The notes: a model not told the origin generated them from the letters alone. Shown: positions 1-64,000, counted from the first letter of the stretch. The stretch is 64,000 nt of DNA from Deinococcales bacterium (GCA_031414595.1 JANNVX010000088.1:192001-256000), one strand, 5' to 3'. Numbers and translations are program-made.

Positions 1-2201
1 GTGATGTGCAGGGATTTGTGATTCCTGCCGGTAGCAAAGCCGTGGCGCTTTCACTCTCGAGTGACCCGACTTTTAGGTTGAGCGAAGCCAGTATCAGTGG
101 CGCTTCGTTCAACCTCAACTTGCCAGATTTACCAGATGCCGATGCCTTTGGAGCAGCCTTTGAAGCGCCCACTGGCTGCACTGGCGTAAGTGTACAACCT
201 CTTAATGCCGAGGTGGTCTGGCTGGGTTCGTCGCTCGAGGTTGCAGGGCAGTCGGCGGGTGAGTTGGTGGCAAAAAGTGGTGACAAAATTGCCCGTTGGG
301 TGTACGCCGAAGAGCCAATTACGCTAAGTGGAACGCTGACTTGTCCTGCGGCACTAGAAACTCAAACACAGGCTCGAATTGGTAACAACACGCAATACAA
401 CCTCAAGCTGATTCAAGGCTGGAATCTGGTCTTAAGCAACACCGACGAGACAAGCTTTATCAATGCGCCGATGAGTACGTCCGTCACTTGGGGCGTAAAA
501 ACCTCGAATGACTTTGTGGCTGCCAAAGGTAGCGACACGGGTAGCACCGTCACGCGGTTAAAGGGGACGCTCGGCGAAGCAGGTTACGGCTTAGTCGTGA
601 AGCTCGAAAAACCCGGAACGGGCAACTCCAATGACTTGACTGCTGCGCCATCAGCCGCATCTGGAGCCGATGGCAGCTTTGAAATCAACTTGCCTCCTAC
701 TTTGAACCTAGCCTTGCTAGGCGCAGCTTCTGGTCTAAAAGAGGAAGGCTGCCAAGGCAATTTTACTTTGAGTAATCCAAATGCTTTGTTGGGTCAACTG
801 GCAGTTTCGGTTTATCGGGGTAATACCGCCATTGGTAAGACTTTTCTGGTGTCGTACTCGACCACAATCGGTTGGTGGTACGCCTCGAGCGCTCTGAGCA
901 TCAGTGGTCAAGAAAAATGTGGTAGTGGTGATGAGGCGTTTTTCACAAAGTACAATCTCAATTTGCAGACTGGTTGGAATTTGGTGCAGCGACTCGAGAA
1001 CAGCCTACTGCAAACCACCACTTGGAAAAACCTGAGCGGTATCTCGAGTGGTGAAAAATGGTTTATCCGTATTGAAGACGATGGGGTTGGCGTTGCGCCA
1101 GGTCCGTCTGGTGGGCTGGATGCTGGCAGCAGTGCCACGCGAATGCGCGGTAAACTGGGTGGCTGGACAGATACGCTGGTGGCAAACTTAAAACTTGAGT
1201 CCGACTCAGGAAAAAACTTGGCTTTAGCACCCTTAAGTGCAACGGGCGAGTTTGACTTGACCTTGCCAGCTACCATCGAGAGTACCTCCTTTGAAGCCCT
1301 CGAGTTGACCCAAGGTTGTGGTGCTGGTGTAACTTCCACCCCAATCAATCCAACGGGTATAAAGGCATCGCTCGAGCCAAACCGTGACGGCGCACCCTTG
1401 GGCATAATTGCTGTTGGTGGACGTGGTTTCACAGTCAACTGGGTGTATGCCTCAAGTGCTGTTCAAGTAACTGGACAGGAAAACTGCCCAAGTGGTGATG
1501 GGGCGGGCGAACTGCACGAGTACAACATTAACTTTGCATCAGGCTGGAATCTTTTGATCGAACAGGTCGTCATCAAGAATGGCAACGAAGTTTTCCTACA
1601 CAAAAGTGGTACGTTACCAACTGGTTCACAATGGTACTTTGAAGCCGACAAAGAACCTGGTCTACCAGATACGGGCAGCACCACAAACAGCCTGAGCGGT
1701 TCAGTTGGGGCTGGTTTTGCGAATAACAGTTTGCTCTTGAAGGTGGGCGGTCAAACGATCTTGACCACCCTACTTGGAACTAACGGCGAAGCCACCGCGA
1801 CCTTGCCTGCTACGGTTACTTTGAGCGCCCTCAAGTCGCTCAGCCCTGCTCGAGCCGACTGCACTGGAGCTTTAAGCTTCGCGTCGCCAAGCAAGTACGG
1901 TGTCCTCAGCCTCGAGATTTGGAAACTCTCAACCTTCAAAAGCCCAGTCGAAATTACCAATGAAGACTCGGATGGCTCACTCGAGAAAATTTCTTGGTGG
2001 TACTTGGAAACGGCAACCACAGTCAGTGGCACACAAGCATGTGCGGGTCTGGTCAACAACACATTCAAATACGACCTTAATTTGCAAGCGGGTTGGAATT
2101 TGGTGCTTGAGCATGTCGAAGAAGAACCAACTGGTGACCGTGACACCAAATTCAGCACCGTCAGCACTGTGCCTGAAGGCACACGTTGGGGCAGCAATTA
2201 A
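1..2201 (+). CDS. Large repeat protein, probably surface or secreted (5'-truncated); four ~185-aa Cys-containing repeats
   Basis: Frame is open from the window edge. The motif Y-x-L-N-L-x-x-GWNL occurs four times, and repeats start DTGS/DAGS at about 534, 1119 and 1668. Confidence 0.8.
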   Translation, partial: DVQGFVIPAGSKAVALSLSSDPTFRLSEASISGASFNLNLPDLPDADAFGAAFEAPTGCTGVSVQPLNAEVVWLGSSLEVAGQSAGELVAKSGDKIARWVYAEEPITLSGTLTCPAALETQTQARIGNNTQYNLKLIQGWNLVLSNTDETSFINAPMSTSVTWGVKTSNDFVAAKGSDTGSTVTRLKGTLGEAGYGLVVKLEKPGTGNSNDLTAAPSAASGADGSFEINLPPTLNLALLGAASGLKEEGCQGNFTLSNPNALLGQLAVSVYRGNTAIGKTFLVSYSTTIGWWYASSALSISGQEKCGSGDEAFFTKYNLNLQTGWNLVQRLENSLLQTTTWKNLSGISSGEKWFIRIEDDGVGVAPGPSGGLDAGSSATRMRGKLGGWTDTLVANLKLESDSGKNLALAPLSATGEFDLTLPATIESTSFEALELTQGCGAGVTSTPINPTGIKASLEPNRDGAPLGIIAVGGRGFTVNWVYASSAVQVTGQENCPSGDGAGELHEYNINFASGWNLLIEQVVIKNGNEVFLHKSGTLPTGSQWYFEADKEPGLPDTGSTTNSLSGSVGAGFANNSLLLKVGGQTILTTLLGTNGEATATLPATVTLSALKSLSPARADCTGALSFASPSKYGVLSLEIWKLSTFKSPVEITNEDSDGSLEKISWWYLETATTVSGTQACAGLVNNTFKYDLNLQAGWNLVLEHVEEEPTGDRDTKFSTVSTVPEGTRWGSN

Positions 2202-2223
2202 CCTTGGAGCTTTGGAGGAATTT

Positions 2224-3645
2224 ATGAACATTGATCGCCGCAATTTTCTCAAAGCCACGGGACTAGGCTTTTCTGGAGCGCTCTTAAGTGCCTGTGGCAC
2301 GACCAACACTGCGCCGTTACCCCCAGGCACGGACGGCATCCTACCGAACGGGTACCGGTTCTATGCAATCAAGCACAACACCGATATTCTGCCCGGTGGT
2401 CGCAAAGGTCTAACTTTGCGCCTCGATGCCGCAATAGACGCAAATGGTCGGGTGGTTTACGGTGCGATTGACAACCAAGACCAAATTGGATTGTACGCCT
2501 TACAATTGGATTTCAGTCAAGCCACACCTCGAGTCTCGAGCGAAGAAAGGTTGGTTCAGGTCGGTGATGTACTCGATGGGCGGCGGGTGGTTGAACTAGG
2601 AACACATGACATCAACCGTCAAGGACAACTGGCGCTGGTGGTCAAGGTCGAGACTGAAATGACCTTTAAGACATCAGACGATCAAGGCAATTTTGATGGC
2701 GGCACTGCCCCGATGAAAATGCAAGCCCTGTATCGGGATCAAGGTCAGGGCTTGACCAGAGTATTATTTGAGCATGTCTTCAACACTGAAGGTCACGAAT
2801 TTGCGGGTATGTTTGGAGACCTCAACATTCACGAAGGCGACCTGATTTTTGTCGCCAACTACTATCATAACACTGGACAAATCACCAAAGACGTGCGCCA
2901 AGGTGTGTTCTGGTTGCGCGGTCTGGACGGCAAACAAGCAAGTTTGGTCGTGACCAGTGGCACAACCTTGGCAGCCAGCACCAGCGCACCGACCATCTCA
3001 CAATTTGGTCTCATCAGCCTGCACGACTCCGGACAATTTGTGCTTCAAGCCATGCTCACTCCAGCTTCAGAATTCGCCCAACAATTTGCCCAAGGCGCAG
3101 AGCAAACGGCTGTTTTGCGTGGAAACCTCAATAGCCTTGCGCCTGCTACTCGAAAAACAGGTTCACCCAGCAACTTGCGGGTTGAAGCCAGTTCAATCTC
3201 GAGTGGTTTGCGTACAAATAGCACTCGAGCCTCGGGCTTGACCTACTTTGCGCCGCGCAGTGGACCAAACTCGAGCTTCGCCCATGTCATCAATACGGGT
3301 AGCACTCACGCGCTGGTGGTCAATAACCGCGTGGTGATGCAATCAGGTGATCGTTCGCCGACAGGCAAAACCATCAACGCCATCGCCACCCCGCAAATGG
3401 CAAGTGATGGTTTGACTTACTTTATGGTTGGCACCGACACAGGCATTGAATTGCTCGTCACTAACGGCGCACAATCACGCACCATCCTCAAAACGGGTGA
3501 TCTATTGGTCAACCACCCAAGTCCAGTCAGCGATTTTATTGGTGTTGGTTATTCTGCCATGCACAGCGACGACGAGGGGCGACTGGCGTTTGTGGTGATT
3601 CACAAAGACGACAGCCAATCCTTGGTACTCGGCTTGCCCATTTAA
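2224..3645 (+). CDS. Tat-exported lipoprotein, probable beta-propeller (NxxGxxAF-like repeats)
   Basis: GGAGGA RBS before ATG 2224; DRRNFLK twin-Arg motif and LSAC lipobox; blade-like motifs IDANGRVVY, INRQGQLAL, LHDSGQFVL, SDDEGRLAF. Confidence 0.75.
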   Translation: MNIDRRNFLKATGLGFSGALLSACGTTNTAPLPPGTDGILPNGYRFYAIKHNTDILPGGRKGLTLRLDAAIDANGRVVYGAIDNQDQIGLYALQLDFSQATPRVSSEERLVQVGDVLDGRRVVELGTHDINRQGQLALVVKVETEMTFKTSDDQGNFDGGTAPMKMQALYRDQGQGLTRVLFEHVFNTEGHEFAGMFGDLNIHEGDLIFVANYYHNTGQITKDVRQGVFWLRGLDGKQASLVVTSGTTLAASTSAPTISQFGLISLHDSGQFVLQAMLTPASEFAQQFAQGAEQTAVLRGNLNSLAPATRKTGSPSNLRVEASSISSGLRTNSTRASGLTYFAPRSGPNSSFAHVINTGSTHALVVNNRVVMQSGDRSPTGKTINAIATPQMASDGLTYFMVGTDTGIELLVTNGAQSRTILKTGDLLVNHPSPVSDFIGVGYSAMHSDDEGRLAFVVIHKDDSQSLVLGLPI

Positions 3646-3676
3646 GCAATGGTACTCGGCTTGCCCGTTTAAGCAA
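3623..3676 (+). repeat. 27-bp tandem duplication spanning the stop codon
   Basis: tggtactcggcttgccc(a/g)tttaagcaa occurs twice with one mismatch. Confidence 0.95.
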
Positions 3677-3701
3677 TTTTTGAATCAAAAGGAGTTCATT
3701 C

Positions 3702-4835
3702 ATGCCCGACCTTGCCATCACCACCCTCGAGACTTCGCCGTCTTTGGACATCTGTCAGGGCTTTGCGATCATTCCAGCACTGGGAACATTGCGTGCCAGT
3801 GTGCAAGGCTCGAATGTGCAACGCCAACTGCTGAATATCAACTACACAAGCTGGTTTATTAACGTGATTGTGGATGTGCGCTGGAGCTACTTTTTTGGGA
3901 TTTGCGGACCCGCTTGGGCGATGAACACCGAAGTCGGCGGCAACTTTGATAACCCAGACCAACCGGCTGTACAACTGAACTGGGCAGGCAAATACGGCGA
4001 TGGAACTCAGGACGGTTTCGCTGGCGGCATTCAAGTTGGTCTGGAATTTGCCGTGACTTGGAATTACGATATTTTCCCACCGCGAATCTTCCCAAGGCTT
4101 CAGGGCAATGGTGAATTTCGCATTAACATCCTGAAGACCTTTCTCGATTTTCTGATTTCTCGAGCCACCGCCGGCGGTTCTGGGGCGAAAGGCTCGGATA
4201 AACCGCGCACCTCGAGCCAAGGCACTTTGGATTTTGACATGTTCCAAACGAGGAATGGCGAATGGAAATCCAAGGGTAACATTCAAATGACACCCGGCAT
4301 TGAAGGCACATTGAATGTGATTGACCTGATTCCCTTTACCAAAGCCGCTAATGCGCTGTTGCAACGTTTTGGCGGTACGATCATTGCTGGACCAGTGGTA
4401 CAAGTTGGTTTTCCAATTACGATTGCCCCCAGCGAAATTGTCATTGGCAAGCAGTCCTATAACAACTTGCGCTTCGATGCCAACCGCACCATTGGTGACC
4501 GTAACGCTGGCGGCGACAAAGCCGACAATCCCGACACCAAATTGACCCTCAACATCAAACAGACCAGCCGCGTTGAGGTTCGGGTCGGTATCGAACTGGC
4601 AATTTCACACTCGAGATTCGGTTACTTCGGTCAAAAATGGACATGGAGCATTGTGGATTTTATTTCCGCGCTGGCAGGTGTGCCATTGGGAACCGATACA
4701 GATGCGTTTAACGCGCTCGAGAACACCATCGGTACGGTTAATAAATCTTTTGAAGCCCAGAGCGGCAGTTGTGGTTGTGGTCCCGCCACCACGCAAATTA
4801 GGCGAAAAGTCGTGTTTGGAGGCGCAACCCAATGA
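3702..4835 (+). CDS. Hypothetical beta-rich protein without a signal peptide; C-terminal SCGCG
   Basis: AAGGAG RBS; 377-aa ORF; its stop overlaps the next start (ATGA). Confidence 0.75.
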   Translation: MPDLAITTLETSPSLDICQGFAIIPALGTLRASVQGSNVQRQLLNINYTSWFINVIVDVRWSYFFGICGPAWAMNTEVGGNFDNPDQPAVQLNWAGKYGDGTQDGFAGGIQVGLEFAVTWNYDIFPPRIFPRLQGNGEFRINILKTFLDFLISRATAGGSGAKGSDKPRTSSQGTLDFDMFQTRNGEWKSKGNIQMTPGIEGTLNVIDLIPFTKAANALLQRFGGTIIAGPVVQVGFPITIAPSEIVIGKQSYNNLRFDANRTIGDRNAGGDKADNPDTKLTLNIKQTSRVEVRVGIELAISHSRFGYFGQKWTWSIVDFISALAGVPLGTDTDAFNALENTIGTVNKSFEAQSGSCGCGPATTQIRRKVVFGGATQ

Positions 4836-6013
4836 ATCCCGACCTTCAACGGCAACTCGAAGCATCACTCGAAGCTCAATTTGCCAGCGCTCAAGCCTTA
4901 GGTGCTGAGGTAAACGATAACGAATTGCGACTCGAGACTGCGGCTGATTTATTTGCCGCGATTGAGTCCAATGATTTGCTGACCCGTCTGAGTGTCCTCG
5001 AGGCAATCGCCAATGAACCCGAATCGGCACTGGCATTAGGGTCAGATGGAAAACGTGATTTAATCGCCGTGCTTCGTTCCGAACTCGAACAGGTCTTCAG
5101 TCCAGAGATGCGAATGTACTTGCTTTCAGCCTTGACTGCCATGCCTAGCGATCCACGGGTCACGACTGCACTCGAGCAAATCTGGTTTTTGTCCTCGGAT
5201 ACCAATGAACGGTTGTGTGTCGTCTCGAGGTTGGTGCAAGAAGCAGAACCTGCGGTGCGCCAACACCTCGAACGCAGTTTAATGTGCAGTGATTCAGAGC
5301 GTGTCCAAAGCGTGGCAAACGTCTGGCAATCTTTGAGCCAAGATTCGCCAGCCCTGCACCTGCGCTTGGCGTTGGCTGCCGAGCATTTCAAAGGAACTGT
5401 CCCAAGACTCGAACAAAATACCGAGCTTTGGTTAAGCGAATTGCGAGGGGTATTTGCTGACCGCGCTCGAGAAATGCTCGAAACAAACTCTACCCAAAGC
5501 ATTGAAGTGCTTAGTGGCGCGTGGCAAAAACTCAACCGCGAGACTCGAGCTTGGTTGCTTGACCTTGCACGACGCGTCGAATCCGAGAAACTCTCACGCT
5601 TAACCGACCTTGCCCTGCAAGACCAAAACTTGCAATTAGAAACCATTCATGCCGCCAGCGCACCTTCCATCACAAATCAGTACACCCAACAACTCGAGCA
5701 ACTGGCAAACCATAGCCCTGTCCCTGAAATACAAGCCGCCGCGATTCGGGCGGGTGCGCCAGGTAACAACCGCACTCGAGCTTTGCAAGCCAATGCCAGA
5801 ACGGTGCGAATAGCCGCCATTCGTCAACTCGGAAATACCGACCAGACCACGCTGCTCGAGTTACTACACGATACAGATTGGCGTATTCGCAGTGCTGCCG
5901 CCGACCGCCTGAGTTCATTTGGTGAAACTGGCAAACTTGCCGTTCAAGCGCTCCTAGAACACGAATGGCTCGAGGTTCGCATCGCAGCAGCTCGAGTTAT
6001 GCAAACTTACTAA
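4832..6013 (+). CDS. HEAT-repeat protein
   Basis: Helical repeats such as VRIAAIRQLG, DWRIRSAAADRL and LEVRIAAARVM. Confidence 0.8.
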   Translation: MNPDLQRQLEASLEAQFASAQALGAEVNDNELRLETAADLFAAIESNDLLTRLSVLEAIANEPESALALGSDGKRDLIAVLRSELEQVFSPEMRMYLLSALTAMPSDPRVTTALEQIWFLSSDTNERLCVVSRLVQEAEPAVRQHLERSLMCSDSERVQSVANVWQSLSQDSPALHLRLALAAEHFKGTVPRLEQNTELWLSELRGVFADRAREMLETNSTQSIEVLSGAWQKLNRETRAWLLDLARRVESEKLSRLTDLALQDQNLQLETIHAASAPSITNQYTQQLEQLANHSPVPEIQAAAIRAGAPGNNRTRALQANARTVRIAAIRQLGNTDQTTLLELLHDTDWRIRSAAADRLSSFGETGKLAVQALLEHEWLEVRIAAARVMQTY

Positions 6014-6061
6014 TCCGCTCCCATCATTGAAACCAATTCATGGCTCGAGTAGACTCAAAAA

Positions 6062-8107
6062 TCAGGTTTTATACTGATTTGCCAGTCCTTTCAATCGCTC
6101 TGCCACATCTGCAAGGTGCTGACTGGCGTTGCGGGTGTCGTTGGTACTGGCTAGGTTCTGGGTTGCGCTTTGCTGAATTTGCTGCATGGCACTGCCAATT
6201 TGCTCCATACCAATGGCGTGTTGTTGAACACTGGCAAAAATCAGTTGAGCATTGGTGGCGGCTTCTTGAATTGCGTACTCGAGGTCATGAATGGTACTCG
6301 AGACCGATTCAATGCTGTGCGTCCCCGTTTCGGCACTTTTTAGCCCCTGCTCAGTGGTCATCACGGCGGTGTTGGTGCTGCTTTGAATCTCGCCTAGAAT
6401 ACTCGAGATTTGAGTGGTGGCAGTTTTACTCTGCTCGGCTAAAATTCTAATTTCTTGGGCAACCACCGCAAAACCTTTGCCATTTTCGCCGGCTCTAGCT
6501 GCCTCGATGGCGGCATTTAAGGCAAGCATATTGGTTTGGTCAGCGAGTTTAGAAACAGTTTGAATAATTTCACCGATGGCTTGGGTTTGTTCGGATAGTT
6601 CGAGGATGTTCTGGGCAATCTGTCCGACCCGCTCTCGGATGTCATTCATGCTGACCGTGGCAATCCGAGCGGCTTGCACACCCACAGAGGCAACTTGGCT
6701 GGCGGCTTTGGCACTGCTGTTGACACTGCTGGCATTCTCGGCAATCTGGTCAGCACTGGCATGAACTTGCCTGACCGTACTGGTGGTCTGGGCGACACTG
6801 GCGTTTTGCCCCGTGGCGCTCGAGGCTTGTTGTCCAGTGGCAGCTAGAATTTCTTGGGCAGCCGAAGAAACTTGGGCTGCACTGCCCTGCAAGTTCTCAA
6901 TCAGTTCGGCTAAACGCGTGGTCATCGAAGCAAAGGCATTGCCAAATTGGTCATCAGCCGATTCTGGACTGATTCGATGACCGATGTCGCCACTGGCAAT
7001 TTTTTCGGCGGTCTCCGCCATCTTGCGTTGGTACAAAGTCATTTTTTGTAAAGCTATCGAAACCTGACCAATTTCATCTCTAGCATCATCCACAAAATTC
7101 TGCTCTAAGTTGCCTCTAGCCAATTCCTGAGCCATTTCTGCCATTTTCCTTGCCCGAAAACCAATGCTGTTGGTAATCACAAAAATCGAAATAACCAACA
7201 GTGGCACAATTAAACTCATCGAAGTAATAATAGAGGTGAGTAAACCGCTTGCTTCTTTAACAACCAAGGCTGCCTCGATTTTCTGGCTTAAATTGATGTA
7301 AACAGCCACTAAAAACGGCGGGATACTCAAACAGAGCATTAAGAAAATTGAATTAAAAATACTCGAGTCACGTATCCAACGAATAAAAGCTGGTAATTTG
7401 TCTCGAGAAGTCAGAATTTCGGTTTGACGCGGATAAAAAGCCAAAAAAGAAATTCCCAACATCCAAAAATTGTGGCGAAAATGACCCGCTAACTCGTTAT
7501 TAAAAGCCGCTACTGTGGTGACCATGAGTTGCGCCAAACTGACCACTGCAATACCTCGGGTAATACTTTGCATCACTTGCCAATTAAAATCACGGCTTTT
7601 ACTTGAAAAGGTCAGCCGTAAAAACAAAACAGTCAGAAAAATAGCCACACTCTGATAAACAATCCTGACCAAGCTCGGTTGTAGTAAAGCCGTCATTAGC
7701 CCAGAAACAGCCACGGTAATAAAAACACTCGAAAATAAGATATTAAAGCCCAATCCAGCCTTAAAAAACCCGTGACGCTCGAGTAAAAAAGGGGTTTGAA
7801 TCCCACTGAAAATTAAAAAAAACACACCCAGTAAAGAAAAAAAAGTATCAGTGTCGATGGCTTGGGAAACAGTCAAAAGCGGAATGACTTCTCCAATACC
7901 AAGAAAAACCAAACCCAAAGCCAGACCACGCAATGAGCCACGAATGGCTGGGGTTAATTGATTGGCGGCAGACAATAAAAAATAAACTCCGATAAAATCA
8001 GTTATCCCAAGAATGTAAACTCGCGCTTCGCGTGAATCAAAACCAAAGGCGACAATGGTTGCCAGCCAGATAGCGACAACAAGAAATAAATTGCTTGGCG
8101 AACTCAT
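6062..8107 (-). CDS. Methyl-accepting chemotaxis protein with multi-TM N-terminus and HAMP domains
   Basis: Signalling hairpin [35 protein letters not shown] motif RDEIGQV. Confidence 0.92.
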
Positions 8108-8154
8108 GCTTGTATCATAACGTGAATTGTCGGGTCAGCGCGTGCAAACATAAC

Positions 8155-10428
8155 TTAAGGGACTTTACGGGTTCGCAAAGCCAAAGTCTCGAGAATCCAA
8201 GCCAGTAAATTTACAGCATAAATTGCGGCTAAGGCAATCAGTAAATACTGCCAATTGCTTTTTAGATCAAGTAAAGGTGGCAAATTTGACAAGCCCAAAA
8301 TACTCGAGCCTTGTAAGATGCTTTCTGCAAACGGCAACTGATACCACTGGATGACAATCAAAGCCACCAGTGCCACGCTTGGTGGTAGTAACAAAATTCC
8401 CCAGACCTCATCGGCTAAACCAGACCCCGGTATGAGAATTGCTCCCAAATGATAAAGCACTGAACGTGGCGCATTTCGTGCCGAAGCTACCCTTGGCACA
8501 AGCAACCACAAGACACTCAATAAAACAGTGATGAGAACCAATGCCCCTAAAGCCTGATGCGCCCAAAAAGGCAAACCAAAATTGAGGGCTAACCAGTAAT
8601 TCCAAGGGTCTTGGACCATCCGCCTAAATTCTTGTTCTAAAGTACCAAAACGCAGCACCACCAATTCTTCGGTACTTGGCACTTCTAGCATGGCAGTGCC
8701 TTTGCGGTAAGCAGTATGAAAAGCGGCTCGATAACCAACAATGCTCGAGCCAAGGTTTTGATTGGCGACCCTCGAGCCGAGTCCAGCCGCCCGTTGAAAT
8801 TCGCGTTCAGAACCAGCCTTATCGCCGCGAGCAGCCAAAATCACCCCAAGGTTATTGGCTGCCCCTGCGATATCTCCACTGGCACGGTAGGCTAGAATAG
8901 CCCCGTCATTATCATTGCCAAGTTGTAAACCTAAACCACGCAAATAATCAGAGGTGGGTTGTGGCACACTATTTAAGGCTTGAAAATAACTTGTTCCACC
9001 AGCGCTGCCTTGGGTTAAAAATGACCCACGAAGCCATTTATCGGTTTGGGTACTGTATTGCCAAACGCCAATGCCCACCACGCTTGCCAGTAATAAGACC
9101 AGCAAAACCAGTTTTTCGGTAAAGGTAAAATAAGCTGGCATACTGTGGCGTAACCGTGCAAAAGGCGCACGTCCAATTGCCGCAAAACGCCCACCAAACG
9201 GCGCTAAGTCCTTGGTTTGTTGCGACCAGTATTTAAGCAGCAAGACAAACTGCAACAACAAAAACGAAACCAGCGCCACCACTGTCCCCGCCAAAGCAAA
9301 CGCTGATAAACGCACCAAACCAGCATCTCCAAATCGAAAGACGCTACCCTTATCTAAATCGGTGATCAATTCACGAACTTGCCGAGCTTCACCTGCTCGG
9401 GTCTGGGCATCTAACCACGCCGCATACTCGAGAAACACTGTACCCGCCCCCGGAAAATGAGGCGTGGTGTCGCGCAAATAGGCTAACCAAGCCTCAGCAC
9501 GTTTTGGATTATTGTTCTCAAACAATCTTTTAGCTGTTTCAAGCGGATTACCCCAAGCCACCAAAACCGCCTTGGAAACCGCAAAGCCCGGGTCATAACC
9601 ACTTTCGGCGTACTGAACTCTGGCTTGAGTCAATGCCAAATCTGCCAATTCCGGTTGATTGGCTTTTTCAAACTCTTGGGCTAATCGCAAAAAAACATAA
9701 AACGGCACGCTGATTTCGAGTGCTTGCGAAAAAGCAGCCTTGGCAGCCTCAGCTTGATTGGCTTTTTGTAAAGCCATCCCCAGTTGTACTTTCAGAAGCG
9801 GATTTGTAGCATCGAGCGCCACCCGTTCACGCCAAAAAGCCACTGGGTCACCAATTACTTTTTCGCGCCAGCCACGATTAAGGGTCTCGAGGAGGGCTGG
9901 ACTTGAGGCAAACACCACTCGTTCAAGAATTTTGCCATTTTCGAGCAGAAAAATTTCCTCAACCCCTGGTGCGGTTTGTACGGCTGCTCGGTAGCCAGAC
10001 ACGGTAGGCTCTAAAGTTTTGACCTGCCCAGATAAATAAAAACGCTGGGTGATTTTGCCATTACCTGCCTCTTTTGCCACAATCGAACTGCCATCAGCTA
10101 CAAATTCTAATTGTGGTGGAGTCCGAACCAACGAAGCCGACAACTTTCCGCTTTTTGCTGAAACCGACAACCGAGAACCACCGACTTTTAACTCGAGCCG
10201 AAAACCACCCTGCGCGTTAGCCTGAACCGTGGCTGGCACTGCCTTACCATCGGGCAGCATTGGACGAGGCTCAGTAAAACTCAGTGCCACCGTAGACGTG
10301 GCTTCAAACCCTTGTCCGCTTAAGGTGGTGCGTCCATCTGGCGATGGCAACCACGGGCTGACCTCCAACGACTGCGCCAAACTCGAGCCAAGCAGTAGCC
10401 CAATACAAATAATCACAAACCGAATCAC
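8155..10428 (-). CDS. TPR-containing integral membrane protein
   Basis: Signal peptide from GTG 10428 preceded by a TATTCT -10; TPR-like helices ([10 protein letters not shown]); several TM segments. Confidence 0.7.
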
Positions 10429-10522
10429 AGCTTCGAGAATAGCACTTTTCCAGACTCGAATCCCACTTCGTCCCCCATTTTGTAACGCATCTGTACCGCC
10501 TCGAGATGCTACCCTGTTCTTC

Positions 10523-11554
10523 ATGGCAAAGACTGATGTTTTAATCGTTGGCGCAGGACCCGTAGGATTGTTCGCCGCTTTTTATGTTGGAATGCGCGAT
10601 TTATCAATGCGAATTGTAGACCCTCTACCCGAAGCCGGCGGGCAATTAACCGCCCTTTATCCAGAAAAATACATTTATGACGTGGCTGGATTCCCAAAAA
10701 TTCGCGCCAAGGAACTGGTCAAAAACCAAGTTGAACAACTCGCGCCATTTTACCCGATTTATAACTTAAGCGAACGCGCCGAAAAACTCGAGAAGCTATC
10801 CGACGGTAGTTTTTCGCTGGTTACCGATAAAGGTAACACCTACCAAGCGGCGGCGGTGATTATCGCTGGGGGTGTTGGCGCATTTGAACCACGCAAAGTT
10901 GTTGCGCCCGGTATTGCCGAATTTGAAGGTAAAGGCGTGCAGTACGCCGTCAAAAACCTCGAGATGTACCGAGGCAAACGAGTCCTGGTGATGGGCGGAG
11001 GGGACAGCGCCGTAGACTGGGTGTTAATGCTTAAAGATGTCGGCGCAAAAGTGACTTTAATTCACCGCCGTGATTCTTTTCGCGCCCATGCTGCCACCAC
11101 CAACCAAATGATTGCGGCACATGATGCTGGAGAAATCAATATCATGACCCCTTTTGAACTGCGCCGTCTCGAGGGCAACGAAAAACTCGAGCGAGCCGTG
11201 GTGTTTAACAACGCCACCCAAGCCGAAACGATTCTCGAGATAGACGAAGTGCTGAGTATGGTCGGGTATTTGAGTAAACTTGGACCCATCGCTGAATGGG
11301 GCTTAGAACTCGAGGGCAACCGCATTAAAGTATCCCAAGTTATGGAAACCAACATTGCTGGTGTCTATTCTTGCGGCGATATATGCGCCTATCAAGGCAA
11401 ACTCAAACTGATTGCGACGGGTTACGGCGAAGCTGCCATTGCCGCCAACCATGCGGCTGTGGTTGCCAATCCAAGCCTTAAGTTTGAACCTGGACACTCG
11501 AGTGAAGCCAAAGATGCACCCGGCACAAAGCCAGCCGTTGCTCCAGTGGTCTAA
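10523..11554 (+). CDS. Ferredoxin-NADP+ reductase, TrxR-like type (YumC family)
   Basis: GAGPVG FAD motif, [23 protein letters not shown] and HRR; no CxxC. Confidence 0.88.
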
Positions 11555-11562
11555 ATAACCCA

Positions 11563-11591
11563 TTGACCAGTCTGCCTTACACTGGTACACT
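11563..11591 (+). promoter_or_regulatory. Sigma-70 promoter of tRNA-Ser
   Basis: TTGACC-17 bp-TACACT, 11 nt upstream of the tRNA. Confidence 0.75.
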
Positions 11592-11602
11592 TCTCGGGCT
11601 TT

Positions 11603-11692
11603 GGAGAGGTGTCCGAGTGGTTTAAGGAGCACGCCTGGAAAGTGTGTGAACGGGAAACTGTTCCGAGAGTTCGAATCTCTCTCTCTCCGCCA
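11603..11692 (+). tRNA. tRNA-Ser(GGA)
   Basis: GGAGAGG acceptor stem pairs with TCTCTCC-G-CCA; anticodon arm cacgc-ctGGAaa-gtgtg; long variable arm; GTTCGAATC T-loop. Confidence 0.97.
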
Positions 11693-11714
11693 TACTGCAC
11701 AGCGTTAATCGAAT

Positions 11715-11747
11715 CACGCCTCGAGCAATTTTTAGACTCGAGGCGTG
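11715..11747 (+). terminator. Hairpin after the tRNA built from two CTCGAG sites
   Basis: 11-bp stem cacgcctcgag / ctcgaggcgtg. Confidence 0.65.
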
Positions 11748-11826
11748 GCTTGTGTGAATTGATGGTTTGGATGTCAATTTGTATTTTTACTTTAAATTAC
11801 GGCAAATGTGTTAATAGGAGAGTAGC

Positions 11827-12306
11827 ATGTCGAGCAAAATGAATCCTCTTACCCATTTTAAGGATGGTATGCCCGTCATGGTGGATGTCTCGAGCAAAGC
11901 CACCACCCTGCGCTCAGCCACTGCCGAAGCCCTTGTTTGGCTGCCACAAACTGCACGGGAAGCATTCGAGGCTGGTGGTGTAGGCAAAGGTGATGTGCTG
12001 GTTGTAGCGCAACTGGCTGGGATTATGGGCGCAAAGCAGACCGCCAATTTAATTCCGCTTTGTCATCCGCTTGGTTTATCGAGTGTCGAAGTTGCCTTGT
12101 CTCGAGATGGTGAATTCGTAAAAATTCTGGCAACGGCTCGCACATCGGCACAAACAGGGGTAGAAATGGAGGCATTGACGGCGGTTAGTGTAGCGGCTTT
12201 AACGGTCTACGACATGCTCAAAGCCGCTACCAAAGGCATAGAAATCAGGCAGATTAGGCTGCTCGAGAAAACTGGTGGGAAAAGTGGCGACTGGAAAGCT
12301 GGGTAG
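11827..12306 (+). CDS. moaC: Cyclic pyranopterin monophosphate synthase
   Basis: [29 protein letters not shown]-like motif and [10 protein letters not shown]. Confidence 0.95.
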
Positions 12307-12359
12307 TTAAGCGTCAAATGGTAAAAAATCTCTCTCGGGAAATGCGCTAGAATGACGAT

Positions 12360-13334
12360 ATGCAAACGCAGTTCATTAATCCTTTTACCGATTTTGGGTT
12401 CAAAAAAATCTTTGGACAAGAAGCCAGCAAGCCAATGCTGCTTGATTTTCTCAATGCCTTGTTGCCAAAAAAACACCAAATAAAGGATTTGAGTTTTAAG
12501 ACCCTCGAGCAACTGCCCGAAACCGAAGCCCAACGCCGCGCTGTCTACGATTTGTACTGCGAATCTGATTCTGGTGAACGATTCATTGTTGAGTTACAAC
12601 GCTTACGCCAAGCCTATTTTAAGGACAGAACTATTTACTACAGCACCTTTCCAATTCGTGAGCAAGCCGAAAAAGGCAATTGGGATTATCGGCTAAATGC
12701 GGTTTACTGCATTGGTATTTTGGACTTTACCTTTGATGACTATGAACCAGAACCAAAAAGAAGTGAAGTGATCCAAGAAGTCAAACTCAAAAACCAAAAT
12801 AATCATGTTTTTTACGACAAATTAACCCTGATTTACCTCGAGATACCAAACTTTAAGAAAACCGAAGCCGAACTCGAGACGCGCTTAGATAAATGGTTGT
12901 ACTTCATTAAAAACCTTGAATATCTCGAGAGCATCCCCGAGATTTTTAAGGATGTGGTGTTCATACAAGCCTTTGAAACCGCAAAGATGGCGAATCTTGG
13001 TTCGAGCGAGTTATTTGGTTATGAACAAAGTCTAAAAATCATGCGCGATAATTATGCGACCCAGAAATACGCGATTGAAACGGCATTGGCAGAAGGACGC
13101 GAAGCTGGTCACGAAGCTGGGCGCGAGGCTGGACTTGTGGAAGGACGCGAAGCAGGAATTGTAGAGGGACGCGAAGCAGGAATTGCCGAAGGTGAAGCCA
13201 GAGGTAAAACTGAAGGCGAACGCCAAGCCAAACAAGCCATTGCCAAAACCTTGCTCGAGCAGGGTATGAGCAGAGAACAAGTCAGTTCGATTACTGGTTT
13301 AGAGGTAGCCGACTTAAAGGACGGTGAATCATGA
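12360..13334 (+). CDS. Rpn-family recombination-promoting nuclease / putative transposase (PD-(D/E)xK)
   Basis: NPFTDFGFKKIFG, DLYCE...FIVELQ, C-terminal EGREAG repeats and an IAKTLL..GMS..ITGL tail. Confidence 0.88.
   Translation: MQTQFINPFTDFGFKKIFGQEASKPMLLDFLNALLPKKHQIKDLSFKTLEQLPETEAQRRAVYDLYCESDSGERFIVELQRLRQAYFKDRTIYYSTFPIREQAEKGNWDYRLNAVYCIGILDFTFDDYEPEPKRSEVIQEVKLKNQNNHVFYDKLTLIYLEIPNFKKTEAELETRLDKWLYFIKNLEYLESIPEIFKDVVFIQAFETAKMANLGSSELFGYEQSLKIMRDNYATQKYAIETALAEGREAGHEAGREAGLVEGREAGIVEGREAGIAEGEARGKTEGERQAKQAIAKTLLEQGMSREQVSSITGLEVADLKDGES
13092..13205 (+). repeat. Coding tandem repeats (EGREAGxx) in the Rpn C-terminus
   Basis: gaaggacgcgaagc-type units with 12/24-bp period. Confidence 0.8.
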
Positions 13335-14623
13335 AAAAAGTCTGGTTCCTACTGGTGCTGCTGTGCTTAGGCATGGTGCTTGGGCAAGGAAGCACGGATT
13401 TTTCAAAGGTGAAATTGCTGCAAAGCGTAAAAGGGCATGATGGTGAAGTCCTTACAGTAGCTTTCAGTCCAAATGGGCGGTTACTTGCCACGGGCGGAAG
13501 AGATGGCATTGTTATTTTGCGTGAAGTAAGCAGTGGTAACGAAATTAGACGATTTATGGGTCACTCAAATGCTGTGAACAGCGTAGCTTTTAGTCGAGAT
13601 GGACGCATCTTAGCAACTGGAAGTAATGATAGTACGGCGCGAGTTTGGGATGTCTCGAGTGGTTCAGACGGCACAGAATTAACACGTTTTCTAGGTCATT
13701 CAGATGCTGTGAACAGCGTGGTATTTAGTCCAGATGGACGTACTCTTGCCACAGCAAGTTGGGATAAAACCGCTCGAATTTGGGATGTTTTAAGCGGTAG
13801 TGAACTCAAACGTTTCTCAGGTCACACAAGTGGTATCAGTAATGTTGCATTTAGTCCAGATGGACGTACTCTTGCTACAGCAAGTTCGGACAAGACTGCT
13901 TGGCTCTGGGATGTCGAAACGGGCAATGAACTCAAACTCTTAACTGGTCATTCTGGTGCTTTGACCAGCATTGCCTTTAGTCCTGACGGGCGTACTCTTG
14001 CCACAGGAAGTTTGGATAAAACTGCTCGGCTCTGGGATGTCAATTCTGGGCGTGAAATCCGCAAACTCGAGGGAAATCTTGGCTCCGTTTACTCAGTTGC
14101 ATTCTCCCCAGATGGCACTCGAGTCGCTACTGGCAGCATAGACACTGCTCGCATTTAGGGTACACCAGACCTCCAACCTATTTTCGATGTTCGTAAACAA
14201 GTTGGCACACTGCAAATCAATGCTCCGACTGGCTCGAGTATTTCCATCAATAACCAAAGTGGCTCGAGTACCCAAAACCTCCCCGTAGGTGCGTATACCA
14301 TTAGCGTTTCACAAAATGGTTTTAAGACATTCACCCAAACGGTTAGTTTGGCAATTGGTCAGACCATTACGGTCAATGCAATTCTCGAGCGCGAAGTTGC
14401 CCCAAACGTACTCGAGGCTCGAGTTGACAAAGTGCTTGCTTTGCGTCAAGCCGAAAAAATCACTTCGGCACAATTCCTTGTCTTGAAACGCCTGATTGAA
14501 GACAGGCGCGAACCAAAGGACTTAACCGATTACTTGGACGATAAGCTATCCGAGCGCGATTTTCTCGAGTTGCTTTATGCTGGGGTTTTTGAACCGCAAG
14601 GTGTGCCACGCGGTAAACCCTAA
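13331..14623 (+). pseudogene. Secreted WD40-repeat + PEGA-like protein interrupted by an in-frame TAG at 14156-14158
   Basis: Signal peptide and six GH..VAFSPDG..TARIWD repeats. The last repeat reads TARI* where W is expected, and the frame stays open to 14623. Confidence 0.8.
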
Positions 14624-14672
14624 TTGTTTTGTCTCGAGATGATATAGCTCATCCTGATTTATTCGCACGCGC

Positions 14673-15143
14673 TTAAAGCGGTTTGCCACTTGGGTCATAC
14701 GAACGTGTGGCTTTAATACGGTCTTTGCCACCGTAAAATTCGATGGTCACTTTTTTTGGTTTGTACGCCTCGAGTTCTTTAATTTTCCAATTCTTAGCCA
14801 GTAATGCCGTGTATTTGTCGGTGTTTGCGGCATTTTGCTTTGGATTAAAATTGACGGTGTAGGACAGAATCAGTTCCGAACTATCGGTCAAGAAACTGTA
14901 GCCTTCAAGGGCGGGTTTAACTTCAGCAGCAATTTTAGTAGCACTGGCTTGGACGGCATTGGCTTGTTTGGTGCTGGCTTTTGATGCGTTCTGCATGGCT
15001 TGTTTGGTGGCTGCATCCATCACCAATTCGGGTGGCTTATTGATAATTGGGTCAACAGCCACTGGCGCACTAGGGCGCAAGACCAACGCCACAGCAATCA
15101 CAAGGACAACAATTAGGACAGCAATTCCAACTCGAGCATTCAT
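14673..15143 (-). CDS. Hypothetical membrane-anchored protein
   Basis: N-terminal TM helix; leaderless TAGACT -10. Confidence 0.7.
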   Translation of the reverse strand: MNARVGIAVLIVVLVIAVALVLRPSAPVAVDPIINKPPELVMDAATKQAMQNASKASTKQANAVQASATKIAAEVKPALEGYSFLTDSSELILSYTVNFNPKQNAANTDKYTALLAKNWKIKELEAYKPKKVTIEFYGGKDRIKATRSYDPSGKPL

Positions 15144-15159
15144 AAAATCCAGTCTACCC

Positions 15160-15810
15160 TTAGCCGTCTAAGCTCGCCAAGCCCTCGCGGATGGCATACA
15201 GAGCAGCTTGGGTGCGGTTATTGAGTTGGAGCTTAGCAAAAATCTCGGATAAGCGGTTTCGCACGGTTTTTTCAGAGATATTCAGTTTAAGGGCAATCTC
15301 TTGGTTGCTCGAGCCTTGGGCTAGTAATCGCAGAATGGCGGCTTCGCGTTCGGTCAGGTCGCCTCGGTTCTCGTCGGGCAAGGATTCTTTTTTAACCCTG
15401 AAATCCTCGAGAACATTTTTTGCCATTTCTGGGTCTAAAAGTGTGCCACCTTCATAAATTTGGTGAATCGCGGCAATTAAGGTAGTCGAGTCTACGTCTT
15501 TAAGTAAGTAACCTCTTGCGCCGGCTTTGACGGCTTCAAAGACATAGCTGTCTTGGCGATACATCGTCAGGATAATCACATTGGCATTCGGGTTAATCTC
15601 GAGAATGCTTTGGGTGGCTTTTACACCGTCCAACTCGGGCATTTGAATGTCCATCAGAATCACATCTGGCTTGGTGTCGGCGGCATAGCGCACCGCTTCA
15701 CGTCCAGTTTGGGCTTCGCCAATCACGCGCAGGTCGTCTTCGGTCTCGAGCAGACTCTTTAAGCCTTGGCGAAAAAGGGCATGGTCATCGGCAAGTAGAA
15801 TTCGTATCAT
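15160..15810 (-). CDS. NarL/LuxR-family response regulator
   Basis: ILLADDH and LMDIQMP receiver motifs; LTERE...[17 protein letters not shown]. Confidence 0.95.
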
Positions 15811-15898
15811 CTGGGCTATTGTACATGCTTTTTGGCTCGGGAATTGTTTCACGTATTACAACTCGAGTTCTGCTAATATCGTTATTCGAGGGGAAATT

Positions 15899-16309
15899 AT
15901 GGCAGAACTGAAAACTAAAATGACAGAGGCTTCGGTTCAGGATTTTCTTGATGCCATTCCCGACCCGAAGATACGCCAAGACTGTTTGTACCTTGGTGCT
16001 TTAATGCAGGAAGCCACCAACGCCGAGGGCAAAATCTGGGGGAAAAGCATTGTTGGTTACGGCTCACGCTTGTATACCTACCCAAACGGAAAAAGCATGG
16101 ATTGGATGGTGTTGGCTTTTGCGCCGCGAAAAGGCAAAATTGCTTTGTACTTAACAGGCGCAATTCAAGCAACCCCAGACCTGCTCGCCCAAATTGGGAA
16201 ATACACCAGCGCCGCATCTTGCCTGTATATCAAGCGCCTAAGCGATGTCCATGAAGATGTTCTCAAGGAATTATTACGCACCACTGTTTCACGGCTTACC
16301 AAAAGCTAA
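15899..16309 (+). CDS. DUF1801 domain protein
   Basis: MAELKTK..ASVQDFL, WGKSIVGYG, AFAPRK and CLYIKRLSDV. Confidence 0.85.
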   Translation: MAELKTKMTEASVQDFLDAIPDPKIRQDCLYLGALMQEATNAEGKIWGKSIVGYGSRLYTYPNGKSMDWMVLAFAPRKGKIALYLTGAIQATPDLLAQIGKYTSAASCLYIKRLSDVHEDVLKELLRTTVSRLTKS

Positions 16310-16311
16310 AT

Positions 16312-16791
16312 TCATTTTGGAAAAACCGTTAAATTCAATGCCGCCAGCGAAGCATAGCTAACCCGCCAAGCCGAAGCGTTATTGCTCGAGAGCAGAAGTG
16401 TTCCAGTGCGCTTCTGCACCCCTGAAGCCAAGTTCAAAGTCAGATTGATGACCACACTGGCAGAATTGCCTGAAACTGTGGTTTTGCCAAAACTAAGCTG
16501 GAATCCCCGCACGGTTTTACTCGAGACCAATGCCGCTAAACCACTCGGCGCATCAGCAATAAATTTACCAGTCCAAGCAGGATTGCCGCACTGCATCCCT
16601 TCAAAGACCTGACGTACTGCATTTTGGGCATTGCTGGCATTCTGGGCTGGTGTGACTTTATCACCTGCCGAAACGATGTTGATGGCTGCAACTGCCCAAT
16701 GACAGGGCGGCACATCCACATAGGCTGTTTGGGCTTGTGCCAAACCAAGTAACCCAATCGCCGCACCAACAATAACCAAAGGGATTTTCAT
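16312..16791 (-). CDS. Small secreted protein with an SLH-like N-terminal motif
   Basis: Signal peptide followed by YVDVPPCHWAVAAI, resembling the F-x-DV-x3-HWA SLH motif. Confidence 0.65.
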   Translation of the reverse strand: MKIPLVIVGAAIGLLGLAQAQTAYVDVPPCHWAVAAINIVSAGDKVTPAQNASNAQNAVRQVFEGMQCGNPAWTGKFIADAPSGLAALVSSKTVRGFQLSFGKTTVSGNSASVVINLTLNLASGVQKRTGTLLLSSNNASAWRVSYASLAALNLTVFPK

Positions 16792-16862
16792 TTTCAAAGT
16801 CTAGCAGAGTAACTTAAAACCACCTGTAAGAAACCATCCAATTATTTGCTAGACTAGGCTAC

Positions 16863-17273
16863 ATGGAACGAAAAATTCGGGTCTTAATCGCCAAACCGGG
16901 CTTAGATGGGCATGACCGTGGTGCAAAAGTGATTGCTCGGGCGCTGCGTGACGCTGGGATGGAAGTGATTTACACTGGTTTGCGCCAAACCTCAGAGATG
17001 ATTGTCAATGCTGCCGTGCAAGAAGATGTGGATGCAATTGGATTATCGGTCTTAAGTGGCGCTCACATGCACTATTTCAGAGAAATCCGTGTCATGCTCG
17101 AGACACGCCAAGCAACCGATATTTTACTTTTTGGCGGCGGTATTATTCCAGACCAAGACTTGCCAAAACTCGAGGAGCTTGGCGTAGACGGATTATTTAC
17201 GCCCGGCACAAGTACCCAAGATGTGGTCAGTTTTCTCGAGACCAAAGTACCGCCGCGTTGGACAAAGCTCTAA
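16863..17273 (+). CDS. Cobalamin-binding subunit of an acyl-CoA (methylmalonyl-CoA) mutase
   Basis: [21 protein letters not shown] and GGGIIP. Confidence 0.93.
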
Positions 17274-17397
17274 ATCAGCTTGACTCGAGACCGATTAGCA
17301 AATAATTAAACCAGCGTTAAAATAGAGTCCGTATACAAAACACCTTGCCAAGTGCCATAATCGCAGGTGGGTACACCCCGAATTTCTAGGAGGAAAT

Positions 17398-18516
17398 ATG
17401 AAGAAAGCAATGGCATTAAGTGCAGTTGCCGCAATGCTCGCATTCGGCTTCACAACCGCACAACAACCAATCCGTGTAGGAATGGCGTTCGATGCAGGTG
17501 GAAAGAACGACAAGAGCTTCAACCAAAGCGCTTTTGAAGGCGCACAACGTGCCGCCAAGCAATTTGGTGTCGAAGTCAAAGACTTTGAACCATCTGACCC
17601 TAGCCAAGTCGGTTCTGGCATTCGTGCCTTTGCCGAAGCTGGCTTTGACTTGGTGATTGGCGTGGGCTTTGCCAACCAACCAAGCATCACCAAGACCGCC
17701 GCCGAATTCAAGGACACCAAATTTGCTGTGATTGACGACGTACCAACTGGCGACAACACCAGTGGCGCAGTTTTCCGCGAACACGAAGGCAGCTTCTTGG
17801 TCGGTTACATTGCTGGAAAAACCAGCAGCACTGGCGTGATTGGCTTTGTCGGCGGAATGCAAATTCCGTTAATTCGTAAGTTCTACGCTGGCTTTAATGC
17901 TGGTGTCAAAGCCGCCTGCCCAACTTGCACCACAATCGAAAACTACACTGGCACAACCCCAGAAGCCTGGAACAACCCAACCAAAGCGCGTGAAATTGCG
18001 GCTGCCCAAGGTGCAAAAGGCGCAGATATTATTTACGCTGCGGCTGGCGGTTCGGGTGCCGGAGCGCTCAAGTACGTGATGGATACCAAGTGCATCAGTG
18101 GCACAAAACCACCGGCTGGCATTAAACTCAAACCCGCCTTGGCTGGTCTTCGCAGCGTTGCCAAACCAAAAGACTACAGCGCCAAGTGCAAAACCACTGA
18201 CCGCCCAATGTTCTTTATTGGTGTAGACAGCAACCAAAACTACTTAGGCGATTCTGACAAAGACCCAAAGACCATGAACTACGTGCTGACCAGCATGTTA
18301 AAGCGCGTGGATTTGGCAGTCTTTAACCTGATTCGTGGCATTGCCCAGAATCGTCCTTGGATTAAAGGCGCTCAAGAATTTGGCTTGGACAACAGTGGTG
18401 TTGGTTACGCTCTTGACCAATACAACGAAGCCTTGATTTCAGCTGACACGATCAAAGGTGTAGAGTCCGCCAAAGCCCGTATTATCAACGGTCAACTTGA
18501 CGTTGCCGACAAATAA
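17398..18516 (+). CDS. BMP-family ABC transporter substrate-binding protein (purine nucleoside-type)
   Basis: AGGAGG RBS; DKSFNQSA, IGVGF, FREHEGSFLVG, IGVDSNQ and TSMLKRVD. Confidence 0.92.
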   Translation: MKKAMALSAVAAMLAFGFTTAQQPIRVGMAFDAGGKNDKSFNQSAFEGAQRAAKQFGVEVKDFEPSDPSQVGSGIRAFAEAGFDLVIGVGFANQPSITKTAAEFKDTKFAVIDDVPTGDNTSGAVFREHEGSFLVGYIAGKTSSTGVIGFVGGMQIPLIRKFYAGFNAGVKAACPTCTTIENYTGTTPEAWNNPTKAREIAAAQGAKGADIIYAAAGGSGAGALKYVMDTKCISGTKPPAGIKLKPALAGLRSVAKPKDYSAKCKTTDRPMFFIGVDSNQNYLGDSDKDPKTMNYVLTSMLKRVDLAVFNLIRGIAQNRPWIKGAQEFGLDNSGVGYALDQYNEALISADTIKGVESAKARIINGQLDVADK

Positions 18517-18530
18517 GCCTTATTCTCGAG

Positions 18531-18560
18531 AACCGCACCCCATAACAGGGTGCGGTTTTT
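18531..18560 (+). terminator. Intrinsic terminator
   Basis: aaccgcaccc-loop-gggtgcggtt followed by a T-tract. Confidence 0.85.
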
Positions 18561-18619
18561 TGTACAAACTGTGACAAATAACCAAGTCACGACTAAGAAA
18601 TATGTTTGAATAGCGACTC

Positions 18620-20923
18620 ATGGATACAAAACCCTCGAGCCATTCAGAAGTTATTCCTAGACTTCTGCTGTTTGGGTTGATTTTTTGTACTTGTATTAGG
18701 CAAATTTGGTTGGCTTTGCCTAATATCGCCGAGCAAACACTGTTAGGCAACTTAATCAGCTTACCAAGCTCTTTTTTAGCTGGCTTACTGTGTTTTTCAG
18801 TCGGATTTTATAGGCTGCCGATGCGCCGAACTTGGTGGTTTTTTGCGGCTGCCCTACTGTTCTTTTTTTTAGGTGATCTCAGTTGGACGATTCTCGAGTC
18901 GGTGCTGCAACAAGACCCGTATCCTTCGGTTGCCGATTTTTTCTATTTGAGTCTTTTTCCACTGATTTACCTAGGACTACTCAGTTTTCCGCGAAAAAAA
19001 TTACAACCAGCCGATGTTGTTCAGTTACTGCTTCAAGTTGGAATCATCACGGCTGCCATTGGAACTTTTTTATGGCATTTTATTTTTGCCCAAATTATCA
19101 GCAATGGCGAAGCACCACTTAGTTTTGTCGTTTCACTTTCTTATCCGCTCGGCGATGTGATTTTACTGGCGATGGTACTTTTTGTTATTTTTCGACCCAA
19201 TGGGCGACGTTTTCAAATTGAGTTCAATTGGATTTTGCTGGCAACGCTTTTTCAAATCTTGGCAGATTTATACTTTTCGTATCTCAGTGCCAATAACTTA
19301 GAAAGCACCGTCAATGTATTTGATGGTGGTTGGGGATGGTTCGCTTGTTTTGTTGGTGTAGCGGCGTATCACAACTTCAAAAGAACCGAGACTTACGAAA
19401 TTTCTAACACAAACCAGCCTGTGTTTCATTCGTTTTTTGCCATAAGCGCTCCGTTTTTTGCTAGTTTTGCAGCCGTGGTTTTACTAATTACTACAAGTCA
19501 ACAACATTCGTTGCAGTATCAAGGAACGGGTATTGGCGTGCTGGTGGTACTGAGTTTTGTGGTGGTTCGTTTGGTGCTGATGACCTTAGACAACAAGAAC
19601 TTAAATCGGCAATTAATCAACTTTTCTTTAGAATTAGAAGCTCGGGTCGAACAACGCACCCAACAACTCGAGTGGAATGCCACCCATGATGCCCTGACTG
19701 GACTAGCCAACCGAGTTTTATTACAACGTCAATTGCAACACCACTTACTAGAAAACCATGTGGCGGTCTTGTTGATTGATTTGGATGGTTTCAAACGCAT
19801 CAATGACACGCTTGGGCATCAAATTGGCGACTATTTACTATGTGAAGTTGCCAAACGACTTGAGCAGCTTTGTCCTTTGGTGGCTCGGACTGGAGGTGAT
19901 GAATTTGTACTGGTTTGTCTCGAGAAAACAGCTGCCGATGCACTTGCACAAGCTGCCCTTAGTGCAATTGAACAACCGTTTCTGGTTTCAGGACAACAGT
20001 TTTGCATCAGTGCAAGTATCGGCATCAGTCAGTCCCCTGAAGATGGTACGACTTCCGAAATTCTGCAACGTCATGCCGATGCAGCCATGTATGTGGCTAA
20101 AAACCAAGGAGTTGGGAACGTTGAACACTTTACATTTGCAATTAAACAGCAACTAGACCGCCGATTTGAACTTGAACAAAATTTGCGTCACGCCCTCGAG
20201 AATAAAGAATTTCACCTTCAATATCAGCCAATTATAGACAGCCACACCAATAAACTAGATTCGCTAGAAGCACTTTTACGTTGGAATTCACCAGCACTTG
20301 GTCTAGTATCGCCCTTGGAGTTTATTCCAGTCACCGAAAACACTGGTTTAATTGCTGCATTAACCGACTGGATAATAGAAGAAGTTTGTTGGCAATTACA
20401 AACTTGGAAAATACTGGGCTTAGAAATTGTTCCTGTTTCAATCAATATTCCAATGGCACAAGTCGGACAATTGACCTTCACCAAATTGCTACAACAAAAA
20501 CTCGAGCAGTACCAAATTGTCGCCCAATACATTCAAATCGAATTGCTTGAAGCTGCCCTTGCCCAACCCAATGTTGCCGAACAACTGGTGATGTTTCGTC
20601 AAATGGGCATCAAAATAGCAATAGATGACTTTGGTACAGGATATTCTAACCTGAGTTATTTTAATCAGTTGCCAATAGATACCGTTAAAATTGACCAAAG
20701 TTTTATCCAACAAACAAGTTCACACACCATTCTCGAGGGTTTAACCGCCTTTTGTAAACATCTGAAGGTTAAGGTCGTGGTTGAAGGTGTGGAAACAAAA
20801 GCTCAACTCGAGCAATTAAAATTACTCAATTGTCATGCGATTCAAGGTCATATTTTTGCTGCCCCATCTGACCCAGAAGTAGTTGAGAATTGGCTAAAAA
20901 ACCCGAATTTTAAGTCAATTTAG
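18620..20923 (+). CDS. Membrane-bound diguanylate cyclase/phosphodiesterase (multi-TM + GGDEF + EAL)
   Basis: HDALTGLANR, GGDEF, EALLRW and DDFGTGYS. Confidence 0.93.
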   Translation: MDTKPSSHSEVIPRLLLFGLIFCTCIRQIWLALPNIAEQTLLGNLISLPSSFLAGLLCFSVGFYRLPMRRTWWFFAAALLFFFLGDLSWTILESVLQQDPYPSVADFFYLSLFPLIYLGLLSFPRKKLQPADVVQLLLQVGIITAAIGTFLWHFIFAQIISNGEAPLSFVVSLSYPLGDVILLAMVLFVIFRPNGRRFQIEFNWILLATLFQILADLYFSYLSANNLESTVNVFDGGWGWFACFVGVAAYHNFKRTETYEISNTNQPVFHSFFAISAPFFASFAAVVLLITTSQQHSLQYQGTGIGVLVVLSFVVVRLVLMTLDNKNLNRQLINFSLELEARVEQRTQQLEWNATHDALTGLANRVLLQRQLQHHLLENHVAVLLIDLDGFKRINDTLGHQIGDYLLCEVAKRLEQLCPLVARTGGDEFVLVCLEKTAADALAQAALSAIEQPFLVSGQQFCISASIGISQSPEDGTTSEILQRHADAAMYVAKNQGVGNVEHFTFAIKQQLDRRFELEQNLRHALENKEFHLQYQPIIDSHTNKLDSLEALLRWNSPALGLVSPLEFIPVTENTGLIAALTDWIIEEVCWQLQTWKILGLEIVPVSINIPMAQVGQLTFTKLLQQKLEQYQIVAQYIQIELLEAALAQPNVAEQLVMFRQMGIKIAIDDFGTGYSNLSYFNQLPIDTVKIDQSFIQQTSSHTILEGLTAFCKHLKVKVVVEGVETKAQLEQLKLLNCHAIQGHIFAAPSDPEVVENWLKNPNFKSI

Positions 20924-22275
20924 GTCTCTTCTTTGTGTTCTTTACCAAGGGCTTTTTGCACTTCTAAAGCAGCCCGTTCGCCTGCTTCGATTGCCCCTTC
21001 AACATAGCCGTAGTACCAAACAGCCGTTTCTGTTCCCGCAAAGTGAATTCTGCCAATTGGGTCGCGGAGTTCTTCAAAGCCGTTGGTCATCACCCCGGGT
21101 GGGGCGTAACACTGGTAGCCACCACCGATAAACGGTTCGGTCATCCAGTCATGGTCAAAGTAATCTCGCGGGTAGAGTGCTTCGTCACCGTAAATCATGG
21201 CAAGGTTTTCCAGCACTGCGCGGCGGCGCGTCCCAGCCGGACGGTCAGACCAAAATACGGCATCGTCACCACCAATAAAGGCAACCAGCGCTGGGTGCTT
21301 ATCATCGTGGCTCGACGCATCCATCGCATGGTCAAAAATCAGGTTGTCGGGGTCTACAGCTTTTAAGGTTTGGCTGCGCCAGAACGGACGGTCATAGATT
21401 GCAAAGCATTTAATCACACTGCCCATCTCGAGACGCTGCATGAGTTTCATACGGCGGCGTGGCAGCACAGGGTCAAAGTCTATGCGTTGGGCTTGGTTGG
21501 GTGGAATTGCCACAATCGCATGTTTAGCGGTGACACTAAAGCCTTCGGAAATAACCCGCACACCCAAATCTGAATGCTCGAGTTCGTAGGCTTGAGAATT
21601 CAGGTGTAACCTATCGCCAAGTTCTTCGGCAAGTTTGGTGCAAATGACCTGCATTCCTTCGGTCAAGCGCATGGTGTGGTTGCCGCCATCAAGGTCTATT
21701 AAGTCCTCAAAACCGCCAGCGCTGCGAACACTGTAGAGTAAAAACAGCATCGAAAAATCCTTGGGTTCGATGGTGTACTCGGTGCGAATCAGTTGGTCAA
21801 AGAGATGGCGCAGGTACTCAGACTCAAGATTCTGGCATTTCCATTCTTCAACGCTCATCACATCGAGTTGCGAAGCATTGGGCGTTTCGGCGGGGCGTTC
21901 GACATTAACTTGATCGACCAACCAACCAATTTTAGCCGTGAACCATGCCCATTCTGCTTGGGTCAGTTTGTCCATACTCGAGAGAGGCTGAGCGCTTAAA
22001 TCCATTCGACCGATTTCATTTTGGGCAAAAGTGGCTAGACCCAGTTCTTGCACCAGCCGAGTGACACGCCACATCTCAGGTCCTAGCCATTGCCCACCAA
22101 GGTCAAAAGCAGTTCCATCTGGTAGCACTTTGGTCAGCAACCGACCGCCAACACGCGGGGCAGCCTCGAGAACAACCACATCCACACCAGCTTCGATTAG
22201 CTTATGGGCAGCAATCAAGCCAGAAATTCCCGCACCGACAATCACCGTATCTGTGGTGATTTCAAGTGGTGGCAT
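20920..22275 (-). CDS. Flavin monoamine oxidase family protein (putrescine oxidase-like)
   Basis: GAGISGL, RVGGR, DLGGQW and IHFAGTETA..GYVEGAIEAGERAA; GGAG RBS before ATG 22275. Confidence 0.88.
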   Translation of the reverse strand: MPPLEITTDTVIVGAGISGLIAAHKLIEAGVDVVVLEAAPRVGGRLLTKVLPDGTAFDLGGQWLGPEMWRVTRLVQELGLATFAQNEIGRMDLSAQPLSSMDKLTQAEWAWFTAKIGWLVDQVNVERPAETPNASQLDVMSVEEWKCQNLESEYLRHLFDQLIRTEYTIEPKDFSMLFLLYSVRSAGGFEDLIDLDGGNHTMRLTEGMQVICTKLAEELGDRLHLNSQAYELEHSDLGVRVISEGFSVTAKHAIVAIPPNQAQRIDFDPVLPRRRMKLMQRLEMGSVIKCFAIYDRPFWRSQTLKAVDPDNLIFDHAMDASSHDDKHPALVAFIGGDDAVFWSDRPAGTRRRAVLENLAMIYGDEALYPRDYFDHDWMTEPFIGGGYQCYAPPGVMTNGFEELRDPIGRIHFAGTETAVWYYGYVEGAIEAGERAALEVQKALGKEHKEET

Positions 22276-22484
22276 ACGTTTCACATCTCCTAAAAAATTA
22301 TTAAAACCAAGAACGAAAAGACGAATAGTTAGGCAGCCATGATACGCGCCACCATAAAAAAAAAGCAAACGAGACAAAATCTATTGTGATAAACACCACA
22401 AATTTATTCAGGGCGCTTTCAGACTTGAATTTGTAAATTATCCTATGGACGCAAATTCCCCACCAATGGGTAGAATGGTTAAAC

Positions 22485-25358
22485 ATGACCCTTGCACTGC
22501 ACTTGCTTGGCTCACCTCGTCTCGAGTTAAATCGGCGGGTCATCAAACTTGGCTTAAAACCAATGTTGGTGCTGGCGTACTTGGCACTCGAAGGCAGGGC
22601 ATCACGCCGCGACTTGGCGCAATTGCTCTGGTCAAATGCCTCAGACCCCTTAAACAGTGTTTCGGCGGCTCGAGTCACAATCCGCGACGCTATCAAGAAG
22701 CACCTATTGGGCGACAACGAAACGCTTTTTTTACAAGCTGGTTTTTACTGCGATGTCCATATTTTTACCAAAGCCCTCGAATCCCAAGACCACGAAATTT
22801 GGCAGCAAGCGCTCGAGCTTCGCCGCGAAGTATTTCTCGAGGGGGTGCGTTTACCCGAATGGATTGAAGGTTTTGGGGCAGAATTTGAAGAATGGTTACT
22901 GGGTCAGCGCGAACAACTCGAGGAAACCCACGCCGAACTCAACTGGCGACTAGCACGGCATTATTTGCAGCAAAAAGACTTTGAGAATGCTTTGCAGCAC
23001 CTTGAAATCACCCAAGCTGCACATTTGCCACCCCGCGAAGATGCGACCCGCCTACTGATTTTGTGTGCTGGCGCAGTTGGGCGTGAAATCAAAGCCCAGA
23101 CTGCTTATTTAAGACTCGAGAAACGCTTGCAAGACGAACTCGAGTTAAGCCCTAGCAACCCCACAAAAACTGCCCTGAGCCTCGCTCGAGAAAACCCCAA
23201 AGCCTGCCAAGCTGCGCTACATGACGAATTTCGCAGTCAGAATCCGACCATTTCGCTCTCCTTGGGTTTGGAGGAAACACAAGTGCCACTTTTTGGACGT
23301 GAACACGAATTGAAACAAATAGACAGCGAACTAAAGCGTGCCAAAAGCAAACTGGCGCGGTTGGTGGTGTTGTCTGGCGAACCGGGGGTTGGCAAAACCC
23401 GTTTAGCCAAAGAAGCCATTCGTGGTCAAGATTTGTTTGTCTTAAGTGGGGTAGCATCGCCAACTGGTGTTTCGCTCGGGGTTTTTGAAAAAGCCGTGCG
23501 GCAAGCCCTAAGTCAACAACCCATTGGTCATTTTAACCGACTTTGGCAACAGGCACTCGCTGCATTTTTACCCGATACCATAAGTGCTACCCAAATCGAA
23601 CCAAGCAAAGAACATTTATTTGCCGCGATTACCGCCCTGTTCTGCCACCTTGAGCGCCCAACGGTGCTACTGCTGGACGACTTACAGTGGGCAGATAAAA
23701 CTTCGCTTGAGCTATTGCTGCATTTAGTACACAATCCCTCACCTCAAGGCTTGTTGGTACTGGCAACCCTGCGTGATACCGAACAGCCACGCAGCGACCT
23801 CAAAAGCGTTTTTGAACTGATTACTCGAGAACAACTGGGCATTAAAATTGAGGTCGGTGGCATCAGCCCTGCTGCCGTCAATCAACTGGTGCAAACCCTA
23901 GGGCGACAAACCGACTCGCTACAATTACATAAAAAAAGCGGCGGAAACCCATTTTTCTTACTCGAGTTACTAAAAAGCAATTCCGACACCAGCCAATGGC
24001 AAGACTTGGTAAAAAGCCGCCTTGCTCACCTGCCCGAAACTGCCCAGCAACTGCTCGAGGTGGCAGCCCTGCTTGGTGACGGCAGCACTTTAGCCATGCT
24101 CAGAAGTGTTTCGGGGCGTAGCTTAGAAGAAATTAAAGAAGACCTTGACCAACTTGCCAATGCCGATGTGCTGCATTTAGAAACCGACGGAACACACTTT
24201 AAGCACGATTTAATCCGTGAAGTGATTTTAGAGCATATCCGCCCTGCCCGAAAACAAATTCTGCACCTGCGGGCGGCTCGAGCCTTAAAACCCAACCAAG
24301 CTGGGATTCATGCGTTGGCATCTCTTAACGCTTGGGAAGAAAACGACACGCCCAAAATGCTGCTGAGTTTCCTCGAGACTGGCAAACAACACAGTATCCG
24401 CGGCGATTTACCAGCCGCCCTAGAATGGTTTCTCCATGCCGATAAAAACAGCCGTAACGCCAACGAGCGGCTGCAAGCCCTGACCGAACGCGCCTCGGCA
24501 CTTGAGCGCTATGGACGGCACGAAGTGGCACTCGAGACACTGAGCAAAGTAGCTATTCTCGAGGGGAGTGTGACTGATCCAGTGTTACGCAGTGGGGCTT
24601 GGTTAGCCAAAGCCAATTTACTGGCACTCAAAATGCACCGACTCGAAGAGGCGCAGGTTTTGGTGACTCAGGCATTTACGACGCTCGAAGGACTGAGTTA
24701 CAGCGCGGCGCAATTGGTTCGGTCAGATGCGCTAAATATCCAAGGTACGATTTACCGTTTAGAAAAGAAATATACGCAAGCTGCCACAGCCTTTGAAGAT
24801 AGTTTAGCCATTCGCCAAGCGCTCGAGGACGATGTAAGGATAGCCACAACAATGATGAATCTTGGGACGATTTATACTCGACTAAACGACTCTCGAGCCG
24901 AAAACACCCACCAACTTTGCCTCGTCCTATACACCAAAATCGGTGACGAAAATGGCATTTCTCGGACTTTGAATAACTTAGGTATGCACTATACACGCCA
25001 CGAAAAATACGACGAAGCACTCAAGTCTTATCAAGAAACACTGAGGCTTAGCCAAGTTTTACTTGACCCGTGGGCAGAAGCTCGAGCCTATCAAAATATC
25101 GGAGCAACCCACTATTATCGCTCAGAATATGAATTGGCGCAAAATAATTATTTATTGGCTCTCGAAAAAGCCAATTCATTCAAGGATTCTGAAAATCAAT
25201 TGCTTGCTTTGCTAAACCTTCTCGAGGTGTGCCAAGTTCTAAACACCGATTCTACTATCTGGCTAGAGCAAATCAAACCTTTTACGACCAATGAATCCTT
25301 TATTGCCTACCATACAGAAATCAACAATTACCTTTCACAACAAGGAGTGAAATCATGA
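22485..25358 (+). CDS. SARP/BTAD + STAND-type NTPase + TPR transcriptional regulator
   Basis: N-terminal LHLLGSP..LAYLALEG..FEEWL BTAD region; Walker A GEPGVGKT; Walker B LLLDDLQWAD; GGNPFF; C-terminal TPRs. Confidence 0.88.
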   Translation: MTLALHLLGSPRLELNRRVIKLGLKPMLVLAYLALEGRASRRDLAQLLWSNASDPLNSVSAARVTIRDAIKKHLLGDNETLFLQAGFYCDVHIFTKALESQDHEIWQQALELRREVFLEGVRLPEWIEGFGAEFEEWLLGQREQLEETHAELNWRLARHYLQQKDFENALQHLEITQAAHLPPREDATRLLILCAGAVGREIKAQTAYLRLEKRLQDELELSPSNPTKTALSLARENPKACQAALHDEFRSQNPTISLSLGLEETQVPLFGREHELKQIDSELKRAKSKLARLVVLSGEPGVGKTRLAKEAIRGQDLFVLSGVASPTGVSLGVFEKAVRQALSQQPIGHFNRLWQQALAAFLPDTISATQIEPSKEHLFAAITALFCHLERPTVLLLDDLQWADKTSLELLLHLVHNPSPQGLLVLATLRDTEQPRSDLKSVFELITREQLGIKIEVGGISPAAVNQLVQTLGRQTDSLQLHKKSGGNPFFLLELLKSNSDTSQWQDLVKSRLAHLPETAQQLLEVAALLGDGSTLAMLRSVSGRSLEEIKEDLDQLANADVLHLETDGTHFKHDLIREVILEHIRPARKQILHLRAARALKPNQAGIHALASLNAWEENDTPKMLLSFLETGKQHSIRGDLPAALEWFLHADKNSRNANERLQALTERASALERYGRHEVALETLSKVAILEGSVTDPVLRSGAWLAKANLLALKMHRLEEAQVLVTQAFTTLEGLSYSAAQLVRSDALNIQGTIYRLEKKYTQAATAFEDSLAIRQALEDDVRIATTMMNLGTIYTRLNDSRAENTHQLCLVLYTKIGDENGISRTLNNLGMHYTRHEKYDEALKSYQETLRLSQVLLDPWAEARAYQNIGATHYYRSEYELAQNNYLLALEKANSFKDSENQLLALLNLLEVCQVLNTDSTIWLEQIKPFTTNESFIAYHTEINNYLSQQGVKS

Positions 25359-26959
25359 AACGTTTTTTACTTTTCCTCAGCACATTAGCAATTTGTGTAG
25401 CTTGTAATCCTACAAATCCGCCCTTACTCGAGATACAAAAGGTACGACCCCGGTTTGTTGTCCCACTGGCAGAAGTTGTTATCACTGGCGCAGGTTTCTC
25501 GAACAGTTCTGTGGTAACAATAGGTGGACAAACAGTCAATGTAAATTCATTTCAAACAACCGAGCTAAAAGTCAAAGCACCAAACTTACAAGCTGGTGCA
25601 TACCTTGTTACTGTGACCAATTCTCCTCAGTCTTTTGCCACCAGTAAAGACTTAAATATTCTTGCCACGCCCGATAATTATTTCCCCGACCAAGCCTTGG
25701 TGGTTTTTAAGGAAAATATAGACCAGAACAAAGCCAGCCAAATCGCCCAACGCGCCAGTATGATTGTAGCAGACTTCAAACCAGCCGAGGTTGGCGCAAC
25801 TGGCATTTGCAGCAATACCCTTGCAGTTCTCGAGCAACAAGGCGGGACTTCTCGAGCCGTGGATACCGCCAGCGATATTCCTGAAGTTTTAGAAGCAAAT
25901 CCGCATTTGATTGAGACTGGTGGCGCATATTCCGATTCAGGACCCACCATAGAACATAAAAACGAATTCACTGCCCTCGAGTTAGACCGCGCCTACACAC
26001 ACTGGAAAACCCTCCTACCAAATATGCAAAACCGTTCCCCTCGAGTTGCAGTTTTGGATACTGGGGTTTCTGAACATTACGATTTCAGGAATTTGTTTAA
26101 TCTGCTCGATACAAATTTATTGGCTGGGCGTAATTTCACTAATGAACGTGTCAACCTTGCCATCCCAATCGAGTCTGACACCGCCGACAATGCCAAGAAT
26201 GCAAGCGGCACTCGAGTCGGGCATGGAACAGCAGTTGCAGCAATTGTCGCCGCTCGGGATTCGGAAAGCGGCACGAACTTTACGCAATTCTGGCAAGTCG
26301 GGGTGCTGCCCGCCAGAAATAATAATCAAAGTGGTCCAAATGGCGCAGATGGCGCTAAAATTCTCCCCCTCAAAGTCTGCAATGAAGCGCTCCAATGTAA
26401 AGGCATTGAGGTCATAAAAGGACTTTGTTACGCGATAAGCCAGCAACCCGATGTGATTAACTTTTCACTTGGAACGCAACAACCCTCGAGTATTGTTAAA
26501 CAAGTTATAAAAGCCGTGACTGATGCCAATATCGTACTGGTTGCTTCGGCGGGAAATCGTGGTGCAGCCCCAAATTATCCGGCTGCCTACAGCCTCGAGT
26601 TACCGATTATTGCGGTGGGCAGTGTGCGTTACGACGCTAGTGGAAAGTACAAAGCCTCAAGTTTTAGTGTTCCGGGTGCATGGGTCAGTCTGGTTGCTCC
26701 GGGCGAAACCCAGAGTGCCAGTTTTGATTCGAGTGGTGTAGATGGTTTTGGCTACCGCACTTTTGAAGGGACTTCGTTTGCTGCACCGTGGGTCAGTGGA
26801 GTTGCGGCAATGCTTAAAGCCATCAACCCAAGCGCTACACCGCTCGAGATTAAAAATAAAATTATCGCTGGGGCTTCACGGGTTTGGCTCGATGATTGTG
26901 CGCTCGAGAAATGCGGGGCTGGGTTGCTGAATGCCGCCAATGCGATTGGCGCTCCTTAA
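25355..26959 (+). CDS. S8 subtilisin-like serine protease lipoprotein with an IPT/TIG domain
   Basis: VAC lipobox; VVITGAGF IPT motif; catalytic motifs LDTG, GHGT, ASAGN and GTSFAAP. Confidence 0.92.
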   Translation: MKRFLLFLSTLAICVACNPTNPPLLEIQKVRPRFVVPLAEVVITGAGFSNSSVVTIGGQTVNVNSFQTTELKVKAPNLQAGAYLVTVTNSPQSFATSKDLNILATPDNYFPDQALVVFKENIDQNKASQIAQRASMIVADFKPAEVGATGICSNTLAVLEQQGGTSRAVDTASDIPEVLEANPHLIETGGAYSDSGPTIEHKNEFTALELDRAYTHWKTLLPNMQNRSPRVAVLDTGVSEHYDFRNLFNLLDTNLLAGRNFTNERVNLAIPIESDTADNAKNASGTRVGHGTAVAAIVAARDSESGTNFTQFWQVGVLPARNNNQSGPNGADGAKILPLKVCNEALQCKGIEVIKGLCYAISQQPDVINFSLGTQQPSSIVKQVIKAVTDANIVLVASAGNRGAAPNYPAAYSLELPIIAVGSVRYDASGKYKASSFSVPGAWVSLVAPGETQSASFDSSGVDGFGYRTFEGTSFAAPWVSGVAAMLKAINPSATPLEIKNKIIAGASRVWLDDCALEKCGAGLLNAANAIGAP

Positions 26960-26972
26960 GTTCATTTTTGCT

Positions 26973-27004
26973 AACCACTCGAGTAAATTCTCGAGTGGTT
27001 TTTT
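26973..27004 (+). terminator. Intrinsic terminator with a CTCGAG/CTCGAG stem
   Basis: aaccactcgag-taaatt-ctcgagtggtt followed by a T-tract. Confidence 0.8.
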
Positions 27005-27099
27005 ATTGTCTTTCACAGCTTTGTTTGTTTCAGGGGAGTTTCAGAGGGGTAGGGCTAAATTATACCCATCAGCGAAACGGTTCGCTTACAGGAGACAAT

Positions 27100-29943
27100 A
27101 TGAAAAAGGCAAATCTGATTCTCGGCTCGAGCGTGGTTATTTTGACTGGATTACTGGCAAGTTGTAATCCAACCACTCCAGTTATTCCAATTGCAGCCCC
27201 ACAAAATATCCTGACCGTACCCGATGATAAAAATGTAACGGTGATTTGGGATGCTGTAGATGACTCGAGGGTGACTGGCTACAATGTTTATCAAGACGGC
27301 AAAAAAGTCAATCCTGAGCCTGTTGCGGCGGCTTCTCGAGTCACCGTTCAAGCGGCTGGTACGCTACGTCGTTTACAATTTTTGGTTAGCAATGTCAGTT
27401 TAGCAAATCTCTCAAGGTTCACGGTTCGGGCGATTGGTGGCGTAACAGAAGGCACACCCAGCCCAGAATCACCGGCTCGCCCAGTCGTTTGTAGCCGCTA
27501 CTTGGTCAAAGGCACAGACATGGGCGCACAAAGTCAGAATGTCAGTTTGACTCGAGCCTCTGCCGCCTTGAGTGGTGCAACAGTTCGGGTCAACGGCACA
27601 AACATTCCATTTACAGGCAGTATTTTTCAAGGGAACTTACCCAGCAGTGTGGCAGTTGGTAGCAATGTCGAAATCCTGACCGCCGATGTTGACTGCTTGG
27701 TTTACTCCCGCGATACCTTACCAGCCCAACCAGTCATGACTGCACCAAGTGCTGGTCTGAACACCTCGAGCAGCGCGGTTTTACCTGTGGCTTGGACAAG
27801 TGTCAGTAACCCAGACCGTTTTGTTGTAGTCGCCACTTGGCTCGAGGGCAGCAGTGGCTTGGCTTGGCGCTCTGGAGATTTGGCTGGAACAGCGCGTACC
27901 TTTGATATTCCCGCCAATTCTTTACCAGCCGATAAAACTGTAAAAATTCGGGTTTATGCCTATAACGACGGCACAGAAACCTTTATTGGCGCATTTGAAA
28001 CTGGTTCTAAAATGGCTATTCGCAATGGCGATGAAGCAGGTCGGGACATCAGCACGACCAGCACACCACCAGCCGTTGCCGCCAATCCTGGTGTTTCATG
28101 GGGCGACCCGCACTTAATTACTTTTGATCAAATGGGTTATGAATTCCAGAGTGTCGGTGAGTACGACCTTGGCTTCTCGAGCGATAGCCGCCTTCGTGTC
28201 CAAGCTCGGCATCAACCTTGGGGCGGTAGCAGTTACGTCAGTGTCAACACTGCCATTGCGACTCAAATGAATGGTCAAAAAGTTGGTCTGTACTTGAACC
28301 CACCTGTTGGACAAAGCCCGTTGCGGGTTGGTAACACAGGTGTTCGCACCGCCGTTCCAAGTAGCGGACTTGACCTAGGCGCTGGCTATAGAGTCTCGTT
28401 GGTTGGTTCGACCTACAGATTCAGTTACCCAGATGGCGATTACATCATGGTTGAAATGAACGGATCGTATATTAATGTTCGGGTATTCCCAGTGCTAACT
28501 CGAAGCAATACCATGAAGGGTTTACTCGGCAACTTTGATGGCAGCTTAAGCAACGAATTTATCAAACGCGATGGCACTGCTTTTGTTCCCCTGACCACCC
28601 TTGCTTTAATCAGTCAGTACGCTAATTCTTGGAAAATCCCAACCTTATCCGATTCATTATTTGTCTATGATGGTACAGAAGCCTTTGGTGGTTTTGACAA
28701 TTCGAGTTTCCCAAGTGCCACACCACCAGCCGACCCAACCGCCTTTGCTGCGGCTCAAGCGGCTTGCACATCGGCTGGGGTACAACCCAAGAATGTAGAT
28801 GGCTGCGCGATAGATAAAACCCAAACAGGTGACGAAGGCTTTATTACCAGTGCCGCAAGCGTGCAACAACCAGCCGAAGTGATTGTGGTTGTACCAACAC
28901 CAAAACCTGATTTGGTGATTGAACGCGCCAGTATCAGTCTTGGAAATGTTTGTCGCCCTTTCAATACCTTTGTAAACGGCAACATTACCGTCAAGAATAT
29001 CGGTGCAGGTACTAGCCCAGCCGTACCAAACATTGGCATTGCCCAAGTTGTAGACTTGAGAGATGAAGCCCTAGGTTCTGGCTACCGAGGCAATGGCGTT
29101 TCCGTACCTGCGCTTGCACCTAACGAAAGCATCACCCTAAACATTCCGATTTTTTATCCAGTTACCGCACCAAATGACACCGAGGGCTTACGAACTTATT
29201 TTGCTCGAGTTGACTTTGGTAATCATATTGTCGAATCCAATGAGACCAACAACCGCTTTGCCACCAATCTCGAGATTAACATTCCAAAAGGACACTGTAA
29301 GAACCGCGTTGGACTGATTCACGGCGCAGATAACAGCGCCGCTACTGCCTACAAAACAGGTCTCGAGTTAAAAGGAATGCGCGTCACCTTATTGCCACTC
29401 TCGAGCCTGAACCCCAACAGCACCGCCACTTTGATGGATTACGATTTACTTGCGATTGACAGCAAGTCTGGCAACTTAAACACTTGGGAAGGTGGCACTG
29501 GAATGCCAGAAGCCATTGGCAATGCTGGACGACCAATCCTTGGGCTTGGCGAAGGTGGTTATGCGTTCTTGGGTAAATCAAACTCCCCCATTGGCTGGGC
29601 AAATGGATGGCATGATAGTGGCGCAACAACTTTTGCCCTTCCAAGCCCAGTTCATGCCAGTCACAACACCCCATTCCCTGTGACCAACACCGCAGGCAGT
29701 GTTGAAGTTGCCAGTCCCGCAATGAATTTTGTGGCGATTCACCTCCCACCAACTGTGGCTGCAAATTTGAAGCTCGTTGCTCGTCAATCAGGCGACGCTA
29801 CTCATTATGTTAGTGTTCTGAACACCACACCAACTTCAACCACAGGTTCAAGCGAAGCCATTTGGGGATTTGATGGAATTCCGACATACACTGAAAATGG
29901 CTGGAATGCACTGGCAAACTTGGGTTGGATCATGCTCCCATAA
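27100..29943 (+). CDS. Large surface lipoprotein: FN3 + VWD (GDPH) + CARDB + C-terminal alpha/beta domain
   Basis: AGGAG RBS; LASC lipobox; W..GYNVY FN3 motif; WGDPHLITFD..GLLGNFDG VWD motif; PDLVI..VESNETNN CARDB motif. Confidence 0.85.
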   Translation: MKKANLILGSSVVILTGLLASCNPTTPVIPIAAPQNILTVPDDKNVTVIWDAVDDSRVTGYNVYQDGKKVNPEPVAAASRVTVQAAGTLRRLQFLVSNVSLANLSRFTVRAIGGVTEGTPSPESPARPVVCSRYLVKGTDMGAQSQNVSLTRASAALSGATVRVNGTNIPFTGSIFQGNLPSSVAVGSNVEILTADVDCLVYSRDTLPAQPVMTAPSAGLNTSSSAVLPVAWTSVSNPDRFVVVATWLEGSSGLAWRSGDLAGTARTFDIPANSLPADKTVKIRVYAYNDGTETFIGAFETGSKMAIRNGDEAGRDISTTSTPPAVAANPGVSWGDPHLITFDQMGYEFQSVGEYDLGFSSDSRLRVQARHQPWGGSSYVSVNTAIATQMNGQKVGLYLNPPVGQSPLRVGNTGVRTAVPSSGLDLGAGYRVSLVGSTYRFSYPDGDYIMVEMNGSYINVRVFPVLTRSNTMKGLLGNFDGSLSNEFIKRDGTAFVPLTTLALISQYANSWKIPTLSDSLFVYDGTEAFGGFDNSSFPSATPPADPTAFAAAQAACTSAGVQPKNVDGCAIDKTQTGDEGFITSAASVQQPAEVIVVVPTPKPDLVIERASISLGNVCRPFNTFVNGNITVKNIGAGTSPAVPNIGIAQVVDLRDEALGSGYRGNGVSVPALAPNESITLNIPIFYPVTAPNDTEGLRTYFARVDFGNHIVESNETNNRFATNLEINIPKGHCKNRVGLIHGADNSAATAYKTGLELKGMRVTLLPLSSLNPNSTATLMDYDLLAIDSKSGNLNTWEGGTGMPEAIGNAGRPILGLGEGGYAFLGKSNSPIGWANGWHDSGATTFALPSPVHASHNTPFPVTNTAGSVEVASPAMNFVAIHLPPTVAANLKLVARQSGDATHYVSVLNTTPTSTTGSSEAIWGFDGIPTYTENGWNALANLGWIMLP

Positions 29944-29981
29944 GCAATTGGTTCATGCTCCTATAAGCATTCAATCTCGAG

Positions 29982-30008
29982 AAAGCGTGACCAAATCGGT
30001 CACGCTTT
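29982..30008. terminator. Probable bidirectional terminator
   Basis: aaagcgtgacc-aaatc-ggtcacgcttt between convergent genes. Confidence 0.8.
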
Positions 30009-30296
30009 TCTTTTTTGCTTTTTCTCGAGCGCTCCGCGTAATTCTTGGGCTTTCTCGAGTGCCAAAACTTGCGCTTGGGCTAAACTTGTACCAAAGCTAA
30101 AACCCTCACCTGCCAAATATGCTTTGCTGCGTTCATCATCTGGGATTAAAAAATGAACATACCAATTCCCGATACTGCGCTGCTTTTTCTGTTTACGCCG
30201 AGACAAATCCGACGGCTCGAGACGCAAAAAAACAATGTAATCGTTTAATATTGCTCGGTAAGAAAGCTCATCGTCGGTTTCTATTTCAGTCCACAC
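30000..30296 (-). CDS. Hypothetical protein
   Basis: 98-aa ORF with a TAGAAT -10 just upstream of the GTG. Confidence 0.55.
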   Translation of the reverse strand: MWTEIETDDELSYRAILNDYIVFLRLEPSDLSRRKQKKQRSIGNWYVHFLIPDDERSKAYLAGEGFSFGTSLAQAQVLALEKAQELRGALEKKQKRKA

Positions 30297-30500
30297 CAGA
30301 AAATTCTACCTTTTAACCTTTGCCACTGCCTTTCGCCTTTTCTCTCCTCTCATCTCGAGCCGCAAAAACCACCTTTTCTTAACCTGCGCTTTATTTATTA
30401 AGACACCAAAATCTAGGCTTCATCGTTTCTCGAGATTTTGACTGTAGGTTATGGGAGTACCGCCCGCCAAACACTTTCAAATGGGCAAAAGGAAAACACT

Positions 30501-31439
30501 ATGAAAAAAATCGCATTGCTAACCGCCGTTATCGCCTCGAGCTTCGTACTGTCTGCTGCGGCTTTTGCCCAGAGCAATCCAGTCGCAAGCCCACAAGGGA
30601 TTATTGTTAATCCGATTCAAACCACACTACAAGCTCAAGTTTCGGTTGACCGTTCTGGTGTAAATCCACTTTACTATGTTGGCGAAAACGTTAAAATCAG
30701 TGTCAGTGTCAACCAAGATGCCTATGTGTACTTATTTAGCATTGATGCCAGAGGTGTTATTAGCTTGATTTTGCCGAATCGCTTATCGGGTGGTTCAGAA
30801 TTTATGCGTGGCGGCGAAACCCGTCAGTTTCCACCTGCTGGAGCGAATTGGACCCTAACAATCGAAGGCAATGGCGGACAAGAACAAGTTCTGGCAGTTG
30901 CCAGTAAACGCCAATTAAACTTATCTGAAATTGTCACCTTTAAGAGCGGACAACCATTTGCCACAGCGAATGCCAATGTTCAAGGGGCAAGCGGATTAGC
31001 CCGTCCTTTGGCGCTTGTGGTCACACCATTGCCACCTCAAGATTGGGTCACAGCCGTCACCACCTATCAAGTTCAAGTTCGTACATTTGTGACTGCTCCA
31101 CAACCAAATCCTCCTGTGGTGAGTACACCTCCAGCCCCAGTGGTCAGCAACGACCCACTCAACCGATTTGAAATGAGCCTGATGTTCGGTACACAAATTA
31201 CTCGAGTTCTCGAGAACAAAGATGACAAATTTAGTGCCTATGTGATCATCCGTGGTTCGTATGCCGAAGTCGCTAATTATCATCAAAATCAACTGATTGC
31301 CCGTGGTTGGCAACTCAAAAACTCTCGTATTCGCAATGACAGTGTTCGGCTCGAGTTTCGCCGTGGGGGCAAGGAATTGGAGTTTCGTTTGGAACGCAAT
31401 GGCAACAACATAAGATTAACCATTGAAATGAACGATTAA
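30501..31439 (+). CDS. Secreted DUF4384 domain protein
   Basis: Signal peptide; SPQGIIVNP, YYVGENVKISVSVNQDAYVYLFSID and LILPNR. Confidence 0.85.
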   Translation: MKKIALLTAVIASSFVLSAAAFAQSNPVASPQGIIVNPIQTTLQAQVSVDRSGVNPLYYVGENVKISVSVNQDAYVYLFSIDARGVISLILPNRLSGGSEFMRGGETRQFPPAGANWTLTIEGNGGQEQVLAVASKRQLNLSEIVTFKSGQPFATANANVQGASGLARPLALVVTPLPPQDWVTAVTTYQVQVRTFVTAPQPNPPVVSTPPAPVVSNDPLNRFEMSLMFGTQITRVLENKDDKFSAYVIIRGSYAEVANYHQNQLIARGWQLKNSRIRNDSVRLEFRRGGKELEFRLERNGNNIRLTIEMND

Positions 31440-31468
31440 CTCGAGTCTAGGTGGCAACTTATTGCCTA

Positions 31469-31499
31469 AAGAAGCGTAAGCCTTTGGCTTGCGCTTCTT
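31469..31499 (+). terminator. Hairpin terminator
   Basis: aagaagcgtaagcc-ttt-ggcttgcgcttctt. Confidence 0.7.
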
Positions 31500-31535
31500 G
31501 GTTTTAGCTCATAACAACTCGGTAGGATTAACCCC

Positions 31536-32750
31536 ATGAAAGTTTGGTTTTTAATGCTACTTATGTGCTTAGTGGCTTGTACAGGTTCAACTGAACCCGA
31601 AAAAGATTATCAATTGGTCTTTGGCATAGCCAACCTGCCTAGCCTGTCTGGGGTTTTGGCAAATTGTGCGACTCCTTTAAGTGTTGCTGGCGGTATATTG
31701 CGAATAGATTCGCGTAAAACTGAGACAGTAAACCCAACTGGGAATTGTAATTTTATAGCCACTCCAAGTGTTCCATTTGACCTCGAGCGAAGTGTTCGAG
31801 TGGGTACACTGGATACTCGAGCGCTGTTTGTTTCTTTGCCTAAAGCCGGTCAGGTTCAGGCGTACAATAGCCAAATCAGTACGGTACTGTGGACTTTTCC
31901 GTCGGTAGTTGCGCCGTTGCCGACTGGTTGGACAGATTTTTGTCCGACCCAATTGGCGCTCTCGAGCAGTAACATCGCCATCAACAATTCGCCTTCAGAA
32001 ACTTTTTTGTTGGTACTCGATGACCCCAAAGAACCAAAAGATGATTGTACCTCCCCTCGAGAAAATGCGCGGTTGGTGGTCTTAAACCGTGATGGGACAC
32101 GCAAAGGCTGGCTCAATCTTGATTTTGCAGCTCGAGTCAATGGTCAGATTCGAGTGGTTGCTTCAGATACCGAAATTTATATTTTATATGCCGATAATGG
32201 CGCTTCGTACCGCATTGCTCGGCTGGCGTTCTCGAGTTTAGTGGACGATACCAAGTCCACAAGTTTGCAGTTTTCGGAAAGCATTCCAATTTTTAGCAGT
32301 CCGGGTACAAATTTAGCCTTGGCGTTTACCAATTTGGGTTTACTGGTTGGAATTGGCGGAACGAGTGGCAGGGTTATTCCAATTTCTTTTAAGGACAACA
32401 AAATAGAATTGGGGGCAGAGTTACGTGAAACGACCGAAATCTCGGATGCGATAGGCGCGACCCAAGCTATTTTTTGGAATCGAGATAGCAACAGTAACTT
32501 AAGTATTTTTGCAAGGGAACGCCCAGATATTTTACTACGTCGAGTAACAGGTGTGACTGCCAATAAAATCAACCGCAATTTTAACACCCAAGACGGTATT
32601 TTTACCTCCGACAGCAGTTTTTGGGGCATCAGCAACAATGCTTTTTACCGACTTGATGTCTTTAATTTCCCAAACATTCAAACCCTGCAAGGACTGACCA
32701 ATCTAAGTGATGCCCAAATAACTTCACTCACTTGGCTGATTGGCAATTAG
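31536..32750 (+). CDS. Hypothetical lipoprotein (beta-rich)
   Basis: LVAC lipobox; 404-aa ORF. Confidence 0.7.
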   Translation: MKVWFLMLLMCLVACTGSTEPEKDYQLVFGIANLPSLSGVLANCATPLSVAGGILRIDSRKTETVNPTGNCNFIATPSVPFDLERSVRVGTLDTRALFVSLPKAGQVQAYNSQISTVLWTFPSVVAPLPTGWTDFCPTQLALSSSNIAINNSPSETFLLVLDDPKEPKDDCTSPRENARLVVLNRDGTRKGWLNLDFAARVNGQIRVVASDTEIYILYADNGASYRIARLAFSSLVDDTKSTSLQFSESIPIFSSPGTNLALAFTNLGLLVGIGGTSGRVIPISFKDNKIELGAELRETTEISDAIGATQAIFWNRDSNSNLSIFARERPDILLRRVTGVTANKINRNFNTQDGIFTSDSSFWGISNNAFYRLDVFNFPNIQTLQGLTNLSDAQITSLTWLIGN

Positions 32751-32759
32751 AATGGGCTT

Positions 32760-33317
32760 ATGAATATCGCCGTGCTGATTTACCATGATGTCTTAGACTT
32801 TGAAGTCTCGAGTGCCATGACTGCCTTTAGGACTGCCTCGCGGTTTACCGACTCGCCACTTGAGATTTTCACAATTCACCGCACCCGAGCCAGTGTGCTT
32901 GGCGCAAGTGGTTTGGTCATGACCCCAAGTTATGCCATGAGCGCCGCCCCAGAACCTGATGTGCTGATTGTACCGGGCGGAGTGGGAATCGAAAAACTTT
33001 TTAAGGACAGCATCAGTAAAGATTATTTTAAGTTGCAAAAAAAACGGGTTAAGCACTTGATTCTCGGCACAAACGCAGCGCTTTTATTGGGCGAATATGG
33101 TTTACTTGAGTCTCACAGTGTCACAGCTTTTCCAACTTTGCTCGAGACCCTCTGGAAGTACAACCCGAGCGAGGTACTCGATGCTCGAAGTGTGACCGAC
33201 GCAAATTTAAGAAGCATTTCTAGGTCAAGTGCAATGCTAGAAGTCTGCTTGGAGGTAATTGACCTCGAGTTTGGCGTAGGAATACAAGTGCGGCAACACT
33301 TAGGCTTACGTTTTTAG
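32760..33317 (+). CDS. DJ-1/PfpI-family protein lacking the elbow Cys
   Basis: IAVLIY..LDFE, GASGLVMTP and DVLIVPGG. Confidence 0.8.
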   Translation: MNIAVLIYHDVLDFEVSSAMTAFRTASRFTDSPLEIFTIHRTRASVLGASGLVMTPSYAMSAAPEPDVLIVPGGVGIEKLFKDSISKDYFKLQKKRVKHLILGTNAALLLGEYGLLESHSVTAFPTLLETLWKYNPSEVLDARSVTDANLRSISRSSAMLEVCLEVIDLEFGVGIQVRQHLGLRF

Positions 33318-34868
33318 GCGTACTGCCAAGGCAATCCTAAACTGCATTTCAGGCAGATGGAGAGAAAATCCAATCAGGGTCTCGAGTCGTCCTAAGCGGT
33401 AAGCAAGAGTGTTTAGGTGTATACCGAGTTTCTTGGCGGTTTTAGATTGATGAAAACCAGTTTGTGCCAACATCTCGAGGGTTTGAATCAGGTCTGGGTG
33501 CGCCTCAAGAACCCCAAAAATATCTTGGAGTAAGGTTTTTGTGGCACTTGAAGTGCGGGCAGTCTCGAGGATTCGTTCAACCAGCATCTGTTCTAAACGG
33601 TGGATTCCAGCCGTTCGGGCATCTTGGGCAAGGGCTTGTAATTCTGCCACAGCATTTTTAAGATTTTCGGGCGTGGCAACACTCGAGCCAATCAAGGCAG
33701 CCGTGTTACTCAAATCTAATCGGCTGAGCAGTTTTTCGATTTTTTGGTGGTCGTCAGGAGGTAGTAGCAGTACCCGACTAAGCGATAAAGTAATCAGAGG
33801 CGCAGCACCCAAATCCTCGAGTAAGGTTGCGACTTTTCCAGCCAGTAGTTCTCTCGTTCTAAATCCTTCAAGTGTGCCTAGTACCGAATTACTAACTTCT
33901 TTAGGGGCATCGGTACGCTCGAGCAACGACAGCAGAATCGGTCGGTAACGCTGATTGGGATTGTAGCCAAGCAGTCGCGCTCGTTCTTGGAGCAGATTAT
34001 CCGAAGCCCAAGAACCACTCAGTAACGCATCCACCACATTGTAATTAAGCCTTGCCTCGATTAGTCCTCTGGTTTGTTGTTGAGCCAAATGCACCGCAAA
34101 GACCGTGGCAGCGTGAACCAGGACTCGGGACTCGAGTTCTAAAGATTGACTTCGTATCAGCCATAATGCGCCCCTAAAACCACCAGCATCACGCACCGCA
34201 CACGCCATACGGTCTATGGCAACCAATGGCTCGAGGTTTGATTCGGTGGCTTGCCAGTGCTGCGGAATACTCTGGTCTGGCAACAGTTTCTGCCACAAAG
34301 ATTCGGTATTGGCATGTGAAACAGCCAGTATTCGGCGCTGTGGGTCGGTAAAAACAATACTGGTTTTAAGAATTGTACTAAAGGCATCGGTTAAGTCTTG
34401 CAAGGATTTAGCAAAGACAGCCGCCTGAGAAATTTGGCGCTGTAAACGGTCGGCACTTTCGATCATGGCTTCTTTTTGGCGCAGTAAAACCAGAGAAATA
34501 CTTTGTGTAACATCCACAAAAGGCACTTCAAACGGCAGTTCAATCAGCGGAAAACCAAGTTCTTGGGCTGCCTCGAGCATCGGCACAGGAAAGGAATTTT
34601 GGAATCTTCCAATGGCTAGAATTAGCCCTGCTACTCCCATTTTGGCTGGGGTACTGAGAAAGGCTTTTTGGTCTTCGGTTAAGGTCGGAAAATTAACTCC
34701 GGTTGTTAAAATCAGTTCGCCACCATGCACCCAAGGTGTCCAATCGGGTTGCTCGAGAATATGTACGGTTCGCACAATTCGACTTGTACCACTGCTGCCC
34801 GCAACTATTTTTGCTTCCTCTAAAGTCTCGAGTTCTAGGACTTTGCCAACCGTGAGCGAATCTTGCAT
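33306..34868 (-). CDS. PucR-family transcriptional regulator
   Basis: VAGSSG..VHILE..WVHGGELILTTG ligand domain; TAKKLGIHLNTLAYRL HTH. Confidence 0.93.
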   Translation of the reverse strand: MQDSLTVGKVLELETLEEAKIVAGSSGTSRIVRTVHILEQPDWTPWVHGGELILTTGVNFPTLTEDQKAFLSTPAKMGVAGLILAIGRFQNSFPVPMLEAAQELGFPLIELPFEVPFVDVTQSISLVLLRQKEAMIESADRLQRQISQAAVFAKSLQDLTDAFSTILKTSIVFTDPQRRILAVSHANTESLWQKLLPDQSIPQHWQATESNLEPLVAIDRMACAVRDAGGFRGALWLIRSQSLELESRVLVHAATVFAVHLAQQQTRGLIEARLNYNVVDALLSGSWASDNLLQERARLLGYNPNQRYRPILLSLLERTDAPKEVSNSVLGTLEGFRTRELLAGKVATLLEDLGAAPLITLSLSRVLLLPPDDHQKIEKLLSRLDLSNTAALIGSSVATPENLKNAVAELQALAQDARTAGIHRLEQMLVERILETARTSSATKTLLQDIFGVLEAHPDLIQTLEMLAQTGFHQSKTAKKLGIHLNTLAYRLGRLETLIGFSLHLPEMQFRIALAVRLKT

Positions 34869-34884
34869 TGTGTATTTTACACAA
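34868..34884. promoter_or_regulatory. Candidate PucR-family operator TTGTGT-N5-ACACAA
   Basis: Perfect inverted repeat at the regulator start codon, inside the divergent promoter region. Confidence 0.65.
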
Positions 34885-34984
34885 ATTTACCCTATGAAAT
34901 TTAGTTGTTTTTCACCTCAAGTTTAGAAGCATGAGGATTGTAGACTTTCGGTGCATCGCAAAATCAGTTTGCTCAAAATTATTA

Positions 34985-35030
34985 TTTGCGGCAGGAGAAC
35001 CCATGTTTTTGCGGCAGGAGAACCCATGTT
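34985..35030 (+). repeat. Perfect 23-bp tandem duplication of RBS + ATG
   Basis: tttgcggcaggagaacccatgtt occurs twice. Confidence 0.95.
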
Positions 35031-36180
35031 AAAAGTTGCAGGAGCGGTACTAGCAGTCAGTTTTGGTATTATTGGCATCTCGGCACTTGCCCAAAGTGGT
35101 ATGACCAAGCTCGGTAAGGGCGAAGGGCGTGTCGACATTGTGGCTTGGCCCGGTTATATCGAACGTGGTGCAACCGATAAAGCCTATGACTGGGTGACAA
35201 GTTTCGAGAAAAAAACTGGTTGCAAAGTCAATGTTAAAGCCGCAGGGACTTCGGACGAAATGGTGACCCTGATGAACCAAGGAGTCTATGACCTTGTAAC
35301 AGCCTCCGGTGATGCCAGCTTAAGAATGGTGGCAGGCAAAACCGTGCAACCCGTCAACATTAAATTAATTCCGAGTTATGGCAAAGTAGACCAACGCCTT
35401 CGCAACGCCCCGTGGCATGTGGTGGACGGCAAAAATTACGGCACACCTTACCAATGGGGACCGAACGTCTTGATGTACGACACCACAGTATTTGCTGTTC
35501 CCCCAGCCTCCTGGAGAGTCACTTTTGAAGAAATGACCCTGCCCGATGGCAAAAGCAACAAAGGACGGGTTCAGGCTTATGACGGACCAATTTACATTGC
35601 CGATGCTGCCTTGTACCTAATGAAAAACGATGCCAGCCTTGGTATCAAAGACCCGTATGAGCTAAACGAAGCCCAATACGCTAAAGTTCTCGAGTTGTTG
35701 CGTGGTCAGCGTCCGTTAATTCAACGCTACTGGCACGATGTCAATGTCCAAATCCAAGACTTCACTAAAGAAGGCGTGGTTGCCAGTGGTGCTTGGCCAT
35801 TCCAAGTCAACACCATGAAAGCCAATAAACAGAATATCGCCAGTACCATTCCACAAGAAGGCGCTACTGGCTGGGCAGACACCACCATGCTTGGCGCAAA
35901 ATCCAAGCACCCGAACTGTGCCTATATGTGGATGGAACACAGCCTTAACCCAGTCGTACAGGGCGATGTTTCGGCATGGTTTGGTAGTGTCCCAGCCGTC
36001 CCAGCCGCTTGTACTGCCAGCAAATTACTCGGTAAAGATGGTTGCAAAACCAACGGGTTTAACGACTTTAACAAAATTAAATTCTGGAAAACCCCAACCA
36101 CGACCTGCAAGAGCCAAGGTACATGTGTGCCGTACAACCGTTGGGTCTCGGATTATGTGGCAATCATGGGCGGAAAATAA
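35026..36180 (+). CDS. Polyamine ABC transporter substrate-binding protein (YdcS-like)
   Basis: AWPGYIERG..YDWVT, TSDEMV, TASGDAS, QWGPNVLMY and EGATGWADT. Confidence 0.9.
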   Translation: MLKVAGAVLAVSFGIIGISALAQSGMTKLGKGEGRVDIVAWPGYIERGATDKAYDWVTSFEKKTGCKVNVKAAGTSDEMVTLMNQGVYDLVTASGDASLRMVAGKTVQPVNIKLIPSYGKVDQRLRNAPWHVVDGKNYGTPYQWGPNVLMYDTTVFAVPPASWRVTFEEMTLPDGKSNKGRVQAYDGPIYIADAALYLMKNDASLGIKDPYELNEAQYAKVLELLRGQRPLIQRYWHDVNVQIQDFTKEGVVASGAWPFQVNTMKANKQNIASTIPQEGATGWADTTMLGAKSKHPNCAYMWMEHSLNPVVQGDVSAWFGSVPAVPAACTASKLLGKDGCKTNGFNDFNKIKFWKTPTTTCKSQGTCVPYNRWVSDYVAIMGGK

Positions 36181-36182
36181 AA

Positions 36183-36232
36183 GAGCTATGAGCTATGAGC
36201 TATGAGGTTTTTTAGCTCATAGCTCATAGCTC
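36183..36232. repeat. Inverted heptamer tandem-repeat hairpin, (GAGCTAT)n / (ATAGCTC)n
   Basis: Three or more units on the left arm and about three reverse-complement units on the right. Confidence 0.9.
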
Positions 36233-36246
36233 GAGAAAGCCAAATT

Positions 36247-37257
36247 ATGACCCAGCATTTAACATCCAATGCCGTACTTCTCGAGTCGGTCAGTTGTACT
36301 TTTGGCACCCCTACTAAAACAGTCAAAGCCGTAGATAACGTCAGTCTCGAGATTAAGGAAGGCGAATTCTTTAGTTTGCTCGGTCCAAGCGGCAGTGGCA
36401 AAACCACCTGTTTACGTTTGATTGGTGGCTTTGAACGACCCTCAAGCGGCAGCATTCGCTTGTTCGGCACGGATGCCAGTCGCTTACCGCCTTTTTTGCG
36501 TGAACTGAACACGGTTTTTCAAGATTATGCTTTGTTTCCGCATATGACGGTAGCTGAGAATGTAGCCTATGCCTTAATGGTGCGTGGCGTAAACAAAACC
36601 GAACGCACAAAACGGGCTTTAGAGATGCTTGAATCGGTCAAACTAGGCGGTTTTGGCTCGAGACGACCCGCCCAACTGAGTGGTGGTCAACGTCAGCGTG
36701 TGGCATTGGCGCGGGCTTTGGTCAACCGTCCTCGAATTTTACTCTTGGATGAGCCGCTTGGGGCATTGGATTTGAAATTGCGTGAAGAAATGCAGATTGA
36801 ACTTAAGGCACTGCAACGTGAACTGGGAATCACTTTTATTTATGTGACCCACGACCAAGGCGAAGCCCTGAGCATGTCTGACCGCGTGGCGGTTTTTAAT
36901 CATGGCAAAATCGAGCAATTAGATGCGCCCAAAGTTTTGTACGACGCGCCCAAGACCGAATTTGTGGCGCGGTTTGTTGGCAGCGCCAATATCTTAGATG
37001 GAGCTTTGATTGGGCAAGCTGGTTTGTTTGCGCTTCGCCCCGAGAACATCCAAGTAATGCCATTACAATCTGCTTCTAAACTGCAAGGTGAACTGATAGA
37101 TATTCATTTTCTGGGCGCACAAACTCGGCTCGAGGTACAAGTCGGCAGTACCCGAATTGCGGCGCTGCAAAGTGGTGAAACACCATTGCAACGCGGACAG
37201 CAAGTCAGTTTGATATGGCAAGATTCCCATTTGCGGCAACTCGAGGTCAGGGCATGA
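36247..37257 (+). CDS. Polyamine ABC transporter ATPase (YdcT/PotA-like)
   Basis: [27 protein letters not shown] and a TOBE tail. Confidence 0.93.
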
Positions 37258-38171
37258 CTGGCGTAATACAGCGTTTCTCGAGCCTACTGCATGGTCGTCC
37301 GTGGTTGGCATTGTTGCTGCTCTTAATTCCGCCGCTTTTATGGATGGGGATTATTTATATCGGTTCGTTACTCAACTTACTGATTTATAGCTTTTATTCG
37401 CTCGATGATTTTACGGGTCAAGTCAAATACGAACCAACCCTGTCTACGCTGCAACAACTCTTCACCTCGAGCAGTAACGTGGATATTGTGCAGCGAACCG
37501 TTTTTATGAGCATCGCGGTAACGGTTGCTTGCGCTGTAATTGCCTTTCCAATTGCTTATTTTATGGCGTTTCACACCAAAGGAAATTCCAAAGCCTTCTG
37601 GATTTTACTGGTGCTGTTGCCGCTCTGGAGCAGTTACTTGGTGCGCGTCTATGCTTGGAAATTGCTGCTTGCCAAAGAAGGCATCATCAGTTGGTTTTTT
37701 GACACCCTAGGCATCCGTTTTGTCTTGGACTGGATTTTAACCCTGCCTGTGATTGGCGGCTTTAGCCTAAGCTCGAGCTACTTAGGGATGTTTCTGGTCT
37801 TTGTCTATGTTTGGTTGCCTTACATGATTTTACCGATTCAAGCCAGTTTAGAACGAGTTCCCAAATCCTTACTGCAAGCCTCATCTGACCTTGGCGCAAA
37901 ACCCAATCAAACTTTTTGGAAAATTTTACTCCCCCTGACTGTTCCCGGAATCGCGGCTGGTAGTATCTTTACGTTTTCCCTGACCCTAGGCGATTACATC
38001 ATTCCCGGCGTGGTTGGCGCACCTGGTTTTTTTATTGGGCAAATGGTCTACACCCAACAAGGCACAGCCGGAAACATCCCCTTAGCCGCCGCTTTTAGTC
38101 TTGTACCCATCGTGATTATCGGCTTGTATTTGGCATTTGCCAAAAAACTGGGGGCTTTTGATGCGCTGTAA
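37254..38171 (+). CDS. Polyamine ABC transporter permease (YdcU/PotB-like)
   Basis: [13 protein letters not shown] and an EAA-like QASSDLGA loop; ATGA overlap with the ATPase. Confidence 0.9.
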
Positions 38172-38173
38172 TC

Positions 38174-38233
38174 GCTATGAGCTATGGGTTATGAGCTACG
38201 AGTCTTCAAAGCCCATAGCCCATAGCTCAAAGC
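38174..38233. repeat. Degenerate inverted heptamer-repeat hairpin
   Basis: gctatga gctatgg gttatga gctacga ... tcaaagc ccatagc ccatagc tcaaagc. Confidence 0.85.
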
Positions 38234-38246
38234 CAAGGGTTTCTCC

Positions 38247-39053
38247 ATGACTCAGGCTTCTTGGGGTTTACGAATTGCGGCTGGGTTATGCGTTTTATTT
38301 TTGCATTTTCCACTTTTTATTATTGTCTTGTATGCCTTTACCACCGATGATAAAACCTATGCGTTCCCACCACCGGGTTTGACCCTACACTGGTTTGGTG
38401 TGGCGGCGGCTCGATCCGATATTTGGGCAGCCCTTTGGCTTTCGGTGCGTACCGCACTTTTGGCAACCCTGCTGGCAGTGGTGCTTGGCACGATGGTTGC
38501 AGCCGCGATGTATCGGGCTAATTTTTGGGGTAAGGAAGGGATTACTTTACTGTTTATACTGCCAATAGCCCTGCCGGGGATTGTCACGGGAATTGCGCTG
38601 CTCTCGAGTATTCGTAGGGCAAACATCGAACCGGGTTTACTAACGATGGTGATTGGACATGCGACCTTTTGTATTGTCACGGTTTTTAATAATGTAGTGG
38701 CACGTTTTAGGCGAATTTCGCACAGTCAACTCGAGGCAAGCAGCGACCTTGGGGCAACGGGTTGGCAAACCTTTCGTTTTATTATTTTGCCAAACATTGC
38801 TACAGCACTGCTGGCGGGTGGTTTGTTGTCCTTTGCCTTGTCGTTTGATGAGGTGATTGTCACGACCTTCACTTCAGGCACAGAACAGACCTTGCCGATT
38901 TGGTTTTTGAATGAGTTATTTCGTCCTCGGGATCGCCCGATTACCAATGTTGTGGCAATTTTTGTGATTGCCGTGACGATGATTCCAATTTTATTGGTGC
39001 AGCGTTTGACCCAAGCGGGTGAAGATTTACATGGCGGTGGCAAAACAAGTTGA
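38247..39053 (+). CDS. Polyamine ABC transporter permease (YdcV/PotC-like)
   Basis: [18 protein letters not shown] and [11 protein letters not shown]. Confidence 0.9.
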
Positions 39054-39223
39054 ATGATCTAATGTATATTCATGCAACTTAATGTATAATTATACAGATT
39101 AGTCAAATTGGCTAAGAAAATTATCAAAGCAAGTTCATGCAGTTGCAATACTCGGGGAAGCGGCACAGCACACAATCCTCCTTCCTCCTTTATCTTTCCT
39201 CCCTAAACCCTTTAGAGGTACTT

Positions 39224-40534
39224 ATGACAGCAATCCTAGAAAAACCAGTCTCTAACAACACCGCTCTGCTCGAGTTACGCGCCGCCCATGTCCCGCGTGG
39301 TGTGTCCGCCCTGACCCCAATTTTTGCGGCTCGAGCTTCAGGCGCGAGTCTTTGGGATGTGGATGGTAAGCACTTTATAGACTTTGCGGGTGGCATTGGA
39401 GTCTTAAACACTGGGCATACCCACCCTAAAGTTGTGGCAGCCATACATAAGCAACTCGAGGCGTTTACCCATACTTGTTTTCAGGTGGTGGCTTACGAGA
39501 GTTACATCCGTTTAGCCGAAAAACTGAATTCTCTTGTACCAGTCGCCAACGGTCACAGCAACAAATCATTTTTTGTCTCTACTGGTGCTGAAGCCACCGA
39601 AAATGCAATTAAAATTGCTCGGGCATTCACCAACCGCCCTGGTATCATCAGTTTTGATAACAGTTTCCACGGACGCACTTTAATGGGCATGAGTTTAACG
39701 GGCAAGCAAAAACCGTACAAACAAAATTTCGGACCCTTTGCCCCGGAAGTCTATAAAGCCCCGTTTCCCATTCCTTACCACGGCATCAGCACCAAGGATG
39801 CCCTCAATGGTCTCGAGTTGGTATTCAACACCCAAGTAGACCCTTCGCAGGTTGCGGCAATCATTATCGAACCCGTCCAAGGCGAAGGTGGTTTTAACCC
39901 AGCCCCAGCCGCCTATCTGCGCTCTTTACGCAACATTTGCAGTAAGCACGGAATTTTATTTATCAACGATGAAATCCAATCTGGCTTTGGGCGCACTGCT
40001 AAAATGTTTGCTATTGAACACAGTGGGGTCATCCCAGACATCACCTGTACCGCTAAAAGCATCGGCGGCGGGCTACCCTTAGCCGCAATCACTGGACGCA
40101 CCGACATCATGGACGCACCACACCCCGGTGGACTGGGTGGCACATACGCGGGTAATCCTCTGGCATGTGCGGCGGCGCTGGCGGTACTCGAGATTTTTGA
40201 AGAAGAAAAAGTCCTCGAGCAAGCCCAAGCACTGGCTGCGCGTCTCGAGACTGAGCTAAAAGCTTTAGAGCAACAGTACACAGGGGTTGGTGATGTGCGC
40301 GGACTAGGCGCAATGATGGCAATTGAACTGGTTAAAGACACGGAGAGTAAAAAACCAGATGCAGACAGTGCCACAAAAATCTGTGCGGCGGCGCTCGAGC
40401 AAGGCTTAATTTTAATTAAATGTGGAATGCACGGCAATGCGATTCGGATTCTTGTGCCACTCAACGCCAGCCACCAAGAACTCGAGCAGGGATTTAGCAT
40501 CCTACGCAGTGCATTTGCCAAAGTTTACGGCTAA
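39224..40534 (+). CDS. gabT: 4-aminobutyrate--2-oxoglutarate transaminase
   Basis: IDFAGGIGVLNTGH, FTHTCFQV, EPVQGEGG, DEIQSGFGRT and PLP-Lys TAKS. Confidence 0.9.
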   Translation: MTAILEKPVSNNTALLELRAAHVPRGVSALTPIFAARASGASLWDVDGKHFIDFAGGIGVLNTGHTHPKVVAAIHKQLEAFTHTCFQVVAYESYIRLAEKLNSLVPVANGHSNKSFFVSTGAEATENAIKIARAFTNRPGIISFDNSFHGRTLMGMSLTGKQKPYKQNFGPFAPEVYKAPFPIPYHGISTKDALNGLELVFNTQVDPSQVAAIIIEPVQGEGGFNPAPAAYLRSLRNICSKHGILFINDEIQSGFGRTAKMFAIEHSGVIPDITCTAKSIGGGLPLAAITGRTDIMDAPHPGGLGGTYAGNPLACAAALAVLEIFEEEKVLEQAQALAARLETELKALEQQYTGVGDVRGLGAMMAIELVKDTESKKPDADSATKICAAALEQGLILIKCGMHGNAIRILVPLNASHQELEQGFSILRSAFAKVYG

Positions 40535-40545
40535 GGAGTTCCATT

Positions 40546-42039
40546 ATGGCAAAGAAAAAATCGGTGGTTCTCGAGCATTACCCAATGATTGTTGGTGGTC
40601 TCGAGGTTCGGCACGGACAAGAAAATTTAATTGCCCCCGCTACTGGCGAAGTGTTTGCAACCGTGGCAGTCGGTACACTCGAGGACGTAAATCAAGCGGT
40701 GGCGGCGGCGGTATTAGCCCAAAAAATTTGGGGGGCGTTATCGCCCGGTGAGCGTGGTTTAGCGCTGTGGCGCTGGGCAGATTTACTCGAGGCGAACGCC
40801 GAGCGCTTAGCCAGTTTAGAAAGTCTTAATGCGGGTAAACCAATTAAATTAGCCAAATACGGTGATATTCCGGTAGCTATTGATAACCTTCGCTATTTTG
40901 CCAGTGTCGTGCGGCGGGTCGAGGGGGCGGCTTCGGGTTCGTATGTTGGCGGCATGACCAGTTTGATTCGCCGTGAACCGGTTGGTGTGGTGGCGGCAAT
41001 CACTCCTTGGAATTATCCGATGCTGATGGCGGCTTGGAAACTTGGTCCGGCGCTGGCGGCTGGCAACGCGATTATCATTAAACCTGCCCCGAATACGCCC
41101 ATCACCACCATCGAAATGGCGCGTTTGGCGATTCAGGCTGGCTTGCCGGCTGGGTTAATCAATGTCGTGACTGGCGGCGCAGAAGTTGGCGAAGCGATGA
41201 TTCGCCACCCCAATGTCCGTATGATTAGTTTTACGGGTAGCACCCGCACTGGCAGGCGGGTCGGAGAACTGGCTGGTAACGGCGCAAAGCGCGTGACGCT
41301 CGAGCTTGGTGGTAAAGCTCCGTTCCTGGTCTTTGCTGATGCCGACCTTGAAGCCGCCGTCCAAGGCGCGGTAGCTGGGGCGTTTGTCAATGCTGGGCAA
41401 GACTGCACTGCCGCCACTCGAGTTTATGTTGAAAAAAGTGTTTACGGTAAATTTCTAAAGCGCTTTAAGGAAGTCAGCCGCACCATCCGTATCAGTGCCA
41501 ATCTGACCGACGAAAGCACCGACATGGGTCCGCTTTCCAGTGCTGCCCAACTCGAGAAGGTTCATGCTTATGTACTCAGTGCCAAAAAACAAAAAATCAA
41601 AGTCGAACTTGGTGGCGAACTCCCAACAGGAAAAGGTTTTTTCTACCCCCCAACCATTCTGAGTAACGCCCCGCAACACTCGGATGTGGTGCAAGAAGAA
41701 ATTTTTGGTCCTGTGGTGGTGGTTAATTCATTCTCGACCGAAAACGAAGCCATCGAACTTGCCAATGACATTGCTTACGGCTTAGCTGCCAGTATTTGGA
41801 CAAAAGATGTACAACGTGCCATGCGGGTTTCAAATGCCCTCGAATTCGGCACGGTCTGGGTCAATGACCATTTACCGTTGGTCTCTGAAATGCCGCACGG
41901 AGGCTTCAAAGGCAGTGGAGTCGGTAAGGACTTAAGCCATTATGCTTTAGAAGAATACAGCATTCCCAAGCATGTGATGTTTGACACGACAGGCGACCAA
42001 CGCAAAGGCTGGCATTTTACGATTTTTGGCGACCAGTAA
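40546..42039 (+). CDS. Gamma-aminobutyraldehyde dehydrogenase (PatD/YdcW-like)
   Basis: PWNYP, FTGS, LELGGK, NAGQDCTAATR and EMPHGGFK. Confidence 0.88.
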   Translation: MAKKKSVVLEHYPMIVGGLEVRHGQENLIAPATGEVFATVAVGTLEDVNQAVAAAVLAQKIWGALSPGERGLALWRWADLLEANAERLASLESLNAGKPIKLAKYGDIPVAIDNLRYFASVVRRVEGAASGSYVGGMTSLIRREPVGVVAAITPWNYPMLMAAWKLGPALAAGNAIIIKPAPNTPITTIEMARLAIQAGLPAGLINVVTGGAEVGEAMIRHPNVRMISFTGSTRTGRRVGELAGNGAKRVTLELGGKAPFLVFADADLEAAVQGAVAGAFVNAGQDCTAATRVYVEKSVYGKFLKRFKEVSRTIRISANLTDESTDMGPLSSAAQLEKVHAYVLSAKKQKIKVELGGELPTGKGFFYPPTILSNAPQHSDVVQEEIFGPVVVVNSFSTENEAIELANDIAYGLAASIWTKDVQRAMRVSNALEFGTVWVNDHLPLVSEMPHGGFKGSGVGKDLSHYALEEYSIPKHVMFDTTGDQRKGWHFTIFGDQ

Positions 42040-42095
42040 AAAGCAGGCAAGGGCAAAAGGCAAAAGAAGTCCCCTTTCGCCTTTATACTCCCTTT

Positions 42096-42752
42096 GTGCC
42101 GTACCGACTGAATTTAACTTTGCTTTCCAAGTTTGAACAACTGCGCTTACTCGAGCCTAAAGAACGGGCTTCTTTGGTGTTGCCTCGATTGCTTCGGCGG
42201 GATGTGCTTTCGCCAGATGATTACCCAGAGGTGCTGGCACTCGAGGTGGCACTTGAGGAACACTGGGATGCTTTGGGAGCGAGTTTGAATCATGCCGTGA
42301 CTGCCAAAGAGAACCGTGATTTGCTGCACAGCCTTGATTTTGTGCAAGTTAATGCTTTTCGGCTTAAAAATATGCCTTATCAGCGCAATTTTTTTGCTTA
42401 TATTAAAGATGCCGATACCTTTGCCGCCGTGTATTTAGCCGATGCCAATGGAATCGCGCCTTATGTGGAAATGTTTACGCTGTTTCGGGAAACTAAAGAT
42501 GAAAAAATTGGCATTCTGACCTCGAGCGCAGCTTTAATCGAACTTGACCCAAGTCCAGAACTGCATTTTGTGCATCTCCCCCAAAAGCATCCCGAAGTCG
42601 TTTTTAATTTGCACCGTTCTAAGGTGATGGAATTTGGCAAAGCCAATAAACCAGCCCGTAAGCCGGAGCATTTTGAACCTGCCTACCTGGAAGTCTGGAA
42701 TGCCAATTACCGCAGTTGGATTGCTCGAGGGGTCTTAAAGGCTGTGCTTTAA
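42096..42752 (+). CDS. Hypothetical protein
   Basis: 218-aa ORF with a TATACT -10 just upstream of the GTG. Confidence 0.7.
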   Translation: MPYRLNLTLLSKFEQLRLLEPKERASLVLPRLLRRDVLSPDDYPEVLALEVALEEHWDALGASLNHAVTAKENRDLLHSLDFVQVNAFRLKNMPYQRNFFAYIKDADTFAAVYLADANGIAPYVEMFTLFRETKDEKIGILTSSAALIELDPSPELHFVHLPQKHPEVVFNLHRSKVMEFGKANKPARKPEHFEPAYLEVWNANYRSWIARGVLKAVL

Positions 42753-42872
42753 GACGCAAAAAATCAAAACACTGTAAAGAGTAAGAGGGTGCGTCTCAAG
42801 ATTGGGGGTTGCTAATAAATTAGCTCTCAGACAACCTCCTAAAAGCAAATCGAATCATCATCTGCTCTTACG

Positions 42873-42997
42873 ACCCTCTCCCAACTCGCTTCTTGACCCC
42901 TACAGCAGCACCTTCGGGCTTGGGTCGCTTAGGCTCGTTACCCTCTCCCGCACGCGGGAGAGGGTCGTTGCGAGTTCACGAGCAACGGGGAGAGGGT
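42873..42997. repeat. REP/MITE-like nested palindromic element
   Basis: Outer inverted repeat ACCCTCTCCC / GGGAGAGGGT; inner hairpin CCCTCTCCCG-cacg-CGGGAGAGGG at 42941-42964. Confidence 0.75.
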
Positions 42998-43106
42998 GCT
43001 TGGAAGTCGTGGGTTTTCATTCTGTACCCCCAATTCTGAGATGCACCCGAGCAAGAGAGTAAGAAGCAAGTATTGGATACAGCCATGCAAATCGGTACAA
43101 TACCTT

Positions 43107-44045
43107 GTGATTAGGCTCAGCAATCAACAAAAACAAATGGCGGCTCGAGTCGCTTTGCTTGGTGGCTTATTGGTCTTTGCCTTAAAACTTCTTGGGGCTT
43201 GGCTGACTGGTTCGGTGGGGGTACTTTCTGATGCCTTAGAAAGCACCGTCAATATCGCGGCGGCGATTGTCACAGCTTGGGCAGTTGGGATTGCTTCGCG
43301 TCCGCCAGACAAAGACCATCCGTATGGGCATGATAAAGCCGAAAGCCTCTCGAGTCTGCTCGAGGCACTGCTGATTGGTGTGGCAGCAGCTTTGGTGATT
43401 ACCGCAGCCCTGAACCGCTTTTCTACGCCTAAAATACTTGAATTCTCGAGCCTTGGTTTTCTGGTCACGGTTTTTGCCAGTCTAATCAACTTTGCCTTGG
43501 GGCGTTACTTGGTTTCTGCCGGTCAGCGCTTGCAATCTCATGCTTTAGAAGCCGATGGGCAACATGTTTTGGCGGACGTGATTACCAGTGTCGGTGTTTT
43601 ACTCGGGGCGCTGCTTGCCACTTGGACACGGATTTCTTGGCTTGACCCTGCCTTGGCACTGGCGGTTGGTGGTTTGCTGCTTTTCACGGCGGCTCGTTTA
43701 GTCCAGCAAAATCTGAATTTACTGATGGATGCAGCCCTTGCGCCAAATGAATTGGCGAAATTAGAGGCGGTGCTTTTAGGGCAGAATCATCTTTACCTCG
43801 AGATTCATGATCTTCGCACCCGTTTATCTGGCTCGAGAAGATTTGTGGATTTTCATATGATTTTACCATCGAGCTTAAGTGTTCTCGAGGCGCATCAGCG
43901 TTGTGACCAACTCGAGAATCAAATTTTAGAGGCATTGCCCAATGCCAGTGTTACAATTCATGTTGAACCCGAGGAATTTTTGCTAGGTGAGTACCCAGAT
44001 ATGCAGATGGCAAAACGGGACAAAAACTCGAGTGCAACGTTGTAA
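43107..44045 (+). CDS. Cation diffusion facilitator (FieF-like) transporter
   Basis: SDALES, PPDKDHPYGHDKAE, ADGQHVLADVITS and IHVEP. Confidence 0.92.
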   Translation: MIRLSNQQKQMAARVALLGGLLVFALKLLGAWLTGSVGVLSDALESTVNIAAAIVTAWAVGIASRPPDKDHPYGHDKAESLSSLLEALLIGVAAALVITAALNRFSTPKILEFSSLGFLVTVFASLINFALGRYLVSAGQRLQSHALEADGQHVLADVITSVGVLLGALLATWTRISWLDPALALAVGGLLLFTAARLVQQNLNLLMDAALAPNELAKLEAVLLGQNHLYLEIHDLRTRLSGSRRFVDFHMILPSSLSVLEAHQRCDQLENQILEALPNASVTIHVEPEEFLLGEYPDMQMAKRDKNSSATL

Positions 44046-44054
44046 ACTTGTTTT

Positions 44055-44450
44055 ATGGAACGGATTTTGTTCTTCGATGGTGTCTGTAATCTTTGCAATG
44101 GCACAGTTCAGTGGGTGATTCGTCAAGATTCGCAACAAGCCATTCAATTTGCGGCACTGCAATCTGAAACCGCCAAATTAAAACTCAGTTCTTCAGGCAT
44201 TGATGTACAAAAACTCGAGAGTCTGGTTTTTCTCGAGGACGGCGTGGTTTATACCCATTCTGATGCCGCACTGCGTCTAGCTCGAGTCTTAGGTTCGCCG
44301 TGGTCGTGGGTCGGCATTTTTATCTATGTGCCGAAGTTTATCCGTGATACTGTCTACAGATTTATTGCTAAGAATCGTTATGCGTGGTTTGGTAAACAAG
44401 AATCGTGCCTGATGCCCACACCAGACCTAAAAAAGCGTTTTTTGACATGA
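44055..44450 (+). CDS. DCC-family thiol-disulfide oxidoreductase (DUF393)
   Basis: FDGVCNLC, FAALQS and NRYAWFG. Confidence 0.9.
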   Translation: MERILFFDGVCNLCNGTVQWVIRQDSQQAIQFAALQSETAKLKLSSSGIDVQKLESLVFLEDGVVYTHSDAALRLARVLGSPWSWVGIFIYVPKFIRDTVYRFIAKNRYAWFGKQESCLMPTPDLKKRFLT

Positions 44451-45172
44451 GCCACCGCCCTTGGGAAGTCCCATCAAGTCCTCACGCGATGTACATGGAA
44501 TGGCATAATTTGCTCTTTGCCCATTGGGCAGTTAAACCAGCCCTACTCGAGCCGCTCATCCCCAAAGGTTTGTCGCTCGAGACCTATGATGGTTTTGCTT
44601 GGCTTGGGCTTGTGCCTTTTCAAATGCGTTACACCGCGCCTCGAAAATTCTTAAGTGTGCCGTTTATTTCGCATTTTGATGAATTGAACTTACGAACTTA
44701 CGTGACCGATGGTCAAAAACGGGGGGTCTGGTTTTTTTCGCTCGATTGTAACAATCTTTTGGCGGTTCGGGCGGCGCGGTTTGGTTTTCATTTGCCCTAC
44801 ATGGATGCCAAAATGCAAGTCTCGAATAGGGGAGATACAGTGGGGTATTCGAGTCTTCGTACCCATAAAAACGAGCCAAGCGCGGTTCTCGAGTGTTCGT
44901 ACCAACCCACAGGTGAAGTTTATTCTAGCCAAGAAGGTTCTTTTGAGCATTGGCTAACCGAGCGCTATTGTTTATACAGTGCCAATAAAGCTGGTCAAGT
45001 TTTCCGTGGAGAAATTGACCATCTGCCGTGGGCGTTGCAACCAGCCGAAGCTGAGTTTTTGAAAAATTCAATGGCAGAGGGGATTGGTGTTTCATTGGTT
45101 TCTAAACCTGAAGTTCTGCATTTTTCTAAAGAGATTCGGGTTAGGGCATGGTTACTCGAGAAATTGAAATAA
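44447..45172 (+). CDS. YqjF/DUF2071 family protein
   Basis: WHNLLFAHW, ELNLRTYV, GVWFFSLD and WLTERYCLY. Confidence 0.9.
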   Translation: MSHRPWEVPSSPHAMYMEWHNLLFAHWAVKPALLEPLIPKGLSLETYDGFAWLGLVPFQMRYTAPRKFLSVPFISHFDELNLRTYVTDGQKRGVWFFSLDCNNLLAVRAARFGFHLPYMDAKMQVSNRGDTVGYSSLRTHKNEPSAVLECSYQPTGEVYSSQEGSFEHWLTERYCLYSANKAGQVFRGEIDHLPWALQPAEAEFLKNSMAEGIGVSLVSKPEVLHFSKEIRVRAWLLEKLK

Positions 45173-45242
45173 AAATTTCACAAAATAGTTATAATCGTGA
45201 TTTATTGCACATATAATACTATAGTGACTTAGCACATTTCTT

Positions 45243-46028
45243 TTAGACATCAACTCGAAAAATGGCGTATACCAAACCTTTTTCTGGAAATGTATCAACT
45301 AGGGCTGGCATTTTCTTACCGCTCTTAAACGGTAAATAACTTTCTTCTTCGATTGGTAAGCCTGTCTCGAGGGCAAGATAAGCTGGATGCTCCGCCGAAA
45401 AGATTGTGCCGTTAGAAAGCGTATATTTCATAGTTTCAGTTTTGGTGGCGAAACTAACCTCTAAACTCCGATTTGGCGTTTCGCCATCGTGTAGAATCTC
45501 GCGTCTTGTGGCATGTTTACCTTTGGCTCGTAAAACCGCCACAATAGCCGCTTCGGTGATTTGTTCTGCCATGACCACACAGGCGGCTGGTTTTGAAATC
45601 CCAAATTGCTGAACGATTTTTGCCAATGCCCGAGCGCTCTGCCCGTAACGTTTTAAGAGTAGCTCGAGTTCACTTGTCGGAACTAAAATTGCACTCGCGC
45701 CAATGTTACACAGCACTTCGATGTTTTCCTCGAGTTCGTCGCCTTGGTAGGCATCATGTAAGTCGGACAAAAATTCGTCATCTGCCAAAATTAAAAAATG
45801 TGTGACTTCGTGCGCCATCGTAAACCGTTGCCGTTCTGGACTGGACTTTTTAGACAAAAAAACGACATTGCGCTCTGGGTCAAAAGCACCATCTTTATCG
45901 CCAAGGTCGCCATACTCGAGACGAACGCCAATTGCATTGGCGAGGTCGAGTGGTTCTCTGGCATTGTAAATTTCCACAAAGTGAGTTGCTAATTCTCGGA
46001 CTTTATGTTTATGTTGAATTTGCAGCAT
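45243..46028 (-). CDS. irrE: Radiation/desiccation response metalloprotease IrrE/PprI
   Basis: DGAFDPE..PERQRFTMAHEVTH (HExxH), LSDLHDAYQGDELE..IEVLCNIGASAIL and LPFKSGKKMPA; a TAAAAT -10 supports a leaderless start at 46028. Confidence 0.88.
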   Translation of the reverse strand: MLQIQHKHKVRELATHFVEIYNAREPLDLANAIGVRLEYGDLGDKDGAFDPERNVVFLSKKSSPERQRFTMAHEVTHFLILADDEFLSDLHDAYQGDELEENIEVLCNIGASAILVPTSELELLLKRYGQSARALAKIVQQFGISKPAACVVMAEQITEAAIVAVLRAKGKHATRREILHDGETPNRSLEVSFATKTETMKYTLSNGTIFSAEHPAYLALETGLPIEEESYLPFKSGKKMPALVDTFPEKGLVYAIFRVDV

Positions 46029-46153
46029 TGACTTCATTTTAGCCTGCTGGGTACAATAAATTCTATAGAAGCGTTTCCAAACTGGTCGTAACTCAAGATT
46101 GAAGTGCAATGCACAATGCACAAAGTTAGAATTAAATCTGCAACAATGTTTTC

Positions 46154-47191
46154 GTGGAAAAACCAACCGCAATAGACGTACTGATTGTAGGGGCTGGACT
46201 GGCTGGCTTAGCGGCTGGGCGCAGTTTAACCCGAGCAGGATTTTCGGTACGCATTCTCGAGAAATCCCGAGGGGTGGCTGGACGGGCTGCTACAAAACGT
46301 CTGGCAAGTGGGGCAATTGCCGACTATGGCGCACCATTTTTTACCGTCCGCAATGAACCATTGCGCTCATTTATTCAAACTTTAGAACCCCAAAACTTCA
46401 TTCATGTTTGGCAATATGGAATGCAGAACTGGGATTGCGGAATCCTCGAGGGTAGCTTGGACGGGTATCCGCGTTATGTGGCAAAAGGTGGCATCACCAC
46501 CCTAGGTAAAGTCTTACGAGACGGGGAAACCTCTGAAGCACCGCTCGAGATTATTCAAAACGCTTTGGTCAGTGCGGTTTGGAATAACCATTTTGGCTAC
46601 CGAGCCGTCCTCGAGAATGGTGATATTCACACCGCCAGAGCCGTACTGGTCAATACTCCAGCGCCACAAGCCCTCGCTTTAACCCGTGCCATTTTAGAAT
46701 CCCCAACTTATCTTGCGCTCGAGCGGGTTAGATTTGCACCTTGCTGGGCTGTGATTTTGGCACTCAAAAACCCACCAATCCTAAATTGGCAAGCCTTACG
46801 CTTACAACACCCAGTTTTATCTTGGGTCAGTTTAGAGCAAACCAAACGCGGTGGCGAAGCTGTGCTAGTCGTTCATGCCAATCCAAAATGGAGTCAGGAC
46901 AATCTCGAGAGTAGCCCAGATTTGATTCAAGTCCCTTTATTAAAAGCCATTAAAGAGGTCTTAGGGCAGAAGCTCGAGGTCACAGAAATAATTGTCCATC
47001 GTTGGCGCTACGCCCAAGCTGTTCAACCACACACCGACACCTTTATTGCCCAAGAAAACTTGATTTTTTGTGGTGATTGGTGTGCGCCGCAAGGAAACCC
47101 CAGAATCGAAACTGCTTTTGAGAGCGGTTGGGCGGCTGCTAAGCAGTTAACCAAGCAACTCGAGCAGCCATTAGAACAGATTTTGGCTTAG
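46154..47191 (+). CDS. Renalase-like FAD-dependent oxidoreductase
   Basis: GAGLAG, EKSRGVAGRAATKR, DYGAPFF, HRWRYA and CGDW. Confidence 0.88.
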   Translation: MEKPTAIDVLIVGAGLAGLAAGRSLTRAGFSVRILEKSRGVAGRAATKRLASGAIADYGAPFFTVRNEPLRSFIQTLEPQNFIHVWQYGMQNWDCGILEGSLDGYPRYVAKGGITTLGKVLRDGETSEAPLEIIQNALVSAVWNNHFGYRAVLENGDIHTARAVLVNTPAPQALALTRAILESPTYLALERVRFAPCWAVILALKNPPILNWQALRLQHPVLSWVSLEQTKRGGEAVLVVHANPKWSQDNLESSPDLIQVPLLKAIKEVLGQKLEVTEIIVHRWRYAQAVQPHTDTFIAQENLIFCGDWCAPQGNPRIETAFESGWAAAKQLTKQLEQPLEQILA

Positions 47192-47200
47192 AATAGAGCC

Positions 47201-47998
47201 GTGAAAAGGTTTCTGGTGCTGATGCTCTTATTTGTCTCGAGCGTGGCATTGAGTGCCGTTCCAGACGATGTTTGGCTGGCGATGGTCTTAAAGGATTCTG
47301 ACACCATCATGTTTGATTTGCAAAAAGTGGCTGACTTAAACCAAGGCAGTTTTGTGGCAGATGCGGCTCGCGCCACACTGCGTTTTGAAAAACGAATCAC
47401 CTATTTATTCCCCAATAGTTTTGATGTGATTGTGGATGGTCAGGATATTCGCTTAAATGCGGCGGTGCTGCTGCAAAATAAGCGTTGGCTTGCGCCGCGT
47501 GTGCTGCTCGAGGCACTGCAACTCAAAGCCCCTACTCCAGAGCCAATAGCAAATCCTGTTCAGAACTTTGAATTACCGTGGGAAGAACTCGAGCTAAAGG
47601 CAGGGGTGCGTGGGCTGCATCTTTTTTACACTTCCGAATTTAACTCAGTAGACGATGCCAGTATATTCCTGATGCCTTTTGAACAAGTTGCCAATCTCGA
47701 GAAGGGTTTACAAACCAATGTCCAAAAAGTGCTGGCGAACCTGAATCTTGAACGTACAGGCAAAATACTGTATTTCTCGGTTGCCCTCGAGCCGGGCAGT
47801 AATCCAGTCAATCAACTCGAGTTTATCCAAGGCGCAACCCGTTACAGTGTCGAGAACGGGGCGGGTTTATACAGTTTTTCGGGGACATTCCCAAAAGCCA
47901 GTCTAGGAGCGGTCAAGCTCCCAACCAGTTTTGATTTGCGTTTGCCTGTCCGGGTCACTTGGGGTGAATCCAGTGCCGATTATGTGTTTATTCGTTAG
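47201..47998 (+). CDS. Hypothetical secreted protein
   Basis: N-terminal signal peptide; TAGAAT -10. Confidence 0.7.
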   Translation: MKRFLVLMLLFVSSVALSAVPDDVWLAMVLKDSDTIMFDLQKVADLNQGSFVADAARATLRFEKRITYLFPNSFDVIVDGQDIRLNAAVLLQNKRWLAPRVLLEALQLKAPTPEPIANPVQNFELPWEELELKAGVRGLHLFYTSEFNSVDDASIFLMPFEQVANLEKGLQTNVQKVLANLNLERTGKILYFSVALEPGSNPVNQLEFIQGATRYSVENGAGLYSFSGTFPKASLGAVKLPTSFDLRLPVRVTWGESSADYVFIR

Positions 47999-48004
47999 GG
48001 GTGG

Positions 48005-48094
48005 ATGATGGGCAAGGCGTGGCAGCATTTTCGCGCCCCAGATGGGAATGTCTATGAGATTATTGGTCTGGATGACCTCGCAAAAGACACCTGA
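48005..48094 (+). pseudogene. C-terminal remnant of a VOC/glyoxalase-family gene
   Basis: Translates to MMGKAWQHFRAPDGNVYEIIGLDDLAKDT*. Confidence 0.55.
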
Positions 48095-48173
48095 AAATGG
48101 TTGTGTTACGCTAACTGTAACGCTGTATCTTTAGATTGCTTTCATACTCGAGGCTCGGGTACTTGGAGGCTTT

Positions 48174-49853
48174 ATGAAAAGACTTGGGATATTCGGGATA
48201 CTTCTTTCGGCAGCGTTGGTGGCGTGTCCACAACCAGCCCCAACCATCGGTGCAACAGGTGGCACAGTCACCTCGAGTAACAGTGTTGCCAGTCTGACTT
48301 TTCCAGCAGGCGCATTAACCGTAGACACAGCCGTAACCATCTCCGAGAATACCAGTCCACCAGCCGTACCAAGCAACCAAAAAATTATCGTTGATAAAAC
48401 CTTTACGGTAGCGGGTGGCACAGGAAACTTTGCCAGTGCTGCCAGCCTTAAAATCAAACTCGAGCCGAGCGAAATTGCTGCCCTTGGTTTTGGTTTGCGA
48501 CCCCAAGCCCTTATTTCTCAGGTTGTGGCACTGCAACTTGGCGGCACAACTTGGACAACCATTACTTACACCTTTGACACAAGCACCAACACCGTGACCA
48601 TCAGTATTTCGGGGTACGGTACATACACTTTGGTTATCCCAAACACGCCACCAGCCGCCACACTCTCGAGTATTGCCCTGAGTTGTAATCCAACCAGCAT
48701 TGCCGTAACCGCTACCAGCACTTGTAACGCGGTTGGTAAGGACTCGAGCGGTACGGCATTAGCTATACAACCGACCTTTAGCTTTGCCTCGAGCGACACG
48801 GCTAAAGCAACAGTCTCGAGTGCTGGGGTTGTGATGGGTGTGGCGGCTGGCTCGAGCAACATTACTGCCAGCAGTGGTGGAATCACTTCTAATGTTGTGG
48901 TGGTTACGGTCACGGCAGCGCCGAGTGGTAGCGGTGTGACGTTTATTTCCACCAACCCGAACGCTCGAGGTAAAGCAATCAGCCCCACTGGGCGTGTCTT
49001 CTTTACAGCCGTAGATACTCAAGTGACAGGAAATTCATCTGGGTTTGTCTACAATGGTACATCGTCCACAGCTTTACCTGCACTGCCAAGCGGTTACATT
49101 GGCGTTTCGACTGATTTGTACGCATATAGTCCGTGCATCAATTCAAATGGCGATGTTGCCTTTACTGCTTTCAAGACAGGGCGAATCAATCACGCTTTGT
49201 TCTATGACAAAACTGCCAATAGTGTTAGCGAAATTCCGTTCGGCGATGAGAATTTTGTTTTTGGCTGCAATGATTCAAAACAAGTTGTGGCGGCCAACTT
49301 TAATTCTGGTCAGAAGACACATTTCAAATGGCAAGCCAATGATGCCAGTGCGACTCAACTTTCACGGCTTTCACCAAGCAGTATTAGCGGATATAGAGCG
49401 TTTGGTATGAACAATTCAGGAACAATTCTTTTCCCAGACGGAATTTTGAAAGGTATAACTTTTAGCCCACTTCCTAAAACTTTTACCTTTGGTGCAGGTC
49501 TGACCAACGCTGGAACGGTTTACGGCGTAGACAATCAGCAATTGGTTAAATGGAACGAGGGCGACGCGGCGGTCACATCACTTGGTACAGTACCAGGATC
49601 AATTCAAGACCAAGACATGAGGCTTCTTGATGTCAACAATAATGGCGATGTCCTGCTCAGGGTCACTGGCATGGCTTCAAGCACCGACTATCAGTATTGG
49701 CTCTACAAAAACGGTGTGTACACCCGAATTACTGTTCCAAACTACACCATTCTCGAGGTCATTGGTATCAGCGATACTGGGTCAGTCCTAGCAAACGTCT
49801 ACAATTCCGAGAATTTTGGGGCTAATTACCGCGTCGCACTGATTCAACCCTAA
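48174..49853 (+). CDS. Surface lipoprotein with ZU5-like, Big_2 Ig-like and propeller-like domains
   Basis: GGAGG RBS; LVAC lipobox; IGATGGTV..LTFPAGAL; SSDTAKATVSSAGVV..GSSNITA; INSNG/MNNSG/VNNNG repeats. Confidence 0.8.
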   Translation: MKRLGIFGILLSAALVACPQPAPTIGATGGTVTSSNSVASLTFPAGALTVDTAVTISENTSPPAVPSNQKIIVDKTFTVAGGTGNFASAASLKIKLEPSEIAALGFGLRPQALISQVVALQLGGTTWTTITYTFDTSTNTVTISISGYGTYTLVIPNTPPAATLSSIALSCNPTSIAVTATSTCNAVGKDSSGTALAIQPTFSFASSDTAKATVSSAGVVMGVAAGSSNITASSGGITSNVVVVTVTAAPSGSGVTFISTNPNARGKAISPTGRVFFTAVDTQVTGNSSGFVYNGTSSTALPALPSGYIGVSTDLYAYSPCINSNGDVAFTAFKTGRINHALFYDKTANSVSEIPFGDENFVFGCNDSKQVVAANFNSGQKTHFKWQANDASATQLSRLSPSSISGYRAFGMNNSGTILFPDGILKGITFSPLPKTFTFGAGLTNAGTVYGVDNQQLVKWNEGDAAVTSLGTVPGSIQDQDMRLLDVNNNGDVLLRVTGMASSTDYQYWLYKNGVYTRITVPNYTILEVIGISDTGSVLANVYNSENFGANYRVALIQP

Positions 49854-49876
49854 AGTCTACCCATTACCTTTTATCG

Positions 49877-49903
49877 GCTCGAGCCAAAGCATTTGGCTCA
49901 AGC
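49877..49903 (+). terminator. Hairpin after the lipoprotein gene, with one C:A mismatch
   Basis: gctcgagccaaa-gca-tttggctcaagc. Confidence 0.55.
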
Positions 49904-49924
49904 TATTCAAAATTGGAGGAATGT

Positions 49925-50092
49925 ATGAATCATTTCGTTAAAAGTACCATCACTTTGGTGTCTTGTGGTGGCAGTGCCAACTCGAGAACCAATTATAAAG
50001 TTGGGGATTTCCCAATGCGAGCCAGCGAAATCTCGAGAATAGGCTTGATGTTCAAAACAAGGTTAGGTCTCGAGTACGCCTTTATAAATTGA
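49925..50092 (+). pseudogene. Small ORF or decayed lipoprotein gene
   Basis: GGAGGA RBS; MNHFVKSTITLVSCGG has a lipobox but a very short h-region; 55 aa. Confidence 0.4.
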
Positions 50093-50172
50093 GTCGAGTG
50101 GTTGCTTAAAATTGGCGCATGGCATGGTGAGTATCGTACAGCAATTTCTTTTTTTGCGGTACAATCTGACGT

Positions 50173-53100
50173 ATGACTTTGAGGGGTATTGCGGCTGATT
50201 TGCAGGTTGCCTTGGCTGTGGCTCAGGCTAATAACGCACAAGTCGTTTTGCTCGAGGGTGCGGCTGGGCTTGGTAAAAGTCATGCCATGCGCGACTTGGC
50301 AAGTGCTGTCAAATCTGGCATGGTGCTTTCGTGTTCCTCCGATGGCTGGTTGGCGGCGGCGTTGCGGGCTTCTTTTGCGGCGCTTCAATCCGAACGCGAC
50401 CCCGCCTTTCTCGAGGCAGCCCGTCGGCTTGTACCAGAACTGCCTTGGGCGCGGGTGGCGCAAGCGGTGGTTCTACCAGACCAACTGACCTTATGGAATG
50501 CGCTGGCACTGGCGTTTGAACGTCTCGCCAAGCGGGTCGGCGGTTTGGTTTGGCTGCTCGAGGATGCCCATGAGGTCAGTGCCGCAGATTTGGCTGGAAT
50601 TCGGGCGTTGTACCGTCGGGCGCTCTTGGGGGCTGCGCCGATGCTATTTGTGATTTCGGCTCGTCCAACCGAAATTGATTTTTTGGATGGCTTTATTCAA
50701 GATTCGGTACTGCTCGAGGAGGCGGTTCTTCCTAGGCGCTTGGTTTTAGCACCACTCGACCAAACTGGTTTGGAGGCTTTGTTACAAAGTGCTTTGCACA
50801 GTGCGGCTGTTCCCGAAACTCTTGGCACTTGGCTGATGGCTCGAGCCGAAGGTCATCCGCTTTACACCCTTGAGTTGCTGCGTTTTTTGCAAGATGGTGG
50901 GGCGCTGCAAGATTTGGGTCTGACTTGGTTTTTTGACCCACCCAAGGGCAAGGGCTTACCAAAGAATCTCGAGGCGGTGCTGTTGGCGCGAGTTGCCATA
51001 GCCAAGCGTGAAATAAAACTTTGGTTGGTACTTTCAGCAATTTGTGTTTTGAATCGCCAAGCCAGTTTATCCGAAATAATACAAATCACGACCCTGACTG
51101 CTATAGATGTCTTAGAAATCGCCACTCGGCTCGAGTACCTTGGTTTGCTGCGTGAAGAACTCAAATCGGGTCAGACGGTCTACGCGGTGGCGCATCCCTT
51201 ATTTTTGTCGTTGGTACGGGCGCAACTCGAGAGCGCAAAATTACAAGAACTGCATCAAAAAATAATGGGTGTGGTTCTATCGGTTATTGAAAAAGCCCAC
51301 CATGCAAGGGCAGCCCAGCATCCGCAAGCCAGCCAGTGGTCGGCGCTGGCACTCGAGCAAGCAAGTGCGGTTTATGATTATCAGCAAGTCGTAACCGAAG
51401 CCCAGTTTTTACTGACACTGACCCACAAAAAAGACCCAAAGGTTTTTCTGGCATATCTGGCGGCGTTGCGTGAATTGGGTCAAGCAGAAACCATTCTCGA
51501 GGTCACAAAAGACGATGATTCTGCCGAAGTTGCCTTGTACCGCGTTTACGCCCTTGATTATGTAGGGCAAAGGGAAGCAGCCTTTGAAAGTGCCAACCAA
51601 GGATTTTTGCAATACCCAGAGCCGATTCGCAGTCGTATTGGTTTTCATTTGGCACGAATGCACACGAATAAAGGGCAGTTTTCGCAAGCCGCAGAAATTC
51701 TCAACAGCCTTGAGCCAGCCGACGAGACCGATAAGACCTTACTTTTAATCGAATGGCAGCGTTTGTATTACTATCAAAGTGACCTTAAAAAACAACTTGA
51801 AATTCTCGAGCAAGCCGAAATTTCTGCCAGGAAATGCCCAACGCCACGCCACTTAATGATTATTTTAAGCAAAAAAGGAATTGCCCTGACCCAAAGCGCC
51901 AACCATTTGCAAGCCGAAGCGTTGATGCAAGAAGCCTTACATCTGACTAAGGAATTTGGTTCAGTCGAGCGTTTAGCCGAAATGTACAATGATTTGGGTG
52001 TGGCTTATCTGATGCAAGGCAATTATCCAAAAGCCAGTCAGATGTTTCGTGCAGGTTTGCGTTATGCCCAAGCCACAAAAAACCGTATGCAAATCGCGGC
52101 GGCGTATTATATGGCAAGTTCACCAGAGTTCGCCATGCTCAGATTAGATTCAGGTCGGGATTTTATTCAAAAAAGTATCGAATTATTTCAAGAAGCCAAT
52201 TACCCTGTACAAGCTGGCAATGCCCGTTTTTTTCAGGCTTACCTCGAGTCAGTTCAGGGCAATACCGAGTTTGTTCATACCTTTTTTAACTCCGAACTTG
52301 CCAAAGCACCCGAAAAGCTCTATAGCTGGCATTCCCAAGCAGGGGAAATGCACCTCAACCTTGGCGAATTTTCTCAAGCACTCGAGTTCTATTCCCAAGT
52401 TCAAACCTCAACTTACCCACCTGATGGCTTAGCCGAACATCATCACCGATTAGCAATTGTCTACTTGGGAGTAGGGCAACTGCAAATTGCTCTCAAGCAA
52501 AGTCAATTGGCACAAGAACAGGGTGCTTCGATGAATAATCCGTGCTTAAAAGCCGAAATGCGCCTAGGGATAGCCATTATTTACTGGTTTCTCGAGCAAT
52601 CAGAACTGGCGCAAAAAATCGGCAAAGAAGCCTTGGCGGTTTTACAAACCAATCAAGCACTCGGACACGCTGTAGTCTACGAGCGGTTATTCCCAAATGC
52701 TGTGCAGTCGTTTCAAGCACCCAAGATGAATACCGAAAATACACCTGTTCATTCGTACCTTCGTACTTTTGGCGGATTTGGTTTAGAAAGCCAAGGACAG
52801 TCCAGTCCGTGGCGAGCCTCAAAAGTCCGCGATTTACTGGCGGTCTTATTGGTTGCTTATTTAAGCCAAGACGGACCAAGTATTTCTAAAGCACAACTGA
52901 TAGATGCTATTTGGCAAGGCGAAAGCCCTGAATCCAGCGAAGGTAAATTTCGAGTCAGCATTAAACGCTTACGCGATGCCCTTGGCGATGCGGCAACCAT
53001 CCATAACCAATACGGCGTTTACGAATTACAAAACCTTAAAGCCGATGTGGTGTATTTCTTAACTGCCCTCGAGAATTTGGATTTTGATGCGGCTTTGGGC

Positions 53101-53415
53101 TGGTACAAAGGCAGTTTTTTACAAGGCATAGATGTTGCCGATGCCGAAATCATCCGCGCTCAGTTATGGCAGAACTTCAGAGATACTGTTATCAAAACCA
53201 GTTGTGAAACCCCCAATGCCAATCTGCTCGAGAAATTACACTACCTCGAGCCTTTGGACATTGGGATTTTAGAGCGCTACCTTGAAGTGATTGCCGATGA
53301 TGCGTTTCGGGTTTCGCAGACCGTAACTCGAGCCAAACAAACATTTGAACGTGAAATCGGTGAAATTCCAGTTGAACTCGGAAAATTAACGGCTGTTGCC
53401 GCGTCCTCGGCTTGA
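50173..53415 (+). CDS. STAND-type NTPase + TPR regulator with a C-terminal winged-helix/BTAD-like domain
   Basis: Walker A GAAGLGKS; Walker B WLLEDAHE; EGHPLY; TPRs; C-terminal LRTFGGF..KVRDLLAVL..LIDAIW..IKRLRDAL. Confidence 0.85.
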   Translation: MTLRGIAADLQVALAVAQANNAQVVLLEGAAGLGKSHAMRDLASAVKSGMVLSCSSDGWLAAALRASFAALQSERDPAFLEAARRLVPELPWARVAQAVVLPDQLTLWNALALAFERLAKRVGGLVWLLEDAHEVSAADLAGIRALYRRALLGAAPMLFVISARPTEIDFLDGFIQDSVLLEEAVLPRRLVLAPLDQTGLEALLQSALHSAAVPETLGTWLMARAEGHPLYTLELLRFLQDGGALQDLGLTWFFDPPKGKGLPKNLEAVLLARVAIAKREIKLWLVLSAICVLNRQASLSEIIQITTLTAIDVLEIATRLEYLGLLREELKSGQTVYAVAHPLFLSLVRAQLESAKLQELHQKIMGVVLSVIEKAHHARAAQHPQASQWSALALEQASAVYDYQQVVTEAQFLLTLTHKKDPKVFLAYLAALRELGQAETILEVTKDDDSAEVALYRVYALDYVGQREAAFESANQGFLQYPEPIRSRIGFHLARMHTNKGQFSQAAEILNSLEPADETDKTLLLIEWQRLYYYQSDLKKQLEILEQAEISARKCPTPRHLMIILSKKGIALTQSANHLQAEALMQEALHLTKEFGSVERLAEMYNDLGVAYLMQGNYPKASQMFRAGLRYAQATKNRMQIAAAYYMASSPEFAMLRLDSGRDFIQKSIELFQEANYPVQAGNARFFQAYLESVQGNTEFVHTFFNSELAKAPEKLYSWHSQAGEMHLNLGEFSQALEFYSQVQTSTYPPDGLAEHHHRLAIVYLGVGQLQIALKQSQLAQEQGASMNNPCLKAEMRLGIAIIYWFLEQSELAQKIGKEALAVLQTNQALGHAVVYERLFPNAVQSFQAPKMNTENTPVHSYLRTFGGFGLESQGQSSPWRASKVRDLLAVLLVAYLSQDGPSISKAQLIDAIWQGESPESSEGKFRVSIKRLRDALGDAATIHNQYGVYELQNLKADVVYFLTALENLDFDAALGWYKGSFLQGIDVADAEIIRAQLWQNFRDTVIKTSCETPNANLLEKLHYLEPLDIGILERYLEVIADDAFRVSQTVTRAKQTFEREIGEIPVELGKLTAVAASSA

Positions 53416-54726
53416 ATCCCGCCGTATGCTCGAGGGGCGCGGGTGTTCGCTGCGCGGTTTGCCAACGCCTTGTTGGGTGGTGGCGGTACTGCGTGGCTGA
53501 GTTGAACCTGCTCGAGCAGGTTGTGGTGAGCGCCTTGGGGCATTGCGGCGCGGGTCGCCTTGGCGGGTATCACCTCGGTCTACGGTCATTTTTTCACCTA
53601 CGGCTTTGTAATTAAAACCATCCACCCATTCACGCGGCAGTTTTTGTCCAATGGCACGTTCTATATCAAATAACTGGCTTTCTTCTTCTTTGCTAAAAAA
53701 AGTCAGGGCTTCGCCAGTGCGTTCGGCACGGGCGGTTCGTCCAACACGGTGAATATAATCTTCGGGGATGGCTGGGACATCAAAGTTAATCACATATTCA
53801 AGGTCTTGAACATCTATGCCACGAGCCGCAATATCGGTGGCAACCAGTACACGGTATTTACCAGACTTAAAGCCTTTAAGTGCTTCGGTGCGTTGCGATT
53901 GACTGCGGTTGCCATGAATCCGTTCGCAATTAACCCCATAACTAGCAAGGTATTTTTGTAAACCATTGGCACGGTGTTTGGTGCGGGTAAATACGATTGC
54001 ACTTTCGATGGGGTTTTGTGCCAGTAACTCGAGCAGTAAGGCTGGCTTGAGGCTTTGTGGCACAGGAAACGAAGATTGGGTGATGCCCGTGGCGGGTTTG
54101 GCTTGGCGTTCGACATTTAGAGTAATCGGGCGGTTCAGTAAATCCTTTGCCAGTTGCCCAATTTGGCTGGGCATGGTTGCCGAAAAAAATAGGGTTTGTT
54201 GCGGTTTAGGGATGTGTTGCAAAATCTTTTTGATGCTCGGTAAAAACCCCATATCGAGCATTCGGTCAGCTTCGTCAAAGACCAACACCTCGAGACTGTT
54301 TAACTTGGCGTAGTTGTACTGAAAGTGATCCATCAAACGCCCCGGGGTGGCAATCAGAATATCTATGCCGCGTTCAAAGGCTTGGACTTGTCCTTTCATC
54401 GGTACACCACCAAAAATAGTGGCACTTTTGACAGGTGCATATTTGCCAAGTTCTTGAATCGCTTCGTTAATCTGCATGGCGAGTTCACGGGTTGGGCAGA
54501 GAATCAAAGCTCTGGTGACACCTCGAGACTTCTTAAATAAACGCTCTAAAATTGGCAACACAAAAGCCGCCGTTTTGCCGCTTCCAGTCATGGCGCAGCC
54601 AAGTATATCGCGTCCCTCGAGAGCATGGGGCAAGGCTTTTTCTTGAATATCGGTCGGAGTTTCGTACCCCGCGTCTTTAATTCCACGAAGTAACGACCCG
54701 TGAAGGGCAAATTTTTCAAATGACAT
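53386..54726 (-). CDS. DEAD-box RNA helicase (RhlE-like)
   Basis: TGSGKT, PTRELA, DEAD, SAT, ARGID and HRVGRTAR. Confidence 0.95.
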   Translation of the reverse strand: MSFEKFALHGSLLRGIKDAGYETPTDIQEKALPHALEGRDILGCAMTGSGKTAAFVLPILERLFKKSRGVTRALILCPTRELAMQINEAIQELGKYAPVKSATIFGGVPMKGQVQAFERGIDILIATPGRLMDHFQYNYAKLNSLEVLVFDEADRMLDMGFLPSIKKILQHIPKPQQTLFFSATMPSQIGQLAKDLLNRPITLNVERQAKPATGITQSSFPVPQSLKPALLLELLAQNPIESAIVFTRTKHRANGLQKYLASYGVNCERIHGNRSQSQRTEALKGFKSGKYRVLVATDIAARGIDVQDLEYVINFDVPAIPEDYIHRVGRTARAERTGEALTFFSKEEESQLFDIERAIGQKLPREWVDGFNYKAVGEKMTVDRGDTRQGDPRRNAPRRSPQPARAGSTQPRSTATTQQGVGKPRSEHPRPSSIRRDSSRGRGNSR

Positions 54727-54879
54727 GTTGTGTCCTGTAAACCGTATAACCTCGGTAATTCAGGACGAGAGGCAAGGCTAGAAAGAGGCTATCTCGAGTG
54801 CAAGCAGCCGTCCTGATGAAAAGCTTGCAACAAGTTAGGAGCATACACGTTTAATTGTGAAAGTCATGGGCAAAATAGC

Positions 54880-55479
54880 CTAACGTGAAGTCATATGCAC
54901 TAAAATTCCTAGTATCGCCTCGAGTTCGGTCAAGCTGTATTCACGAATATCCAAGGTGATTTGTGTTCCCTCGAGTTGCAAAAACCGCCAATCTGTGCCA
55001 CTGGTGACTGCCCCAAAAATCAATTCTCGAGACTGATTGCGCTCTATATTAAAACGTTGGGCTGCCACCATTTCGGCAATACACTGGGCAATCCCACCCG
55101 ATAAATCCTCGCGCTTGGCTTCGACCAGCATTACGACAGGAGCTTGAACTTGAATTAAAAGTGGGTCTTGGCTGATTAAAAAGTCACAAAAACCATGCAA
55201 TCCAAGTTTTTTATCAACATTGAAGGCTACGCCAGAAAACACGGCTATGCGTTGCTCGAGAATTTCACGCACTTCGACTAGAATTGGGGCAATAATATGT
55301 TCAGAACGGGCTTTTTCTGTGCCTTTGCCAACCACCAGTGGCAAATTGCGTTTTAGAACGGCGCTCAGTAAATCACTAGCTTTATGGGGTTCTACATGTG
55401 CAAATAAATCTTTATGCTGCACAACAGAAAGTGCAAATCTTTGCACCAATAAATCCAAGGTAAAACCTTCGTATCCCAT
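54880..55479 (-). CDS. Hypothetical protein with a PD-(D/E)xK-like (HsdR N-terminal-like) motif
   Basis: EKARSE..IAPIL, GFCDFLI..VEAK..GIAQC and GAVTSGTDWRFL. Confidence 0.7.
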   Translation of the reverse strand: MGYEGFTLDLLVQRFALSVVQHKDLFAHVEPHKASDLLSAVLKRNLPLVVGKGTEKARSEHIIAPILVEVREILEQRIAVFSGVAFNVDKKLGLHGFCDFLISQDPLLIQVQAPVVMLVEAKREDLSGGIAQCIAEMVAAQRFNIERNQSRELIFGAVTSGTDWRFLQLEGTQITLDIREYSLTELEAILGILVHMTSR

Positions 55480-55527
55480 GCTTGGTAGACTAGCACTAAA
55501 TTCTAAGCACTTGACATGAACCACAGT

Positions 55528-57447
55528 TCACAGGTATTTCTCGAGCCAATTTAGGTACTCGTTTAGCCTAAAAACCCGTCTGTCTGGTCTGCCACTTCTC
55601 GAGAGTTCATGATTTTCGCCTGGGAATCGCACAAATTTTGTTGTTACATTCAGGTTTTTCAGTGCCACAAACCACTGCTCGGCTTGTTCAATGGGGCAAC
55701 GGTGGTCTTCTTCGCTGTGAATAATCAAACAAGGTGTTTTGACATTTTTAACATGCTTGAGCGGCGATTTTTCCCAGAGCCGTTCAAAGTCGTTGGGGAC
55801 AGTGCCGTGTAATTCTCGAGGTACAAAACGGTAGCCAATGTCAGATGTGCCATGAAACGAAATCCAGTTGCAAATACTGCGGTCTGTAACGGCGGCTTTG
55901 AAACGGTTGGTGTGGCTAATTGCCCAATTGACCATCAGTCCGCCGTAACTTCCACCGACAATCGCAATGCGTTTGGGGTCAAGGTAGCTGTGTTGCGCCA
56001 AACATCTGTCTAAGAACGCCATCAGGTCGTCAAAATCGCCATTTAAGTAATCGCCGTTTATCCCAGCCGTTTGCGCGTCGCCGTAGCCCGTGCTGCCGCG
56101 TATATTGCAAAAGGCGACCGCGTAGCCAGCCGCAGCAAGGGTTTGGAATTCGTTCATATAGGTGTAACCCCATGCGGTGGCGGGTCCACCATGAACATTT
56201 AAGACCAAGGGGTATTTCTTGCCGCGTTTTTGCTCGAGTGGATGCAGCACCCAACCTTCGATGGTAAACCCGTGGCGTTCAAAACTAATTCGCTCTAAAT
56301 CTCTGGCATTGGCGCTCGAGTTAAAACTAGATAATTGCTTACCAACAAAATGCAGTTCGCAAGGATGGGCGTGATGCTCGAGTAAATAAGCAATTCTGCC
56401 GTCGGCTGAAACCGCAAAAGCGGGAACACTCGAGAGCTGCGGTTCAATTCTGGGCTTGATATTGCCTTCTAAAGTAAATTCATAGACCCCTGCACTGCCA
56501 CCTTTTTGAGCAAGGGCAAGAATGGTCGTATCGTCTAACCAAACGGGTGCAAGTGAATATGTGCCGATGTGTGAATCAGAATTGACCGTTTGACCAATCC
56601 ACAGGTCATGGTCTGGGGCAACCCGCTCGAGTTTAGCGCCTTGCTCGAGTTTAGCGTTGTACAAATGAATATCGCCTGTTTGGTTGGCAAAGTCTGGGTC
56701 GGCGAGAACCGCAAATCGTAGACCATTAGGTGAGACCGCAACTTGCCCAATATAGCCCTTAAAATCAGTCAGGCGACGCGGTTTTTTCTTGCCTAAAATC
56801 AGCATAAAGACTTCGGATTGCCAGTTTTCACCAGCCTCGGCATTGCGGGCTGCCACAAATACCAAACCCCAACCATCGGGCATCCAATCAAAGCTGTCTA
56901 TATTGGTTAAGTGGCTCGAGACCGCTTCGGATTTTTCGGTTTCAAGGGTCAGAATATGCAGCGCCAAGGGTTCGGTGGGTACAAAGCCAACCCCACCAAT
57001 ACCATTTGATTTGTACTGTACTTGTTCGATGACTTTTGGCTGTCCGTCGGCTAGAACTTCATCTGTCCAGTCGCCACGAGATAAAAAAGCCACTCGAGTG
57101 CCATCATTGGAAAATTTTGGACTCGAGACCCCAGATTTAAGGTTGGTTAATTGCCGTGGCTCACCGCCCGTCATTGAAATCATAAACAATTGTGGTTTGC
57201 CGTCCACCACTCGAGTAAAAACCATTTGTGTGCTGTCTGGTGAGAATTTTGGCGAGCCGTCTTTGTGTTTACCCGAAGTAAAACGTTGCACCTCGGCATC
57301 ATCGGTCGAGACATAAATTCCAGAAGTGTATGATTTTTTATCCTCGAAAACTTCAGAAACTACGCAAGCCACGTATTTTCCGTCTTTTGAGACGGCGACA
57401 TCAGAAGCAAATTTTAGGTTATAAAGCTGTTCAGCCAGTTGGGTCAT
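55528..57447 (-). CDS. S9-family acylaminoacyl/dipeptidyl peptidase
   Basis: PD40-like propeller, HGGP, GGSYGG, IHSEEDHRC and ENHELSRSG. Confidence 0.93.
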   Translation of the reverse strand: MTQLAEQLYNLKFASDVAVSKDGKYVACVVSEVFEDKKSYTSGIYVSTDDAEVQRFTSGKHKDGSPKFSPDSTQMVFTRVVDGKPQLFMISMTGGEPRQLTNLKSGVSSPKFSNDGTRVAFLSRGDWTDEVLADGQPKVIEQVQYKSNGIGGVGFVPTEPLALHILTLETEKSEAVSSHLTNIDSFDWMPDGWGLVFVAARNAEAGENWQSEVFMLILGKKKPRRLTDFKGYIGQVAVSPNGLRFAVLADPDFANQTGDIHLYNAKLEQGAKLERVAPDHDLWIGQTVNSDSHIGTYSLAPVWLDDTTILALAQKGGSAGVYEFTLEGNIKPRIEPQLSSVPAFAVSADGRIAYLLEHHAHPCELHFVGKQLSSFNSSANARDLERISFERHGFTIEGWVLHPLEQKRGKKYPLVLNVHGGPATAWGYTYMNEFQTLAAAGYAVAFCNIRGSTGYGDAQTAGINGDYLNGDFDDLMAFLDRCLAQHSYLDPKRIAIVGGSYGGLMVNWAISHTNRFKAAVTDRSICNWISFHGTSDIGYRFVPRELHGTVPNDFERLWEKSPLKHVKNVKTPCLIIHSEEDHRCPIEQAEQWFVALKNLNVTTKFVRFPGENHELSRSGRPDRRVFRLNEYLNWLEKYL

Positions 57448-57504
57448 GCCAATTAGCATACCGCGTCCGACGGGTTTGGACATACCGCGTGTTAGCCTAA
57501 ACAA

Positions 57505-57852
57505 GTGCAACCAGACCCAATTTCACAGACTTGGTTTATTATTTCTAATCGCGTCTTGCCCGATGAACGCATCACAATTGCCTCTGGACAAGAAAAATAT
57601 GCCTTGGTGTTTACCCAAAAAGCCACTGCCAAAGAATTTATGCGCGACCTGCAAGACCCAAACTTAGAACTCGAGGGCTTAGAAACTTGGGTCTTAAAAG
57701 AAACTTACTTAACCACCCTCACTTTGCTTTCGGTTTCTCGAGTGATGTTTGATTATGTGCAAGGGCAACACAACGCCCTTTCTGCCCCGCTCGAGTTACT
57801 GAGGATTCATTGTCAAGCCCAGATTGGGGTCGTGCCTCGAGCCGAAGCCTGA
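57505..57852 (+). CDS. Hypothetical protein
   Basis: 115-aa ORF with a TAGCCT -10 6 nt before the GTG. Confidence 0.6.
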   Translation: MQPDPISQTWFIISNRVLPDERITIASGQEKYALVFTQKATAKEFMRDLQDPNLELEGLETWVLKETYLTTLTLLSVSRVMFDYVQGQHNALSAPLELLRIHCQAQIGVVPRAEA

Positions 57853-57866
57853 GTGTAGCTGCTTTC

Positions 57867-57897
57867 CTCATAGCTCAAGACTCAAAGCTCATAGCCA
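57867..57897. repeat. Heptamer tandem repeat (CTCATAG family)
   Basis: ctcatag ctcaaga ctcaaag ctcatag. Confidence 0.75.
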
Positions 57898-57919
57898 AGA
57901 GGTTCGTTGCCTCGAGCCG

Positions 57920-58408
57920 TTAGCGCGTAAACACATAATCATTTTCGGCAGTTTTAGCATGGCATTGGTTGCACTTGGCAATTGCGCCTCGGGTTTGCGC
58001 TCCTGCGTTGTCTAGCTCTATTTTGCCCGTAGCCACATCCAGCACAAACCATTCCCAACCACCAAATTCTTTGTTAAACCCAGCACCGCGTTTAACCATG
58101 CCAGTAGCACCTAGGGGCTTGTTGCTTTTATCGCTGTATTGTTTAACCAGAATTGTACCAACTGGAAATTTGCCATTGTCGGTTCGGTCAGCGTTATTTT
58201 TAATATAAATTGTCCGAGAAGCATTAGGATTTTCTGCCAAATGTGCATCTTTGATGTTCTCAGAAGTTCCACTGACTTTATCCACAAAAGTCCATTTGCT
58301 AAAGCTGGCAAAATCATCGTTGCCAGCGATAAATTCCGAACCATTTTTTGGCATACATGCAACCGTTAATACACTGACCAGCAACAACAAGAACTGCGTG
58401 CTTTTCAT
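57920..58408 (-). CDS. Cytochrome P460-family c-type cytochrome lipoprotein
   Basis: VAC lipobox; FPVGTILVK, GMVK..GGWEW and C-terminal CNQCH..DYVF; GGAGG RBS. Confidence 0.82.
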   Translation of the reverse strand: MKSTQFLLLLVSVLTVACMPKNGSEFIAGNDDFASFSKWTFVDKVSGTSENIKDAHLAENPNASRTIYIKNNADRTDNGKFPVGTILVKQYSDKSNKPLGATGMVKRGAGFNKEFGGWEWFVLDVATGKIELDNAGAQTRGAIAKCNQCHAKTAENDYVFTR

Positions 58409-58457
58409 AAAAAACCTCCGCCTTAAGCGTAAGGTACGAAAAGCCTCAGAGAAAAGT

Positions 58458-59165
58458 TCAGAACTTGACTTCACCAACCCCCAAAACTTCACTTGGGGTT
58501 GTAGACCCACCGATTGGCTCGAGTGAAATAGCGATCACCGCCGCATTATTTGGCACTTGGGTATCGAGGTTGGTCTGTAGCGTCTCGAGGGGCTGGGGTT
58601 TTTGCCCCCCTTTGGTGATAAACCAAGCCTGATAGGTTTTGCCAGTCACAGGTTCGGGTAATTTAAGCGCAATCACCAATTTGCCATCTGGGGTTAAATA
58701 AGCCTGTCCGATAGGGACGTTCCCACTCGAGGCTAATTTGACCAGTTTACTTTCGGACAAAACGCTGACTCGAGCCTTGGCTTGTTGTTGCAGCGATACA
58801 ATTTGACCCTCGAGTTGGTTGCTGCGCCAAGCAAAAAACAGTCCAAAAGCCAGTGCTGCAATTGGAAATGCTCGGGCAAAAAATGATCCAAAGGTTCTAG
58901 GATTTCTCTGGCGTTGTGAAAATCGGCGTGGAGCAGCGCGATTTTTAAGACGAATCTGGGATAAAATTTTTGCTTCGAGCATCGGCGAAGGCGAAGTTTG
59001 CTCGACCGATTGCCCGACCGCAGCCAAAATACCTTGCCATTTTGCCAATTCTAAAGCCAATTCTTGCGATTGTGCCACGGCTGTTGCAACAAGGGTAGCT
59101 TCATTGGGTTCAAGTGTACCAAGTGCAAATTGAATCAGTGTATCGGTGTCGGGAGGAGTTTCCAT
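58458..59165 (-). CDS. Anti-sigma factor, RskA-like
   Basis: FALGTLEPNE N-terminus, one TM helix, GKTYQAW and AISLEPIGGSTTPS. Confidence 0.88.
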   Translation of the reverse strand: METPPDTDTLIQFALGTLEPNEATLVATAVAQSQELALELAKWQGILAAVGQSVEQTSPSPMLEAKILSQIRLKNRAAPRRFSQRQRNPRTFGSFFARAFPIAALAFGLFFAWRSNQLEGQIVSLQQQAKARVSVLSESKLVKLASSGNVPIGQAYLTPDGKLVIALKLPEPVTGKTYQAWFITKGGQKPQPLETLQTNLDTQVPNNAAVIAISLEPIGGSTTPSEVLGVGEVKF

Positions 59166-59239
59166 ACTTTGATATACGCACAAGCTACCATGATTAGATG
59201 AAGACATCCAAATAGACACCTTGTAACGTATTCCTAGTG
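59166..59239. promoter_or_regulatory. Back-to-back ECF promoters, xCATCy-N17-CGTA, on both strands
   Basis: Plus strand ACATCC 59204-09 with CGTA 59227-30; minus strand TCATCT 59201-196 with CGTA 59178-75. Each CGTA is 9 nt from an ATG. Confidence 0.7.
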
Positions 59240-59791
59240 ATGTTCGCTGATTTGAAAAATCAACCTACCACAGATGAATTCTTGTTGTATGGAATTGCAT
59301 CTGCGAATGAAGGTAGTTTTCTCGAGTTGTATCAGCGCTATAACCGCAGTGTTTACAGCCTTGCTAAACGAATCCTCAGAACCAACTCCGATGCCGAAGA
59401 AGTGACCCAAGATGTCTTTGTCAAAATTTGGGATAAAGCCCTCGAGTACGCTCCACACAAGGGTAAGGTCAGCACTTGGATTTTAACCATCGCCCATCAC
59501 AGCGCCATAGATGCGCTGCGTAAACGCAATTCTCGAGCCAGCTTGCCGATGTTTGAAGAAGAACTCGAACGAATCCCGCAAACCACCCAAACCGATTTAC
59601 TCGAGCAGAACATGATTCAAAACGCCCTTGCAAAACTCGAGCCACAAGAACAAATGTGCATTGAATTGGCGTACTTTGAAGGGTTAAGCCATGCACAACT
59701 GGCTAAGCACACCGAATTACCACTTGGCACAATCAAAACCCGTATTCGGCAGGGCTTGGCGAAATTAAAAACTGCACTAGGCGATTGGTGA
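59240..59791 (+). CDS. ECF RNA polymerase sigma factor (SigK-like)
   Basis: AEEVTQDVFVKIW, WILTIAHHSAID and LAYFEGLSH..PLGTIKTRIR. Confidence 0.93.
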   Translation: MFADLKNQPTTDEFLLYGIASANEGSFLELYQRYNRSVYSLAKRILRTNSDAEEVTQDVFVKIWDKALEYAPHKGKVSTWILTIAHHSAIDALRKRNSRASLPMFEEELERIPQTTQTDLLEQNMIQNALAKLEPQEQMCIELAYFEGLSHAQLAKHTELPLGTIKTRIRQGLAKLKTALGDW

Positions 59792-59829
59792 TGAGAAACC
59801 ACTCATCTAGGGTTTTATAAGCTCAGACC

Positions 59830-60306
59830 ATGCTCAGTGAGGAAGAAAAAAATCAAATTCGACTCGAGGAGAAAACGCAATCTCGAGAACGACTTTCACT
59901 CGAGCAGCAAAGGCAAAAAGCGTTAGCGACTGAACATTACCGCCAAGAAGTTCGTGGGAAATTGCATCGTGACTCAAGAAACTATTGGCTTTTGCTTATT
60001 CCCATTTTATTGGTTGCTGTTGCTTTTATTTTTCAATCCATGTTTTTACCAGTAAAACCTATCCAGCCTGAAGACACGACAGGAGGAATTGCCGATTCCG
60101 AATTTATCAAGCGGTGTGAATCTGAAGTTATTGGACAAATGGGAGGTGAATTAGAAATTTCACAGGAGTATCAAGTTTTTTCAAATGTTGAAGGTAAGCA
60201 ATTGAACGGCTGGGTTGCACCAATAGGTAATGAAGGTAAACCTTTTGAGTTTAGTTGCTCTTACACAGCAATTTCGGACAGCTTAAAAGTCGAAATCATC
60301 AGGTAA
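59830..60306 (+). CDS. Hypothetical single-TM protein
   Basis: Charged coiled-coil N-terminus, a TM helix and a two-Cys C-terminal domain. Confidence 0.7.
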   Translation: MLSEEEKNQIRLEEKTQSRERLSLEQQRQKALATEHYRQEVRGKLHRDSRNYWLLLIPILLVAVAFIFQSMFLPVKPIQPEDTTGGIADSEFIKRCESEVIGQMGGELEISQEYQVFSNVEGKQLNGWVAPIGNEGKPFEFSCSYTAISDSLKVEIIR

Positions 60307-60314
60307 GGAGTTTT

Positions 60315-60842
60315 ATGAAACGAATCAGATTTATGATGATTGGACTTCTTGGCATCGCCACTGCCCAAACCAGCACAATCACCGTGCCTCGAGAAAAAAT
60401 TAGTTTGGTCTGCACCGATGGCTATTTCAAAATCGAACGTATTAACTTTGTGCTGCAAGACGAAACATATCCAACTTGCAAATTGATCATGCCGCTTGCG
60501 CTGCGTGAGCGCTGGGCTGGAAAACGCAATTTTTATGTTGTCCCAAGGGTTAGCGCTAATCTTTTTGCTCGAGACGACAAAGGCAAAGGGCAGTGGTTGC
60601 CGCTTTCGCCACTGGTCAATTCAGGCGAAGATGCTTTTCACAAAGCCATTCCCAGCAAAGGGTATAAGTCCGTAGAGTTAATCGGTCAATTTGGCAAATT
60701 AAGCGAACGGGCTGGCAAGTTAAAACCAGACACCGTTGGCGCTGGCGGTAAGGTCACGGTTTGTGTTTCCCCAGTTTATAGTGGTGAACAGCCGTGTGTG
60801 ACTTTTGATATTACTGCGCGATTTCGGATTTACTCGAGGTAA
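60315..60842 (+). CDS. Hypothetical secreted protein (four Cys)
   Basis: TAAGGAG RBS; signal peptide MKRIRFMMIGLLGIATAQ. Confidence 0.7.
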   Translation: MKRIRFMMIGLLGIATAQTSTITVPREKISLVCTDGYFKIERINFVLQDETYPTCKLIMPLALRERWAGKRNFYVVPRVSANLFARDDKGKGQWLPLSPLVNSGEDAFHKAIPSKGYKSVELIGQFGKLSERAGKLKPDTVGAGGKVTVCVSPVYSGEQPCVTFDITARFRIYSR

Positions 60843-61854
60843 AATTGAGCCTAGGATTGATTTTTTTGGCAACCCAAAGCCCAAGCCAGACCAAACCAGT
60901 TAAAACAAAGACCAGTATGTAATCAATGGCGGGAATACGGATAATTTCGTTCAGTTTGCCCCAACCTCGACCTGAGTAAACATATAAAGCCACAGCACAG
61001 TAAATTCCTAGGATTGTAAAACGAGACCACTGCGGAATTTTGAGTCCGTACAGTTGTGTGACCACCAAAATTCCCGCGAAGCCAAAAGCAAACATTGGCC
61101 AGATATTATTACCTTGTCCAACCGCCACCAATGTGCCATGCAGCAAGACACTAAACTCGAGTGAGAATGTCCACCAACGGTTGACATGTGAGCGTGTGAA
61201 GAACAAACTGCCTTGTAGAATCAATAAGAAGGTGTATATAAAACCAATCAAATGCCCGGGGGTGCTGACCATTGGGTGATACCAAAAAGTGTAAATGGTT
61301 GCCCAAGCAAAAAAATACCCATGGTACTTTTTAATAAAATTAACCACTTCGGTACTTAAAGGTGCGGGTTTACCAAAAAACATCCCTCGGCGTTTGTTTT
61401 CCATAATCAGAACCATCACCAGCAGCACAATCACACTGCCTTGGCTCGAGAAGATACTGACATCTTGGGCAAGACCATCATAAAACAGATGGGTTTGCAC
61501 CAAATGCAGGGTAATAAATAGCGCATTTAAGCCCAGTGCGATGATATTTATTTTGTTCAGCCCGTTGGTGTACTTACCAACCTTGGTTTGAGCGTACCAA
61601 ATTGTCCACCAAATGGCGATTTGATGCAGCACATACAGCACCCAAACGGAAGCCCGAGTCCAAAAAGTCGGTTCGGGCAGTTTCCAATAATAATGAGCCA
61701 CACCCGTATCTGGCGCAAGTCGAATGTTGTTTAAGCGGTCTCCAAGAAACCAGATTAAAGCCGTGAACAGAAAACTAAAAGCAATTCCACCCCATAAAAC
61801 GGAACTACTCGAGAGTGGTTTTTGCTCAGAAACTTTGGGAATTGTGCTTTGCAT
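60811..61854 (-). CDS. Hypothetical integral membrane protein with several His in TM segments
   Basis: About 9-10 hydrophobic segments; HLVQTHLFYDGLAQD, YHGY and TFWYHP. Confidence 0.75.
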   Translation of the reverse strand: MQSTIPKVSEQKPLSSSSVLWGGIAFSFLFTALIWFLGDRLNNIRLAPDTGVAHYYWKLPEPTFWTRASVWVLYVLHQIAIWWTIWYAQTKVGKYTNGLNKINIIALGLNALFITLHLVQTHLFYDGLAQDVSIFSSQGSVIVLLVMVLIMENKRRGMFFGKPAPLSTEVVNFIKKYHGYFFAWATIYTFWYHPMVSTPGHLIGFIYTFLLILQGSLFFTRSHVNRWWTFSLEFSVLLHGTLVAVGQGNNIWPMFAFGFAGILVVTQLYGLKIPQWSRFTILGIYCAVALYVYSGRGWGKLNEIIRIPAIDYILVFVLTGLVWLGLWVAKKINPRLNFTSSKSEIAQ

Positions 61855-61905
61855 GGACTACATCCTGCGCTATACAGAACAAAATCAACTGGTCTTAGCT
61901 CACAA

Positions 61906-64000
61906 TTACGCTGTTGGAAAGATAAACTCGAGGCTCGAGCCAAGGTTTTCTTCGCTGCTGACCTTCATTTCACCACCTGCCAGCGCGACTCGTTCACGCA
62001 TTCCAGCTAAACCAAGATGCCCCTCGAGCAGCAAATTGCCGTTTTGCGTGGCAAAGCCTCGTCCGTCATCTTGTACCAATACTTCTAGGCTGGTCTCGAG
62101 AAATTTAAGGCGTACCGAACAATGGGCAGCCTGAGCATGTTTATCTATATTGGTTAATGCCTCTTGTACCACACGGTAAATGGTCAGTTCTAGGGCGGTT
62201 TCTAAGCGGCGCTCAATGCCTTGCACTTCGAGTCTGGCATCGGTACTGGATTGTTCACACAGCCATTCAAGGGCGGGAATAAGCCCAAGGTCATCCAAGG
62301 CACTCGGACGAAGATTACGACTGAAACGGCGCACACTGGCAATGGCGGCATCTACGTCGGAACGAATATCGCGTACTCGGTCTTTGGCTTGGGCGGTTGG
62401 CATGGTCTCGAGGGCAGTTTCTAAACGGTCAAGCCGGCGGGTGATTGCCACTAAAGTCTGGGCGGTGTCGTCGTGTAGTTCTCGTGCAATACGGCGGCGT
62501 TCTTCTTCGCCAGCTTGGGTGAACAGACTTAAGAACGAGCGCAATTCTGAAGCTCTGGCTTGGGCTTGTCCGCGCTGCGTAATCTCAAGGGCTAGTTTTT
62601 GCTGCTCGGATAAATCACGGGCAATCACCAAGCCGCCTTGTAATTCGCCGTTGCGGTGTAGCGCCGATAACTTTATTTCAAGCATCGCCAAAGTACCATC
62701 AGCCCGTTTTACCTCGGCGGTGAAGGTACTCGAAATCTGTTCCTGCATGGTGCGCCAAGCGGCTCGAGCCTCGTCATAACTGTTCGGCTCGAGTAAATCT
62801 TCAAAGTGACGCTCCAAGAGTTCGTTTGGCGCATAACCTAAAACCTCGAGCGCCGCATTATTGGCGTAAGTCACAATGCCTTCGAGGTCGGTTGAAATAA
62901 TCAGGTCTGTGGCGGCTTCTGCCAGCAAACTGTACTGTTGTTGTTGGGCTTGAATCCGTTCATACAGGCGGGCATTTTGAATCGCTAGGGCGGCTTGTTG
63001 GGCAATCGCGGCGGCTAGACGGGATTCCCGAGCGGTAATTTCGGAAGTTCGGGTGCTGTCGGCATATAAAATCCCCAGCACCTGCCCTTGGACTTGAATC
63101 GGTGCAACCACAAAGGCTTGAGCGCCAAGCAGGGTCGGACCCTCGCTTTCGAGCGATTCATCTTGGGCTTCGTTAATCACAATCGGCTCGAGGTCTAAAA
63201 TCAGTTTAGCAAAGGCTTCATCGGCAATCACAAAGGGTTTAATAAAGCCTTCTAAACCATCTTGAAAACCTTGGGCATATAATTTGCCAATTTCGGCACG
63301 TTGGTTTTGCATATCCAGCAAATCAAAAAATCCAATAAAACTGCGTTCTAAATCCAGCGTCTCGAGGGCTTCACGGCAGACTAAAGCCAGCACTTCATCC
63401 AATTCTAAGGTGCTGCTGGTGACTCGAGCCATCTCGAGCAGGGCGTTTTCATCGGCAAAAGCCCGTGCATTGCCCAGCGCCACCCCAGCTTGAGCCGCAA
63501 ACGCCGATAATGTGCCTTGTTCATCAGGGCTAAAGACTCGGCTTTGAGGAAAATACAATGCCAGCGCCCCGTAAACTTCACCACGAGCCATGAGTGGTGC
63601 AGCCAGAAAATCCGACGCAGCAATCACTTCGGCTTGGTGCGTGGACTCGAGCAATAAATCTAAGCCTTGCCCGAGTAAAGAATCATCTTCGACTCCATAA
63701 CTGGCACGTACCTCGAGTACATTTCGCACTTTTTCAAAGACTGCACAGGAACTTGCGCCCAGTAACTTGACGGCGGTCTCGAGAATCGCTTCTAAAGTCT
63801 GGGAAATACTCAGGCTTTCGGATAAGCGCTGCATGACTAGCCGCAACCCTTCGGCATTTTGGCGTTTGGCACTCTCGAGTGAATAGGAGCGCGAATTTTC
63901 CACCGCCAACGCCATAATTTCAAGCATCGCTTGCCCAAGCGAAACGGTGCGCTCAGTAATCTCTAAGCCGCTTTTGGTGGTGTCGGCATACAGCACCCCA
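61906..64000 (-). CDS. GAF-GAF-PAS sensor histidine kinase (HisKA_3), 5'-truncated
   Basis: ERRRIARELHDDTAQ, QEALTNIDKHA, DDGRGF and GLAGMRER. Confidence 0.93.
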   Translation of the reverse strand, partial: GVLYADTTKSGLEITERTVSLGQAMLEIMALAVENSRSYSLESAKRQNAEGLRLVMQRLSESLSISQTLEAILETAVKLLGASSCAVFEKVRNVLEVRASYGVEDDSLLGQGLDLLLESTHQAEVIAASDFLAAPLMARGEVYGALALYFPQSRVFSPDEQGTLSAFAAQAGVALGNARAFADENALLEMARVTSSTLELDEVLALVCREALETLDLERSFIGFFDLLDMQNQRAEIGKLYAQGFQDGLEGFIKPFVIADEAFAKLILDLEPIVINEAQDESLESEGPTLLGAQAFVVAPIQVQGQVLGILYADSTRTSEITARESRLAAAIAQQAALAIQNARLYERIQAQQQQYSLLAEAATDLIISTDLEGIVTYANNAALEVLGYAPNELLERHFEDLLEPNSYDEARAAWRTMQEQISSTFTAEVKRADGTLAMLEIKLSALHRNGELQGGLVIARDLSEQQKLALEITQRGQAQARASELRSFLSLFTQAGEEERRRIARELHDDTAQTLVAITRRLDRLETALETMPTAQAKDRVRDIRSDVDAAIASVRRFSRNLRPSALDDLGLIPALEWLCEQSSTDARLEVQGIERRLETALELTIYRVVQEALTNIDKHAQAAHCSVRLKFLETSLEVLVQDDGRGFATQNGNLLLEGHLGLAGMRERVALAGGEMKVSSEENLGSSLEFIFPTA

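Follow-up and report, generated by a model that had tools for sequence, protein, structure and literature searches.

CTCGAG as a highly iterated palindrome in an uncultured family of Deinococcales

Over-represented words and the place of CTCGAG among them

Short palindromes are usually avoided in bacteria, and HIP1 is the one famous, still unexplained exception. The uptake sequences USS (Pasteurellaceae) and DUS (Neisseriaceae) are clade-specific, genome-wide words tolerated in genes at protein cost and explained by preferential-uptake drive; they are longer, asymmetric, present at about 1 per kb, and their uptake bias has been shown experimentally. Chi, an over-represented short mark of self for a recombination nuclease, is asymmetric, replication-oriented and few-fold enriched. 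Very-short-patch repair raises CCWGG in E. coli, a small effect that needs both m5C and Vsr, and GATC is, to our knowledge, not many-fold enriched in Dam-bearing bacteria. CTCGAG, the word studied here, is the XhoI/PaeR7I site and contains the TaqI core TCGA.

HIP1 (GCGATCGC) is found in cyanobacteria and, according to the accessible text of both sources, its function is debated (Elhai 2015, PMC4390886; Xu et al. 2018, PMC5861425). In HIP1-poor cyanobacteria, another palindrome takes the HIP role, and a word-specific methyltransferase is then present, as described in the accessible part of Elhai (2015, PMC4390886); among the words given there, CTCGAG has 0 occurrences. HIP1 and CTCGAG have in common that each is a short palindrome, 15-300x over-represented, that occurs in both genes and spacers, is conserved beyond background and clade-wide, and has a core that methyltransferases target in some members at least. 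Unlike HIP1, CTCGAG belongs to a different phylum, is a different word of 6 rather than 8 letters, and has about five times the density (1 per 190 bp versus about 1 per kb). Moreover, its spacing is not quasi-periodic, a property ascribed to HIP1 by Xu et al. (2018) as summarised in the accessible part of PMC13756078, and the uncultured family yielded no conserved orphan methyltransferase. CTCGAG also differs from the asymmetric USS and DUS words of 9-12 nt in being an exact 6-mer palindrome with unbiased flanks.

Abundance and placement of CTCGAG

The window, that is, the whole stretch of 64,000 nucleotides that was analysed (1-64000, no strand assigned), holds 336 CTCGAG sites (5.25 per kb), distributed over genes on both strands and spacers. 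None of 100 dinucleotide-preserving shuffles reached this number (mean 8.15, largest 16). The hand counts of the original prediction (31 in 1-6000 and 16 in 61921-64000) proved exact, and its extrapolation to about 300 sites was slightly low. The host genome (G000; 4,488,778 bp, GC 47.2%) contains 23,235 sites, one per 193 bp. This is 23.9 times the zero-order expectation of 972 and ranks CTCGAG first among hexamers, the best word not overlapping it reaching 4.1x. The maximal-order Markov ratio was only 1.16, a value that is uninformative because CTCGA and TCGAG scarcely occur outside CTCGAG. TCGA outside the word was below expectation (10,239 observed versus 17,426 expected), and almost no other NTCGAN palindromes were detected. 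The transition neighbours TTCGAG, CTTGAG and CCCGAG were not depleted (O/E 1.23, 1.07 and 1.11, respectively), whereas transversion neighbours were. As a target of XhoI-type enzymes, the word was enriched in this genome, with no sign of avoidance. HIP1 proper (GCGATCGC) was excluded as the word, with a CGATCG count of only 3. CTCGAG lies many-fold above expectation across the whole genome, as words of the HIP class do, and is a genuine highly iterated palindrome of this uncultured family.

Composition of the flanks from -10 to +10 was near background. Sites also occur as doublets such as CTCGAGNCTCGAG (2528-2540, with a second copy at 14411-14423, no strand assigned), of which the genome has 101, each in a different context. 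Around start and stop codons, density was flat at about 5 per kb. The gap distribution was near-geometric (CV 0.99), with a sole period of 3 bp and a deficit of gaps below about 50 bp; quasi-periodic spacing, looked for in the gaps of the host genome, was not found, and the periodicity check suggested in the original prediction thus came out negative, spacing being random. Only 8 5-kb windows of the genome showed low density, and the long CTCGAG-free stretches were low-GC islands, which were probably acquired recently. As with USS and DUS, a clade-specific word is spread throughout the core genome but rare in foreign islands.

In the 3,832 long ORFs of the host genome, 20,325 sites were found, distributed over all three frames: 12,067 as CTC|GAG, 3,977 as xCT CGA Gxx and 4,281 as xxC TCG AGx. 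Within-gene synonymous-codon shuffles (n=20) averaged 1,996 sites and never exceeded 2,106, about one tenth of the real number, bearing out the original claim that codon bias alone is insufficient. Non-coding DNA contained 2,934 sites in 546,127 bp, that is, 5.37 per kb versus 5.14 per kb in ORFs and 29 times the expectation from non-coding composition. Occurrence in all three coding frames as well as in non-coding DNA is a further feature of the HIP class, and frame counts, non-coding density and flank composition all agree with the earlier description of a motif present in all frames, on both strands and between genes with variable flanks. The force behind the word works on DNA itself, regardless of reading frame or coding status. 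Per-site odds are raised about 30-90 fold, which puts the scaled bias S at roughly 3-4.5 per site.

The word is written in about half of the places that allow it without protein change: 60% of Leu-Glu, 47% of [SPTA]-Arg-[VADEG] and 32% of Ser-[SR] opportunities. Indeed, 12,067 of the 20,114 Leu-Glu pairs are encoded by CTCGAG, whereas away from the word CTC accounts for 8.3% of Leu codons and GAG for 21% of Glu codons. Leu-Glu is also the most inflated dipeptide (O/E 2.23). Out of 287 word-encoded Leu-Glu pairs, 93 were also Leu-Glu in GC-rich outgroup orthologs and 68% were not, and 47 were also CTCGAG in those orthologs. In the codon alignments, pairs such as Lys-Glu or Gln-Glu were seen to be replaced by Leu-Glu in particular lineages. 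The CTCGAG force draws protein sequences toward Leu-Glu, and the commonest dipeptide excess of this proteome is caused by a DNA word.

Conservation, gradient across the order and methylation

Enrichment was present in 19 of 19 genomes of the family; the 18 genomes other than the host, a one-contig genome included, all carried CTCGAG at 4.3-6.8 sites per kb. Codon alignments were built for a six-gene transport/catabolism block (34951-42039, + strand; binding protein, ABC ATPase, two permeases, class-III aminotransferase and aldehyde dehydrogenase according to Pfam) together with orthologs from 10 family genomes. These 11 genomes had 100 CTCGAG site columns, and host sites in the block were kept at 35-100% versus 9-68% for control hexamers. 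Four sites, none assigned a strand, were common to 11 of 11 genomes: one in permease 1 (37772-37777, frame xxC TCG AGx, perm1 alignment column 575) and three encoding Leu-Glu, in permease 2 (38730-38735, perm2 column 483) and in the aminotransferase (39455-39460 and 40187-40192, amt columns 333 and 1068). Compared with G006, the host kept 22 of 28 sites (79%) versus 24% of control hexamers, at a four-fold-site identity of 40%, and compared with other genera 35-70% versus 9-18%. Overall, conservation of CTCGAG was 2-6 times that of control hexamers; conservation of sites between species above background is likewise characteristic of the HIP class. With G005 (75.6 kb aligned, 93% identity), 366 sites were shared and 41 + 37 were private, 91% of sites being kept versus 71% identical control hexamers. 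Among these 78 differences, 53 were single-base, with transitions predominating. Gains were ongoing in every lineage, some of them amino-acid-changing. CTCGAG is gained and lost through ordinary single substitutions, mainly transitions, and losses are strongly suppressed and roughly balanced by gains.

Across the order, CTCGAG was enriched 3-9x in Meiothermus- and Marinithermus-type genomes, showed no enrichment in Thermus-type genomes, and the trend was reversed in Deinococcus-type genomes. GC-rich relatives carried 1.5-3 sites per kb, below the density of the uncultured family. In the Meiothermus-type genome G042, the word reached 3.2x the codon shuffle, was raised in all three frames, and occurred 55 times in non-coding DNA versus 7.2 expected. 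The uncultured family is the extreme end of an order-wide gradient. The original idea of a lineage-wide system that creates or maintains CTCGAG is supported by the shuffles, the conservation and the ongoing gains; given its gradient over the order, the trait is not limited to one lineage. No published report of CTCGAG enrichment was found in the literature; the order-wide grading, the link to recorded methylation in relatives, and the combination of random spacing with the lack of a family-wide methyltransferase lineage are new here.

Blow et al. (2016, PMC4752239, S3 and S4 Tables) list CTCGAG as m6A-methylated in three cultured members of the Deinococcales, with methylated fractions of 94.6% for M.Mhy14884I, 99.5% for M.Mru1279II and 94.1% for M.Mch9957IV; a cognate nuclease is named for none of these enzymes, and CTCGAG methylation is absent from the listing for Meiothermus silvanus (Blow et al. 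2016, PMC4752239). In having no named nuclease and modifying 94-99.5% of sites, the Meiothermus/Marinithermus methyltransferases resemble Dam-type orphan m6A systems. Blow et al. (2016, PMC4752239) also describe a CTCGAG orphan methyltransferase in Nocardia, where the sites form a local cluster at the origin of replication, unlike the genome-wide excess in Deinococcales. Genes of the listed CTCGAG methyltransferases were located in G025 and G042, and Meiothermus ruber and Marinithermus combine enriched CTCGAG with a word-specific methyltransferase, as expected of alternate HIPs. The uncultured family appears to depart from that pattern: its best genomes yielded no shared methyltransferase lineage, and the host genome has two candidates, L015 and L017. 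Both are predicted stand-alone methyltransferases with an Eco57I-type domain plus TaqI_C, the architecture of the relatives' CTCGAG enzymes.

No methyltransferase domain was detected in the 32 large window ORFs scanned, in agreement with the earlier statement that the window lacks a cognate enzyme, and no methyltransferase lineage common to all members was found among the best genomes of the family. Searches of family genomes G010 and G002 turned up no C5 methyltransferase, and those of the one-contig genome G013, of G014 and of G002 no member of the N4/N6 family. Among the 7 best genomes of the family, just 2 had TaqI_C, and an L015-type methyltransferase was present in 3 of 18. Across five Pfam methyltransferase families, the widest orthogroup spanned 4 of 6 good family genomes; it is a Type I HsdM with HsdS adjoining, also present in CTCGAG-poor Deinococcus-type genomes. 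The M.Mru1279II lineage, found in 9 of 111 order genomes at an identity of at least 46%, does not follow CTCGAG density across the order: G117, G062 and G105 are CTCGAG-rich yet lack it, G094 and G097 carry it at merely 0.9 CTCGAG per kb, and the copy in G069 (3.1 per kb) has an internal stop. The proposed link to HIP1 and methylation gains support from the m6A of three cultured relatives, but not from the best genomes of the family, in which no common methyltransferase lineage was found. No Vsr-type repair nuclease was found either. The XhoI-family nuclease profile (PF04555) gave no match, but the control likewise matched in no genome. In contrast to Chi systems, the host genome had no RecB- or AddA-sized nuclease according to PF12705, the sole match being a 256-aa ORF. 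ComEC was found in 18 of 19 family genomes, a weak sign of competence, as it was also matched in 10 of 14 control genomes.

Possible causes and significance

We favour, with a probability of roughly 40%, a HIP1-like palindrome kept by a per-site fixation bias that is probably tied to methylation and to preferential retention or transfer of self DNA. CTCGAG would be recognised by a sequence-specific system that reads DNA, probably as a dimer, and that goes back to the shared ancestry of Meiothermus, Marinithermus and the uncultured family. In cultured members the word is N6-adenine methylated by the methyltransferases without a named nuclease; the (methylated) word would mark DNA as self, and copies bearing it would be preferentially retained or passed on via repair, recombination or natural transformation. 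The word would thus be favoured in fixation, as HIP1 may be, and would not serve as a regulatory or structural signal tied to individual loci. The CTCGAG patterns measured are predicted alike by selection, by biased gene conversion and by uptake drive. A broader proposal, judged rather unlikely, is that highly iterated palindromes are general and convergent rather than peculiar to cyanobacteria, the methylated self word driving its own spread through preferential keeping and exchange among polyploid, naturally competent Deinococcales cells.

An uptake or recombination signal subject to molecular drive, with no role for methylation, appears unlikely. Here, a surface or periplasmic receptor would prefer double-stranded DNA bearing CTCGAG, and alleles with the word would be taken up and recombined more, so that the word spreads although the cell gains nothing, the model put forward for USS and DUS. 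The per-site, additive and position-blind pattern (spacing close to Poisson, a profile that stays flat around genes, and the same density inside genes as between them), the scarcity in low-GC islands that were probably acquired recently, the tolerance of amino-acid change, the failure to find a universal methyltransferase, and recent HIP1 literature favouring a role in transformation, to judge from the accessible part of PMC13756078, all speak for it. So does an intact ComEC in 18 of 19 family genomes, but this gene is almost universal in bacteria and hence no proof; no receptor candidate was found, known uptake words are non-palindromic, 9-12 nt long and present at about 1 per kb, and a 6-mer at 1 per 190 bp would be unprecedented. 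Quite unlikely is a selected physical role, in which an abundant nucleoid or repair protein would bind CTCGAG for compaction, pairing of genome copies or reassembly of breaks, with a tiny benefit per site. Uniform, position-independent density, strong persistence, a palindrome suited to a dimeric binder and the clade-wide trait would fit; nevertheless, no protein emerged as a candidate, the sites are spaced at random and not evenly, which speaks against a need for coverage, and effective selection on each of about 23,000 sites would require very large populations.

A site-specific mutation or repair bias, in which an order-specific enzyme corrects near-cognate mismatches to CTCGAG, as Vsr does at CCWGG, or shields the word, is decidedly unlikely. 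Very-short-patch repair shows that a repair bias at a methylated palindrome is able to shift word frequencies, and such a bias would account for losses suppressed about 8-fold relative to neutral expectation, for differences that are single transitions, and for a trait blind to coding. Against it stand the failure to find a Vsr homolog, the C5 methyltransferases missing from some members, and a modification in relatives that is m6A; in addition, it is the transversion neighbours that are depleted, not the transition ones, and protection alone would not raise gains or inflate Leu-Glu. It is very improbable that the word is a passive relic of GC-rich ancestors with many CTC-GAG pairs, in which a protective methyltransferase preserved TCGA only inside CTCGAG during drift to 47% GC. 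The 1.5-3 sites per kb of GC-rich relatives, the outgroup orthologs sharing 47 of 287 word-encoded Leu-Glu sites as CTCGAG, and the deficit of TCGA and of NTCGAN palindromes elsewhere are compatible with such a history. As a sole cause it is contradicted by a density exceeding every GC-rich relative, by the 68% of word-encoded Leu-Glu absent from outgroups, by fresh gains in every lineage, and by the 29-fold non-coding and 10x codon-shuffle excesses, although it may explain the starting point. Codon or dipeptide bias, a dispersed repeat family and an assembly artefact have a negligible chance: the first, suggested by the 59% of coding sites in frame CTC|GAG, is rejected by the synonymous shuffles, the use of all frames and the spacers; a REP/MITE-like element, by near-background flanks and 101 doublets in differing contexts; and an artefact, also ruled out in following up the original prediction, by 19 independently assembled genomes (18 of 18 besides the host enriched), orthologous positions across genera and recovery of the stretch in Logan contigs of four runs.

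CTCGAG represents a second, independent and much denser case of an iterated palindrome, in another phylum than HIP1. If the broader proposal of a self-spreading word is correct, the drive would be strong enough to rewrite a proteome, with Leu-Glu doubled. The order would also offer a natural dose series, from Thermus (none) through Meiothermus/Marinithermus (3-9x, orphan m6A methyltransferases) to the uncultured family (24x), that could settle the 30-year-old HIP1 question. The cause is open to bench work because culturable species show weaker enrichment with methylation on record. Finally, CTCGAG offers a strong compositional marker when these genomes are binned or screened for foreign DNA, and XhoI-type enzymes would shred the DNA of this CTCGAG-rich family.

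Abundance and placement of CTCGAG

The original prediction that CTCGAG is highly iterated across the window was borne out: 336 sites were counted, whereas 100 dinucleotide-preserving shuffles averaged 8.15 and never exceeded 16, and the hand counts behind the claim (31 sites in positions 1-6000 and 16 in 61921-64000) proved exact. The word occurs 23,235 times in the whole assembly, hereafter G000 (4.49 Mb in 120 contigs, 47.2% GC, 94% completeness), that is, once per 193 bp, or 23.9 times the zero-order expectation. It is by far the top hexamer of the genome, and all others exceeding 4.1-fold are its overlapping sub-words. Nothing can be read from the maximal-order Markov ratio (1.16), since G follows about 90% of all CTCGA pentamers. 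Only the full word is enriched: CTCGAA, CTCGAC and CTCGAT reach 1,080-2,674 copies, compared with 46,470 for CTCGAG when both strands are counted. The flanks are variable, as had been claimed, with a composition near background from -10 to +10; CTCGAG is therefore a bare 6-mer and not part of a repeat element. Neither an Rfam family nor a 16S gene was found in the window or in the G000 genome.

Codon bias alone does not account for the excess. Synonymous codons were shuffled 20 times within each of 3,832 long ORFs (88% of G000), preserving the protein and the gene's own, word-inflated codon use; the ORFs contain 20,325 sites, compared with a shuffle mean of 1,996 and a maximum of 2,106. All three frames are raised (12,067 sites as CTC|GAG, 3,977 as xCT CGA Gxx and 4,281 as xxC TCG AGx), and the word is also frequent between genes, with 5.37 sites per kb in non-coding DNA, 29 times the expectation from its composition, compared with 5.14 in coding DNA.

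Along the genome, gaps between sites are near geometric (mean 191, median 138 where 133 is expected, CV 0.99), with a deficit below about 50 bp. Of the periodicity envisaged for the spacing only the 3-bp codon period was seen, which differs from the quasi-periodic spacing of HIP1, the cyanobacterial highly iterated palindrome. Around start and stop codons (-300 to +300) the density hardly departs from about 5 per kb, with a slight dip directly past starts and a slight rise around stops. Counts per 5 kb have a mean of 25.9 and a variance of 40.4, and only eight overlapping 5-kb windows hold eight sites or fewer. Long CTCGAG-free stretches are mostly low-GC islands (32-40%); the longest, G000:C46:36668-41608 (4.9 kb) and C30:4280-7534 (3.3 kb), have 32-33% GC and were probably acquired recently. 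A putative mobile island of 12.3 kb shows an ordinary density of 4.78 per kb. Transfer RNA genes resist the word, with seven sites in 5,310 bp where 27.5 would be expected at genome density, and 7 of the 68 predicted tRNAs carry it. Five of these predictions (Ser, Ser, Cys, Thr and Glu, with one site in each) cluster at G000:C56:144-2945; a mobile element carrying a tRNA array is one possible reading, over-prediction by the tool another. The doublet CTCGAGNCTCGAG, present in the window at 2528-2540 and 14411-14423, has 101 copies in G000, every one in a different context and without bias in the middle base; doublets at adjacent gap lengths number 17-49.

Site turnover and its imprint on proteins

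A persistent, sequence-specific and coding-blind fixation bias for the exact palindrome operates in this genome. When 75.6 kb of G000 was aligned with G005, another genome of the same uncultured Deinococcales family (93.0% identity), 366 sites were shared, 41 were private to G005 and 37 to G000. Among these 78 differences 53 were single-base, 46 of them transitions, and the shares with one, two and at least three differing bases (68, 22 and 10%) resembled those of control hexamers (74, 20 and 6%), which lends no support to multi-base "patch" conversion as the origin of sites; CTCGAG is therefore gained and lost by ordinary point substitution. Comparison with orthologs, envisaged in the original prediction, thus revealed that gains roughly equal losses and that losses fall several-fold under the neutral expectation. 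The per-site bias S is about 3-4.5, of the same order for synonymous and intergenic DNA, as computed from occupancy odds (Leu-Glu 60% observed vs 1.7-5% expected; non-coding ratio 29-fold).

Six window genes (34951-42039) were also codon-aligned to their counterparts in ten family genomes, giving 100 site columns. All 21 G000 sites compared were conserved in G001 (control hexamers identical, 64%), 21 of 22 in G005 (68%), and 22 of 28 in G006, where only 24% of control hexamers and 40% of four-fold sites were identical; towards other genera conservation was 35-70%, compared with 9-18% for controls. Four G000 sites are present in all 11 aligned genomes, and many columns are restricted to a single lineage. 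Joint use of CTCGAG at conserved Leu-Glu approximates the product of both species' occupancies, so that independent re-creation at equilibrium is indistinguishable from descent.

The proteins bear the mark of the word as well. In G000, 12,067 of 20,114 Leu-Glu pairs (60%) are written CTCGAG; outside the word CTC serves for 8.3% of Leu and GAG for 21% of Glu, from which about 1.7% would be expected. No other of the 400 dipeptides is as over-represented as Leu-Glu (O/E 2.23). GC-rich relatives were compared through 80 ortholog pairs (mean identity 58%): of 287 Leu-Glu pairs encoded by the word, 93 are also Leu-Glu in the relative, 47 of those being CTCGAG there too, and the remaining pairs align to Leu-Asp, Ile-Glu, Leu-Ala, Val-Glu and others. 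Some columns of the window alignments show amino-acid replacement from Lys-Glu, Gln-Glu or Lys-Arg to Leu-Glu. The alignments agree that CTCGAG has altered proteins.

A gradient across the order

The bias is inherited across the family and is found in a weaker form over much of the order. All 18 other family genomes, which span five genera, carry 4.3-6.8 sites per kb, and the reversed control GAGCTC has 0-568 copies; the 15 relatives of one window protein (73-98% identity) are Deinococcales bacterium MAGs. Among 111 genomes of the order with completeness of at least 90%, density was 4.3-6.5 per kb in the family (n = 7, including G000), 2.9-3.4 in genus g22 (n = 2), 3.1 in g24 (n = 1), 1.4-3.0 in g13 (n = 8), 0.7-2.9 in family f4 (n = 12) and 0.3-2.6 in family f2 (n = 31), then 0.6-1.1, about equal to the control, in the Thermus-type genus g9 (n = 18) and a depleted 0.013-0.27 in the Deinococcus-type g7 (n = 30). 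The family thus does not stand alone but marks the upper end of a gradient that spans the order.

Samples of 80-200 kb from relatives point the same way. CTCGAG ranks 1-3 of all hexamers in G019, G021, G030 and the Marinithermus-type G025 (zero-order O/E 5.0-9.1), and under a dinucleotide model it ranks first in G025 (6.4-fold) and G030 (10.9-fold). Such samples show an excess over codon shuffles of 1.6-3.2 fold overall, reaching 2-6 fold in the two off-frames, and the word is raised in non-coding DNA too. The Meiothermus ruber-type G042 shows 3.2 times the codon shuffle, 55 non-coding sites where 7.2 are expected, and a Leu-Glu O/E of 1.53, with 52% of these pairs written CTCGAG. No excess was detected in the Thermus-type G081 (0.69 times the codon shuffle, Leu-Glu O/E 1.00).

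A separate pattern concerns the 8-mer CCTCGAGG. It is avoided in the family, where it makes up 0.2-3.9% of CTCGAG sites (178 of 23,235 in G000, compared with 1,324-1,540 for each of the other three palindromic flank pairs). Thermus-type genomes show the reverse, with 83-90% of CTCGAG in this form (1,768 of 1,966 in G022; 1,818 of 2,203 in G026). In ten 20-kb samples of G081:C1 (loci L405-L414), 214 of 252 TCGA tetramers lie within it; TCGA stands at 0.24 times the codon shuffle, and the 8-mer at 1.64 times the shuffle and 26 times the zero-order expectation. TCGA is thus purged nearly everywhere save in CCTCGAGG, mostly as xxC CTC GAG Gxx.

Viral contigs with three CTCGAG within 78 bp were, among the matches listed, mostly GC-rich (53-72% GC in the 30 densest), and none of these matches had a family-like composition. 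Full-text searching, with subscription journals outside its scope, found no account of a CTCGAG excess in Deinococcota, and CTCGAG is absent from the paper of Elhai (2015; PMC4390886).

Methyltransferases, competing explanations and further loci

In cultured relatives CTCGAG is a methylated word. The supplementary tables of Blow et al. (2016; PMC4752239) record m6A at CTCGAG for Marinithermus hydrothermalis DSM 14884 (M.Mhy14884I, Marky_0034; 94.6%), where it is the sole motif found in the strain, for Meiothermus ruber DSM 1279 (M.Mru1279II, Mrub_2385; 99.5%) and for Meiothermus chliarophilus DSM 9957 (M.Mch9957IV, HsdM-like by annotation; 94.1%); in the same tables Meiothermus silvanus DSM 9946 is without a CTCGAG methylation entry. 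The supplementary tables name a cognate nuclease for none of the three methylated strains, and the main text, as accessible, mentions CTCGAG for a Nocardia origin cluster only and does not discuss enrichment. The sole Eco57I-family gene of G025, at 34.6 kb (L176:814-2154, minus strand), encodes a 447-aa Eco57I + TaqI_C methyltransferase that aligns along its entire length, at 53-54% identity, with 400-430-aa TaqI_C proteins present in all 18 g9 genomes. G042 has an Eco57I + TaqI_C gene at 2.437 Mb that encodes 597 aa and is 83% identical to the L175 locus of G030. The two enzymes share about 29% identity in the catalytic part only and are non-orthologous; therefore, at least three methyltransferase lineages in the order act on CTCGAG or its TCGA core. 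CTCGAG density does not follow the distribution of the M.Mru1279II lineage, which 9 of 111 genomes carry at identity of at least 46%; the copy in G069 (3.1 sites per kb) has an internal stop, and the family holds only distant relatives of this type (24-28% identity).

The co-occurrence of a methyltransferase with the enrichment, as originally envisaged, did not emerge within the family. G000 has more than 20 DNA methyltransferase genes; C5 enzymes occur in 17 of 19 family genomes (not found in G010 and G002) and the N4/N6 family in 16 (not found in the one-contig G013, G014 and G002). Clustering of the matches of five Pfam methyltransferase families yielded no group common to all six good family genomes. 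The widest, an HsdM-like group around G000 L027 (four of six), was rejected as the agent, being a Type I unit with HsdS adjoining that also occurs in CTCGAG-poor g7 genomes, and the D12-class enzymes are non-orthologous across members. L015, a stand-alone 564-aa Eco57I + TaqI_C adenine methyltransferase alone on a 2.1-kb contig (G000:C89:271-1965), has CamA and M.BseCI as nearest solved relatives, an ortholog on a 1.8-kb contig of G001 and a version within a 1,403-aa frame of G016. It is a candidate enzyme for CTCGAG or the TCGA core, though sporadic: its type is present in 3 of 18 genomes, which discards it as family-wide agent, and TaqI_C in two of the seven best family genomes (G000 and G009). 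Descent makes methylation of CTCGAG in the family plausible; if it takes place, different members must use different enzymes for it. An XhoI-family nuclease was not found, and the XhoI control matched in no genome either.

The proposal of a genome-wide system that creates or maintains CTCGAG fared well as to process, given the coding-blind fixation bias, the roughly balanced gains and losses and the suppressed losses, and less well as to machinery, since neither a methyltransferase universal in the family nor a Vsr was found. By analogy with HIP1, the word may serve as a self mark tied to methylation, a tentative reading ranked first at a probability of about 0.4; its palindromic form points to a reader that binds double-stranded DNA as a dimer. 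The data are compatible with selection, with biased gene conversion and with uptake drive alike. A drive by uptake or recombination acting without methylation is ranked under the self mark as rather unlikely. ComEC, present in 18 of 19 family members, keeps a transformation route possible, though as evidence it is weak.

It is improbable that CTCGAG is the binding word of an abundant chromosomal protein. Random spacing, together with the flat profiles around genes, counts against a need for even coverage and against local regulatory roles. A site-specific repair bias toward the word appears slightly more doubtful still. The balance of single-base gains and losses speaks against insertion of templated patches. 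That the sites are a passive relic is very improbable.

G000 also strongly avoids many other palindromes. GGCC has 152 copies (O/E 0.01), GATC an O/E of 0.14, and over a dozen palindromic 6-mers occur no more than six times in 4.5 Mb (TGCGCA 2, CGATCG 3, GGCGCC 3, GACGTC 3, GTGCAC 6, GAGCTC 6), which fits the very large and variable restriction-modification gene set.

Within the window, an intergenic stretch of about 260 bp (42787-43048) has further G000 copies on contigs C17, C56 and C32 (96, 82 and 73% identity) and parts in several family genomes; it probably represents a small repeat or mobile element. At 12360-14158 a WD40 beta-propeller gene follows one for a PD-(D/E)XK_2 (Rpn-like) nuclease/transposase, and two large AAA_16-TPR regulators are encoded at 22485-25358 and 50173-53415.
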